NCBI GenBank assembly: GCA_020137815.1
Contig: CM035355.1
Location: forward strand, 1,674,001 to 1,738,000
Origin: Hormiphora californensis
Lineage: Eukaryota; Animalia; Ctenophora
Direction of reading: 5' to 3'
DNA length: 64,000 nucleotides
This document shows positions 1 to 64,000 of the stretch, piece by piece. How positions within the stretch are numbered: the first letter of the stretch is position 1; every line of letters starts with the position of its first letter. The position numbers were made by a program, and so were the translations under genes. The notes under the pieces were generated by a model. That model was not told the origin of the DNA. It did no database searches and was given only the letters and a program-made list of their open reading frames with translations.

Positions 1-313
1 CTCACCTCCTGTTCCACCCCCTGAGTAAGTGATCTCCAATGTTAATATCCTCATTTTTCAGGTGTGGTTGATTGAACATTTAACTCTTGTCTAACTCAGA
101 GGAAGTAGATAGTCGACATTTACATCATTTTATCCAAAAAGTGTCAAATCTTATCATCGACCTACTGTCTTTCGTCTTTTTATGTTCTAACATCTGGCAT
201 GTGCTAAACGAGAAGAGTTCGGTTCCTTTTTTATCTTTTGTCATGTGAAAAGTTAGAAAATTGGGTGAGAAAAACTAAAAACCATAATTTATTGCCGATA
301 ACTGTCAAACATA

Positions 314-494
<181 letters not shown>

Positions 495-1679
495 TGACAG
501 TGATGTATTGGTGATGTACTGCAGTTTTACGTTTTCCCTTCAGTCTTGTATCTATTACCCTTTCTGCCACTCTTTACCAAATGGAAATGAAAATTAATAA
601 AAGAAAAACGGTATGAATAAAAATAGCAACACTTCACCCAGAATGCAATTTATAGCCATTATTCCAAGTATATTTGTATCATTATGTCTCTCCCTGCCAC
701 ATATAATATCGGTACTAAATGTTTCTGGCAAGGCCCTGATACCCGAATTACCTAAAGTTGTTCTCTCATGTGCATTACCTCTCCTGTGCATGCGGTAAAT
801 TGAGTTATTAATAAACTCTGCAGCGTCAAAAACCTGTCTCACATATATTATTTGACCTCATATCTCTCTCTTTGTCTCTTTGAAGGACCTAGTGAAATAC
901 ACCCCCATTTATTAGAACGCCTCTAACACCCTGTGTTAATTCGTGTGGTTTTTGTATCCTCCTTTTGACAGCGCGATACTCTCCTTTCCTTTTCTTAGAA
1001 CAGAGTGTTTCCGTTGCCACCTTGTTTTCTGAAGTCTCCCTTTATCACGTGCGTGTTTAGAATGTGAATTCGTTGTAGTTGTGGTGTGATGTGTTTGATT
1101 GAGGTTTGGACGCATGTACACGTCGTCAGATAGTAAGTGAAGTTCCTCTATGTAGACAGTGTTCCTTTAACGTTCCGTTTAAGTGTTAAGTTTTCATTTT
1201 CCTGAATCCTCTCTCTCTTCTTTTTCTTCCTTCCTCTTTTCTACAGTTTCATCTGCACATCATGAGTCTACATCCCACTGTATTCTCTGCATATTCTACT
1301 TTCTCTACCAGCTATCTTTATCCCAGAAATATGTGTGTAAAAGAGAGAGGAAGAGAGAGGAAGAGAGAGAGAATAACTGAGAGAGGAGATGAAATATTTG
1401 CCGCTGACCTTGGAACAGTACATTCGCTGAAAATTTAGTCTTTGTTCTGTCTCTCTTGCTCACTCCAGTGCGTACGCGTCTACAGGCATAATTACTCAGA
1501 TGAACTATATACACGAAGCGTATTAAAGCTGCAAGAGAGCCGCAGAGAGAGAGAGCGAGAGATCATGATACTAGCTACGAGAGGAGATAGCGGGCGATGC
1601 AGAGTATATGACTAGTCTGATGCTGATGAGAGAGAGATCTCATTCTTATCTATCTAGCTGCTCTCTCTCTCTCTCTCTC

Positions 1680-1753
<74 letters not shown>

Positions 1754-2082
1754 TCTCTTCTGATTATCTAGGCAGTCATCAGTTAGTTATCAGCCAATAT
1801 AATATGCCTAAGTGGTTTGTATGTGACCACCGATACATCACAGAATATATCGGACATGTCTTCAGACCACAATATAATCGCTTAAACTGATATCAATTAT
1901 CATACACTAATTAGATACACTAATTACACTACGGTATAACAAATAGTCCAATGATTCATTCCAAACAACTCTTTCAAAAAACACCCGAGTCATCCATTTT
2001 CTCGATTAAAAAACACCCTTTCCACATTTCATTCCTTTCGGTTCCAAACAACACCCCATTTATTCCTTTTTCTCCCGTTCAG

Positions 2083-3358
2083 TTTCCCGAGGTTGCAGCC
2101 AGTTCAGAATGACAACGACTACGTGTCACCCTTCAAGGGGAAACCCTGGTACTTTGGGGTTATGAGCAGGAGGAGTTGCGATAACTTGCTCCTGGCGATT
2201 GGAAAGGAGGGAGACTATCTCGTGAGAGATAGTGAGAGCAAGGTAAGATCATTAGAGATATGTTATGCATCATTTACCCACTGAATAATATATTTATAGC
2301 CAAGATAATAATATCACTAGATAATAATAGTATCACTCTCTAGCTCTAGTCTCTCTTTCATTCTACCTAGTTATTATGGTTAATTTACTTGGCCTTGGCA
2401 TTTAAAACACATTAGCAGTGTGTGTGTTAGGTAGTGAGAATGGATTCCAAGTTTCACAACTTCTCTTTTTAAACTCCTAATAGCCTCTAATTAGTACACA
2501 TACATACACTCTAGTGAGTTCAGTCACAGCTGTGTAGCTTTACAATGAACAAATATTTCTACTTTTTAAAAACAAATTAACGTACAATTGATCGGTATTT
2601 AAATCATCACTGAACACTGAACAGTGAGCAGTGAATTTAGACCATTGCTGTTTAATTATTCGATATTGCCCTATATTGGATTCAAATTGGATGTACATTG
2701 GATCTAAGGCAGGCAATTCGAATATATAATATTGAAAATGAGAAATCTCTAATTTCCACTCTCTTCGTTTCTCCACTTCTCCCTTTTCCTATCCTTTTCC
2801 TTTCCTCTCTAACCCAGTAGACACACATCACGTATGCAACACAAGACACAAACTAAGTTACACCCATGCACACACGTTACTATTCAAACAATGTGCCTTG
2901 TGTCTTTTTCCATAAACTATTCCCCTAACTTGTACACACCCTCTTTTCTATTTTATAAAACCAATGGCTCTAATCTTACTCTCACACATTACTTTTGCAA
3001 GGGCTTTTGTTTCCGCATTCCCAGTTTCCCAACCCGAATTACACCTACAAACCTAACCCAAGAATGTTATATTTGAAACAGTCGGTATTGATATCTAAAC
3101 TATCTCTCTCTCCAGGTCGGTGACTACTCAATCTCTCTGAAGGCTGGTTCTAAACCCAAGCACTTCAAAGTACAGCTAATTGACAGCCAGTACGCTATAG
3201 GAAACCGACGCTTTTCAACAATCGAAGAGATACTACGACATTACACCCACAAATCGCCCATATTCACCTCTCCCGGAGGGGACGAACGATTGTTCCTTGT
3301 AAAACCTCTTGAGCAGAAACCGAAGAAAAATGAGTATCTCTGTGCGTGGGAGAAGTGA
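2083..3358 (+). CDS. NCK: Nck-family SH2/SH3 adaptor, last two exons (2083-2242, 3116-3358) encoding the C-terminal SH2 domain; 5' exons not identified
   Basis: Spliced translation PWYFGVMSRRSCDNLLLAIGKEGDYLVRDSESK|VGDYSISLKAGSKPKHFKVQLIDSQYAIGNRRFSTIEEILRHYTHKSPIFTSPGGDERLFLVKPL. It matches the Nck SH2 pattern (GDFLIRDSES, SLKA..K.KHFKVQL, IG.RKF, PIFTS). Canonical AG/GT boundaries, TGA at 3356-3358. Confidence 0.88.
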
Positions 3359-4172
3359 GAGATATAGACACTGTTCAGTAGCAGTGCTGGTGTGTGAGAG
3401 GGAGCTTTCTCTCCCCCATTTATTGAGAAGATGGGAGATGAAGAGACTGCGAGCGTGTTTCTTTTTTCTGCTGAGTTTTTATGTATATCATATACACGCG
3501 ATTATAATAGTATTTTCCTTCACTGAGCGGCCCCTGTGAGAGTTGCCTATATTTCAAGTTTTGTGTGTGTATCTAGGGGCGATTCCTAGTTTTCTCAGTT
3601 TTTATTGTCTCTCTCACTGTGATGTGTATGTGTAATAGTGCGTGTGTATGATTGTGTTTTGGACAATAGCGTGCTAAATAGGAGCACTTTGACAATAATC
3701 AGGCGGAGAAAAGAAGAGATGTGTATCAGTGAATATATACCAGGGTGTTTTGTGTGTGTAATTGACCAAACACACACCCCTCTCTCTCTGGTGTTATATT
3801 GAAGGAGAAGAAGACGTGGCGGGCATAAGATTGTGTTTGTTATATGGATAGTTTTGTAGCTAACTAATGTTTTCTATTCTTAAATATCTGAGTTATATCT
3901 AACAGCAGCACCATATGGTGTTTGTATACCAGCTAGTAGTAACAGTAACAGCTGACAGCACAGCGTTCAGGTATCACATCTCACGATGTGGGTGCCGTGT
4001 GTAAAAGGGTCTACCGAGGTGAGTCAGATTGTAGAGACCTCCGCGCGGGCCAGTCACAACACGCCGCGCAGTGAGGGCAGGGGAAATGTAAACAGACACT
4101 CGAGCCAGACAAGAATATACACTTCGAGACACACTTGGCTTCTTGGCAGCTATTCCAGGGGGAAGAAGGAGA

Positions 4173-4283
<111 letters not shown>

Positions 4284-4634
4284 GACGTTGCAGAGGAGTT
4301 CTCCGAGTTCAAGAAAAGTAGTAGCTACAAAAAAAACAAAACACGATATATTTGGGTTTTGGTAAATCAAAGCAAAACACAAGGGTGCAACGTAATAACT
4401 TATACAAATGAGGGTGGAGGAACCCTTAAAACTAGGGTGTGCCATATAACTGGGGTCACTTGTTGCTCCTAACACAACACTTTAGCACCTAACCGCACGC
4501 TTTGTTTTGTGACACTAATCGCACTATATTTTGCATCTAACTCTCACTGTCCTTCTGCACACAGGGAAATATATTCACACAATTATTTAGTGGTTCACAC
4601 TGTTTAACAGCAATAACAACAGTCCAACATCTCT

Positions 4635-7600
4635 CTAAGAGACGGGCGATTTGGCGAGGTATCCATTGCTATCTAGAGACATCTTCCCTACATTCAGTGT
4701 GGCTTGGTCGACCTTGGTTAGGGCGGGGTTCTGGAGGTCTGCTACTAGTTGTGTGATCCTCTGGTGACTCTCACCACACCACGCGTTGGCAAGGGCCAGT
4801 TCTGATAGGTCACCCTGGGGGGATGAAGTGGGTTAGAAGATGTCAAGATACCTCTGTCAGGCATCGCGCTGACCCTTTCTCGCAGAGTGATGAGATACGG
4901 CAGGCATCGCGCTGACAGAAAATATCAATCTATAAAGTTGATGGATTACTAACACTGTCCCCAAACTGTTATTTACCTTCTCTGCGGCGAGGTTTGCTCG
5001 TGAGATGACAGCAGCCATGCTCTGTAGCAAGATAGCACTATCTGCCACCCTGTTTAGCACCACCTGCTGCTCAATAATTCCCTTCTTATACTTCATGACT
5101 TGTTCTGCTGTGGCAACGTGGAACTTTGTGATATCCTCTTGTAGCTGAGGAGGAGGGTGTCAGTTTTAGTATGGGGATATTAGTGGAGGGGAGGGTGTCA
5201 ATTTGCCAGAATATATTCAATATTAGGAATAAACTCAAGTGTAGGGTTTATAATCAGAGCTTGCCCTGCTTGACCCCCTCCCTCGCCGTGTTAGAACATA
5301 ACAAATTTAGAGCACGTGTGGGAGAGAGATAACATGTCAGTAACATGATGCGTTCAGTGACAGATGTCGGAATGTAGAGGCTACTTAAACGTACCATTTT
5401 GACAGATCCATTGAGGTCAGCGTGCACCTTGGTTTTCAGGGCTCTCATTCCTCCACCCAGGAACTTCTTTTGGAGTATTCCAATGGCAGTACTCATGTTA
5501 CCTGAGTTGGTTAGAGGGTTGATAACCAGGGATAAAGTAAAGGAGGGAAATATGATTGATCTACCGTACCCTCACAGAAAAAGTTTAGGAAAGAGAATCG
5601 ATGATAGTACCTTGTTTCTTGAATAGTTTTCCAACTTCTTGTACTCCATTGAGTGCCACAAACAGCTTGAGAATATCATTGGTACCCTCGAAGATCCTGA
5701 AAATCCTGAGATCCCTCATCCACCTCTCAATACCTGTGATAGGATTGTCAGGGTGATGGGAGGTAATGTTAGGGCATTAATTTGTCATACTACATGACTC
5801 ACATGGTTCGGATAGGGCAGCATTTTGTAAGACAAGCATCAATGGGCGCAATACGGACAGAATGATAATAGAGATAATAAGAGAGTCTCTACTTACCGAC
5901 ATCCTTCATGAATCCTGCACCCCCAAGAATCTGGATGGTCTCATCACATACATCCCAGGCAGCCTGTGAGGCGAAGATCTTGCTCATAGCAGCCTCTAGT
6001 TGGTACTCAGGGGCTCCTCTGTCCATGTTACCACACAGCATATACGCCATGGACTGGGAGGGAGGGTGGGAGTTAGTCGAGGAGAGTAAAAAACTACCTA
6101 CAGATTGGTTGGTGGGCTGCTGTTCCTATTCATAGCACTCTATCCCAAATATAACTCTCTCCATACTAACCTCATTAGCATAGCATAGCAGGTTCATCAT
6201 GGCGATTTTCTGTTGAATTCCCTGGTACTCCCTCAGATTGCTGACAAACTGTTTCCTGTTGTTGGCGTGGTCTACAGACTTCTCAATTAGCATTCTCATT
6301 GTACCTGTCAGACACGCCCCCATACCGAACCGTCCATTGTTTAGAATGTTCATTGCCACCTTGGAGAAAGGAAAGATTCGAGTGTTACTAAACTAAATCA
6401 TACCAAATTCATTGAGAATACTGTTGAAAGAATCACGGTGAAGTGAAATTTAGAGATTATGTACCTTGAAACCGCCGCCGATTTCTCCCAGCACATTCTC
6501 CACAGGTACCTCTACATTTTCATAGTACACCTCAGCCGTGTTGGAGCACTTGATACCCATTTTCTTCTCAGGTGGGCCGCTGAAATACAGAGTCACATGA
6601 TTAGAGAGAGAGGGAGGGAAGTGGAAGTGTCAGTGGCTTGGTCTCCCACTGCGCGCGCAACAGATTTGGGAATTCATCGCGCGATATCGTCTGGGTGGGA
6701 ATATCGGCGCGTTACAGCAACTGCTCTGATAACTGTGCGTGTTACGTCACTCCCATGTCAGGTGACTGAACGAGAGAGACAGTGACTGAACGAGAGAGAG
6801 ACAGTGTACGGTAAAATAGTACACGCACAGAATTATTGTATAATAGCTGTATGTCAATGTGTCAGCTGTTTGAAATAACACATACTGTTTGAGAGGGTTT
6901 GAAACATGTTACATCGACTCGATGTTGCTACCCGAACAAACTTTTGTAGCATGTTTTAGCGCACGGCATGTTCAGTGCATGATGCACTGTGGATCTTTGT
7001 TTGTGTTACCCAGGTACTGCAGTACATACAGGATGTCAGGAAACGACCGAACCGGGTTTTTTTCCACCGAACCGAACCGAACCGAATTTGAAAAACTTTT
7101 TTACCGAACCGAACCGAACCGAACCGAACCGAATTTCGGTAACCGAACCGAACCGAACCATACAAAACTTTTTCTGTATAAATGTTTCTCTAAAAAGTCA
7201 TGGAGAGCACCGATCAAGGTATTGAGAATCATTCTCTGAAATTTTGTTAAAAAATGTTTGAAAAAATTTCAAAGTCAATTTTGTGAAAAAATTTTCAAAG
7301 TCAATTTTATCGTAAACTTTCTATGTCAATTTTTGCGTACGAATCGTGTTTCGAATCGGCAATGCTATACGGGAATGATATTGCTAATTAGCAGGATTAA
7401 ACGAACCATGAATCGTGTCTCTCTCTAAATTTCCTAATTAGATTTGATGGGGGATCACGTATCAGCACAATCCATCTCGGACCCACTAATTACCAACATC
7501 ACTCCCGTTTAGCAATACCGATTCGAAACACGATTCGTATACCATAATTTACTTTCATTCATAAATATTTTTCACAAAAAAATTTCACAAAATTTCAGGT

Positions 7601-10498
7601 AATGATTCTCAATACCTTGATCGATGCTCTCCATGAATTTTTAGAGAAACATTTAATTTTGTGAAAAAACTTTGTAAAATATTTCAAAGTCAATTTCGGA
7701 AAAAAAATTCTATGTCAATTTTGCCGTACGAATCGTGTTGCGAATCGGTGATGCTATGCGGCAGTGCTCTCGCTAATTAGCAGGATTTATTGAAACATGA
7801 ATCGTTTCCCCTAAACTTCCTAATTAGATTTGATGGGGGATCACGTATCAGCATAATCCATCTCGGACCCACTAATTAGCAACATCACTCCCGCTTAGCA
7901 ATACCGATTCGAAACACGATTCGTACGCAAAAATTGACATAGAAAATTTTCCATAAAATTGACTTGGAATTATTTTACAAACTTTTTTACAAAATTTCAG
8001 AGAATGATTCTTAACACCTTGATCGGTGCTCTCCATGAATTTTTTGAAAAAAAAGTTTCTAAATTTGTTGACCCTCTCATGAGGACACGATTCGACGGGA
8101 AGTCAGGTATCAAATCAATCCATATCGAACCCGCTAACTAGCGAAATCATTTCCACATAGCACCACCGATTCGAAATAGGGTTAATACGGCGAAATTGAC
8201 ATTGAAATCCATACAATTTTCGTGAAATAATTGAAAAATTTTGCATGAAAAAGCTCGATTTCAGGGCATTGTTTGACCAAAAAATTCGGTGGTTCGGCCA
8301 AAATTTCCTACCGAACCGAACCGAACCGAACCGCCCAAAAAACACCGAATTTCCGAACCGAACCGAACCGAACCGAATATTCGGTCGCTTCCTGCAGGAT
8401 GTAATACCGCAATACTGCGTATATGAATAATGAACTAACGTTACTTACTGTGTGACTCCCCCGAAGGATCGCTCCACAATAAAGGCAGTGATCTTGTCCT
8501 TCGTCTCTCCAGTCTTAGCGTCAACCACAGGGGTTTGGGCAAATACCGTGAAAATCTACCAGGGTGAAGAGAGGTTAATAAAATATCTCTCTCGTTTCAA
8601 GTAAAAACAAAAGAATGGTGTTGTTATGTTCTAACCCTTCTTTACAATATCTGCCGCGGGGTGCGGTGAGAGAGGGCAGAGCAAGGCAAGATTGGGTAAC
8701 ATGACAGGTGTGACTTGTCTTAGATGTTGTCTCACCTCAGCGATTCCTCCATTACTAATCCAGATCTTGGCACCGTTCAGAACGTAATGTGTACCAGCTT
8801 CATTCAACACAGCCCTCGTTTTAATTGACTGAAGGAGATTTAAATTAGTAAACTGGAAAAACAAGCACTTATTGTAACTATTGCTTAGCGTGGCTCAAGA
8901 ACATAAAAGAGGTAGCTTCCATGAAGACTGAGTCAAGTGTTTAGTGTCCCATATACAACAACCTGTATCCTAACTACTCACGCTAGCATCAGATCCACTG
9001 CTGGGCTCAGTAAGACAGAAACAAGCGAAGACCTCTCCAGAAGCTAAGCTAGGAAGATACTTCTCCTTTTGTTCGGGGGTACCGTACAGTAGGATCCCCT
9101 TGTAACCAATGGACTGATGTGCTCCAGTGTGAATACCTGGGATAATGGAGATATCAAGGGGTGGAAAGACAAACAAACACAATGTTCTTCCGCCCCTGAA
9201 TTACTGACGTGAGATGGGGGATAGCTGGGAAGTTACACTTCCACTTCCCTTGAATTCCCCCCTCCCAAAAGTGAGATAACAGGAATTATATATGTATTAT
9301 TGTGCAGTATGCAGTCTCATGTTTCTACATGTCTTAGAATTCTTCCAGAACCGAACATGCGTGTAAAGCCGTGTAACAAGCATGAACATTCACACACACG
9401 AGAAACCAATAGGCAATACGTTCAGAGCTCTCTATTTTAAAATGCAGTACATTGTATTCCTTCACGTACCATAACTGCTATATCTACCCTTCAAATTAAA
9501 TATGTTGTATCTATCCTACGTACCTAATCCCAGATCATACACGCCGGTGAGTTCTCCAAACTTGGCGTACATGGTGTTAGTGAGTTCCATACCACCATAC
9601 TCTTCAGGTACCTGGGGGAGGGGGAGGGTTATAAAGACGTGATCACATCAGGGAGGGGGCGGGGAGTTAGAAAGACAGGTAGGGGCGGGAGTTGTTTAGA
9701 ATAGGAAATGCAAAAGTTCAGACTCTATGGTAGTCAGAGAAATGATTAGATTAGCAAAAACTAGTATAATCAAGATTTTTGGTTCTCACCATTAGTCCGT
9801 ACATTCCCAGGTCCTTCATCTCATCAAGCTGCTCCTCAGGAATCTTCTCATTGGTGTCATTAGCAGCAGCATCATTGGTATTCTGGGGAGAGAGAGAAGG
9901 GAGTGGTAGCATAGCTGATGACGCCTGACATAGTTCAGCCGAAAGCATCTGATTTTTAATTAAATTTTAGTACTGCTAAATCGATGGTTTTCTTTAATTG
10001 TGTTGACATAATGACGCATAACATAATGATAACATGATTGCATTGAAGGCAGTGTCAGATTAGAACACCCTGTACCTGGAAGAATGCATGTCCAGCGTCC
10101 ATCATCATAGAGATGGTTTCCTTCTGGTCGGCGGTCAGGACCTCAGGGTAAGGGAATATCTCCTGCTCTCTCAACTCTCCCAGGAAGATACCTCGGGCAA
10201 AGGAGGTGGTGGACATTGCCCGGACCGCAGGCTGCCACAACCTAGGGGAGTAAAGGGTGCATGAGACAGGTGGATCAGAGTAGTGATACATAATGAGACT
10301 TGGGTAAGAACTGGGCGTCGGGTGTGATGGAGTTTTTGAAAAACGGCCAAGTGACAAGTCTATTTATTGAATTCCTCATGAATCGAACTATAGTTTCGGT
10401 TGTTGTATAATCCTGTTAGTCAGAGGGATGTGATGTTTCTAATGTTACCTGTTTGATTTGGCAGAGTTGTAAAGAAGTGAAATTCCTCGCATGGACAT
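4635..10498 (-). CDS. ACADVL: Very-long-chain acyl-CoA dehydrogenase family (ACADVL/ACAD9-like), multi-exon, mitochondrial
   Basis: Exon peptides [97 protein letters not shown]-terminal exon ends ...GYLAKSPVS* (stop 4635-4637). Start context GCCGCCATG at 10498. Residues are mixed between ACADVL and ACAD9, so the symbol is approximate. Confidence 0.9.
7037..8394. mobile_element. Non-autonomous hAT-type DNA transposon in an ACAD intron
   Basis: 15-bp TIRs CAGGAAACGACCGAA / TTCGGTCGCTTCCTG (1 mismatch). Exact 8-bp TSD CAGGATGT at 7029-7036 and 8395-8402. Subterminal (AACCG)n arrays at both ends. No transposase ORF. Confidence 0.9.
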
Positions 10499-10907
10499 GG
10501 CGGCGGTGCTACAATCTAAATCAACAGTTCAAGTTAGACGTAAATGCAGAAGATCTTAGTGGATCGGTTTTAGGCCCTCCAATTCAAAAGCTCTGAGCAT
10601 GCAAATATGACATGTATACTGTAGTCTGTAGAGCAATTGTCCGTCTGTTCAGGGCCTGAACTTCAGGCCAAAGAGGGTAGGGGTACTGCTTACTGGGATC
10701 TGGGTAGTGGGTAGTCAAGAACACTATGGCGTGCACTGCAAATTGCAATGTACTCACACGACTATTGAAATATCAAATATGCCAGAGATAGCTCACAGAA
10801 AATGGAAGCCAAAGCAACAATAGGTGAACTGTATGGCTGAGACAGAGCCAGGCCTGGGGCCAAGTTTTGACAGTGTACTCAGATCGGGTCGCCGCCGCCA
10901 GACAGTA

Positions 10908-11059
10908 ATGTCCATTTTTTTCCAACTGTTCACCCCCCAAAGTCGTGCACGGAATTGTTTTGCCCGTTTATCACATGTTAACGTGTAGCGTGCACAGCGT
11001 AAATTAAAATATCGCATGCGCACGAGTTGAGGGGTGAACAGTTGAATAAAAATGGACTA
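10908..11059. mobile_element. 152-bp MITE with TA TSD (Tc1/mariner-type)
   Basis: TIR core GTCCATTTTT..CAACTGTTCACCCC, TA on both flanks. A second 152-bp copy lies inverted at 37864-38015. Confidence 0.85.
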
Positions 11060-11504
11060 TAGGTGAAATGATTGGCCTACATTCCTGTCATAACTCCCCG
11101 CCAACCCTTAAAATTCTTTACATTTTCGCGATGATTTAAATAATCAGAAAACAAAACAATAAATTACAATAAATTATGAAAATGAAAATGAAAATGAACT
11201 TCAATATTTATATTAGAGTCATATAAGTGACTCGTCCCGCTCTCACACTACAGACATATACAAATAAGTCATATATATCCTACAAGGCTGAGAGGCTTAG
11301 AGCTTCAGCAGTTACCTAAAGCGGGCTTGCGACTGAGATGGACAGTAGGCACGGAAACAATGATCTAATAACTATCTATCTGGATAGAAAACAATGGGTA
11401 GATTTAACAGTAAAAATAACTAACTAAGTTAATTAATTATTAAGTTAGAAATAGTTTAATAAGTTAACTAACTATAACTTGCTCCTCACATTCACACACA
11501 CATG

Positions 11505-11544
<40 letters not shown>

Positions 11545-12444
11545 ACACACACAAACACACATACACACATACACTCACGTCACACACACATACCCTCATA
11601 TATACTCATTCTCCCTCTCTCTGCTCACCTATCTCGAAAGTCAACATCTTCTCTGACTGGGATCTCTGACTGGGATCACACGTCTAAGGACTGAGCCTTG
11701 AGGTCTGAGGACTGAGAGCACTTTAAAAAAAGTGAAATCAAAAAGTGACAGCTCAGAAGCTTTTTAAAAATTTCAGTGTCACCTTTTATTTTTTTACGAC
11801 GCGCGTGACATGAAAACAATTTTAGCGCGAGACTTTTTTGTGCGCGGCGTTGTATTTGCGCGTGTCAAAAATAGTTCTGCTCATGTGACGTCATTGAAAA
11901 TCATATCATGCAAAAGTGCTTGGTTAGAGAAGCCCATAAATTCGTTTATGAAGAAATTGGATGTAAAACAAAGTGAGAGCCACCGTTTCCCGCCAAGGAG
12001 AATTGACAAGATACCTCGTGTGCGCGCACCATTTACGCTGACAACACCAACTCCCTATCAACTATGTTGCTGCGTGCTACTGTAAATCAAAAGGGGGTTA
12101 TTTACTAAAATATGGAGGGATCACCCTGTCATTTGAGTCGCTTGACACTTAACTGGTTCCGGCCCGTGTTCCAATAAATAAAGTATGGACAATTCAACCT
12201 GTCATGGTGAGCTTGCGTGATTGCTGTCAGAGCCTGACAGCGTGGTGCAGAGTTGGAACAAAGCAAACAGCTTTTGAAGCTGTTTACTTTGATGTAACGA
12301 AAAGTTTATGCTTGTTCCAACTCTTATCTATCTGAAGCAGGCTAGTTCACTGTTCACTCCCTCCATGTGTCTTCACCACTGACAGTGCTGTCAACCCTAC
12401 ACAGCTGATCCAGAGAATATATCTTCTATCACCATTATCACAAG

Positions 12445-12893
12445 GGGGGGAGACACACTGAGGTTGGTCGCGCGCGTTCAACTCTCAACCGCGTGAAACA
12501 CACTGAAGTTTCGCGGTTTGAAGTTTCGCGGAAAAGTTCGAAGTTTCGCGAAACCCCATTTTCGGCTGAGAAATCATTTGTAAGGTGCTAACTTATTTAC
12601 TGGTACATCTCTCGAGGTGTCCTTTGTCCATACCGAGTCAATTTCACCGTTTTTAAAATTTTTGGTGAATTGGGACAACTGTGACCGGATTAGCCAAAAA
12701 TTTCAAAAACGGTGAAATTGACTCGGTATGGATAAAGGACACCTCGAGAAATGTACCGGTAAGTAAGTTAGCATCTTACAAATGATTTCTCAGCCGAAAA
12801 TTGGTTTTCGCGAAACTTCGAACTTCGAACTTCAGTGTGTGTCGCGAGGTTGAGATTTGAACGAGCGCGCTCAACTTCAGTGTGTCTCCCCCC
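12445..12893. mobile_element. Foldback MITE (near-complete palindrome)
   Basis: Ends GGGGGGAGACACACTGA / TCAGTGTGTCTCCCCCC with arms pairing inward to ~12680. Flanking duplication is AAG (3 bp) or CAAGG (5 bp) depending on where the G run is cut. Confidence 0.85.
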
Positions 12894-13143
12894 AAGGCCT
12901 CCCTTCAAAAGCTGCCGTGTTTTCATTGTACCATACACAGTATAAAATACAAGCAGTTTCATTTTGAGAAAAATGATAAAATTTTTTACATGCAAATGCC
13001 AAGACTTCAATACATCAAAATTCAAATATCAATATTTCAGTCCCACATATTCAGTAGCCCAGAGATAATCTCAGTGAGATCTGATCCGTCTCCTGGAGCT
13101 CTGATATCTCCTTCGTCTCCTGGAACTCTGAGATCTCCTTCGT

Positions 13144-14397
13144 CTACTGGAGCTGGGGAACGTTGTCCGCAAAGTCTCCCATCATATTCCCGGCAGGATA
13201 GTACTGGCAGCAAGTGTAGATCCAGCCACTAGCATTCTCAGAGGCATCAGTGACTGAACATCCCAACTTCTGAGTGCTTTTCCATACCAACTGAGAAAGA
13301 GGTCTTGTTAGTTCTCTGGGGTGTTTGGATCTACAAAATTATGGCCAAAAGTTGTTAGGTATGGCCAAAAGTTGTTAGGTATATCTAGGCTCCCCTAGAT
13401 ATGGAACTACACACAGACACAACTAAAAGGAGGGTGGGGACACAACTAAAGTCTGGCGGCGTCGACCCGATCTGGGTGCAATGTCAGAATCAAAACAGGG
13501 TCTAATCACTGACCGGAGTCCGGTCACCGGACACAACAAAAAAAGGGGGGTACAGTGCAGTGTGTTTCCCACCTGTGTGAAGTGTCCAACACTAGAGCTG
13601 TATCCAGGGTAGTTCCAGTTGTAGTTATCTATCTCATTATACCAATCATCAACTGACTGATCTGGTACATCACTGGCGGGAGTTCCCCAGGACATTGCCA
13701 GATTCTCACCATACCTTGTGGGGGTGTTAATTAATTATGTGACTTAATATCATTATGTGTTAGGTTGATTGATGACTGATAAGAGCGGTTGCCATTGGCA
13801 TGAACCCCTCTCTGGTACCCTACCCACGAGGCGGCATGTTTGGTATGTCAATTGTTAGTATTTTGTGGCGTACTACAATCATGTCTAATTCCCACAATTA
13901 CCCGGAGGAGCTGTGATAGAAGGCGTTCTCACTGGCGAGTTTGGAGCAGAAAGCAGCAGCAGAAGCCTGGATGGTGCTATCGATAGTCAGGGCAGGTGAT
14001 CCGTGTAGAGCCCGGTATTCGTTAGTTCGTGCCAGAATCTCTTGCTCTGCGCTTCCCCTCTTGACAAGTGCTTCCTCCGCTGTGATACTCCTTTTATCAT
14101 TAGGCATTGCTCCTTTCCATTCCGCATAGACAGTTTCAGTGCCCCGCTTCCCATATGCCCATTTGTCCGCCATTTTCATGGGAGTACTCACGACACACCT
14201 AGGAGGGGAGTCGGGAGTTAAATTGATAGAATAAATATAGTAAAATTTCAGGTTGCATTTAGTAGATTAATACCATCTAATCAGTCGATGGTTCAGTTTT
14301 ATGATTTGGTATCATTATATCGTTGTTTACCAATAAGGTTCAGTTTAGTTGTAACTTACCCAACCAGAACTACAACGATGAGAGTTGCTCGCAACAT
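13144..14397 (-). CDS. Secreted CAP/SCP (PR-1, GAPR-1-like) domain protein with signal peptide and dibasic-site pro-region; exons 14397-14360, 14198-13902, 13714-13573, 13290-13144
   Basis: MLRATLIVVVLVGCVVS signal peptide. CAP motifs N.YRALHG, GENLA, WYNEI..Y, GHFTQLVWKST..LGC, CQYYPAGN. Intron phases are consistent. Confidence 0.92.
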
Positions 14398-14474
14398 TTC
14401 AAAGTGATTTGAGTTTAGAACACAGTCAAACAAAAACAGTTTTTTTTAATTAATTCTCCAGTTTAGATTTCGAG

Positions 14475-14482
14475 TTTTTATA
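14475..14482 (-). promoter_or_regulatory. TATA box of the CAP gene
   Basis: TATAAAAA on the minus strand about 80 nt upstream of the ATG at 14397. Confidence 0.5.
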
Positions 14483-15637
14483 GTAAAACCACGGGTACTT
14501 GTTTAGACAACCTCCATTGTTTACAGCCCTCCCGAGAGGTGTCTGCAGTGCAGTAGTAGTCCCCGTCTATAGCCTTTTTGAATAAGGTGGTCTACTGGTG
14601 TTGTCGTGTTAGTGCTAACAATATGGAGAACATGAACAATGGCCGTCAAGTGTTATACTTGGAGTGATGGAAAATATTGAAAGCTCTGTCTTACAATATG
14701 AGATCTCCATGTCTTTCAAACATCTCACCTGAGAGCTTCCCGCACATTGTTATTCTGGCTGGTTGTAAGTAGACCGGGTAAGAGTTGTACTGCATCAGCA
14801 GCTTAACATGGCTGTCTTTATGATCACTATCTCATTGTTAATCTGGCAGCACCACATGGAATCAGTGGGTCTATAGTAAACTACATCTAGTGGATCTGGT
14901 ATCTGGTATTCTCTCAACAAGGAATTACAATTCTCAATCATCATGTTGGACGGGGACAATATTCTTGTTCACCTGCTAAATCCACCACATGGTTCTGTTT
15001 CACCTTGCCTAGCTAGACAAATGTAAAGCAGGGTTAGAACATAACAAGTTCCACCATGGTCTATGATAGAGCTGTCAGAGCATTGGCCTGACAACTATAA
15101 AGTGTTATTCTATCTCTCTGAGGGCTACCCTGGCCAACACAAAGAGAGGAAATCCAAATACCAAGCTTCCCACAATGTAACGTCACATCAAGTATCAACC
15201 AAGACCCTCAAAATGACAAACCGATACCTGATCCAGCTCATATATCAACATAACCTTAGAATAACATTTGTTTAGGCCAGAAGTAAGATCAGCAGTGTAA
15301 TACCCTGCATGTCGCTCGGTGTCCGGGTACCACTAGTGGTTGACCTACAGCGGAGTGATGGACACTGGACGTGCTGGGTTCAGGGTTGCCTATAATGTGT
15401 GTCAGTTCGGTGCGGTCAGTCATCCTGACGGCGTCAGTGACGACTGACGCAGCAATCGCAAACAACAAACAAACCCCTGTACTATAAACTTTGGTTACGA
15501 AATAATCCCTCCAGACACCTTCGTAGGGCGCGCTTTGCTCTGGCAAGGGAGGGTGAACTTCGTAATACCAATATCTCTATTATAATTTGGAGATGAACGA
15601 CGTCGAAGTGGTGGTCGTTCGTTAAGCGGTATCTAAG

Positions 15638-18600
15638 AAAAGAAAAGATAGAACAAATTTATAATGTCATGTTATACAACATCTCGCAAAATATATAGAA
15701 ATAGGTTATACTAATAACGTGATTTATAAAAGGAATAAAGGTACTAGATTCATATCTATTAGATCAGGATAGAATGGTAGAGACCCTCGGTAGCCTCGAA
15801 TTTGAATAAGTACTGATTTGAGGATGCAAAATGATAATCGTAATCTAATGTATCTAATGGCGTCATTATAGCTTTGTTTCGACTTAACCGAGTACAAGCC
15901 AGCCAGACGCTTGTAGAACCGCTCTGCTTCTGGTCCGAATGTTCCGATTGTTGAGAACACAAGTGGGGTGAAGGTAGCTCGTTCCACATTTAGGATTCTC
16001 TCCCCATAAGGCCCTTTTCTTCTGACCTTCATGGATCTCCGCAGTTTTCTCGATGGTGTTAATTTGATTTGTTGGTGCCAACGAGTTAAATATACGGATG
16101 TCCGCAAAGATCTTGTCTCCCTTAGACCAGAAATTTCTTCCAGACACGTCCAGTCTTGCCATTTCCCTAGTGTTGCTGTTTTTATTTAGTTCCTCTCCAG
16201 TAAGGGGCAACAGTGTTGGCTCGATCTTTACGTCCCCGCATCCGGAATTTTTCATCATTATTGCGGTGATGTCTCGGACCTGGTTGTGTCTAGCATTTGT
16301 GTATCCACCACGCATGCACGATAACAAGTGTTCAATAGTAGCTGATTCCCCACAGCCGCATGTCTCACTGATATCAGCAAGTGGGAGCATGTACCTTATG
16401 GCTAACGCATCTTTAAACTCCTGCTTGTTCAGGACAAATCCATACTCTCTGATAGGCAGAGTGGTGAGCCAACTAGAAGTTCCCGGCTGCCTGAGATCTT
16501 CAATTTGGCGTCTGAGTGGTCCATCGACTTCGGAGATAATGTTCTCTAGTTTTTCCAATGACTCTTTTTTCTTGTTCTTGGATATTTTCTTGTGTTCTTC
16601 GTTCATTTCTTCTTGTTGCTCTGCCCATTCCACATCGTTTATCTCAAGTTTTTGTTGAATGATATTTTTTACTTGAGACGTTGTAGCATTTTTCGAAGCT
16701 TGAAATTCTCTGGTCGAGATTTCCACTGGATCAAAAATGTTGAGTCCTGTGTATTTTGTCGGAAGCTTTGTTATTTCTCTGATTAATGTGTTGACTGGTC
16801 GTCCAAATATCCGTGGGATAAACACTTCGTTAATGCACTTTTCTAGTGGCTCAAACTTTTCCTTGACATTAGGTGTTGTTCTCATTAGAAAAAGCCATTG
16901 TTTAGAAAGCGCAAATGTGTAAGCAGCGTAGGCTCCTTGCGGATTTGTGAGCGCCACCTCGCTCAGATTTTTCAGTTCCTCGATCCATGTTTTGATTTTG
17001 TCTTCCACAAATGTTTCCACGAAGGCATCTGTTCCAATTGCTGTTCCCAAATACCTCTGTCCCTCTGTTGTTAAATTGATCTCTGTTTCCCCAAATATCT
17101 TTTCTGCGACTTCCAAGTGTTCCTTCTTTACTATCAGCCACGACTTCTTAGCATTGGGGAAATATCCCAGAGCAGGTCCAATAACGTTAATCTTGTCCCA
17201 CCATTTCCTCAATTCTGCCAATCTTCCACTAGCGGAGCTGTCATCTGCGAACCACGTCTGCCTACACCTGCACTCGGCCAAATCTCTAACCAAAGCTACC
17301 GTGCTAATTGAATAAAATGCCGAGGCTAAGTTGCACCCCTGAGTGGTGCCTTCTAATGACATAATAAAGGACCCATCAAATAATATCAATTTACATGGGC
17401 TACGATAAAAATTAATAAGAATTATCGAAAAAACTGGGCATAGGTATCTCATGTTAGCCAACGCAGTAACTCGATTTAAACAATTAAATGCGTTAGTGGC
17501 ATCTACTAGAATTAGACCCTCTGTTTCGCCATCTTCGAACATTTCTCTAATGGCATGTGCGGCTGCTTCTACACCTGATCTCTGGCCTGCACATAACTGC
17601 AGCGGACCAGCTGCCTGTTCAATATCTCTCTTTAAATAAGTACACACACTTTTACCTATAATACGTCTCATAATCTCGCCAATTCCAATAGGTCTAACAC
17701 CTGGTTTCTTGTCTAATCCTATCAATCTACAAGCTAATAATGATTTAAGAGTCCCTGTATCAACAAATTCAACGCATAATCGTCTCGTCATCCTTGCTAT
17801 AGCTTCGCTCAGTTCGTTCGTACTGTTGCCAAAAGATTTCGATGTCAACATGCGTCTCCATAGATTGTTATCCATCCCACTCGGTCCGCACCCTCCTTTA
17901 GTATACATTGCTGCCCTCCGTATCCTCCCTCCATCAAGTTGCTCAAATGTTCCAGGTTCGACTGTTGGGTGCATCGCGGTTGATACTAATCGTTCTACAG
18001 CAATCCTCTGGGGCGGTGGATGTTTTTTCTTCAGTTCGTCTATCAGTTGAGGTGTTACTTGCAGTGGGCCTCCTTGTGCTGTTCTGAGTAGTCTGAGAGC
18101 TGCTGCCACTCTCCCTACCAACATTAGTCTTGAGAATGCAAGATTAGTGTCGGTTTTATTTCCTGCTGTTGATGAGTTTAGCCTACCCTGAATGGCAGTG
18201 GCTTCTGATAATAGCTGATAAAACTGCCCATCTTTCCATTTTTCCAATCTTTTGGTCAAGAGGTCAAAGTGATCTTTGTGTTTACTGTTTTTTCGCGGTT
18301 TCTGTAACAGCAAGGCGCCACTTACATGAATGGCTGTTAGAGCGATACCCTGTAGATCAGTTTTGTCCGTCCATTTATCACATAAATCTTTGATCATCTC
18401 AATGTAGTCCTTTCCAGCCTTACCATTGGGTAATGTAAACAAGTTAGGTCGGAAAGAGGACACCTTCTCGTGAATTTCGTTGAGTGTTGACTCTAGGTTG
18501 CCTTGAAAATTTCCCCACTTTAGCTCAATTTTTGTAGTAACTTTGTCAAAAGATGGAATCTGTCTGCAAGTGATACATTCCCAGTGTGTTCCGTACCTTC

Positions 18601-18987
18601 CGATGTTTTTGAATGTTGCATCGTTGATGTTAGCACATTTGCAATGAAACCACAATTGACACCCATCACATTGGACGCCGTTGTCTACTGTTTTACTACA
18701 CTCGGGACATTTTTCCACTGACTCCATGTTGTTTTGTGAGTCTTGGTAGATATCTCCTAGCAGATCCATTAGTTGGGCTTTCTTCATTCTCTGCGAGTAC
18801 TGGATTCCATGTTCATCTAGTAGAGCCCGAATTTGATTTAGTTCCTTCAGTCTTGTTCCACTCATTATCGACAGCAAAAATTTTGTTGAGAATTCTCAAC
18901 TAAGAAGTGGATGTGAATGTTTAGATCAACATTTGATCTTAATGTCAGGAGCAACAAAACAACAACCAAACCTATCTAAGTATAGTA
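15638..18987 (-). mobile_element. CRE-clade (RLE-type) non-LTR retrotransposon, apparently full length
   Basis: Single long ORF. 11-bp TSD CGGTATCTAAG at 15627-15637 and 18988-18998. The 3' end on the minus strand finishes in CTTTTCTTTT. Confidence 0.88.
15724..18865 (-). CDS. CRE polyprotein: PHD finger, RT, CCHC zinc knuckle and restriction-like endonuclease; 1-bp frameshift near 16009
   Basis: PHD CPEC..VQCDGCQLWFHCKC..WECITC. RT motifs GVRPIGIGE, VDATNAFN, GTTQG, FADD. Knuckle CGCG..HLLSC. RLE RHNQVRD..RLD..ADIRI..HE..KKR continues in another frame as YGERILNVERATFTPLVFST. Confidence 0.88.
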
Positions 18988-19136
18988 CGGTATCTAAGCG
19001 ACAGACTGCTCCTTCATAAAATATGTTTTGCGCCCAAAGCTGTAAAGCTATTGCTCACACTTTTGGGAGTTTGTTATTATTTTAGAACACATTTTAACAA
19101 TTTAGTCTGGGTTCAGTTCCCATAGTTCCTGTTTCA

Positions 19137-19150
19137 GTTGCCATGGCAAC
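19137..19150. promoter_or_regulatory. Perfect RFX X-box palindrome GTTGCCATGGCAAC
   Basis: Exact match to the canonical X-box consensus. Target gene not identified. Confidence 0.45.
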
Positions 19151-19285
19151 CAAATTTCAGTGATCTGTGATTAAAGAGCGCCACCCGGCGGAGCCGGGTG
19201 GGTTTGTGAACAGCCCTTGCTTGAGGCGCACCCATGGGTGTGCTAGTTCAATAAAAACTAAAAGAAAGTGTTCCGCAATGGCAAA

Positions 19286-19359
19286 AGGCTCCACCGAGAT
19301 TCGAACTCGGGATCTCCTGTTTACTAGACAGGCGCTTTAACCAACTAAGCCATGGAGCC
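19286..19359 (-). tRNA. tRNA-Thr (anticodon AGT)
   Basis: GGCTCCA acceptor stem, D arm GCTTAGTTGGTTAAAGC, anticodon arm CCTGT-CT-AGT-AA-ACAGG, T arm with GTTCGAATC, then a TTTT terminator. Confidence 0.97.
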
Positions 19360-19604
19360 GGTGAATAAATGGCAATTGAGAGAAATTTATTCAGAGAACT
19401 TGCCTTGTGCACACAATTTGATGTTGCTAATAACATTCCCCTGTTGCTAATAAGATTCTCCTCTTTAAATGATGTACATACTGTTCAGTGGTTACAGTAC
19501 TTCATTGCACTCGTCAGGTAGACACTAGAGTACTAGACTGCTGCAGCACCATACCAGCCTGCGACATGGAAATGTGTTAGCTGTCAGGACTCAGGGGAGG
19601 CCGG

Positions 19605-20578
19605 AGGGTTAGGTGAGGATTAGGAAAGGGTTAGGGGATGATTAGGGGAGGGTTAGGGGTAGATTAGGGAAGGATTAGGGAAGGGTTAGGGGAGGGTTAG
19701 GGGTAGATTAGGGAAGGATTAGGGGAGGGTTAGGGGAGGATTAGGGGACGATTAGGGAAGGGTTAGGGGAGGATTAGGGGAGGATTAGGGAAGGATTAGG
19801 GGAGGATTAGGGGAGCATTAGGGGAGGGTTAGGGAATGATTAGGGGAGCATTAGGTGAGGGTTAGGGGATAGTTAGGGGAGGATTAGGGGGTTAGGGGAG
19901 GGTTAGGGGAGGATTAGGGGAGGATTAGGGGAGGGTTAGGGGAGGATTAGGGGAGGATTAGGGAAGGATTAGGGGAGGGTTGGGGAAGGATTAGGGGAGG
20001 ATTAGGGGAGGGTTAGGGGAGGATTAGGGGAGGGTTAGGGGAGGATTAGGGAAGGATTAGGGGATGATTAGGGGAGGATTAGGGGAGGATTAGGTGAGGA
20101 TAACACCCTTGTTCCATGGGCAGAATTCGGCCAAATTTAGGCTGAATTACGCCTTTTAGGCCGAATTCTGCGGCCGAATTACGCCGCAGAATTACGCCTT
20201 GTGCACAGGCCGAATTACGCCTAAAAGGCGTAATTCGGCCTTTTTGGTAGCCCCTCGGGAGGGTGTTATTCACACATCTAATTGATCAATGAAATAACTC
20301 AGTAGATCTCTCTTTCACACCATGCTTAACTAGGGCGTGAAAAAACATCTCACACAGAGTTTGTGCGTCTGTGTGTCAGTATTTTTCTTCCCGTGGAACC
20401 GAAGTGCTCACTTTCAAACGGCAGATCCTTTTGCGGAGTTCTGCCCATGGAACTAGGGGGTTAGGGGAGGGTTAGGGGAGGATTAGGGGAGGATTAGGGG
20501 AGGATTAGGTGAGGGTTAGGGGAGGATTAGGTGATGATTAGGGGAGGATTAGGGGAGGATTAGGTGAGGATTAGGGGG
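19605..20578 (+). repeat. Telomere-like G-rich minisatellite (12-mer GGAGG[A/G]TTAGGG), interrupted by a MITE
   Basis: Dozens of tandem degenerate units, nearly all containing TTAGG(G). Confidence 0.9.
20111..20453. mobile_element. MITE inserted in the TTAGGG-type minisatellite
   Basis: 21-bp TIR GTTCCATGGGCAGAATTCGGC / GCGGAGTTCTGCCCATGGAAC (2 mismatches), possibly extending ~8 bp outward. Internal GAATTACGCC repeats. Confidence 0.75.
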
Positions 20579-20803
20579 TGTAACGGTAGGAGTGCACAGA
20601 AAAAGGGTCGAAGCTCGAGCAATACAAAGGATTATGGGATGTGTTAGAGAACTGGGAAGGGAAGGCTTGCGACGTGCCCAAGAAGATGACGGAAGAGAGC
20701 GAGTAAGAAAAAATTGGGATTTATTTCCAGAAAAGGGAATAAAAAGTATCTAAACAACTCAATACAACTCACAATTATATTATATATTTATATCACACAT
20801 ATA

Positions 20804-21871
20804 TCACACATCTGTCTCATTGGAAGGTCCGAATAGTTGACTATACGCTGGTGGTGGAGGATCAGATGAGGCAGGTCCCTTGGTCTGAAGACCAATGTCA
20901 TAGGTATGATCTATAAAATCAGTCCTCGGAGGTGGCGCAGATGCCTCAACGTACACATTTCCCTCTGCACTCTCCCTCCTTGGCCTAAAAGTAAACTCCT
21001 CCTGCACTGGATCATCAGTATTGTCATCATCATTCCCCACACAGTGGCATTGACAACATGATCCCTGACAACATGATCCCTGACAACATGATCCCTGACA
21101 ACATGATTTCAGCCCCTGACAACATGATTTCAGCCCCTGACAACATGATTTCAACCCTTGCCAACATGATTTCACCCCATTTCTACAACTTTTAAAGCAC
21201 CCACCACACATTACCCCACACGGCAGACACGTGACCTGGCATGTAATTTTGGGAAACATACACAACCACACGAGATAACAAATTCCTACAAGGGCTGCTG
21301 GTGCGATAACGGCGGCAGCACCTTTTGCATAGGTGTAGTCATTCCATAACAGTACCGCCCCATCATGATAATAGCAGGTAAACCAGTTATTCAGATCTTC
21401 GTGGACCTCCTGTCTGAGAACCTCCCAGAGTCGCACCAATACCGCCTCGTTCCTAGTGTAACTGTCCGTACAAGGTGGTTCAGCTAAACACCCCTTCTTC
21501 TTCATAGAGAGTCTTGTTATGGCAATACCTTGCTCAGATGTTACATTTTGTGTGTTCTCATGGAAGGGTTTGGAACCGTTGCTACTACTAGATGTAGTAT
21601 CGTACCAGTTGACCAGAATTTGAAGACATGGGTAGTATCCAGTGCAATAGGTTTCATCGTCCCCACAATCACAAGTCATTGTCTCAGCTTTGTTAGGATC
21701 TACCTCCTCTGTAACTAGCTCACACCTTCCCAGTTGGTATTTGGAGCCCTTGAAGTGGTTCGGGGTGTAAAATGCGCCCAGGCCTATCAGGAGGAGAAGA
21801 AGAATTGGTACGCAAATACCCGCTGCTGCACAAAAGAGCTTTCGTATAGGTCGATTTATACAGTGTTTCAT
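20804..21871 (-). CDS. BK channel beta-subunit-like (KCNMB/CaKB family) two-TM protein with a Cys-rich repeat tail; intronless
   Basis: Two hydrophobic helices flank a Cys-rich loop (C.C..D...C.GYYPCLQILVN; PPC; FTCYY), resembling the KCNMB YPCLQV.VN and F.C.Y motifs. Likely start M37 of the listed ORF (21871). The tail has (KS)CCQG repeats and a PPPAY motif. Confidence 0.68.
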   Translation of the reverse strand: MKHCINRPIRKLFCAAAGICVPILLLLLIGLGAFYTPNHFKGSKYQLGRCELVTEEVDPNKAETMTCDCGDDETYCTGYYPCLQILVNWYDTTSSSSNGSKPFHENTQNVTSEQGIAITRLSMKKKGCLAEPPCTDSYTRNEAVLVRLWEVLRQEVHEDLNNWFTCYYHDGAVLLWNDYTYAKGAAAVIAPAALVGICYLVWLCMFPKITCQVTCLPCGVMCGGCFKSCRNGVKSCWQGLKSCCQGLKSCCQGLKSCCQGSCCQGSCCQGSCCQCHCVGNDDDNTDDPVQEEFTFRPRRESAEGNVYVEASAPPPRTDFIDHTYDIGLQTKGPASSDPPPPAYSQLFGPSNETDV

Positions 21872-23028
21872 GGTAACTATGTTGGGTTTGAGAGAGGGGA
21901 GTGAGATATCAGCACGAGAGGAAGATATAAAAACCTTGTTCCAAATATTCGTTATACAAGTACAACTATACAACTGCATTCACTTTGAATCGAACTGTGA
22001 CCACAGTACAAATGAACGTTCATGATACGTTGCACATTATTTATTCAACCCAACGACAAACAACACAGTGTTTTCTTACGAAATGAAGACACACACACTC
22101 AACACTCAACGCATATTATGCACATATGATATATGAAATGTTCATTAGTGCCGGTAGGAAAAGATCACGTGATCTGTAATACTGTGCATGTGACCATGTA
22201 CACACGTGATTTCAGTATAGAAAGAACTCATGTATTATAGCCAACCCAACACAAAGCATGTTGACATGCTCTGCAGCTATTTCTCTCTTTCTCTCAAGGT
22301 AGATGCATCATTGTTTTAGAACTGTATAAGCGGGACACAGTTCCTACTTCCTGCATGCTATATTCTTACTAAATTCCTGTTTAGTTCATTATCTTTGTTT
22401 TGCGGTTCTTTTCAATTAGTCATTTACACATTAAAAACGACTATGTTTCATGTTGTTTAAAAGAAAAGTATGATACAGAATGTGCTAATTACTTTTGTAA
22501 TTGTCTCAGTTCATAATCATTGTTCTTGGAAATATGAGACCGGGGTCCAGCTGTTCCTGCTGTATGGTTGTTATTGTTCATACCACCGCTAGAGAGGAGG
22601 CTCAGAGGGCTCGATATAGACCGGAAACAGAGCCTTCTCAACAAAAACCTCCTAAATCTTCTATTAGTAACGGTCAGAATCACAGCGTTACAGGAGGCGT
22701 TGATGATATAAACATGAGCATTGACAACACCTAGCCAGTCAGGGGGTACCACTTCAAACGTAGGTAACAAGATACGAGCCATGTTGGGCAGATTGGTTAT
22801 GGTGAACAGACCACAAATACTGAACACTGTCACAAAAGCAGTTGTTGGACGTTTCTCACCCGTTTGTTGGAGCTTCAAAACATACCCCAGCAGGCCCAGG
22901 TTGCACACGGTTGTTATTAAAAAGGGTATTAAGATCAGCAGGACGGTCAGGACAAATGCAGCTAGTTTGATAGTCTCGGATCCCTCAGTCCACACCATCA
23001 CACACGTGGAGTAGAGCCTATCATAGGA

Positions 23029-23521
23029 ATTAAAGAGAAACAACGATTTTGCAGTACTAATATTCAATTAAGAACAGGAGCTTTCGACTGATCTATGTCA
23101 GACGTCTTCAGCTATAACAACAATGAAAATGAAAGTGTTTATGTAGTGGAGAAGAGGATATGGGATCCGGGGAGGGGAGGAGAGAGGAAGGGATGAGATC
23201 CGAGAGGAGGAGATGGGGGAGGTGATCCACGGAAAGGGAGAAGAGGTGATCCGAGCTGAAGAGAATTAGGAAACAGGTTTGGGAGATCTAGGTTTGATGG
23301 AGATGCCAGCAGGTCGGGGTTTGAAGGAGTTAGCAATCCTGGGGAGAAGGTGAGTCCATTGGAGGTTGACAGTAGGAACTTTATCTGTTCGGTTAATCGC
23401 CGGTTGAAGAGTGTGAATAGCCGCTTGTTCCAGTAGATTTAGACTGAGGCAGGAGGAAGAAGAGGAGAGGATAGATGTAGAATTCCAGTCCATGGTGTGT
23501 CCAGATTCCCGAGCGTGATTC
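23029..23521 (-). mobile_element. 5'-truncated Penelope-like element (GIY-YIG C-terminus plus terminal repeat region)
   Basis: 12-bp TSD CCTATCATAGGA at 23017-23028 and 23522-23533. Peptide HARESGHTMDWNSTSIL..LNLLEQAAIHTLQPAINR is typical of the PLE GIY-YIG end. A hammerhead motif lies downstream. Confidence 0.85.
23074..23115 (-). ncRNA. Minimal type I hammerhead ribozyme of the Penelope element
   Basis: Minus strand ATAG-CTGAAGA-C-GTCTGA-catag-aTCAGTC-GAAAGCTC-CTGT: CUGANGA and GAAA cores, helix II, palindromic helix III (AGCT), helix I ATAG/CTGT. Confidence 0.75.
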
Positions 23522-23771
23522 CCTATCATAGGACACTGGTACTCTGAGGTACAGTGCCACTCCAATAATGCTCAGAAAGGAGATAGTCCAGAGTGTGCCA
23601 GCAATGATTCTAGCTGCTCCAGTTGAGACAGGGTCCCCTCTCAGCGCACACCGGAGGGATATGACTTAGTTCACTATCTTTGTTTTGCATTTCTTTTCGA
23701 TTAGTTAACTACAATTACAACGACTATATTTCATTTTGTTTAAAAGAAGAATATGTTACAGAATGTGCTAA

Positions 23772-24874
23772 TTACTTTTGTAATTGTCTCAGTTCATAAT
23801 CATTGTTCTTGGAAATATGAGACCGGGGTCCAGCTGTTCCTGCTGTATGGTTGTTATTGTTCATACCACCGCTAGAGAGGAGGCTCAGAGGGCTCGATAT
23901 AGACCGGAAACAGAGCCTTCTCAACAAAAACCTCCTAAATCTTCTATTAGTAACGGTCAGAATCACAGCGTTACAGGAGGCGTTGATGATATAAACATGA
24001 GCATTGACAACACCTAGCCAGTCAGGGGGTACCACTTCAAACGTAGGTAACAAGATACGAGCCATGTTGGGCAGATTGGTAATGGTGAACAGGCCACAGA
24101 TACTGAACACTGTCACAAAAGCAGTCGTGGGACGTTTCTCACCCGTTTGCTGGAGCTTCAGGACATACCCCAACAGGCCCAGATTGCATACGATTGTTAT
24201 TAAAAAGGGTATTAGGATCAGCAGGACAGTCAGCACGAATGCAGCTAACTTGATAGTCTCTAATCCCTCGGTCCACACCATCACACACGTGGAGTAGAGC
24301 CTGTCATAGGACACCGGTACTCTGAGGTACAGTGCCACCCCAATAATGCTCAGAAAAGAAATAGTCCAGAGTGTGCCAGCAATGATTCTAGCTGCTCCAG
24401 TTGATACGGGGTCCCCTCTCAACGCACACCGGAGGGATATGACCCGGTGGATGGTCACGACACACACCAACATGATCTCTGTAGCAGCTAGGGGGTGTCG
24501 AACGTAGGATACCAGGACACACAACACATCACCTGCAGGGAGAAGGATGGGTTAAAATGAATGCGGTTGTAGAGGGTTTCTAATGTATAGCTCCAGGTGC
24601 AGGGCGGTGGATGTCATCATTGCTATACAAGCTGTGCAGCTCTGTAAAATTCATATGAAATGAAAACATCTCTCGATGCAAAGATCACAATGTCACTTAC
24701 CTAGAACCCAATTGTTGATGGCACTATTGGAGACACAGATGGTCAGAGTGGTCACTATGGTCCAAAGTAGATCTGCCACCGTGATATTCTTTACCAACAC
24801 CAGAGAAACTTTATCCAGATCGATAGCGTTGTAGAGAAACGTTCCGTATAGAATCATCCCATTACCGACTATCC
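23772..24874 (-). CDS. Class A (rhodopsin-like) GPCR; exons 24874-24701 and 24532-23772; first exon not located
   Basis: GIVGN (TM1), ADLL (TM2), WVLGDVLC, TIHR (DRY equivalent), IPF (TM5), F.IT.LP (TM6), NA..NAVIL..TN..FR (TM7/H8). Canonical splice sites. Confidence 0.85.
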
Positions 24875-25342
24875 CTGTGAAATAATAACAATTTGAACAG
24901 GGAGAACGGATCTTAAAAACTCTCCCAGGGTTTGTTATATATTTGAACAAGAATAACTGCATTATGTTTCATAATGCTATGTTTCCCCGCCAACCTTTAT
25001 TTTCATAACCATCTAATGGGAAGGCGGGACAGGCATTTCCGATCATCTATGAATCAGTCAAACCGTATAGAACAAATCATTGTGTTTTAGTAGCACTAAA
25101 TTGCGCGCCACATTGCGCGGCTCACATTTCCTGAAAACGTGCCATTGAAGTATTTGATGAAGGAGCAACATCGTTGTCCCTCGCAACTGAGCGGGTTACG
25201 TTACATAAAAAGCGTGACACTTCACTAGTATGTAAAATAAAATTGTCGAATTCTAAACCCCTATGCCTTTTTACAAAAGGCATCCGGGTGAATGCCTTCG
25301 GCATTCACCGGGCGGGGAAATAAATTCGTTAGCTTTGTTGTG

Positions 25343-25373
25343 TTCAACACTACTTTAAACAAATTAATTTGAG
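25343..25373 (+). other. Relic (retrotransposed) spliced leader TTCAACACTACTTTAAACAAATTAATTTGAG
   Basis: Matches the 3' 31 nt of the Pleurobrachia-type ctenophore SL as I recall it. It is followed by TGTTCC rather than a GT donor, so it is not an SL RNA gene. Confidence 0.75.
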
Positions 25374-25530
25374 TGTTCCACTTATAATCGATTGATCCGT
25401 GTTAGAGGTTATTTTCCAATCTTCGATATCTTATAGTTACGTGAATCTCTGTGGGCTTATTAAGAACGTACTGTGAGTGTTTTGAGTTGGGATTTATCTC
25501 TGTCCAGGAGTGTGAGCCAGGTGTTTTAGG

Positions 25531-26841
25531 ATGAACAATTTTCATGGTATTACGAATAGAGAGGAGTTTGATAGAGCTCTTGAGAGTATGGTATTTAATT
25601 CTAAGTGTAAGGGTAGCTCTGTTCTGAGTCGTCTGCTTGAGGGGGATATTACTCCTCCTCCTAACAGTCCAAGTGGCCCAACCAGAGAGCAGGTATGGGG
25701 TCTTCTAGTGTCAGCATATGCATTGATACCCAGCAGCTCCAGAACCCGGTTTGAAAGCGGCACTAGCTCAACGATGGATGCAGGTTCCCTGGAGGTATTG
25801 AAGGAAAGTTTTGAAAGCCTGAAGACTGATCTTCTAGCGACCATTGAGAGGAGAGTTGATGATCAAGTATCGAAGATACTGGATAAGAAAGAGGATGGGA
25901 ACAGTGGAATTGAGGATCAACCAGAACCAGTGTTACCGATGAAGCATTATGTGGATATTAAGCTTGAAGTGGATGAAGATGATTCTGCGGCTCCGGTATG
26001 TCCGAAGAAGCAGTGGGCTGAGTTTGTGAAGCCAAAGGTGGAATCTGCGCTCAAGGGGGTCCCTGTACTCAATACATTTGTTAATAAGGGCTCTGTCCGA
26101 CTTTCTTTCGAGACAGATGATCAACTCAAGGCAGCTGGTGCGGTTCTTTCACCGGCTTTGGGACAGGAGATCCAGACGGTTACAGAGAGGAAAGCGATGC
26201 TTGACCCAAGAATTGCGGTGAATGATTTGGATGCAGACTTACTTGATGAGGAGAAACTGATTTCGGAAATCCTGAGTGACAAGAATCAGGATATAAAGAA
26301 GGCCCATGGACAGGGTGGAAATATCAAGGTTATCCATATCAACAGGAATGGTAGTTTTGCTGTAATCCAAGTCTCCCCAAGTATTCGGAGGATTATTTCA
26401 TCTAATAAGGACAAGATTTTCCTGAAGCTGAGGCAACATTCAGTTAGGGATCGGTTTCATGTGGTGCAGTGTTTCCATTGTCAGGAGTTTGGTCACGTGG
26501 CTGGTTCTATGAGGTGTTCCAAGAAGGACAGTCCGGCAGTTTGTGCGTTCTGTGCTGGTGAGCATGAGACGAGACAGTGTCAAGAAAAGAGGAAGAATGA
26601 TGTAGCCAAACTGAGGTGTATCAATTGTCATGGCAGTGGAAGCAGAGAGGATAGGAGGCATTCAAAGACGCATCTTGCATCGAGTACCTTATGTCCTTTT
26701 TACATCAATGAACGAGGAAAGCTGATGGATAGGACTGCTGGCGTGAGTAAGGAGACAAAAAATGTCTACCGGACGAGGGCAATGGAAGAGCTGAGGATAA
26801 AACGACTTGGAGGATCGGGACGCTCAATGTCCATTCTATAA
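25531..26841 (+). CDS. LINE-A ORF1 (gag-like nucleic-acid binding protein, three zinc knuckles)
   Basis: QCFHCQEFGH..C, CAFCAGEH....C, CINC...H...C. Confidence 0.9.
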   Translation: MNNFHGITNREEFDRALESMVFNSKCKGSSVLSRLLEGDITPPPNSPSGPTREQVWGLLVSAYALIPSSSRTRFESGTSSTMDAGSLEVLKESFESLKTDLLATIERRVDDQVSKILDKKEDGNSGIEDQPEPVLPMKHYVDIKLEVDEDDSAAPVCPKKQWAEFVKPKVESALKGVPVLNTFVNKGSVRLSFETDDQLKAAGAVLSPALGQEIQTVTERKAMLDPRIAVNDLDADLLDEEKLISEILSDKNQDIKKAHGQGGNIKVIHINRNGSFAVIQVSPSIRRIISSNKDKIFLKLRQHSVRDRFHVVQCFHCQEFGHVAGSMRCSKKDSPAVCAFCAGEHETRQCQEKRKNDVAKLRCINCHGSGSREDRRHSKTHLASSTLCPFYINERGKLMDRTAGVSKETKNVYRTRAMEELRIKRLGGSGRSMSIL

Positions 26842-29759
26842 TGAACAAGACGGGAGGAATTCTGACTCATCTAGAGGATAAGGAATGTGACGTGTGCTTA
26901 GTACAGGAGACTTATCTAAAAGCTACGGATACAGCGAAGATCAGGGAAATACAGGATAATGGATGGCAGGTATTCTCTAGTCCAAGGAGTGAGAGAGCTG
27001 GTGGTGGCATTGGTGTTTTCTATAGGGACGGAGTAGTGGTCAAACGAGCACCTGTTAAAGACAAGTTCAAGACCTTTCAGGTCCAGGAAGTGCTTATTGG
27101 AGGAGATGATGATCTTGTGAGGCTCTGTAATATATACAGACCCCCCTACAATGGAAAGGCTCGGTATACAGAGGCAAATTTTCTGGAAGAGTTTAATGGA
27201 TATATATCGAACCTTCTCATGAAAACAGGAAATCCGATGATCATGGGAGACTTCAATTTCCAGGTTCAAGACTCAGGCAACTTCTATGCGAGGAAGCTTC
27301 TTCACCTTTTGGACTCATTTGACTTTGTGCAGAATGTACCATCAGTTCCGACTCATGTGAGGGGAGGAACTCTGGATCTGATGATCTGTCAGCGTGATTT
27401 TCTTACTAAACTGGAAAACGTGCAAGTCTTTCCGGATGGGACGTTGTCAGACCACTTCTTGGCTACAGTGGACCTAAAGCTCTCTACCCCTGGAGATGAT
27501 TATAGGACGTGGAGGAAGATGTACAGCTACAGAGATTTTAATTCGGTTGATCCAGAGGAATTCAGACGTGCTCTCCAGGAAGTTTGTCTTCGGGTTCCAG
27601 ATGGGTGTACTGCAGAGGAGGCTTTGAGGATCTATGATAGTGCGTTAGAGGAGGTGGTGAGGAAACTGGTACCGATGAAGAGAAGGAAGGAAGTAAAGAG
27701 TGTTAAGTTGTGGAGGGAGAGACAAGATGTTCGGGAGGCACTAAGGGAGAGGAGGAGAGCAGAAAGGGCTTGGGAATCTAACAAGACAGGACTCAACAAG
27801 ATACAGTACAAGGAACTACAGAGGCGTTTTGAAAAGATTGATAAGCAGGCGAGGATGGAATTTTCCCGGAAGCAGCTTGAGGAGGTTAAAGATGATCCTG
27901 CAGCGCTGCAGAAGAGGCTAGGTCGTCTAATTGGAAAGTCTGAAACTGTTCTGCCAGGAGGAGTGTCAGACGGAAAGTTGGCAGGGGATTTTGCAGAGTT
28001 CTTCAGTGGGAAGATTGAGAAGATTCGGACAGCGGTTCGGGATGAGCAAGAGGAAGGTTCTGAGGAGCTCACTGTGGATTCTCTGCCTGCGCCTACCTGT
28101 ACTCTAACCAAGTTTGAGGAAATCAGAGTTAATGAATTAGCTCGGGTTGTCAAGGAAATGTCATCGAAGTCTTGTGATCTGGACCCTATTCCGACCTGGT
28201 TGGTGAAAGACTGCCTTGAAGAACTAGCGCCGATCCTGACGAACATTATCAACAAATCCCTTCTACGATCTACTGTTCCAGATATTATGCAGAAAGCATT
28301 GGTGATGCCAACGATAAAGAACCCCAATGGGGACACTGATTTATTTTCGAACTACAGGCCGGTTTCTAACATATCGTTTGTATCGAAGGTACTGGAGAAA
28401 GTTGTGCTCAATCAGTTAAACTCATACCTATGGATGAACGACCTACTCAATGCAGACCAATCTGGGTATAGGGCGGGGCATAGTTGTGAAACACTGCTTG
28501 CTGGAATGTTTGATGACCTGTTGAAGGATTTGGATTCTGGCAAAGTATCGGCCCTTCTGCTGCTTGACATGAGTGCGGCTTTCGATACTGTGGATCATTC
28601 GAAGCTGATTGGAATTTTGGAGGCAAGGTTTGGGGTAAGAGGATCTGCGCTTGAATGGTTTAGAAGCTACCTTAGCAAAAGGACTTTTAAAGTGAATGTT
28701 CGTGGGGAACTCTCGGCGGCGATTGCTCTAATCTGTGGAGTCCCACAGGGGTCCCTTCTCGGACCTGTTTTATTCTTGCTGTACATTGAGGAACTTCAGG
28801 ATATTGTTCGTCCCTATGGCCTAAAGATCAAACTGTATGCAGATGACTCTCAGATATACTTTGGACTGGTTCCGAGTGATGCAGAGGGGTGGAGTTCCAG
28901 TAAAAAGACCCTAGAGGATTGTCTCAAGAATGTCAAAACATGGATGGTTAACCATGGACTTAAGTGTAATGAGGACAAGACGGAGTTTCTACTGTTGGGA
29001 AAGACAAGCTCCTTGGAAAAGATGGCATTTGATCCAGAGATCCAGTTTGGAGGTTCGGTGGTCAGGCCTATGGAATGTAAGGGGACGACAGGAAAGACCC
29101 TTGGTGTTCTCATGGACCATCAGTTGACTCTTGAGAGACAGATATTCAATGTTAAGAAACAGTGTGGCCTTATGCTCAAGAACTTGTGGCAGGTCAACAA
29201 GTGTCTTGACAAAGATACCAAGATTATGTTGGTCAAGCAACTGGTCATTTCCCGGATTGATTACTGCAACATCCTTTACTATGGACTACCTAAGAGGATA
29301 TTGAGGTATCTTCAGAAGACCCTGAATTCTTGTGTGCGTTTCATTTTCAATCTAAAGGGACATCAGGATGACTACACAGAATACTACAAGGAGGCACACA
29401 TTCTACCTATTGAGCAGAGGCTGACTTTCAAGGCATGTCTTTTGGCGTACAAGATTGTACGAGGCACTGCACCCAAGTATCTGACGGACCTGGTCCCTCG
29501 TGATGACAATCCTGAACCTGTAAAACCTACCCGATCTACCTCAGTTCCAGATTTCTTCAGGTTGAAATATCCAAAGCTCTCAAGTGTAAATGCGAATTCT
29601 AAGTTAAGAAGGAGGAGGATCTCTGTATTCCTGCCGGAAGTGTGGAACTCCCTGCCATTGGAGTTAAGGTCTGTTCACCCTGTTGAACTCTTCAAGACAA
29701 GGCTTAAGACCCGGCTATTTAAGGAAGCTTTCGTTGATCCAGAGAGCAGTAGCACCTGA
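26757..29759 (+). CDS. LINE-A ORF2 (APE endonuclease plus reverse transcriptase); frame opens before the listed ATG at 26841
   Basis: WRIGTLNVHS lies upstream of the ATG. Then VQET, IYRPP, GDFN, TLDL, SDH, NYRPVS, LDMSAAFDTVDH, GVPQGSLLGP, YADD, SRIDYCN. Confidence 0.93.
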   Translation, partial: KKCLPDEGNGRAEDKTTWRIGTLNVHSIMNKTGGILTHLEDKECDVCLVQETYLKATDTAKIREIQDNGWQVFSSPRSERAGGGIGVFYRDGVVVKRAPVKDKFKTFQVQEVLIGGDDDLVRLCNIYRPPYNGKARYTEANFLEEFNGYISNLLMKTGNPMIMGDFNFQVQDSGNFYARKLLHLLDSFDFVQNVPSVPTHVRGGTLDLMICQRDFLTKLENVQVFPDGTLSDHFLATVDLKLSTPGDDYRTWRKMYSYRDFNSVDPEEFRRALQEVCLRVPDGCTAEEALRIYDSALEEVVRKLVPMKRRKEVKSVKLWRERQDVREALRERRRAERAWESNKTGLNKIQYKELQRRFEKIDKQARMEFSRKQLEEVKDDPAALQKRLGRLIGKSETVLPGGVSDGKLAGDFAEFFSGKIEKIRTAVRDEQEEGSEELTVDSLPAPTCTLTKFEEIRVNELARVVKEMSSKSCDLDPIPTWLVKDCLEELAPILTNIINKSLLRSTVPDIMQKALVMPTIKNPNGDTDLFSNYRPVSNISFVSKVLEKVVLNQLNSYLWMNDLLNADQSGYRAGHSCETLLAGMFDDLLKDLDSGKVSALLLLDMSAAFDTVDHSKLIGILEARFGVRGSALEWFRSYLSKRTFKVNVRGELSAAIALICGVPQGSLLGPVLFLLYIEELQDIVRPYGLKIKLYADDSQIYFGLVPSDAEGWSSSKKTLEDCLKNVKTWMVNHGLKCNEDKTEFLLLGKTSSLEKMAFDPEIQFGGSVVRPMECKGTTGKTLGVLMDHQLTLERQIFNVKKQCGLMLKNLWQVNKCLDKDTKIMLVKQLVISRIDYCNILYYGLPKRILRYLQKTLNSCVRFIFNLKGHQDDYTEYYKEAHILPIEQRLTFKACLLAYKIVRGTAPKYLTDLVPRDDNPEPVKPTRSTSVPDFFRLKYPKLSSVNANSKLRRRRISVFLPEVWNSLPLELRSVHPVELFKTRLKTRLFKEAFVDPESSST

Positions 29760-32039
29760 GTCATCTCGTCTTTGGGTCACTGGTTCTGTTCTGGTCTGGG
29801 TTTAGTGTTCCCCTTAGGCAGACGTTTATTTAGACAGTGTTATTCCTCATTACATTTACCGGGCTTGCAGTAATGGCTGCTGACTTTTTAATAGCTTTGA
29901 GAGCTGCTGTCTTTGAGTAGCATGAGAGCTGCTGACTTTGTAATTTAGCTTATTCAGTGTGAGAGCATTTTTATGCCTATCTAAGTAGGTTCGTATTTTA
30001 TGAGGCCCGTATTTTCATCAATAAAAGTCTATCTATGGTGTGTTTAAATCCAGATTTTAATAGTGTGTGTCATAAGTAAGGAAGGTGTTATAATTTAGGT
30101 ATACCGCTCTGACGCTGAGCAGTGTCAGTCAAAATTCAGTTTGCTGGCCCTGTTTTGCCTGGGCGGTATACAAAAACTTATATTATTATTATTATTATTA
30201 GTTACCAAGGAAGAGCATTAGGTAGTCGTAGACGGTGAGCACCACAAAGAAATTAACAGTGACGACATCAATGAGTCTCTCGTGTGAACCATCCGTTGAA
30301 ACATTCACATACATTCCTGGTTTCTACTGATGAGGGTAGTTTATGTTAGATGAATTAGAAGATGGAAGCCTTGCTCGACCCTCTCTCTCTCTCTCCGTGC
30401 ACCGTAAAAGAGGGTTAGAAAGAGGATAGTAGTCAGCTGATCTAATCCATGTCATCACTCAACAGTAATCATCCGAGGAGAAATAGTCGGCAATGATAAA
30501 TGAGGTTAATTTATAATCGCCACGAATTTTCACTTTTTCTAGACGGACTGATTTCAGTAGCCATCACTATAACTACTACTACTGCAGTTCTCCAATTTAA
30601 AAGCAAACCAAGTAAAAATAAACAATGCTGTAATAACAGCTATCTTTCGACAGATTCTGACCGCAACCACACATTACACACAAATTACACTGCAAGCGGA
30701 AGAAGATAATAGTAAAGCGCAGTCTAGTGAACGATCAATGACTTGCTAAAGCGTTTAACTTCACCCTCTCATTTTCACAAGCATAATGGCAATTAGAGGG
30801 GAAAATCTATTAACTAGTGATCTATACCGATCGTGGTTTTGCCAAAATATGATTAGTCTAGCCAGAGGGGTGCCATCTAAAGGTCTAATTAAAGGTTGAA
30901 TTAAAGATTAAAATAATCTTATATTTTTACTTAAAAATAATTAACACAGTAGTTTGATCTCTAGCTGTTAATGTCGTCGCCACCCAAATACAGCATACTT
31001 AAAACCCCCTCATCGTGCAGCTGCTTATGCATGAGTCATTACTCATAACAGGAGCTTAGTTAAAAAAGAGAGAGAGATAGAGGGGAGAAAAAGATAATGG
31101 TCGTGTTTGAGAAACCCAAGCTTCAATTTAGCACAACCACTAATGATTGAGTCAAGAGAGTGGAGAGACAGGCCTGCATGTAGAGGGAGGAGGAGATAAA
31201 AAGTAATGCAGCAGCTGTCACAGCATAGCTAACACACTCGAGTGAAATCACGATATTCCTATGCAATACTATAATTCATAATCCCGTATCCATGGATACT
31301 TGATGGGAATTTGGGAGAGAAAGTATTCATTACTCAATCTCGCTATGATCTATTGTAACAAGCGGGCACTGCAGGACTAGAGCCTCCTATGAAGATAGCT
31401 ATTAAATTGGGTGCTGAATATTCAGATTCACAACAGGAGACAAGTTCTCCGGTAACTGGTAAGCAGGTGGTAGCCGGGATCAGAGGTTATAAATATTACA
31501 TGATGATGCAGGTGGTACCATAAGGAGGAGGAGGTGATGTAAGAATACAGGTGCAACTATTGCAGCTGATACTTGAATAAGATGATTCAGGGTGATAAAG
31601 AGATAGCCCCCCACCCCTTGTTCCATAATTCATGCACTGAGATTCTTCAATCTTCAAATTCTCTACTGTTCTACCTTTGATGAGTGACCCGATCTTGATG
31701 GAAATAATTGGAGACAATGTGAAAGAACGACACAACATTCTCATAATCCCCCCGTACAAAATAAATTTAGGCTCAGGAAGATTAAGAGGGCATACGGGGA
31801 CGATCCAAAAAAGAAGGTATCCGGTATCAGTAAAACTCAGCTCAGTTGAAAGTTTTGACCTAAAAGTGTCAAAACTAAAAACTCCAGTAAGACTATTAGT
31901 TTGACTAAACTAGACTATGAGACGCCCTGAGATGAATTTTACAATCTAACGAGCTTTTTACTTTGATACACACCTATAGAGACAAACAACATGGTCAACA
32001 GCTCCCAGCACTTGAATACAGTTAAACCTCTCACACTCT

Positions 32040-32075
<36 letters not shown>

Positions 32076-34875
32076 GCCCACTCTATCTGTTTTCAAAGCT
32101 ATTACACAAGCTATAGCGAGATAAATGTCCTCTTAGGTCAACTTGCATATAGACTCTCTTTTTCCTATATAACTTTTTCGTTATGATATCAGGAAATAAA
32201 AACTTTATACTAGCGCCCTGAGACCACGTGGTCTAGGTATGTACCTATATAGAGAGAGGGGCTTATCCTGTTAAGTCGCGAAGTTCATGTAATGGGAAGT
32301 ATTTTGAATATCTGATGTGGATACTGCATAACACATGTGACATGAAGTTACATTGAGGGATATTGTACGTTATTACGGCCAAAGTGGAGGGTCCGGGACG
32401 AGTTGTTCAACAACCATCAAACATGTCTTACTGCAAATCATCATTCATCAAATCATGACTCATGCAACTCATATCTTTAACAAAGATACGTTGAGCTCAA
32501 CGAATTATCGATTACTATTTAGGTGCTGCAGAAATATCGCCAACTTCCATACCACTGAGACAAAATTTCCCGGCGGTGAAAAAGGAACAATTAAAATTTC
32601 TTATCGAATTATAAAAAGAAGAAAAGGGAAAAAATAAAAGTTATTGGGAATGAGCTGTTATTTCCGGTGAATGTTCCAATTTGCACTGTATTGACTGCAG
32701 CACAAAAGTGGCTCTATAAATGTACACCATGTGCTACAACAGCAACCAGGCAATACCACATGTTAACGTTTATAATATGTTAGTCCACTCCATGCATAGT
32801 GCTCCACACAATTCCTCGATAATCGGATAACAAATTTGCCATGATAGCAAGACAAATAGATGTCTTAAAAAAACAAAGAAAGGGAAAGATATCCTCTTTT
32901 GAACTAGAAGCCATGATTTTCTCAAAGAGGAGAATATATATCATAGTAGGGCGAGGTAGACAATGAAGGATGCGGGATCGCATGCAAATAGAAACGTTTT
33001 AATATGCATCAAATTACATAAGGATTATGGTGATTAGGGGGGACTGAAAAGGAACATGTTGAGACTATGTTGTAAAATCCAGTACACCAGGGATTAGGGC
33101 TAGTCTAAATACAGTCTACAGACTTGGGTATGATATCCCCTCTTCTCTCTCCCTCCTGCGCTATCCTCTGTCACGGTTTCGTGCATGCGACGTCTAGTTA
33201 GAGATGGGGGCTCCCTCCCCTTCCCAAAAAGAGAGGGTACACCGTGCCAAATCTACAGACCTACTCAGTAGAGGGTTGTATAGGTTGGGCATGACACAAA
33301 ATGTTTTGTTAAAAGATAGCTAAATACCAAAGCCTTGAGATCAGGAACTAAAAAGTACTGCTTATATTATCTGAGTAGCTTTTGACTAGTTAGCTTCTAA
33401 AACAGTTGTTCCTATATAAAAAGAAAATCCCGAAAACAAAACAAACTTCAAAAAGCTGCAGCTAATTGAGTTGTGCATGCCACCACCAGGACACTTGTAT
33501 TAAGTGCTTGAAGTGTTCATACACAGTGTTCTAGGCGACTCAAAAAAGTGCTTGTCTGCTTATCATGGCGGCACTTGCCCTGAACTGGTAAAATATTTAG
33601 TGTCACGTGTAGAGTGGCAAAGGGGCCGATAGACTACAGCTGGAACGTGCAGGTGTGCAGATGCATGATATATAATGTCCTAGTTGTACTAGGATCAATA
33701 GCGGGAAAGTGCGGTCAGAGCATTAGGGAAAGTGAGATCCACTGAACTGCAATGAAACTAACTCCTGACATGGATAATTTCCTAACGGCAGAGGGAAAAT
33801 ATATCTTTGCCAAAACAAAATAATTATGACCATTATTTTCAGCTTTGTAACCTGAAGTTCTTTAGCAGGGTCTATGTGTGGCGTCATCCAGACCTTTTGG
33901 AAGAGACAATGCCAGGCATATGAGAGGAAAAGGTTACGAACAACATGTTTAGTTGTCCCTTCTTTCCTGTATAAAGTGAAGGGGGAAAGGACTCCTTTCA
34001 AAGGAGGAACATAACCACTCACAACCCCTCGCACAATGTAAAAGTGAAGAGGGTATAGTTCTCCCAACAAGCTATACACAGCACTATTATCATTATGATA
34101 GTTATTTGATTGGTCTACCAAATGTTGCTAGCCGCATAAGATGGTGGCAACATGGAGTTAGTAACTTGCTTTGTGTGCAAAAGAAACAAACATGGCGATA
34201 GGAAGAGCCCGGCAACGTGTGATATTAGTAGCTAGCGGTGCGTATGAGACCATGAATTTAGATGAGCTTTTGTCTTGCAATTGGGGGTGGGGTGTGCGTC
34301 AGCAAGATGTGCTTAGCGAGAAGAACAAAGGATGCCGGATAATTGTAATGAGGCGGGGAGATGAGATCTAATGAGGGTAGACAGGATGCACATCTCATTA
34401 TACTCTCACTTTTGGTGTTACTATTGGAAACACATTTCAACACAGCTGTCAACATGTCATGGAATCAACATCATCTGAGATGAACCTTGAAAGGTTGAGG
34501 ACCTAACGTCATAATGATAATATCTGTTACGGCAAAACTACAACCGAGGGAAAATGAAGTACCGTTCAATGCTCACACTGTGATGCACACTGTGTTAGCT
34601 GATATATCGAAAGCTTACACACAGAGGGTACGCTGGCAAACTTATCACGTGACTACTGGTGATATGTTGAATACTCAATACTAAATTATGGTATGTGTAC
34701 TTCTTTAATCTTTATCATCGAATTGTTTATATTTAGAAGGTAGCCCCAGCCCGGCTCCCACTGTCAGGCCAATGCTCTGACCGCAGTTCTCGGCTCTCGC
34801 GCGCTCCTTCTTTGAGAGAAATGAGAATAGGGGCAGGCCAATGCTCTGACAGGGCTCCCAGCTGTGCTTGTCTTG

Positions 34876-35317
34876 CATTCATCATCATCATCATCAATTA
34901 ACATTTAATATACCGCTTTATAGCATACATTGGTAAGATAACACTAATAAAAGAAAAAACTTTACGGATATCTTCCTGCTTTCAAAAGCGGTTTTACTCT
35001 ACTAGATCATTAGATTAGAGTTCAGAACTAGTTTGTATGAATGTTCAAGCGTCCCTTGGTGCTTCTACCACCCTCTTTCCACGGATTATGTAGTGGGTTC
35101 CAGGGGACCGCTTTATTTTCTCCCTCAGCTCAACTACCAGCTGCTTCCGTTCTTTCCGTTCTTCCTCAGTTCTATCGGGAGAAATAAAAACTTTTTCGAA
35201 CTTATCAGTCCCTTTTAACAGGCATTTCTTTGACAGGATCGATATTTGAGCTTCTCTGCTCCTCAGCACAACTTTCACAGGTCTTGCAAATGAGGCCTGC
35301 TTTCCCAAGCGCTCCAT
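34876..35317 (-). mobile_element. 5'-truncated ORF1-only LINE derivative with a (GAT)n tail
   Basis: RPVKV...VFISPDRTEEERKERKQLV.EL is a typical CR1/L2 ORF1 C-terminus. The stop is followed within ~150 nt by GCGGTATA and (GAT)n, with no ORF2. Confidence 0.65.
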
Positions 35318-35780
35318 GGAAATTTTTGGACGTTCAAAAATGTAAACTAGCAGTTATCAGAACCAGACGTACTACAAACATACATCTGCATCGTCATTAC
35401 GCATCGTCATTACGTATCATTCCGTCTCGTTCACTCCCTATATCTTATTCTTTCACCCTCACTCTCCCTATCTTGGGCACGTCGCACGCCTCTGTGTTTG
35501 CACCAACTTCCCTCCCTCACTCAACTCTTTCACGTTTGATTTTAAGTCTAACTTTACATCTTCTATGCGTATCTTTATGTGCCCAAAATGATCTGACCAG
35601 GCTAAACCAAGACCTTTTCTGTTTTCTGTTTTCATCTGGGTTCCTGTGACGTCACCAACTCAGCGTGTAAAAAATTCAGTGAATTTCATATTTTACGATG
35701 CCAAATCACGCGCAAAATGGAACGCGCGAGTTCAAAAGATGAAAGCGCTGCCGAGTTTAAAGTCCGTTTCAAGCGACTTA

Positions 35781-35997
35781 GTGGAACCTCTTACGGTATT
35801 TCCCACGCCCCGTGGGAAAGTTTTTGACCGTGGGAAAGTTTTCAAACCGTGGGAAAAGAGAGATACATACAATAACATACAAAAAATAATTATTTTTTAA
35901 CGTTATTGTATGTATCTCTCTTTTCCCACGGTTTGAAAACTTTCCCACGGTCAAAAACTTTCCCACGGGGCGTGGGAAATACCGTAAGAGCTTCCAC
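35781..35997. mobile_element. Palindromic MITE, copy 1 (TA-flanked)
   Basis: GTGGAA..TCTTACGGTATTTCCCACG arms form a ~100-bp inverted repeat with internal CCGTGGGAAA repeats. Confidence 0.88.
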
Positions 35998-36021
35998 TAA
36001 CTTGACCCGTAATTCTTGGTA

Positions 36022-36239
36022 GTGGAAGCTCTTACGGTATTTCCCACGCCCCGTGGGAAAGTTTTTGACCGTGGGAAAATTTTCGAACCGTGGGAAAAGA
36101 GAGATACATACAATAACATTAAAAAAATAAATATTTTTTAAATGTTATTGTATGTATCTCTCTTTTCCCACGGTTTGAAAACTTTCCCACGGTCGAAAAC
36201 TTTCCCACGGGGCGTGGGAAATACCGTAAGAGCTTCCAC
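36022..36239. mobile_element. Palindromic MITE, copy 2 (TA-flanked)
   Basis: Near-identical to 35781-35997. The two TA-flanked copies are separated by 20 bp. Confidence 0.88.
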
Positions 36240-36302
36240 TATGGAATTTGGCGCATTGCGCGTGTATTTACAAAAGGGATCCCTAAAAAAGTTCAGTACT
36301 TA

Positions 36303-37654
36303 GGGGAGCCACAGGTAATATGGGAAATTTGGTAAAATGGGAAATCGGTGTTTTGAAAAGATTGGCCATGTTACAGGCCCATAAATAGTTAATAACTCTT
36401 ATTAGTGATCTTAGATTAGTTCTGAAACCGTTTATAGCCTTGGTGGGAAGTGTTTTAATGGTACACTAGCACCCTCGTCATCTTGAAATAAGGAAAGTGA
36501 AAAATTAGGCCACTTTTATCATTTGGTACAAACGTCTCTGTTTCCTAGAGAACCTATCGATCGGCTTAGTTTATGAGCAAGATATTTATTAGCGATACCT
36601 GAAGAGATTAGAGCATCAGAATGAACGTGTCTAATTATAATTAGCTAATTATAGAAACTCATGATTTTGGTATAATGGGATACTTTTATTTTACTGAAAT
36701 GGGATACCCCATTTTACCAAAATTTCACTATCCCATTTTTCCAAAACATGTTTTGGAAAAATGGGATAGTGAAATTTTGGCTGTTTAAACGGCCATTTCA
36801 AACGCAAATTTCTCAGAACTAACTTTACGATTATTAATAAAGCCTATTTTTGCTCGTAACTCGAAAAAAAACTTGTATTCTCTGAAAAAAATACACCGAG
36901 TAACAACTGCAGAATACGACTACACGTGTGGGTATAATTATTCAATTCTCATTGATCTAATCTTCTATTATAGACACCAAAAGGTTTCTGGTATCCGTGT
37001 AGCTTTCTTAGTTTAGCAAAATTACTAAATATTATCCACATTTATGTCCCCAATTCTTTAGCAATTTTTAGAGAATTTTAAAATTTTGGACCTGTCTGGA
37101 ATTATATACAGGTAGCACCGCGCTAGGAAATGAACCTGTTCACGCTTTTACCCCTTCTGTTGAAATTAGTAGTGTTAAATGAGGCTTTAACCACCCGTTG
37201 GTGAATAAATTAGATAGATTGTTTCTAACTTTTCATGATTTCACGGCTGTCGGCTATAGCGTGAGTCTTCAGACCACCTACTAATAAATAAACAAAACTT
37301 AAATACCATCACAAACTAGTTTAATCCAAGCAAAGTGCAATAAAGTTACCATATTCTGACGAAAAAATAATTTTGATAAAATGGGATACTAATTTTTTGA
37401 TAAAATGGGATATCCCATTTTCGTTAAAAATGGGTATCCCATTTCACCAAACTAAAATTCCACTGCAAATTTTCAAGGTAATATGGGATAGTGCCAGATC
37501 TCCGTTATGGAGCATTCGTTGGGTTAGTTTTGGTGGTAATGTGTTAGCTTGGTCCAAATCAGACACACCTATGAAGACGGCGTGACTTTATTGTCATCTG
37601 AAAAAAAATTATGGCCAAAAGTTGTTAGGTATCCCATATTACCTGTGGCTCCCC
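36303..37654. mobile_element. Non-autonomous TA-targeting DNA transposon (nested)
   Basis: Perfect 23-bp TIR GGGGAGCCACAGGTAATATGGGA, TA TSD, internal ATGGGATA repeats. A fragment of its right end recurs at ~13335-13398 in a CAP intron. Confidence 0.88.
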
Positions 37655-37863
37655 TACACAGCGTTTACACAGTCTTTACACAGTCGTTACACCCAGAGCG
37701 GCGCGTGCTGCGCACAGCGGCTTTTTCCAAGAAAATATTGGATTGTGTGCTGCACAATTGAGAGAATTGAGCGCCGCGGCGAAAAAAGTTTCCATAAACG
37801 CTGCAAATCGAGTGCAAAAGACGCAGTCGTTACACCCAGAGCGGCGCGGGCGCTCTGGGTGTA

Positions 37864-38015
37864 AAGTCCATTTTTATTCAACTGTTCACCCCTCAACTCG
37901 TGCGCGTGCGATATTTTAATTTACGCTGCGCGCGCTACACGTTAACATGTGATAAACGCGCAAAACAATTCCGCGCACGACTTTGGGGGGTGAATAGTTA
38001 AAAAAAAATGGAGTA
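37864..38015. mobile_element. 152-bp MITE (nested), same family as 10908-11059
   Basis: Inverted copy of the same length. TA TSD at 37862-37863 and 38016-38017. Confidence 0.85.
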
Positions 38016-38299
38016 TAACGACTGTGTAAAGACTGTGTAAACTCTGTGTAAATACTGAACTTTTTTAGGGATCCCTAAGGGGAAATCCTGAATTTCCAGG
38101 AATCTCAGGTCAAGTCGTTTGAAACGCACTTTAAGCTCTTTCTAGCCTGCTGCATTTTTTTTCGCGAGATTTCCGATTTCCCGTCGGCAATTTTGGCCAG
38201 CGTTAAAATCTGGGTGTTTCGTGAGTGCTGACAAACGATTTTTTATGGTTAGGGCTAAAGTAGGGTTAGGGTTGGGGTTAGGCCTTGACATTTCCTACC

Positions 38300-38917
38300 A
38301 GATCAGTTTTGAATTAGCCCGACTTGGAAAAAAGGCAGAGATCCCTACATGCCCCACAAACACCCAGAAATCGGTACAGACGAAGCACCACAACTCGTTT
38401 TCAAGTAGAGCGACCCGGTTATGGAATACCGTCCCCAGCGAAGTGAACTCAGCGGAAGATTTGGACTCATTCAAGATACTTCTGGGGAAATGACTAAAGA
38501 GATTCCCGGATCGTCCCCCGGTACTCTGATACCAAAAACAGAACAACAATTCAATATTGGACTGGATACGGAATGTTTCCAGGGAGGGGGAGGCTCTGTA
38601 AGGAACTGACACCAGTGTAGGATCTACACAAAGACAATACCAAGATACCAAGAGCCAAAACGGTTGAGTGGTTTAGCGGTTAGAGCCCTACCATGTAACG
38701 TGAAGACGGCAGAAGACCTAGCCTCATTCAAATTCCTTCTTGGCAAATGGCTGGAGAGATTCCCAGACCGACCCCCGGTGACTGGATACACTCGATAGAA
38801 CAACAATTCGATACTTGACTGGGAACGAATAGCTTCCAGGGAGGGGGAGGCTCTATGAGGAGCTGACACCTGTGCAGTATCTGCACAAAGAGGATTACAA
38901 GATTACAAGATTACAAG
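38300..38917 (+). mobile_element. Two tandem 3' fragments of CR1-clade LINEs
   Basis: NSF..RATRLWNTVP.EV..AEDLDSFK..L...L..FPDRPPV..NNSILDW, with the last part repeated (second fragment from ~38690). The second ends in (GATTACAA)3. Confidence 0.75.
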
Positions 38918-39276
38918 AGCCATTTTAGTGAATCAACTTTTTTGGAAGCGTGCACCTGTAAACAGGCCACGAAACACCCAGATCGTAACGGCGCCCGGCA
39001 ATTTGTCAAAAAAACGCTGCCTTATCCCGTGTGGCGCAGAACGGGGGGCCAGCTAAGTGGCGTTTGCCAACTTTTTTATCCGACTCATCATTCGCTGGCG
39101 CTATTGTTCTTTATTGGCATGGGCAACATGTGTTTTTGACCGATATGACGTCCATCATCAATAAATGTTCACCCTCTGGGTTTCGTGAGATTTCAGTTAC
39201 GGCAATTTTTTCGAAAAATCAATTTCATTTTATTGGCATGTGCAGCAGGCTTTTTTAATAATCCATTTTTAAATTA

Positions 39277-40037
39277 GGGTAAACCGGGGCAATTCGAACA
39301 TAGTACTGCCCGTCTCTCACCTAGTTAAGCTATCATAATGACGTCATCCTATCTCCAGAAGAAAACTGCTCGTTCGAGCCTGCCCGTTACCACTAAATAG
39401 GCTCTAGATCCGGTTTAAGTTGGTCAATTTCCGATTTGAAAAAACCAGCTGAAAGCTAATAATATCAGCTTTCAGATGGTATAAAAATTATTTAAATATT
39501 CGCATGTTTTCATTCCAAATTCTGGTAAATTAAGATTACCGGGGCAATTCGAACAACCGGGGCAATTCGAACATGGGCAATTTGGTTAACACACCGGGGC
39601 AATTTGGTTAACTCCCGGGCCAATGATGTGCAGTTCTTTGTACCACGTGATCACACGTGATACCGGGGCAATTCGAACAAGAACGACCAGTGTGTAGATT
39701 GCGTGTAGATTACATTGTTCGAATTGCCCCCACCTCTAACAACACCAGGCGGGAATCTTCTTCTGGTGTTGTGAGGACGTTCACGTGACTCCCACGTGAC
39801 GAAATAAAGCACTCCTATTGGTGTTGTCCGAATTGCCCCGGTACCATTTTTTCCGACCAAAATTTTTAAATTAGTTATTTAGTTAAGTAAATGATGGTCC
39901 CTAGAGTTGAAATTTATCTTATTTGAAAGATAAAATAATGAACTTTAATCCTATATAATTTTTTTCATTGTATCTTTTTTTAAATGGGAGTGAGAACCGA
40001 TTAAGTAAAAAGTTAACCATTTTGCCCCGGTTTACCC
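39277..40037. mobile_element. Non-autonomous TA-targeting DNA transposon
   Basis: 16-bp TIR GGGTAAACCGGGGCAA / TTGCCCCGGTTTACCC, TA flanks, several internal CCGGGGCAATTCGAACA copies. Confidence 0.85.
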
Positions 40038-41131
40038 TACTGGTCAGTTCTCATCCGGCATCCCTTGAGCAGAGTCGATTTCTGAGCTATCTTCGGCTCC
40101 TGAAGAGTTACATTTTACAAGATTTAGAATATTTTTCGTGGTTTGAAAGACATTCCGATCGCAACCGGGTCTTTACCTAATGAGCCATCAGGAACCCAAG
40201 ATATGATTGATCAAGCGAAAGAGGGGGTTTGAAATGGATTTACAGGGGACTACATGGTTTGTGGCTATTCTCATACCTCTCTGGGGTCACCCGTAGTTGG
40301 TCGACTATGGTCTCCAGAGGATACAATTGGCAGAAAGGGAACTGTCACCTGTGAATTATTGCATTCTAAATCTCAAGAATTACAAATGGGTTTGTAGCAG
40401 GTTAAAACTATACCGATTTCTCCCTGAGGACCCACTACCCACTCCCCACAAACCACACACGGTGTCCTGGAAGGAGGTTATACCTCCTTCCAGGACACCG
40501 TGCACAGTAATAGTGTATTATGTTCTTATATTAGTACTAAGGCCAGCTGGAGTGTTGTGTGTTTTTGTAACGCCTCCTTTTAATGTCGGATTTTTTTGAA
40601 GTTGTCACCCCCTTTTCATCCACAGCGTCGTATTTGCGCATGACAGCCCCCACTTGCTCTCAATTTTCGGCAAGAAGCCGCATATCATCGGAAAAACATA
40701 ATTTTGAGAGTCCAATGTCCAATGATATTTTCCCTCAATGTTCTGTTTGGGAGTGGGCCTGAGGTGATAAATGTTTATTTTAGTTAGACTCACTAAGAGA
40801 AGACCTGTTGTGTAATGCTGAAACTATATATTTTGTAAACTTGTAAACATACAACCGTGGTAAGAGAGGGTCGTTCAAAGCAACACCGTCCCGGGTATTC
40901 CTGAGATTCGGGGGGATGGGGGCGGGGATGCCCGAATTCCATAATCCATTTCTTCATGCTGACTACTATCCCATCTAATCCCCTAACTAATCATGAAGAA
41001 ATGAAATTTGGGCAGTTGTCCATTTTTTTGTAGAAAGTCATTCAACACATGTTTAGTGTGTTTCTATTGTGTAGCACTTTGCTGTCTACTGTGTGTCAAC
41101 CTAGTAAGCAAACCCTCCCCCCTCTCTAGCT

Positions 41132-42200
41132 ATGGACGGTTGGTCCTATTTGGATCAAGGTGCCGGCAGCAGCTCATTTCTTGTTACGGACATGGACACG
41201 ACGAACCCTCCCCGAATGATGGCGTCTGATGATATCAAAATGGATTGTTTCCAGACTGGACAGCCTGCCTTCTATACCGAGAAACCCCTGTCTCCTGAGG
41301 TTGAAGTGGTAAGTAGTGGATACCACATCTTGATAAGACGGTGACACACACAACTTGTGTGGCTGGTTAGAGAGGGGGATAGTGCTCCTTTATAGATTAC
41401 CATATAGAGGGTAATTATACCAAAACCACCACAGAAAACGTTTCTCTCTCTCCCCCCTCCCTACAATCTTTCTGAGAGACAGGAAAAGAATTTTTACTGC
41501 TCATGTTGATTTATACAAAACTTCATTAAACTGTTAAAACGTGTAATAGCTCTTATAGCATTCATTCAACAACATGTTGTGTAAGATACATTTTCTAACT
41601 TTCTCTCTCTTTCTCTCTTTCTCCTCTATTATCTCTCTCTCTCTCTCTCTCTCTATCTTCTCTCTCTCTCTTTCTCGCTCTCTCTTTCTCTCTATCTCTC
41701 TCTCTCCTCCTTCCCTCTCTTTACCTCTCACCTCTCTCTCCCTCCCCCTCTCTTTACCTCTCACTATACTATCACTCTGTTTATCACACCCCTTCGTTGC
41801 ACACATGTCTCCATCTTCCTCGACCTCTCTGCTGTTTTTCTCTAACATCTCTTGCCCATCCCTTGTGTATACAGCTCAGCTCTCTCTGCAACTTATCCTC
41901 CTATCTCTCCAACTTATCCCCTATCTCTCTCTCCACCATCTGATCTTCCTATCTCTCTCCCATCTTATCCTCCTATCCTCTCGTTTTCAATGTATACACC
42001 TTGCTCTCCATTACACAGGGTATGTAGTAGTAGGAGAGCATTGATAGAATAGAGTGAGAGCCACTACTAAATTATGAATGGAGTTCTCAAGAAGAGAAAA
42101 CATCCAGAAGCAAATCTTTAAAACATTAGTAGCGGTTCATGATATGCTTCAATAAAACAATTTCTCTCTCCCTTTCTCTCTCTCTTTCTCTCTCTCTCTA

Positions 42201-42272
<72 letters not shown>

Positions 42273-42288
42273 TTCTCTTTCTCTCTCT

Positions 42289-42356
<68 letters not shown>

Positions 42357-42982
42357 TCCCTGGTGCTGATAACAAGAAACCCTAAACTTCTCACCCTCCT
42401 TATGTTTGTTACACACTTTAGTTTGTGACATTGTGACACCCTGTGATTTTAACCGCTCTAAAAGGACCTCCCTTACCTAAAAGGAATGGCCTGCTTTTCA
42501 GTGAAAAAGTGCTAGTTAAAAGTTATGTACACAGTAGAAAGATATGGTAGTAGAAGTTTATACTTCACTGGCAGTCTACTGCAGCACTATTCTCCTACTC
42601 AAGAATATACTTGTCTCCATAATGCTATATTTCCCTAATTTCTATGCTTCTTTGTTGTCGCTAGATGTATGCTCAGTGTTCCTCAACATTTAATAGTTGT
42701 GTAGCAAGTAAACAGATCCAAAACATGGTTTATTTTCTGAGGGACCACTAAATAAACTTTTTTACTTTTGCCTTTTGGGACATTTGAATACCCCAGATCA
42801 GTCTAGACCCTGCCATTATGAGGCAGGAAGTCAACATTCCGGGAAAATTTTAATTTTACGTTATCTCTCCCCCTCTTCCTATCTTATTTATTTCTGTGTG
42901 GTGCACACTCAACGTTGAATGAAGGTAAAGGGACCCAGCCAGTGATTTGACCGAATTGGGAATGACAGACTGAGACGTACCG

Positions 42983-43064
<82 letters not shown>

Positions 43065-44053
43065 TCCTCTCTCTCTATTTCTCTTTCTCTCTCCCTCTCT
43101 CTCTCTATCTCTCTCTTTCTCTCTCTCCCCCTCTCTCTCTCCCCCTCTCTCGTTCTCTCTCTCGGATAATTCAGCGTGAACCAAAGGGAGGAGGTATTAC
43201 AGTATACACGGTCACTGACTGACCCCCTAATACCAGAAGTAAATGATAGCGTCATGATATAGGACATAGAATATAGATTGTTAGTTGGACAATCATGGAC
43301 ATAGCTAGCATCATGTATTATTCCGCAAGCAGAATAAATATACAGCGGGGCCCCGATTTAACGGGATACCCGATATATCGGGGTCTGAGTCGGACCGTTC
43401 GACTGTATATGTGTGAATATATTCAACATATATATCGCATTAGGACTCTGCAGCTGTAGCACACATAACTTCATTCCTATATACCCTTTATATTATCCCT
43501 GTTAGTATTCCTGTTTCAAGCTTCCTCTCTTGATATATATTGCGTTTATTATAAACTACCATTCTGAGGAACAAACTCGATTCGATTTAAATTTGATAAA
43601 ACGCGTTATTTCTCATACCTGCTTCCTCACCTAGGGTCGCATATCTCCCTCCTACGCTAAACAGGAGCTACAGCGTAAATTGATGAGCCGGAGAAGTATG
43701 GGAGAACTGCGGCAACAGAACCTCACTTCAGGTATGAGTTGGTATCACAATTTGGATCACCCTTCACACCCTCCCCCAACCCAGTTCACATCCTGGGTCC
43801 CACTCTCAATCACAATTCACACCCCTCCCCGTTCCCCACCCTCCCCACCCTGGATCGCGCTTGTCGAGATGTCGGATTATAATTCTACCGAGGAAGAGAT
43901 CCCTCCCCCCCCGTATTGACCCACTACAGACGTAGGAATATCACAACTCGTCGCGTGAATATATATATGCAAATTTGACACTGAAGTGTGTCGGCTTCGT
44001 GGACAGGAAAGCGATTGGGAAGAGAGACAGGAGTGATAGGGGAGGGAGATAGC

Positions 44054-44084
<31 letters not shown>

Positions 44085-47000
44085 AGTAAGAGAGGCTAGC
44101 GAGAGAGAGAGGAGGAAAGAGAAAACATGGAGATGGTAGGGAGAGGAGGTCGTTGCTAATTCCACTGCACGTACAACGTCATTTTGTTTGTTTAAGTGTT
44201 GTTTTTCTAAACTCAGACTGCAGACTTGTGTTCAGTCAAGTGTTCAGTGTTCAGAGAGACGTGTTGATATGTGTGTCTCATAACGTCATCACGGAAGACG
44301 GAACACTTCTCAACTAGTTGTTCTTGACTAGTTGTCTGTTGTTAGTGACTCGTATAATTAGTAGCTTGATTGTATAGGTGTGGACTGTAAACACTTGTGT
44401 GTATTTTGTGTGTGTTTGTGTGTAGACAGCAGTCTTCATATGCCAGTCCCATGTATGTAATAATATCTGTATGTCAGTATGCATGTGTGTATGTTGGTGA
44501 AAGTCAGTAAATATACTATTTGCTAAATACCCTTCATGTTCTAAATGCGAAGGGCTTGTCCCTCGTGTTTTTTGGCTCCTAACCAATTTTATAGTTTCTA
44601 CCTCACGAAGAGAGACAGAGAGGTGGGGAGAGAGGGAGTCCTCGGAATGGATTCATCTTGACAGTCCCCCCTTCTGTGTATGGCGGGGTTGAACCTAATA
44701 TACGTAGCGCGCGCTGCTCTACCAAACTTTAAAGTTGGTATTGACAGCATAGCGCAATGCTCAAACCTGTTTTCCTTCATCCGTACCGCCAATAATTGTC
44801 ACCCTCTCCTTGCTGGGGACGGAAGTGTGTCACACACTCAGGAATGTAACGTTAATTATATCCCAGGCCTCAGTCCGTCAGTACACGACAAGAGAATACA
44901 GCTGCAGAGAGCACAGGTAAGGTTATAAGGGAAGAGAAAGAAGGGAGAGATGGGAGAGAGGCAATGAGAGAGGGAGAGTGAGAGAGGGGTAACTGGGTAA
45001 CTACTTACGTCATGTTGAACAGAGAGGGAGAGCGAGAGGAAGGCCATTAAGACTAAACTAGTAATAACCGAGAGTTACCAAGAGAATCACGTTAACCACT
45101 CATGTCTCACCCCTAGACTACGGATTTGTTGAATAAGAAGATTCGTTACAGACCATGAGCAGGAGCGGTTAGTTAGTAACAATATTCTACAATTTGGTGT
45201 CTCTGGGAAAAGTAAGTACCTTTAGTGTGATACATATTTCAGATGTCAGATTTGACGTTGATCATGTCTTAAACGGTGTAATGTTCGAACAAGGAAATTT
45301 ATCCTTTCAAACCGTATAAAACAATAAGCCCACCTCAAATCCCTCACCAAATAACGGCTAACAGTGTGTTGACAATCAGTCAACACACTGTGTAACCTCC
45401 CTCTCTTGTGTAACTGGATAAAGGAAGCTGATATTTTGTCGGTGTTTTGTTACACACTGTGAGGGAAAGTTGAAACTGAGCACTCACACACACATGTGTA
45501 TTGTGTGTGTGACATCTCTCTCTCTCTCCCAATGTCTGACCTGTATACCACTCCTGTTCGAACAGTTGACGTTGATCCTAGTCTGGTCTCAAGACAGCAG
45601 AAGTTGGCCCGGGCCAAGCTAGGAGCCAAGCTAAGGAGGGATGAGGATCAAGCAACATTGGACACTAGACAGGTTCGGTTTGGGGCGTTTGTATTTTGTT
45701 GTGTAATATGTAATAGAGCAGAGAGAGAGAGGGGAAGAGTGAGAAAAGAGCGAGTAGGAAGATTACAGAGAGAATAAGACGCGTTAACTTCCATAAGCGG
45801 TAATTTCATAGGGATCGAGAGCGGTGATTCAAGAGATAATATCATGTAGACCGCAGATTTAAGAGAGATCGTAGTAGAAGAACTATAAGAGAGAGGACAA
45901 CTATGTGAGCAGAGTGAGCCATGTAACATATGAGAGACCGAGTTAAGGAAGGGGAAAGTGAGAAGATGAGATGAGAGGAGACCGATCTAATAGATTTAGA
46001 TGCATTGTTCCTGGATCCAATAAATTGAAAAGCATAGAAAGACCGAAGGAAATGATATGAAAAGGAAGTGGGACGCAATATAAAAGAGTGCGTGCGAGGG
46101 CGAGGACAACCTAACAAGTTTATGAGAGACGGCCGGACAAAGAAGAAGATTGGAGGAGAGAGGCGAGAGGGGGAGTTTTTGAGTCACTAATGAGAAAAAG
46201 AAGAGAGACGTGAAGCGCCCCTGAGGGATGCTAGAGATGTTGCCCACCGGGATTGCACCACGAGAATTCATACCCATCGAGTATCTGATTGAGCTTGCTT
46301 ATCTCGACCCTACAGAACACTTTATGAAAAGAGAGAGATCGAGATGCCAGAGACACCCTTCCAAGGAGACCGGAGAGACTACGAGAGAGGTTAACCGATT
46401 TTTTGATGGGCCAAAAGTCGAGGTATGAGAGAAGTGGAAGAATTTGATAGTCGAGGGAGCACATAAGACAGGAGTTGAGAAGGGGAACGGGAGGCGAATA
46501 CTCTGCAAAGATGGACCCTCCACCGGACGGGTTGTTAACGAGTAGAGAGAGAAGAGACCTCCGCAATCCACGCATGAGCAGAAGATGAAAACGTAAATTA
46601 TCGATTGGGTGCCCCGTGAAGACCCACACTCAGCTCATCGAGCCATCGCTATGGCAGAGCCCGGCGAGCAACGGATGCTGAGACTGGTGGGACCATGAAG
46701 ACCGGGCTTTCAGAGGCTGAGGACATAGAATGGTAAGAGCGCTCCGAGGTGCGAGACAGAAGAATGGAGAAGATGCGAGAGCCTACCAAAACACCGCCTT
46801 TCGTCAGACGGAGAACACCGAAGAGCCCGACCGACCGACGAATCTGAGAAAATGAGAATGACGCCGAACTATTTGTTTGAGGCATGAGAGGACAAATCAT
46901 AAGGATGTGGACTTCTGAAGAAGTAGCGATTGCGAGTGAGAGACGGGCATGTTATGAGCGATGAGAGTTTACTTACGAGGGTGTCCGCCGGAGAAGAGAA

Positions 47001-48109
47001 GCAACTCTGGAGAGACGGTTCGAGAGACAACCTGGGGGGGGGGGGGGGATTGGGGGGAGCAACCGGCACTTTGGGCCCAGGAGAGACTCATCATTTTCTC
47101 ATATACGAGCTCGCAGACGAGGATTGCAGAGTATCGAGAGCGAGAACCATGATTTGAGATAGAGCGATCACATAGAGTGACGAGAGGTCAGACCCGATCC
47201 GATATACGTGTAGGTGCGCTGAGAGGTAGGGTTTGCCGACGCTGCACTAGCACGAGAGAGGAGAGTCGGGAAGAGCAGAATGATTAGCCAGACGCGAGAG
47301 AAGACTGACGACGAGAGAGTGCTTGGAGCGAGATCGAGCTCAGGATCCGACGATGAGTAGCGAGAGAGAGAGATGCTCCGAGGCGATGAGGGAGAGACGC
47401 CGATGCCTCGCACCAGAGACTGAATCCTGACGGTGACTGAGCGAGCAAACCACTGAGATTACGATTACGGTGAGCTGACGACGAGAGTCGCACTGATGAG
47501 AGAAGATCGCCTGATCGGACGATTACTGAGGACCGTGGAGAGAGAGATGGAGATGAAGCAAGGAGGGAGAGCCGGCTTTGAACGGTAGAAATGGAGTTTG
47601 TTCGCAGCGATCGATGAGGACGCGGGGCCCGAAGAAGGCCGAGGAGCGAGGTAGCAAGTAGAGAGAGGTAGAAGTAGGAGGGGAGAGCGAGAGAGACGGA
47701 GAGAGAGAGGAGAGAGGAGAGAGAGAGAGAGAGAGGAGAGAGAGAGGAAAGGAGCGAGAGAATGTGGGTATGAGAGAATATTGACAAAGCAGATACCTGC
47801 TGCTGTTTAGCCTAATATTTCTCTGTCTCTTACTAACCCAAGATGTCAATGTACTAACTACTCATCGGTTTTTTCTTTCTCTCTTTAATGTTGGAGGGAG
47901 GAAAGAAAAAAAAAAGAGGAGCGAGAGCAAGAGAGAGATAGGAGACGAGAGAGAGCGCTAGATAGATCGCGCATCTATCGCGCATAGCAGAGAGAGGTAG
48001 CGATGGATAGATAGAGGCGAGGGGATCTAATCTCTTTATATCTCTCTATCTATCGATATATATTATATATAGATCAACGCTCGCTCTAGCTTCTCTCTCT
48101 CTATCTTCC

Positions 48110-48145
<36 letters not shown>

Positions 48146-51100
48146 TTCTCTCTTGTTACACATGTGCTCAGTCATTTTCGCTCTCCGTTCAACCCATTTC
48201 CTTGCCTGCACGCTCCGTCGTGTTTAATTTCTCTATTTTCGTTTCATCTCCAATCTCATTAGCGCGTTAATTGGAACATAATCACCATCATATTCTCTCT
48301 ACACACACATTGCCAGTGTACCTTTTTGTCAAGATGCTGCTGGGTTACTACCACTCTTTTAATGGTAATGTAGAGTTCAATCAGTGAGCTGTCTAGTAGT
48401 TATTTAGTTCAATCTCTTTAAAATGATTCAATCTCTTTAAATTGTTGTCTAATCTAGCTCTCTCTCAACCGTATAGCAAGGAGCAGCTGTTATAATACTG
48501 CTCCTCCACTTCATTCTATCTTTCTCTCTGTGTCTCTCCTCGCTTTCCCATGTGTCTCCCTCTTCAGTCGTCTCCTCTAATTCTCCCTCTCACCCCCTCG
48601 TCAGTCGTCTCCTCATGTCCCTCCCTCTCACCCCCTCTTCTTCAGGACCCTTGGAGCTGGTCCAGAGTAACATCATGCAACTGTCTGAACCTCTCAACGG
48701 GGTAATAAAAAGCGGACAGGTGGCATTCAGACCTAATGATAGTGCAACCAACTTCCATAAGTACAGGGACAAAACTAGTCCTGACTACCCGTACGATTCA
48801 ATCCAGCCCTCACCTGAATATGCACTGTCCCCTGAGAGGTAGGTAATTGCTGTAGAATGTTCTGAATTATGTCCCACAAAATACTTTCCTCTCCGAACCG
48901 GTCACGTAGTATGAAAATCTGAATTATGGATCTTGGAGCCTGAATACTATGAGAAGTTTGAGTGTCACTTTTTTGAGACACACTGTATTTTCAGCATTTG
49001 TTCCGAGGAGAATCTTGTTATGGAGGAACCCATTAGACCTATCCCGCTGAACAGTGATCCTATTCAACAACACAAATCTTCCCTACAAAAGGGCTCGCCC
49101 CGAGTCAGGGTAAGAAGAGACATCACAGAGCGCAGTGTGAGCCACACAACTGCGTGCAAAAAGAACGCACAACTCACATCAGCCACTCACTTGAATCATT
49201 GCTCTACAGGTAGACCCTGCTGTCACTATCACCCCACCATCTTGTAACCATGGTAACAATCATGGTAACGGTGGTAACGGTGGTAACCATGGTAACTTTA
49301 CAATGTTTGGTTTTCTGGAGGCTCTCACTGACAATGAGGCTGTCCGAAAGTTCCTTCACTCACAAAGGGGCAATGAATCACTCATAAGAAACACCTACAA
49401 ATTCTATACCACCGAAACATTGTGTCAACGAAGTCCAAGGAAGATTACACCTACTAAAACCTCAAGACAAATCGTAATCAGAGTCATATTCATTAGATTT
49501 ATCTCACTTCACTACCAAATTCCAAGATATATAATACACAGTAAGTTGAATATATACCCTCCATCTCGCAGCGTAAAAACAACAAGAACAAGGTGAAGAA
49601 GTTCAAGTACCACGAGTACAAACCCCCTGGATCCTCCAAGAGTGCAGCTGACAAGGCCGCTGCTAAAGATCAGACACCTCATGATATCATACTACAGCAG
49701 CAACAACTTCTTCTCCAGCTACAGGTATATATATAGAGGGAGAGAGGTCTCTAGATGGTAGTTGAAATATTCTAATTCCAAGACGAGAAACACCAATACA
49801 TGTATCCCATATAATATCCCGTATCCTAATGTCAATGATCGAATCAACAGGTGATGCAGAAGAACTACCCAAACCATATCCTGCCCAAAACTCTGGATGT
49901 CCTCAATGAAATTAGGGCTAAATCTTCCAATGCTGCCCCAACTGAGAGCCATCTAAATGATATGAAGGTACCTTTACTAATCGACACTTAATTCAGTTGT
50001 CTGATTGATTTCATTGTCAGGAAGTTAGATCTTCCCAAAACCTGAAATTAACCTGCTATTATTCCAGGTATCAGCCCTGAAGCAGGAGTTGAAGAAGAGG
50101 AACCTGCACACGTATGGGACAAAGAGTCAGCTAGTAGAGAGACTCAGGCCATATGTAGACAAGGACATTGTCAGGACACCAGCCCCTCCCCCCGACAGCG
50201 GCTCTACCAATCCGTACGTTTAGTAGTCCACCCTTTTAAAAAGGGTCTATCATATTTCCTCTTGTTTGTTTGTATACGACGTTTTAGGAACCTGATTAAC
50301 CCAGTATTTCCACGAGTTTGTTATGAATTATCCTTCAGAGATTTTAGGAGATCTAACAGTGAGGGAGATCAGCTAGATGCAACAAGGGCAGAAAGGAAGC
50401 CATCAGGACAGGCAGTGATATCTTTAGAGGATATCCTGAATTCTTCCCTGGAGACTCACATCTCCCCACCCCTTGGCATCATCAATAGCAATCCTAGTAG
50501 CAAGGAACAGGATGAGGTGAGTCAGTTGAAAGAAGTTGTCTATTGATTCTCTAGGCCAACACCCCCGGCACCACATACCGGCACATGCAACGACTAACCC
50601 CCTCATCTCGTGTCAGGGTTGTAACTCTATCCTAGACCATATCGGGTCGATGATGAACGAGTCTGAACCCATGAGTTACTCCCAACTACTATCGTCCGAT
50701 CAGCAGCCAACACCAGAGGTATGTGGAGAGTCTGGAGTTGTTGGGCTGGTCGGGAATTGGAGTGTCATGTTGATGGGATTCATGGGAATTATTTAGCTTG
50801 TCAGGATGTCTGTTGAGCTGCTTCCTCTTGACACACATATAACATAACAGGAATTATTACTCGCATGCCCGACTAATTTCTACACGCTTCAAGTTTAGTG
50901 TGCGTTCTATATAGGAACAAACGTACAAGTGTACACATGTCTCAAGGCCACGTTAATTGAATATTGCGTACTGTAGAAGAGGGTAGGGAGAAATTAGCAA
51001 TGAAGAGAGAGAGAGATACTGGCATATATTGTGGGAAAATAATGAAGAGAAAGAAGATGGAGAAATCATATTGTGAGATGGAAAATAAATGTTGGATTAT

Positions 51101-52026
51101 GTAGAAAAAGAGAGGAAGTGAGAGATCTCCCATCAATCTGCTTCTTTTTCTTCTGACCGTCTGTGTGTGTGAGTATCAGTAACTCCTCATTTAACAACTT
51201 CCTTTTCTCTCTCCTTTTCCTGCCAGCACTCGACTCCCTCTGTTACTCCCTCTGTTACTCCCTCTGTTACTCCCTCTGTTACTCCCTCTGTTACTCCCTC
51301 TGTACCTTCCATCACTCCCTCTGTACCTTCCCTCACTCCCTCTGTACCTTCCATCCCTCCCTCTGTACCTTCCATCCCTCAATCGGGTTAATAAATAGGG
51401 GAAATTAAAGAAAGCATATGTAATTACAGAACGAAATATATAAAGTAACTAACTAAATAGGTAAATTAAATCAATAACTCCTGTAACTTAACTAATGAAA
51501 TCTATTAACTTGCATCACTACAATCGGTAACACCTTCACACAGCCAATCACTATGCTAACTTAAACTCACTCCCTCTGTTACTCCCTATGTTACTCCCTC
51601 TGTTTACTCCCTCTGTGATAACTTCACTCACCTCAATATGTATATGGATATATAATAGGGTCGGTTAATCAGCCTTAGAACCATTTCCGGTTCGATTCTT
51701 TGTCGTTTGAGATTGTCTATTGTGTGAAAAAATAATTGTATATGTTTGTTTCTCTATATATAATATTATGTCTATGAAATTTGTATATATGTATAGTATG
51801 TATACTATTATTATATAATGTTTAAGAAAAGATTCTATTTGAGTCTGTATTTTTAACAGGGAAATGTTTGTTGATATATCTGTATTTTAAAATAAGGTAG
51901 TTAATTTGTATATATATATATCTATAATAGATATATATAAATATATATATATCTATATATATATATATATATTTATATCTCTTCTCTCTCTCTCTCTCTC
52001 TCTATCCTCCTCTCTCTTCTCTCTCC

Positions 52027-52065
<39 letters not shown>

Positions 52066-52553
52066 TTACAGCTGCGTGTGCCGGCCTGCCTATTGTCGGA
52101 CGCACACTCTCCCTGCTTGTGTTGAACGCGAGCCATTATACCACAAGGTTATTTGCCAGGGAGATCCCGCTGTTATTATTGTTGTTGTTGTATACCCGGC
52201 CAGTTGTAGGTGTGAGAATGAATTCTTGACGTTGATATATATTAAAGAGAGATATACTTGGACATGAGCCAAATTTCAGTAAATCTTTCACTTTCATTAT
52301 CTCTCATCTCTCTCTATAATGCCGATGTCATTTCTATCCTTCTCTCTCTGTCTTCCTCTTTTTTTTTTTTTCTTGATGCGTTTTTTTTGAGCTAATTGAA
52401 TATATTTCGCGACTGATGTGTACAAGTGTTACAGTAGGCATTCTCTAGTTGCAAACGGGAGAGAGAGAGCGAGAGGAGATGAGGAGAGGGAGAGAGAGAG
52501 GAAGAGGGAGAAGGGAGAGGAGGCAGAGACTGGGGGAGAGCGAAGGAGACGGA

Positions 52554-52627
<74 letters not shown>

Positions 52628-55600
52628 GATAGTTGCTTGTAAGGAGGATAATGCTTCCCAGTACACGGCCTCGCGGCTCGCCATGTAATGTCTATCTCTC
52701 CTTCAGCTCTCCCTCAGTTTGTTGTTGCAGCCTCTTCTTTTCACATCATGATTGTCCCTCTCTCTCTCTCTCTCTCCACAGTCCACAATATTTCTAAATA
52801 TTATCCGTCTACCCAGACTTGTATACCAGCCACCCCCATTCAACCCCCGGCCATTCACGTGTGTGAATCACTAGGCCAACTGGTTGGAGGGGTTACTAAA
52901 ACACGTGAAGATGGTGCTAAACTCTCTCTGTCTCTGCTTATGATGGTGGGGGATATCTTGTTCTAGAAGACTGTGTGTGGTTCTGCCTAATGCTTGCAAC
53001 TCCTACCGTCTTTCTTACTGCAGTCAACGTGTGTAAAGCGATCTCAGCAATCTCTCTCTCTCCCTCACTCTCTCTCTCTCTCTCTCTCCCTCACTCTCTC
53101 TCTCTCTCTCCCTCACTCTCATTCTCTCTCCCTCTCTCACTCTCCCTCCCTTGTATAGCGTGTTCGTTATTGCTCACTTATCCACTTTCTCTCTCTGCTT
53201 GCTTCTTTCTCTTGTCGTATACTGAGTGGAGAAGTGTTGCACGTTGTCTTCTGTTCGTCACATTTCGCGCCTTTTAGAATTATTCCTCACTCTCTATCTA
53301 TCCCTCTCTAGTCTCTATCCCTTTCTATCCATCTTTCTGTTTCTCTCCTTCTATCTTCTCACCGTTTCTTCATAGTTTGAATGAACAACAGACACTTCAG
53401 CGGTGATACCCCACCTTCAAGGGCTGCTTCCACCGCACCTTATGTGCGCAGGGTTACTGGTGGACCTCGCTCGCGGAACACAATTCATTATGTTAGTAGT
53501 GTGTTAGTAGTGTGTTAGTATTGTGTTAGCAATGTGTTAGTATTGTGTTAGTATTGTGTTAGTATGTAATGGGGGGGATTTGGCACAAATTTTAGTCCAC
53601 AAAAGGGTTGATAGTTATTACGCTCTGTGAGGGTTCGGTAGATCAAGGATAGTTGTCTCTGATCCGTGGAAGTCATATCAAGAAGGAGATAATTATCTCA
53701 ATGGCCATTATTCTAGAAGCAGCATGTGAGAGAGAAACAGGAAGAGAGAGAGACATGAAGAGTGAGAAAGAGGAGAATGAATTAGGGGGTAAAAGAGGGA
53801 AGTAAGATTTGGATATATCATGTTACAGAGTTATGTGTTGACACTTCTCTCAAGGCATTCCTAGCTTTGTAGTCCAGTTTGTTTAGTTCTTCCATGACAG
53901 TCCAGTACCCAGATGATTTATTTTATACCATGTACCATTGTGAGTGGGAGCCAGCTAGGTGTTACAAGGGGGAATGTAGGGTTGTTGCCATGGTGACAAT
54001 GGGGTGTTTAGCAGCTCCATCGGCTAATTATTGAAACAGTTTTGATACTTGAATTTCATATTATATTGTTGGTTACGAAGTTACCCCTTGCCAGCACGCA
54101 CAGAGGGGTTATTTCGTAACCAAATTATATTGTACATACCTAGTGCAATTACTATTCTTGTTGATACTTGATTCTGATACAATATCCTATCCAGGTGCCC
54201 CAACACCAGCCTCCACAAGGCATGATAGCAGGCCAACAACAACAACAACAACAGCTCCCTCCCTCCTATTACCCCTCTGAGGGGTACACCACTACTACAA
54301 ACACCCAGTTCAACTCCTATCCCGCTCAAGAGATGATACCTATACCACAAGTACAGGCAAACACGGTTAGTAAGCACCACGGGGGGGGGGGGGGTCGGTA
54401 TTGGGCTAAGAGAGAGGGGGTGATGTGAGATAGTTCAGAGTCAATCATGAATGCTCTTTTTCAACCCCCTCTCCCTTTTTCAGAATCTCTACTTCAACGT
54501 CCAGCCCCAGTTTCGTGCCAGCAACCCTCCTAATCCTGTCAATGTACCTGCTGCTTCTCAGCCTGCCTACGCTGATCAACAATACCTTATCATGCAGCCA
54601 CCACAGGTATTGGCATATTGTAGGTAGTCATTACTTGTAGTCATAATTTGTAGTCATTAGTCATACCAGTCATATTTGGCTGTCAAGAATATATAACGTC
54701 TTTATGGTATCTGAAGACCCTATAATTACCCCCCCCCCCTCTTACCAGGCGGGTATGAAACAGCAACAGTTGGCTCAGATCCAGCAACAGCAACAACAGG
54801 CCGGGGTTTCACAGCAGCAACAGCAACAGCAGTACCCACCTACCACGGAGTACGCACTGATGCCACCTCAATACATGGTAATAAAAATCAAATTTTAGCA
54901 CTCTACGATATCAGGGAACATGCTAGTCTAGAGTGGACTTCCCCCCATGATACTGTATGTTTTGATAACAGGTTTAGCTAACTAACTATGTTGCTACCCC
55001 CTAACTCTCCCTCCCCTCAGAACGCAGGATCCACTCTCCAGCAGTTGAGGCAGGCCCAGCAGCCCCGGTATATACAGCAACAGGTCCACCAACAGCGGCT
55101 AAACAGTCAGTATAATAACTCTGTTTCCTCCCCTCAACAACAACAACAACACCATCATCAACAAATCAGGGGTGTAGGTGAGTTGATGGGTGTGATAGAG
55201 AGTTCTAATTATGGGTCATGGGTGTGATAGAGAGTCTAAATGATCTTGCGTATCTGGGGGCTGGGAAGCAGAAAACTTGAGAGTTGAATGTTATCAGTAA
55301 CGAGTTACATCTTATTCCCATTTCAGCTCCCACTCCGGATACTCTGAAGATAGACCTGAACCAAACTGGCAAGAAGAATATCTCAACTCCGGAGGTGATA
55401 AACATAATCCTGGGTTCCCCCAACACCACGCCTCTATTGAAGAAGGGCGACAAGGTTGGGGATCCATTCAGTTCTAATCGAGGTGGCACTCCCATTACAT
55501 CTCAGGTATTATTATACAGCTGAACATCCCACCCACCTCCCGGCTGATAATGTGTTGTCCCCCACCGATCGTGGGTCGTGATCCTTCCCTCATACACTCA

Positions 55601-56333
55601 CCCCACCGGACCCAACCGACCCATCCCTGTTAATTCCCGCCCCTAGTTCCTGTTCCTAGTGTATCAATTCCCCTTCCCCATAATCCATATCCACCAACCC
55701 CCCTCCCCCGTTGCAGCAGGTGGCAGCCCCCGTTCAACAGTGTCCCAACAACAACAACAGGAGGAGTTATGAGAGGGAGGTGTCAGAGGACCATTGGATT
55801 GGTGTGAACATGCCCCAGGTAGACTCATGTAGGTAGTAACCGTGCTGTATATGGTTGCTACAACGTATAATATCTTATGTTAAATGGGCCTCTTCTACTG
55901 CTGAATGTCCCTTCTATTCGTATATTTCCAATGTTTTCTTCTACTTCTTTTCTTATTCCATATTTACCTTATTCACCCTAAAGGCTTGGGCACGTCGCGC
56001 CCCTCATGTTCGCGCGCCCGTAGGGCGATCCCCTCACATAAGAGCCCCTACGGGGCTTGCCCGCTACGCGGGCAACCTAAAGGCTCTATGTATCCCACCC
56101 GGCCCCATTCCTACCCCACTCTCCCTCAGGATCTAGTAACACCAGATACAGCCCACTTCTCCAAGTTAGTCACACCGGGTGGTGACAGGGTGTTTGAATT
56201 CAGTACCCCAACAACAACAGCACCAGACCCCTCCACATTATTCAATGGTGGCAGTTGCAGTACCGATCCCAACATGTTTCTCAATACACCCGCCACACAG
56301 GCCCAACAAAAATCAGGCTGGGGAGTTAGGTGA
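41132..56333 (+). CDS. MRTF: Myocardin/MRTF-family SRF co-activator (RPEL repeats, basic box, SAP domain, Q-rich C-terminus); multi-exon, locally frameshifted in this sequence
   Basis: Exon peptides ELQRKLMSRRSMGELRQQNL (~43660), SPSVHDKRIQLQRAQ (~44870), DLLNKKIRYRP.EQERLVSNNIL (~45120), DPSLVSRQQKLARAKL (~45575), GPLELVQSNIM..GQV (~48650), KVKKFKYHEYKPP (~49590), SAP LNDMK|VSALKQELKKRNLHTYGTKSQLVERLRPY (~49950-50155). The first exon (41132-41308) and the Q-rich 3' exons (54170-56333) are assigned with less certainty. Confidence 0.85.
51234..51380. repeat. Minisatellite: 12-mer ACTCCCTCTGTT then 21-mer CTCCCTCTGTACCTTCCATCA
   Basis: Direct tandem repeats, with a partial recurrence at ~51568-51615. 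Confidence 0.9.
53490..53565. repeat. 11-mer minisatellite (TGTGTTAGTAG/T)
   Basis: About seven tandem units. Confidence 0.85.
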
Positions 56334-57126
56334 CAATGAAAGAGGGATTAAGGGTCTATAATCGAGGTTTCAAACTGTATAAATAGTTTTTGTGTTATTT
56401 GCTGTATAAAAATGTATACTGAACCTATTATATTGCGAGAGAGAAAGAGATCTTTATTTATTTTTGTGCATCATGCATGAGCAAAAGAGACAAGAAAAAG
56501 CATGAAATTTCCAGATATGAATACCCTATTGAATACAAATGTGTATGTAGCAGTGCTACTACGGGTTAAAATGTATTTTACTGTGCTTAATGGAAGAGTT
56601 GTGAGAGTGACAATGATATTCAAAACCGATGATATTGAGGATAAATTCCCCCTGTTACAGTGTTACAGTGTCTATGGATTTCTTGTTAAGCTGTTATGTA
56701 CTTCTATAATAACACTGACATACACTAAACCATCGGGTTTTGATCTTATACCCTGCAAATAATTTTGAATTAAAAAAAATCAGGACACTGAACCGGACGA
56801 AATTTTTGGTACGCGCAAATAGGACGCCGCGCATAAAAGATGTTAAGAGTGCGCGCGCGAAAAATAGTACAAAAATAAATAAAAACATTTTAGCCCGGCT
56901 TTTTTTAGCTTTTTTTTCGGTCCGGCACGGCGCGAACCGTTTTTGTTGACGTGTTACTTTCTTCCACAACGTACAACTAACTCTTACAGCATTCAACAAG
57001 TTTAAAAGCGTTTAATTTAGTGAAAAACGTCTTCAGAATAATCTGAGGTCTTCTGGCAACCAGCGTATTTTGAACTTTTTGTTGTTTCCGAAACAAGTGT
57101 TTAATTGAGCCTAATTCTCTACAGAT

Positions 57127-57556
57127 ATGTCACGAGTTGTTAAGCTTGTTAATCCACGCATGATAACTGGTATAGTGGGCCGGGAAATAGTAAAAGACCC
57201 TTACTTCAGCCTCCACAAGCTGTATAACACCACTCTCACAGAATTGAAAACCCTCCCTGAGAGCTACCCTTACCGAAAAGAAACGGAGAGACTTACAAAA
57301 GAAAGGTGCTGTGACGTATTCAGTATTTAATCCTCCCCTCCTCCATGTTCTGACACAATATTTCTTCAGGCTGTCTCTTCTGGAAAATGCGAAATCTGTC
57401 GTTGAGTTTGAGGACGCTGTGAACGCCCGCTGTATCGAGAATGTCATCCAAGAGGCGAAGAGCGAGTTGTTGCTAATTCGAAAGTTGCCCGCTTGGGCTC
57501 CCTGGGAACCTTTGGTGGGAGATGCACCTGTCGACCAGTGGAAGTGGCCTATTTGA
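57127..57556 (+). CDS. NDUFA5: NADH dehydrogenase 1 alpha subcomplex subunit 5; exons 57127-57305, 57370-57556
   Basis: TGIVG....P...L..LY..TL..L..LPE..PYRK.TE....ER|L.....IE.VI.EA..EL.L...W.PWEPL....P.DQWKWPI. Confidence 0.95.
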
Positions 57557-57694
57557 ACTGTCACGATATAATATTAAGTGCTATTGAGAGTTGTGAGTTT
57601 GTATTGGATACTGTTAACTAAGTTATTTCTACACTGTGAGATACTGTTGTCGGTTGAACCCCATCATAATATCTGATTATTCCCAATAATAGCC

Positions 57695-58467
57695 ATGCCA
57701 GGAGTAAGCGGACCATCAGGAGAGGCCTTTGTTACCCTTGTAACAAACACTGAATATGGACTCAGTGCGGCCATTCTGGGTCACAAGCTGCAATCTCACG
57801 GCACCACCAGGGATAGGGTTGTCATGGTAACTGATACAGTAACCCAGGAGACAAGAGACCTGCTCTCTCGACACTGGGACAAGATTGTTGATGTGTCTGC
57901 CCTTGATAGTGGTGATGCCGTGCGGCTGGCTCTAATGAAGCGACCTGAACTGGGTATTACCTTCTCTAAACTGAATGTCTGGAGGATGACTCAGTACTCT
58001 AAAGTTGTCTTTGTGGATGCTGACACTATGCCACTTTCCAATATCGATGAGTTGTTTGGGTTTGAAGAGCTATCTGCATGCAGGGATGCCGGATGGCCTG
58101 ACTGTTTTAATACCGGCCTCTTTGTCCTGGCTCCTAGCGAAGGTAAATGTAATATCAGCTTTAAATATTTGCTGTATTTGGAGGATGGATTATTTATTTA
58201 TTGCATAACTAATTGTTTCTAGAAAAACTGACCCTAATTTTTCACACAGAAACATACCGTGCTCTTGTAAAACGAGCTGCTGAGGAGGGCTCCTTTGACG
58301 GTGGGGATCAGGGTCTTCTGAATGCCCACTTCGCAGACTGGTCGTACGGGGACATCAAGAAGCACATCCCCTTTACTTTTAATGAAAACCCAAAGACATC
58401 ACATATCCAACATGTTTCTCAATACACCCGCCACACAGGCCCAACAAAAATCAGGCTGGGGAGTTAG
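57695..58467 (+). pseudogene. GYG: Glycogenin (GT8) 5' part, truncated at ~58406 by a duplication junction; exons 57695-58142 and 58250 onward
   Basis: [55 protein letters not shown]. The sequence then switches to a copy of 56269+ and stops at 58467. Confidence 0.85.
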
Positions 58468-59203
58468 GTGACAATGAAAGAGGGATTAAGGGTCTATAAT
58501 CGAGGTTTCAAACTGTATAAATAGTTTTTGTGTTATTTGCTGTATAAAAATGTATACTGAACCTATTATATTGCGAGAGAGAAAGATATCTTTATTTATT
58601 TTTGTGCATCATGCATGAGCAAAAGAGACAAGAAAAAGCATGAAATTTCCAGATATGAATACCCTATTGAATACAAATGTGTATGTAGCAGTGCTACTAC
58701 GGGTTAAAATGTATTTTACTGTGCTTAATGGAAGAGTTGTGAGTGTGACAATGATATTCAAAACCGATGAGATTGAGGGTAAATTCCCCCTGTTACAGTG
58801 TTACAGTGTCTATGGATTTCTTGTTAAGCTGTTATGTACTTCTATAATAACACTGACATACACTAAACCATCGGGTTTTGATCTTATACCTAAATAATTT
58901 TGAATTACGAGGACACTGAATCGGACGAAATTTTTGGTACGCGCAAATGTGACGCCGCGCATAAATGATGTTAAGAGTGCGCGCGCGAAAAATAATACAA
59001 AAATAAATAAAAACTTTAGCTATTTAGCCCGGCCCCGGCTTTTTTAACATTTTTTCGGTCCGCAACGGCGTGAACCGTTTTTGTTGACGTGTTACTTTCT
59101 TCCACAACGTACAACTAACTCTTACAGCATTCAACAAGTTTAAAAGCGTTTAATTTAGTGAAAAACGTCTCCAGAATCATCTGAGGTCTTCTGGCGCCCG
59201 GCG
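58407..59203 (+). repeat. Direct duplicate of 56269-57065 (MRTF 3' end and NDUFA5 upstream region)
   Basis: About 797-bp alignment at offset 2138 with scattered substitutions and small indels. Confidence 0.95.
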
Positions 59204-59246
59204 GTTTCAAACTTTCATCAACTACAACGTAAAACTATTTATTGAG
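59204..59246 (+). other. Relic spliced leader variant GTTTCAAACTTTCATCAACTACAACGTAAAACTATTTATTGAG
   Basis: Begins exactly where homology to 57065 ends. Resembles 25343-25373 (TTCA.CA.CTAC...AAA...ATT...TTGAG) and the recalled ctenophore SL 5' GTTTCAAACTTT. Followed by GCGGC, with no GT donor. Confidence 0.7.
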
Positions 59247-59359
59247 GCGGCACCCCCCCTCAATTGTTTCAGTCGTATGACCCTACAATAAGTGGACGAG
59301 CGGATCCCGAGACTGTGAGTAAACACAATCCTCACAACCATCACAGTCACAATCCACTG

Positions 59360-60793
59360 ATGAATTCTGAACTTCCATCCTCTTCTACAAGAAGCGGGAT
59401 GAAGTTTTCAGCCTTCGCAACCCCACCTAGAGGTTCCCATCAGGCGATGCCAGTGCAAACGCCAAGTCACTTCACCTCTGCCAACCAATGTTTGTGTAAT
59501 GGAAATATGACAAACAGGTCCATGCTGAAGTGCAGTACGTGTAAATCATGTTTCCATGACGAATGCGTAGGTCTGAAGTCACTAGGCGATCTTGTTTCAC
59601 CATCAGACGATGGTTTGTTTCCCCTTGAGGACTGGGTTTGCAGCGCTTGCATCTTTACGTCCAGGCTTCTCAAACCTGGTAGTCCTTTTCTAGAAGCTAT
59701 AGCTATTAAGGTTGCTAGGCTTATGACAGATACTAGCCAGTCATCTGATAACAGCTCTCACTTCGACACAACTGTTAACGCATGGCAAAACAACACCATT
59801 TCCGTAACATCTGAAGCGAGTATTGACAGCGTCACCCCCAGCATCATGAACAATGACAATTTCCCACCGCTACCTTCATCCAACAGCAAATCTTCACTTC
59901 AATCCACCGCCACAGCATCCAATGACACAGCTAACACTGCTGCATCTCGCCCAGGTATCCAAAGCACAACCTCCTCTAAGGTTACAGCGAGAAAAGCACT
60001 TCCACCCCAGCCTCGATTGACGATCCACTGTGATGATGTAAAGGAGACGAGGAATGCTATCGACAAAGCCTTGGAAAATATACCTATCTCTCAAGCAAGA
60101 AACTTTTCTTCCTCGGTAAGAGTGTGGTTTCCCAATGAGGAATGCCAACGATTGGCCACAGAATGTTTGAAGACTGCAGGAGTGCTAGAGCAAACTGCCA
60201 GAGTGTCCGCTGAGGTAATGTCAAAAGTAGAACTCAGGTTTGTCCCTGTTGATTCACTCCCAAGAGATGCCACAACTGAGGAATGTAGAAAATTCTGTCT
60301 CGAGAAGCTAACAGCAAAGAATGAAGTTCTGAGAACCTGCAAAGACCTTTCCATTGTCTATTTCAAACGCACGCATACAGACCCGGACCTAGCCACAATT
60401 GTCCTGAAACTACCAGTGCAGCTGAAGGACAAGCTTATGTCTGACGGTAGGGTCTTCTTCCAAATGTCTTCCGTCAGAGTGTCTCATCGTGTACACATCA
60501 AGAGATGTCCTCACTGCCAAGCCCTTGGCCACTACCCTGATAAATGCCCGAAGAAATCCCATCCAGCGACATGCATGTATTGTGCAGAAGAACATTCTAC
60601 TGAAAGCTGTTCACTGAAAGAGGACACTGAGAAACACTGCTGTAAAAACTGTATCAACAATACAGGACTCTCCTCAGATGTTAAACCTCACCATGCTGGC
60701 TCACCTAAATGCCCAACGTACAAAGAGCACTATGATCGTATTTCAAAAAACTACCGTCAACGCAGCACCTTGCTCTCAAATACGGGAATCTAA
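59360..60793 (+). CDS. LINE-B ORF1 (PHD finger plus three zinc knuckles)
   Basis: CLC..MLKCSTCKSCFHDECV..WVCSAC; RCPHCQALGH...C, CMYCAEEH....C, CKNC..H....C. First in-frame ATG at 59360. Confidence 0.88.
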   Translation: MNSELPSSSTRSGMKFSAFATPPRGSHQAMPVQTPSHFTSANQCLCNGNMTNRSMLKCSTCKSCFHDECVGLKSLGDLVSPSDDGLFPLEDWVCSACIFTSRLLKPGSPFLEAIAIKVARLMTDTSQSSDNSSHFDTTVNAWQNNTISVTSEASIDSVTPSIMNNDNFPPLPSSNSKSSLQSTATASNDTANTAASRPGIQSTTSSKVTARKALPPQPRLTIHCDDVKETRNAIDKALENIPISQARNFSSSVRVWFPNEECQRLATECLKTAGVLEQTARVSAEVMSKVELRFVPVDSLPRDATTEECRKFCLEKLTAKNEVLRTCKDLSIVYFKRTHTDPDLATIVLKLPVQLKDKLMSDGRVFFQMSSVRVSHRVHIKRCPHCQALGHYPDKCPKKSHPATCMYCAEEHSTESCSLKEDTEKHCCKNCINNTGLSSDVKPHHAGSPKCPTYKEHYDRISKNYRQRSTLLSNTGI

Positions 60794-63660
60794 ACTGCAG
60801 ATCGATGAACAACAAACTTGGTGAAATATACGGGGCGTGCTGCGATCTTGACCTTGACGTACTCGGTTTGACAGAAACCTGACTAGAAGACGGTGACGTA
60901 GTCACCCCTGCACTGATGAAAGAACTAGGATACAATCTCTATAGTTCGGCAAGAGGGGCAAGAGGAGGCGGCGTCGCTATCTTAGCGAGGAAAGCACTAC
61001 GTGTAATACCTATCAAGACTAAGAACAAACCAACAACTTTTGAATGTATCGAAGCTACGATTGAAGGTGGGCATCTTCAGAAAACTAGATTGGTTGTGGT
61101 ATACAGACCTCCGTCCTCTTCCAAAAAGGAGTTCTTGGCAGAATTCGAAGAGTACATATCGTCACTAAACGGCCTCAGTGGACACCCTGTTATCTTGGGC
61201 GATTTCAATATCCATACTGAGGATGACGATGATCATACTTCAAACTCCTTCCGTGATTTGCTTGTAGATGAGCGATGGACACAGCATGTCGAGGATCCAA
61301 CCCACGAAAGTGGCGGTACATTGGACTTGGTGATAAGCAGAGATGATGAAGCTTCACCTAGGATTAGTGCAGTCGAGGTTGCAAAATCCTCCGTTTCAGA
61401 CCATTATGCTGTCACATTCTACTTACACGTCGGAAAACCAATTCACCAAGAAAGAAAAGCTGTTCTGTGCAGAAACATGAAAAAGCTCACTGTTGAGGTC
61501 CTATCTATGAAAATAGATGAGTCACCGCTGATGTCAAATCCACGTCCCTCTACACTGGAAGGGTGTCTCAACCTGTACAACGTCTCACTTCGAGAAATAC
61601 GGGATGAGATAGCTCCACTACAGGAAAAGGTTATTAAAGACTCGGATCACCCACCTTGGTATGATACACTTTGTGAGGAAGCTAAAACCTCCCGCAGGAC
61701 ACGAGAAAGAGCTCTGAAGACGACCTTGAAAGACTCCACGAAGAAAGAAGAACACAAAGAAGCTAGAACAGCTCTGAATAAAGCTATGAAAGAAACATCC
61801 AGATTTCTCATGAAAACCAGGATAAATTTCTATCGTGGAAAGCTTGACTACGTGGCTGATGATCCAGCTGCTGTCAGTGGGTTAATCAACAAACTACTGG
61901 GAAAAGACAAGATCCCACAGGAGCTTCCAAACGGGAATTCTTCGAGTGAAACAGCAGAAAACTTTGGCACTTTCTTCAAATCGAAAATCGAGGATATCTA
62001 CGAGACGATCAGAGTTGAAAACGAACAATCTGAACCATTGCCAGAACTACCACAAACTGACTACACTGGTGCCACATTTTCATCCTTCCGAAAAGTAACT
62101 GAAGATGAACTCAGTGCTATAATTCAATCTATGGAGAAAAAGCACTGTGATCTCGATCCTATCCCTACCAGCAAACTCGTAGGTGTTCTCCCGAAGTTAC
62201 TTCCTCTTATCTCTGACATTGTCAACAAAAGCCTACAAGAAGGTTTAGTTCCTGAACAGCTGAAGCAATCACTTATTCGACCCTCGTTCAAGAAGAAAGG
62301 AAGCCCGGAAGAACTCAATAACTACAGACCGGTATCCAACTTAGCTTTTATATCCAAGCTAATTGAAAAATGTGCGTCTATACAGCTTACGGAGCACCTT
62401 GAGACGAACGAACTGTTTCCAGGAGTTCAATCGGCGTACCGGAAACATCATAGCACTGAGACCACACTGGTGAAAGTAGTGAATGATCTTCTTCTAATTA
62501 CAGACACGAAATCGAAGGCGGTACTTGTATTGCTAGACCTCAGTGCTGCCTTCGACACGATTAACCATGAATTGTTACTTGGGAAACTGAGGAGGAATTA
62601 TGGCGTTGAAGGTACTGCCCTTGAATGGTTTGCCTCCTACCTCAAAGATAGGAAAGCTTCTGTGAAAATTGAGACCTCTACATCCTCGCCCTTAGCCATC
62701 AACATCGGAGTGCCACAGGGCTCTATACTTGGACCACTGTTGTTCATTCTGTACACAAAAGAGTTGGAAAGTATTGCTAGGCACTATGGACTAATGGTGG
62801 AGCTCTATGCTGACGATACTCAGTTGTATGTTTCTTTCACCAACGATTCTCTCCTAGACCTCGAGACGAAACTGCAGGGTTGCTTAAACCACATCAAAGC
62901 GTGGATGTCCAAGAACTTCCTCAGACTCAACCCCAGCAAAACTGAAATAATCGTGTTAAACAACAAACATGATAAAACAGAAAACCCTGAAAGCCTTCAA
63001 ACGATGAGCAACCATGAATCTACAAAGCCACTTACACTAGTAAGGAACCTTGGTGTGTTTCTGGACTCAGAGCTCTCCCTATCTGGTCATGTATCCAGAA
63101 CCGTAAGGACGTGTCAACTAGCCCTTATGAATCTTTGGAAACTCCACAGAATGTTGGGTGTTAATCTGAAAGTCAAACTCGTTAACAGTTTAATACACAG
63201 CAGACTGGACTACTGTAACAGCCTCCTTGCTGGTTCTTCTGCCAAAGACATCGGTCGATTACAGAAGATTCAAAACTCTGCAGCCCGTTTCGTCTTTGGA
63301 CAACGCCTCTACCAAGGCACCACAAACCTTCGCAAACAGCTTCATTTCCTACCCGTTCGAGAAAGAGTGCAGTACAAGTTGTGTCTACTGACATACAAAA
63401 CACTGAATGGTATAGCCCCACCTTACCTATCGAAGATGATAACACTCCGTCAACCGAAGTTAAAAAGTCTACGAAGGGATGCTGACAAAACCTTACTTGA
63501 CAAGAACTATGCCAGATATTGTTCGAGTAAAGGTGCGTTCAGTGTCGCTGCTCCGGAAATATGGAATAGCTTACCTTCTTCTCTTCGGGAAAGCTCATCC
63601 ATCACATCATTCAAATCCAACCTGAAAACCCACTTCTTCCGGAAGGCATACGAGTGTTAA
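60745..63660 (+). CDS. LINE-B ORF2 (APE-RT) with a premature TGA at 60880-60882
   Basis: LKYGNLNCRS..LDVLGLTET*L (ETWL expected) is in frame with the listed 914-aa ORF. Motifs YRPP, GDFN, SDH, LDLSAAFDTINH, GVPQGSILGP, YADD, SRLDYCN. Confidence 0.9.
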
Positions 63661-64000
63661 AAACAATGTATGAAGACAATTTATACTACGAGAATTGTGG
63701 TAGAGAGATGAGAGAGAGTTGAGGATCCCGAATTAGAGTGTGAAACCGTGAAGTTAGAACGACCAGTACTCTTTTCACTCACGCTTTCTAAACTGGTCTT
63801 TCTTACTAATTTATATTTAATACTTATTCTTTTTATGTGAAATATTCATTTCTGGATCTCTAGATCCAAGAGCATATTCTATTAATCTGCAGTAAGCAGA
63901 GACAGTATATTTCATCATCCGATTTAAATATGGTTTAACTAACAAAAATTACCCTCAGAAAATATCTTCTTGAAAAATATCTGGAAATCCTTGGTATAAA

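Follow-up and report, generated by a model that had tools for sequence, protein, structure and literature searches.

LINEs in DNA of the ctenophore Hormiphora californensis and in metagenome contigs begin with the 3' part of a host-type spliced leader (SL), and the leader on these LINEs is a real, family-wide feature. It was very probably acquired by trans-splicing of the LINE RNA and then reverse transcribed together with that RNA; an earlier note on this DNA had proposed this route, and exact exon-end joins on many independent copies bear it out. LINEs need a complete 5' end in each cycle, for which internal promoters and self-cleaving ribozymes are the known solutions. A leader refreshed by the host spliceosome would, if true, add a third to these and link transposon activity to SL trans-splicing.

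Results

Two LINEs headed by leader-like blocks

The window analysed here is a 64,000-nt stretch of H. californensis DNA, in which AT-rich blocks of 31-43 nt ending in TTGAG had been described at the heads of two long LINEs. Both blocks are present, with lengths of 31 nt and 43 nt, respectively. The two elements, termed LINE-A and LINE-B, and the sequences around them comprise the following features (positions are those of the window).

25343..25373, plus strand: spliced-leader relic (block 1), the last 31 of the 43 nt of the SL exon with 0 mismatches, ending TTTGAG
25374..25530, plus strand: LINE-A 5' UTR, 157 nt, with an acceptor-like TTTTAG one base before the ORF1 ATG
25531..26841, plus strand: LINE-A ORF1, 436 aa, open; CCHC-type knuckles by sequence reading, no Pfam match
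26751..29759, plus strand: LINE-A ORF2, an open frame of 1002 aa that encodes an APE-type endonuclease and a reverse transcriptase
29760..30200, plus strand: LINE-A 3' UTR and (TTA)n tail, the tail at about 30177-30200
58407..59203, plus strand: host DNA that precedes LINE-B; it duplicates, at 94% identity, 56269-57064, which lies ahead of a close pair of host genes
59204..59246, plus strand: leader-like block 2, 43 nt ending TTGAG, 35/45 columns against the SL
59247..60793, plus strand: LINE-B 5' UTR (113 nt) and ORF1, ATG at 59360; open; PHD finger and knuckle region
60745..63660, plus strand: LINE-B ORF2, endonuclease and reverse transcriptase, one in-frame stop at 60880-60882

LINE-A, on the plus strand, spans 25343 to about 30200; both of its frames are open and it ends in a (TTA)n tail. 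No target-site duplication was seen at this element by eye. The 3' end and tail of LINE-B were not located within the window. Neither block is followed by a GT donor, as had been stated: the next nucleotides are TG after block 1, which is located 157 nt before the first ATG of LINE-A ORF1, and GC after block 2, which stands 113 nt ahead of the first ATG of LINE-B ORF1. The other features of an SL RNA gene, an Sm-type site and stem-loops after the exon, were likewise not found at the window blocks.

The ORF2 motifs of both elements presumably resemble those of the L2/CR1 group. Both ORF2 products match PF03372, PF14529 and PF00078, which identifies LINE-A and LINE-B as APE-type two-ORF LINEs. 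The two had been regarded as unrelated elements with different ORF1 types. Their ORF2 products are 34% identical over 960 aa, so they are instead distant relatives. The distinction between the ORF1 types survives in part: an N-terminal PHD finger is present in LINE-B only, but the two proteins are homologous in their C-terminal halves (28% over 229 aa, E 2e-18). In viral contigs, LINE-A ORF2 had no match and LINE-B ORF2 a single match of 28 aa (L107).

The resemblance of the two blocks to each other had also been part of the original observation. Direct alignment of block 1 with block 2 gave a score of 27, below the best background score of 29, and mutual similarity was dropped as stand-alone evidence. 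The blocks are significant because each of them matches the leader.

Block 1 is a host-type spliced leader

Block 1 agrees at every base with the 3'-terminal 31 nt of two sequences: the 44-nt leader published for H. californensis (PMC8527503; here and below, statements about published work refer to the available portions of the sources) and the 43-nt exon of an SL RNA gene at metagenome locus L068. The proposed match of block 1 to a ctenophore leader is thus correct, and its status as a host-type leader is supported. PMC8527503 counts 718 genomic copies of the same leader in H. californensis and handles them as leader loci, without a link to LINEs in its available portions. Many of these 718 may be LINE heads; the same may be true of many genomic 'leader copies' in ctenophore assemblies, where they number in the hundreds.

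Metagenome contigs were scanned with 25 nt of block 1, which yielded 107 matches at 106 loci; 80 loci were obtained with full flanks and the remainder with about 300 nt. The scan required the leader 25-mer and is therefore blind to full-length copies that lack the leader or carry an altered one. Community samples are the source of the mRNA-like contigs and of the SL gene, and a sister species may have contributed them. No match to the leader 25-mer was found in viral contigs.

At 93 of the 106 loci no more than 4 nt separate the leader from the contig end. For these 93 loci, L013 and L069, the longest frame behind the leader matched host-type Pfam families in 72 of 95 cases, including Ras, collagen, innexin and ribosomal proteins, and matched nothing in the other 23; none of the 95 frames matched a reverse transcriptase or endonuclease. 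L068 is an SL RNA gene array: its 778-nt tandem unit holds a 5S rRNA gene together with the leader exon of 43 nt, behind which come a GT donor and a stable fold (z -3.67). The sequence of block 1 is therefore found both as the SL exon on diverse mRNAs and in an SL RNA gene.

Leader-headed elements are family-wide

Thirteen of the 106 loci carry at least 5 non-leader bases upstream of the leader. They consist of eight LINEs, two ORF1-like retroelement-type loci (L054 and L101), the SL RNA gene array L068 and two host-mRNA-like loci (L013 and L069, with 7-12 extra bases upstream). The LINEs (L020, L029, L032, L049, L066, L098, L105 and L063) were recognised by homology to LINE-A or by an endonuclease match; seven are relatives of LINE-A, and L063 was assigned by its endonuclease. 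The assembly that contains L063 is otherwise mRNA-like, and 351 nt of flank lie ahead of its relic (unspliced RNA or DNA). L009 and L096 are further retroelement-type loci with the leader at the contig end. These two, together with L054 and L101, are putative retroelements, a status assigned from frames resembling ORF1, from a motif that they share behind the leader and from membership in a multicopy protein family, rather than from a reverse transcriptase. The two assemblies with genomic-type matches contain 11 of the loci: ten of retroelement type, the SL gene array and no host retrocopy.

Identity to LINE-A within the A-type ORF1 proteins ranges, where measurable, from 91% down to 32%; the DNA of L020 is 93% identical to that of LINE-A. 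LINE-A is itself multicopy with an excess of 3' sequence. Its contig depth in X2, possibly the source of the window, was about 490 over the 5' part and about 1100 over the 3' part against 45-47 in the flank; the 5' part thus reaches ~10x flank depth, a depth that is not a copy number. In a second sample, X6, one contig spans 25350-25480 unchanged, covering the final 24 bases of the leader and the 107 UTR bases that follow. Its depth of 1360 against 129-270 for the flank indicates, with depth as a rough guide, that leader and UTR are multicopy as a unit.

The leader joins the elements at the exact end of the SL exon

In the ten flanked retroelement loci and LINE-A, the leader is kept over 28, 31, 35, 38, 40, 41, 41, 42, 42, 42 and 43 of 43 nt, that is, over at least 40 nt in 7 of 11 cases, and mismatches number 0 in all 11. 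For the 25 query bases this perfection follows from selection; it extends also to the 3-18 leader bases outside the query, which were not selected for. The 5' end is clipped by 1-15 nt in 10 of the 11 relics, and all 11 stop at the last base of the SL exon. The leader is followed immediately, in the eight A-type elements, by the base at which the UTR alignment starts, although the identity of these UTRs to LINE-A falls from 147/151 to 49/159 (31%). The exact exon-end join is free of SL intron or donor context; L049 and L066 do continue with GT, but what follows is not the SL gene intron. No match was found among the upstream flanks, or between them and the upstream region or intron of the SL gene. 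In all 14 elements compared, a search of 150 nt, or of as much flank as was available, revealed no second leader, and Rfam returned no ribozyme match in the window or in 12 loci. In practice, the leader marks full-length elements precisely.

We consider trans-splicing followed by reverse transcription very probable because the exact exon-end join recurs in unrelated places. A leader could also be attached by template switching or RNA ligation at insertion, with LINE cDNA joined to SL RNA or to an SL-capped mRNA; SL RNA is abundant, and U6/L1 chimeras are known (PMC11838501). This process would have to hit the 3' terminus of the SL exon precisely in every one of 12 retroelement-type loci and in LINE-A, leave no SL intron or mRNA sequence at the join and select one UTR position in eight relatives. 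The precision of the junction leads us to exclude it as highly improbable.

The arrangement also recalls CRE/NeSL elements, non-LTR elements that lie beside SL sequence and for which SL exons are known targets (PMC4640811), and SL gene arrays are present in these samples, as in L068. Site-specific insertion of this kind into SL RNA genes was rejected on the flanks: the 300 nt upstream and 120 nt downstream of the SL gene match none of the 13 element loci, nor the window. Moreover, the leaders are 5'-clipped and the tails of LINE-A, L032 and L049 enter non-SL DNA. CRE/NeSL elements use a restriction-like endonuclease and target SL RNA genes, whereas the elements here encode an APE-type endonuclease and sit in unrelated flanks, in agreement with the initial view that the two arrangements differ. 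The probability left to insertion into SL genes is negligible.

Block 2 is a looser match at the first base of LINE-B

Aligned with the leader exon of L068, block 2 agrees in 35 of 45 columns, and its first 12 nt are identical to the SL 5' part. Across both strands of the window the leader alignment score was 62 for block 1, 46 for block 2 and 33 for the next background site; shuffled leaders searched over the whole window scored below 46 in 25 of 25 cases (maximum 40, mean 32.6, SD 2.5). The claim that both blocks match the SL is thus exact for block 1 and may hold in a looser form for block 2.

The 797 nt before block 2 duplicate 56269-57064 with an identity of 761/808. Since this duplicate stops matching its paralog at block 2, block 2 is the first sequence of the element and not host DNA. 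One may argue that block 2 is itself a diverged paralog of the host sequence at 57065-57109, that it contains no leader and that LINE-B begins after it. The paralogous site is AT-rich, has a similar length and likewise ends in TTGAG. However, identity drops from 761/808 to 28/47 columns exactly at 59204, and block 2 scores 13 against the paralogous site compared with 46 against the leader, making this reading improbable.

As the head of LINE-B, block 2 is either a second host SL class or a diverged relic inherited by the LINE-B family. Ctenophores have several SL sequences. The block 2 sequence was not found in the 107 loci compared, a set chosen for the other leader. LINE-B looks young, with one stop in 4.4 kb, and decay after insertion is an unlikely source of the differences in block 2. 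If block 2 is no host SL, LINE-B would be inheriting rather than refreshing its leader. The duplicated DNA at 58407..59203 is a possible source of read-through transcription, and LINE-B lies in sense orientation behind it.

A cycle that would refresh the leader

For the propagation of these elements, we lean slightly towards a cycle in which the leader is re-supplied at the relic from host SL RNA in each round. The LINE precursor RNA would start upstream of the junction, either by host read-through or by weak initiation in or near the relic. Splicing at the terminal AG of the relic would discard the old clipped leader as outron, and trans-splicing would add a capped full-length leader to the LINE RNA. 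Reverse transcription would reach the cap or come near it, and the new copy would again be headed by 28-43 nt of leader. Such an element could do without a 5' ribozyme and without an internal promoter that preserves itself.

Several features are in line with refreshing. The leader is identical to the SL gene while the adjoining sequence diverges, and the terminal leader bases persist despite clipping in 10 of 11 copies. The leaders are unstacked, as expected if the AG of the relic is itself the acceptor. This support (no stacking, constant leader beside diverging UTRs) is indirect, and it is balanced by the weak GAG and by stronger acceptors downstream. The relic ends in GAG, a rare and weak splice acceptor, in contrast to the CAG or TAG of putative host acceptors in the window. 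TTTTAG occurs before the ORF1 ATG in six of eight A-type elements, and directly behind the leader there is TTTCAG in L063 and L101 and TTTTAG in L054. These downstream sites should compete as acceptors, yet they are retained. Block 2 may also speak against refreshing, as it differs at about 10 columns from the sole SL seen and belongs to a young-looking copy.

No LINE-A transcript was seen in RNA run X8, in which 10 of 30 bins were covered and the LINE body appeared in scraps only. Separately, an X8 RNA contig (record 29) matches the leader and the first 6 UTR bases, which could reflect RNA of a sister family or chance. The ctenophore system lends itself unusually well to testing, since this leader is long (43 nt), varying lengths of it are retained among copies, and ctenophore species have different leader sequences.

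The absent stacking, the retained downstream acceptors and the drifted block 2 would all be explained if trans-splicing had occurred once in an ancestor and the leader had since been inherited as DNA, as an initiator or promoter or as a translation signal, with transcription starting from the relic and further splicing being dispensable. The same idea has been proposed for dinoflagellate retrogenes (PMC5585692, PMC6050394). Under such inheritance, the 5' loss of 1-15 nt seen in 10 of 11 relics should erode the leader, but the terminal bases are exact in independent families. A constant leader beside UTRs of 31-42% identity and beside different ORF1 types would further require several captures plus absolute constraint. 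We therefore consider a single ancient capture unlikely.

Leader-headed copies could alternatively be dead ends. Master elements would then have their own promoter, an outron and an ordinary acceptor upstream; unspliced RNA would renew the masters, and copies headed by a leader could not propagate. In Caenorhabditis elegans, Cer1 produces an SL1-spliced mRNA and its full-length RNA skips that site (PMC3315495). The sample studied here was selected for the leader, and in X6 the depth of the leader contig (1360) is ~1/3 of the value at the ORF1 start (about 3850), which leaves about 2/3 untied to the one leader contig shown. By contig depth, the share of copies headed by the leader in X6 would be at least about one third. 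Against this, LINE-A, L020 and six further A-type elements have nothing in common upstream of the leader, and both LINE-A ORFs are open. No shared alternative 5' extension at 25374 was present among the 24 loose ends listed (479 loose ends and 4339 pieces exist besides). The dead-end scheme likewise seems to us unlikely.

Refreshing from host SL RNA leads to a broader proposition, which we put forward tentatively as a real possibility. In pleurobrachiid ctenophores, most LINE families may lack self-encoded 5' ends; the relic would act as its own trans-splice acceptor and would convert read-through transcripts into capped, full-length, transposition-competent RNA, so that the host spliceosome rebuilds the 5' end in each generation.

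Discussion

As far as the literature search reached, the feature is new for ctenophores, and its kind has already been noted in other groups. The search, which had most subscription journals and Repbase reports outside its range, found no report of leader-headed LINEs in ctenophores or of a tested recycling cycle. The available portions of PMC2861651, PMC4558846, PMC12460157, PMC7986045, PMC5890265 and bioRxiv 10.64898/2026.05.21.726589 make no mention of leader-headed LINEs.

In parasitic flatworms, partial leaders on LINE and LTR loci have been described with the same reading, in a comment about 597 loci that were discarded (PMC12582326, Mol Biol Evol 2025). This is a passing remark, without junction, family or life-cycle analysis in the available text. 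The present elements differ in belonging to another phylum, in their fixed junction across diverged families and in their unchanged leader.

Dinoflagellate retrogenes with DinoSL relics (PMC5585692, PMC6050394, citing Slamovits and Keeling 2008) offer a close parallel, as there too a DNA-encoded, 5'-clipped leader tags reverse-transcribed trans-spliced RNA. Both the relic as a promoter and the relic AG as a later acceptor are discussed in these papers. The dinoflagellate relics sit on passive host genes and are often stacked or decayed, whereas those described here head autonomous elements and consist of one intact leader.

At the RNA level, transposable elements of Hydra likewise use host trans-splicing, with about 30% of TE Iso-Seq reads carrying an SL (PMC12220107); leaders fixed in genomic copies are not mentioned in the available part of that work. 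Cer1 (PMC3315495) and L1 5' chimeras (PMC11838501) also demonstrate that retrotransposon RNAs can be trans-spliced. In contrast to Cer1, whose genomic-length RNA avoids the SL site, and to the L1 chimeras, which are sporadic, the leader is family-wide in the ctenophore LINEs.

Leader-headed elements and the SL RNA gene

The 5' ends of five metagenome loci (L054, L009, L101, L096 and L063) are headed by the spliced leader (SL) and have in common a short hairpin-like motif 10-20 nt behind it. Elements of this group gave no Rfam match, and a fragment in the window was grouped with them:

35055-35314 (-), fragment grouped with the hairpin-motif elements

Because homologs of the L009 protein lie mostly on 1-2 kb contigs, L009-type elements may be ORF1-only and non-autonomous. 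The 12 retroelement-type loci average 3.0 T over the 8 nt that directly follow the leader, against 1.9 in 93 other contigs, a weak test since the 12 loci are related to one another. The leader gene itself lies in a tandem array:

L068 263-1159, SL RNA gene with linked 5S rRNA, 778-nt tandem unit

Surroundings of the two LINEs

Two features precede the leader block of LINE-A (block 1) and the leader-like block of LINE-B, respectively:

24946-25320, MITE-like short element with inverted ends, very high-copy
56269-59203, tandem duplication, 94%

The MITE-like element, with a contig depth (a rough guide) thousands of times that of the flank, stops ~20 nt short of block 1. At the block itself, one single-copy contig from sequencing run X2 links 25377 to the earlier position 25346 across 11 intervening letters, and could represent a stacked or inverted leader. 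Farther upstream, fragments of a membrane-receptor-like frame (22381-24443, -) are duplicated at 94% and gave no Pfam match.

The tandem duplication cuts at 58407 a gene that we take to encode a glycogenin-like glycosyltransferase-8. The start of this gene follows a presumed NDUFA5-like gene in the window after ~135 nt, a spacing like that within an operon.

A third non-LTR element

15724-18895 (-), third non-LTR element, one long ORF that includes a PHD-like finger and an RT
19286-19359 (-), tRNA-Thr gene, ~390 nt upstream of the element and in the same orientation

The leader search of the window found no leader-like head for this element, which is presumably CRE/R2-like, judging by its motifs. 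Its ORF changes frame close to the end. An 11-nt minisatellite with telomere-like units (19509-20100) adjoins the tRNA-Thr gene.
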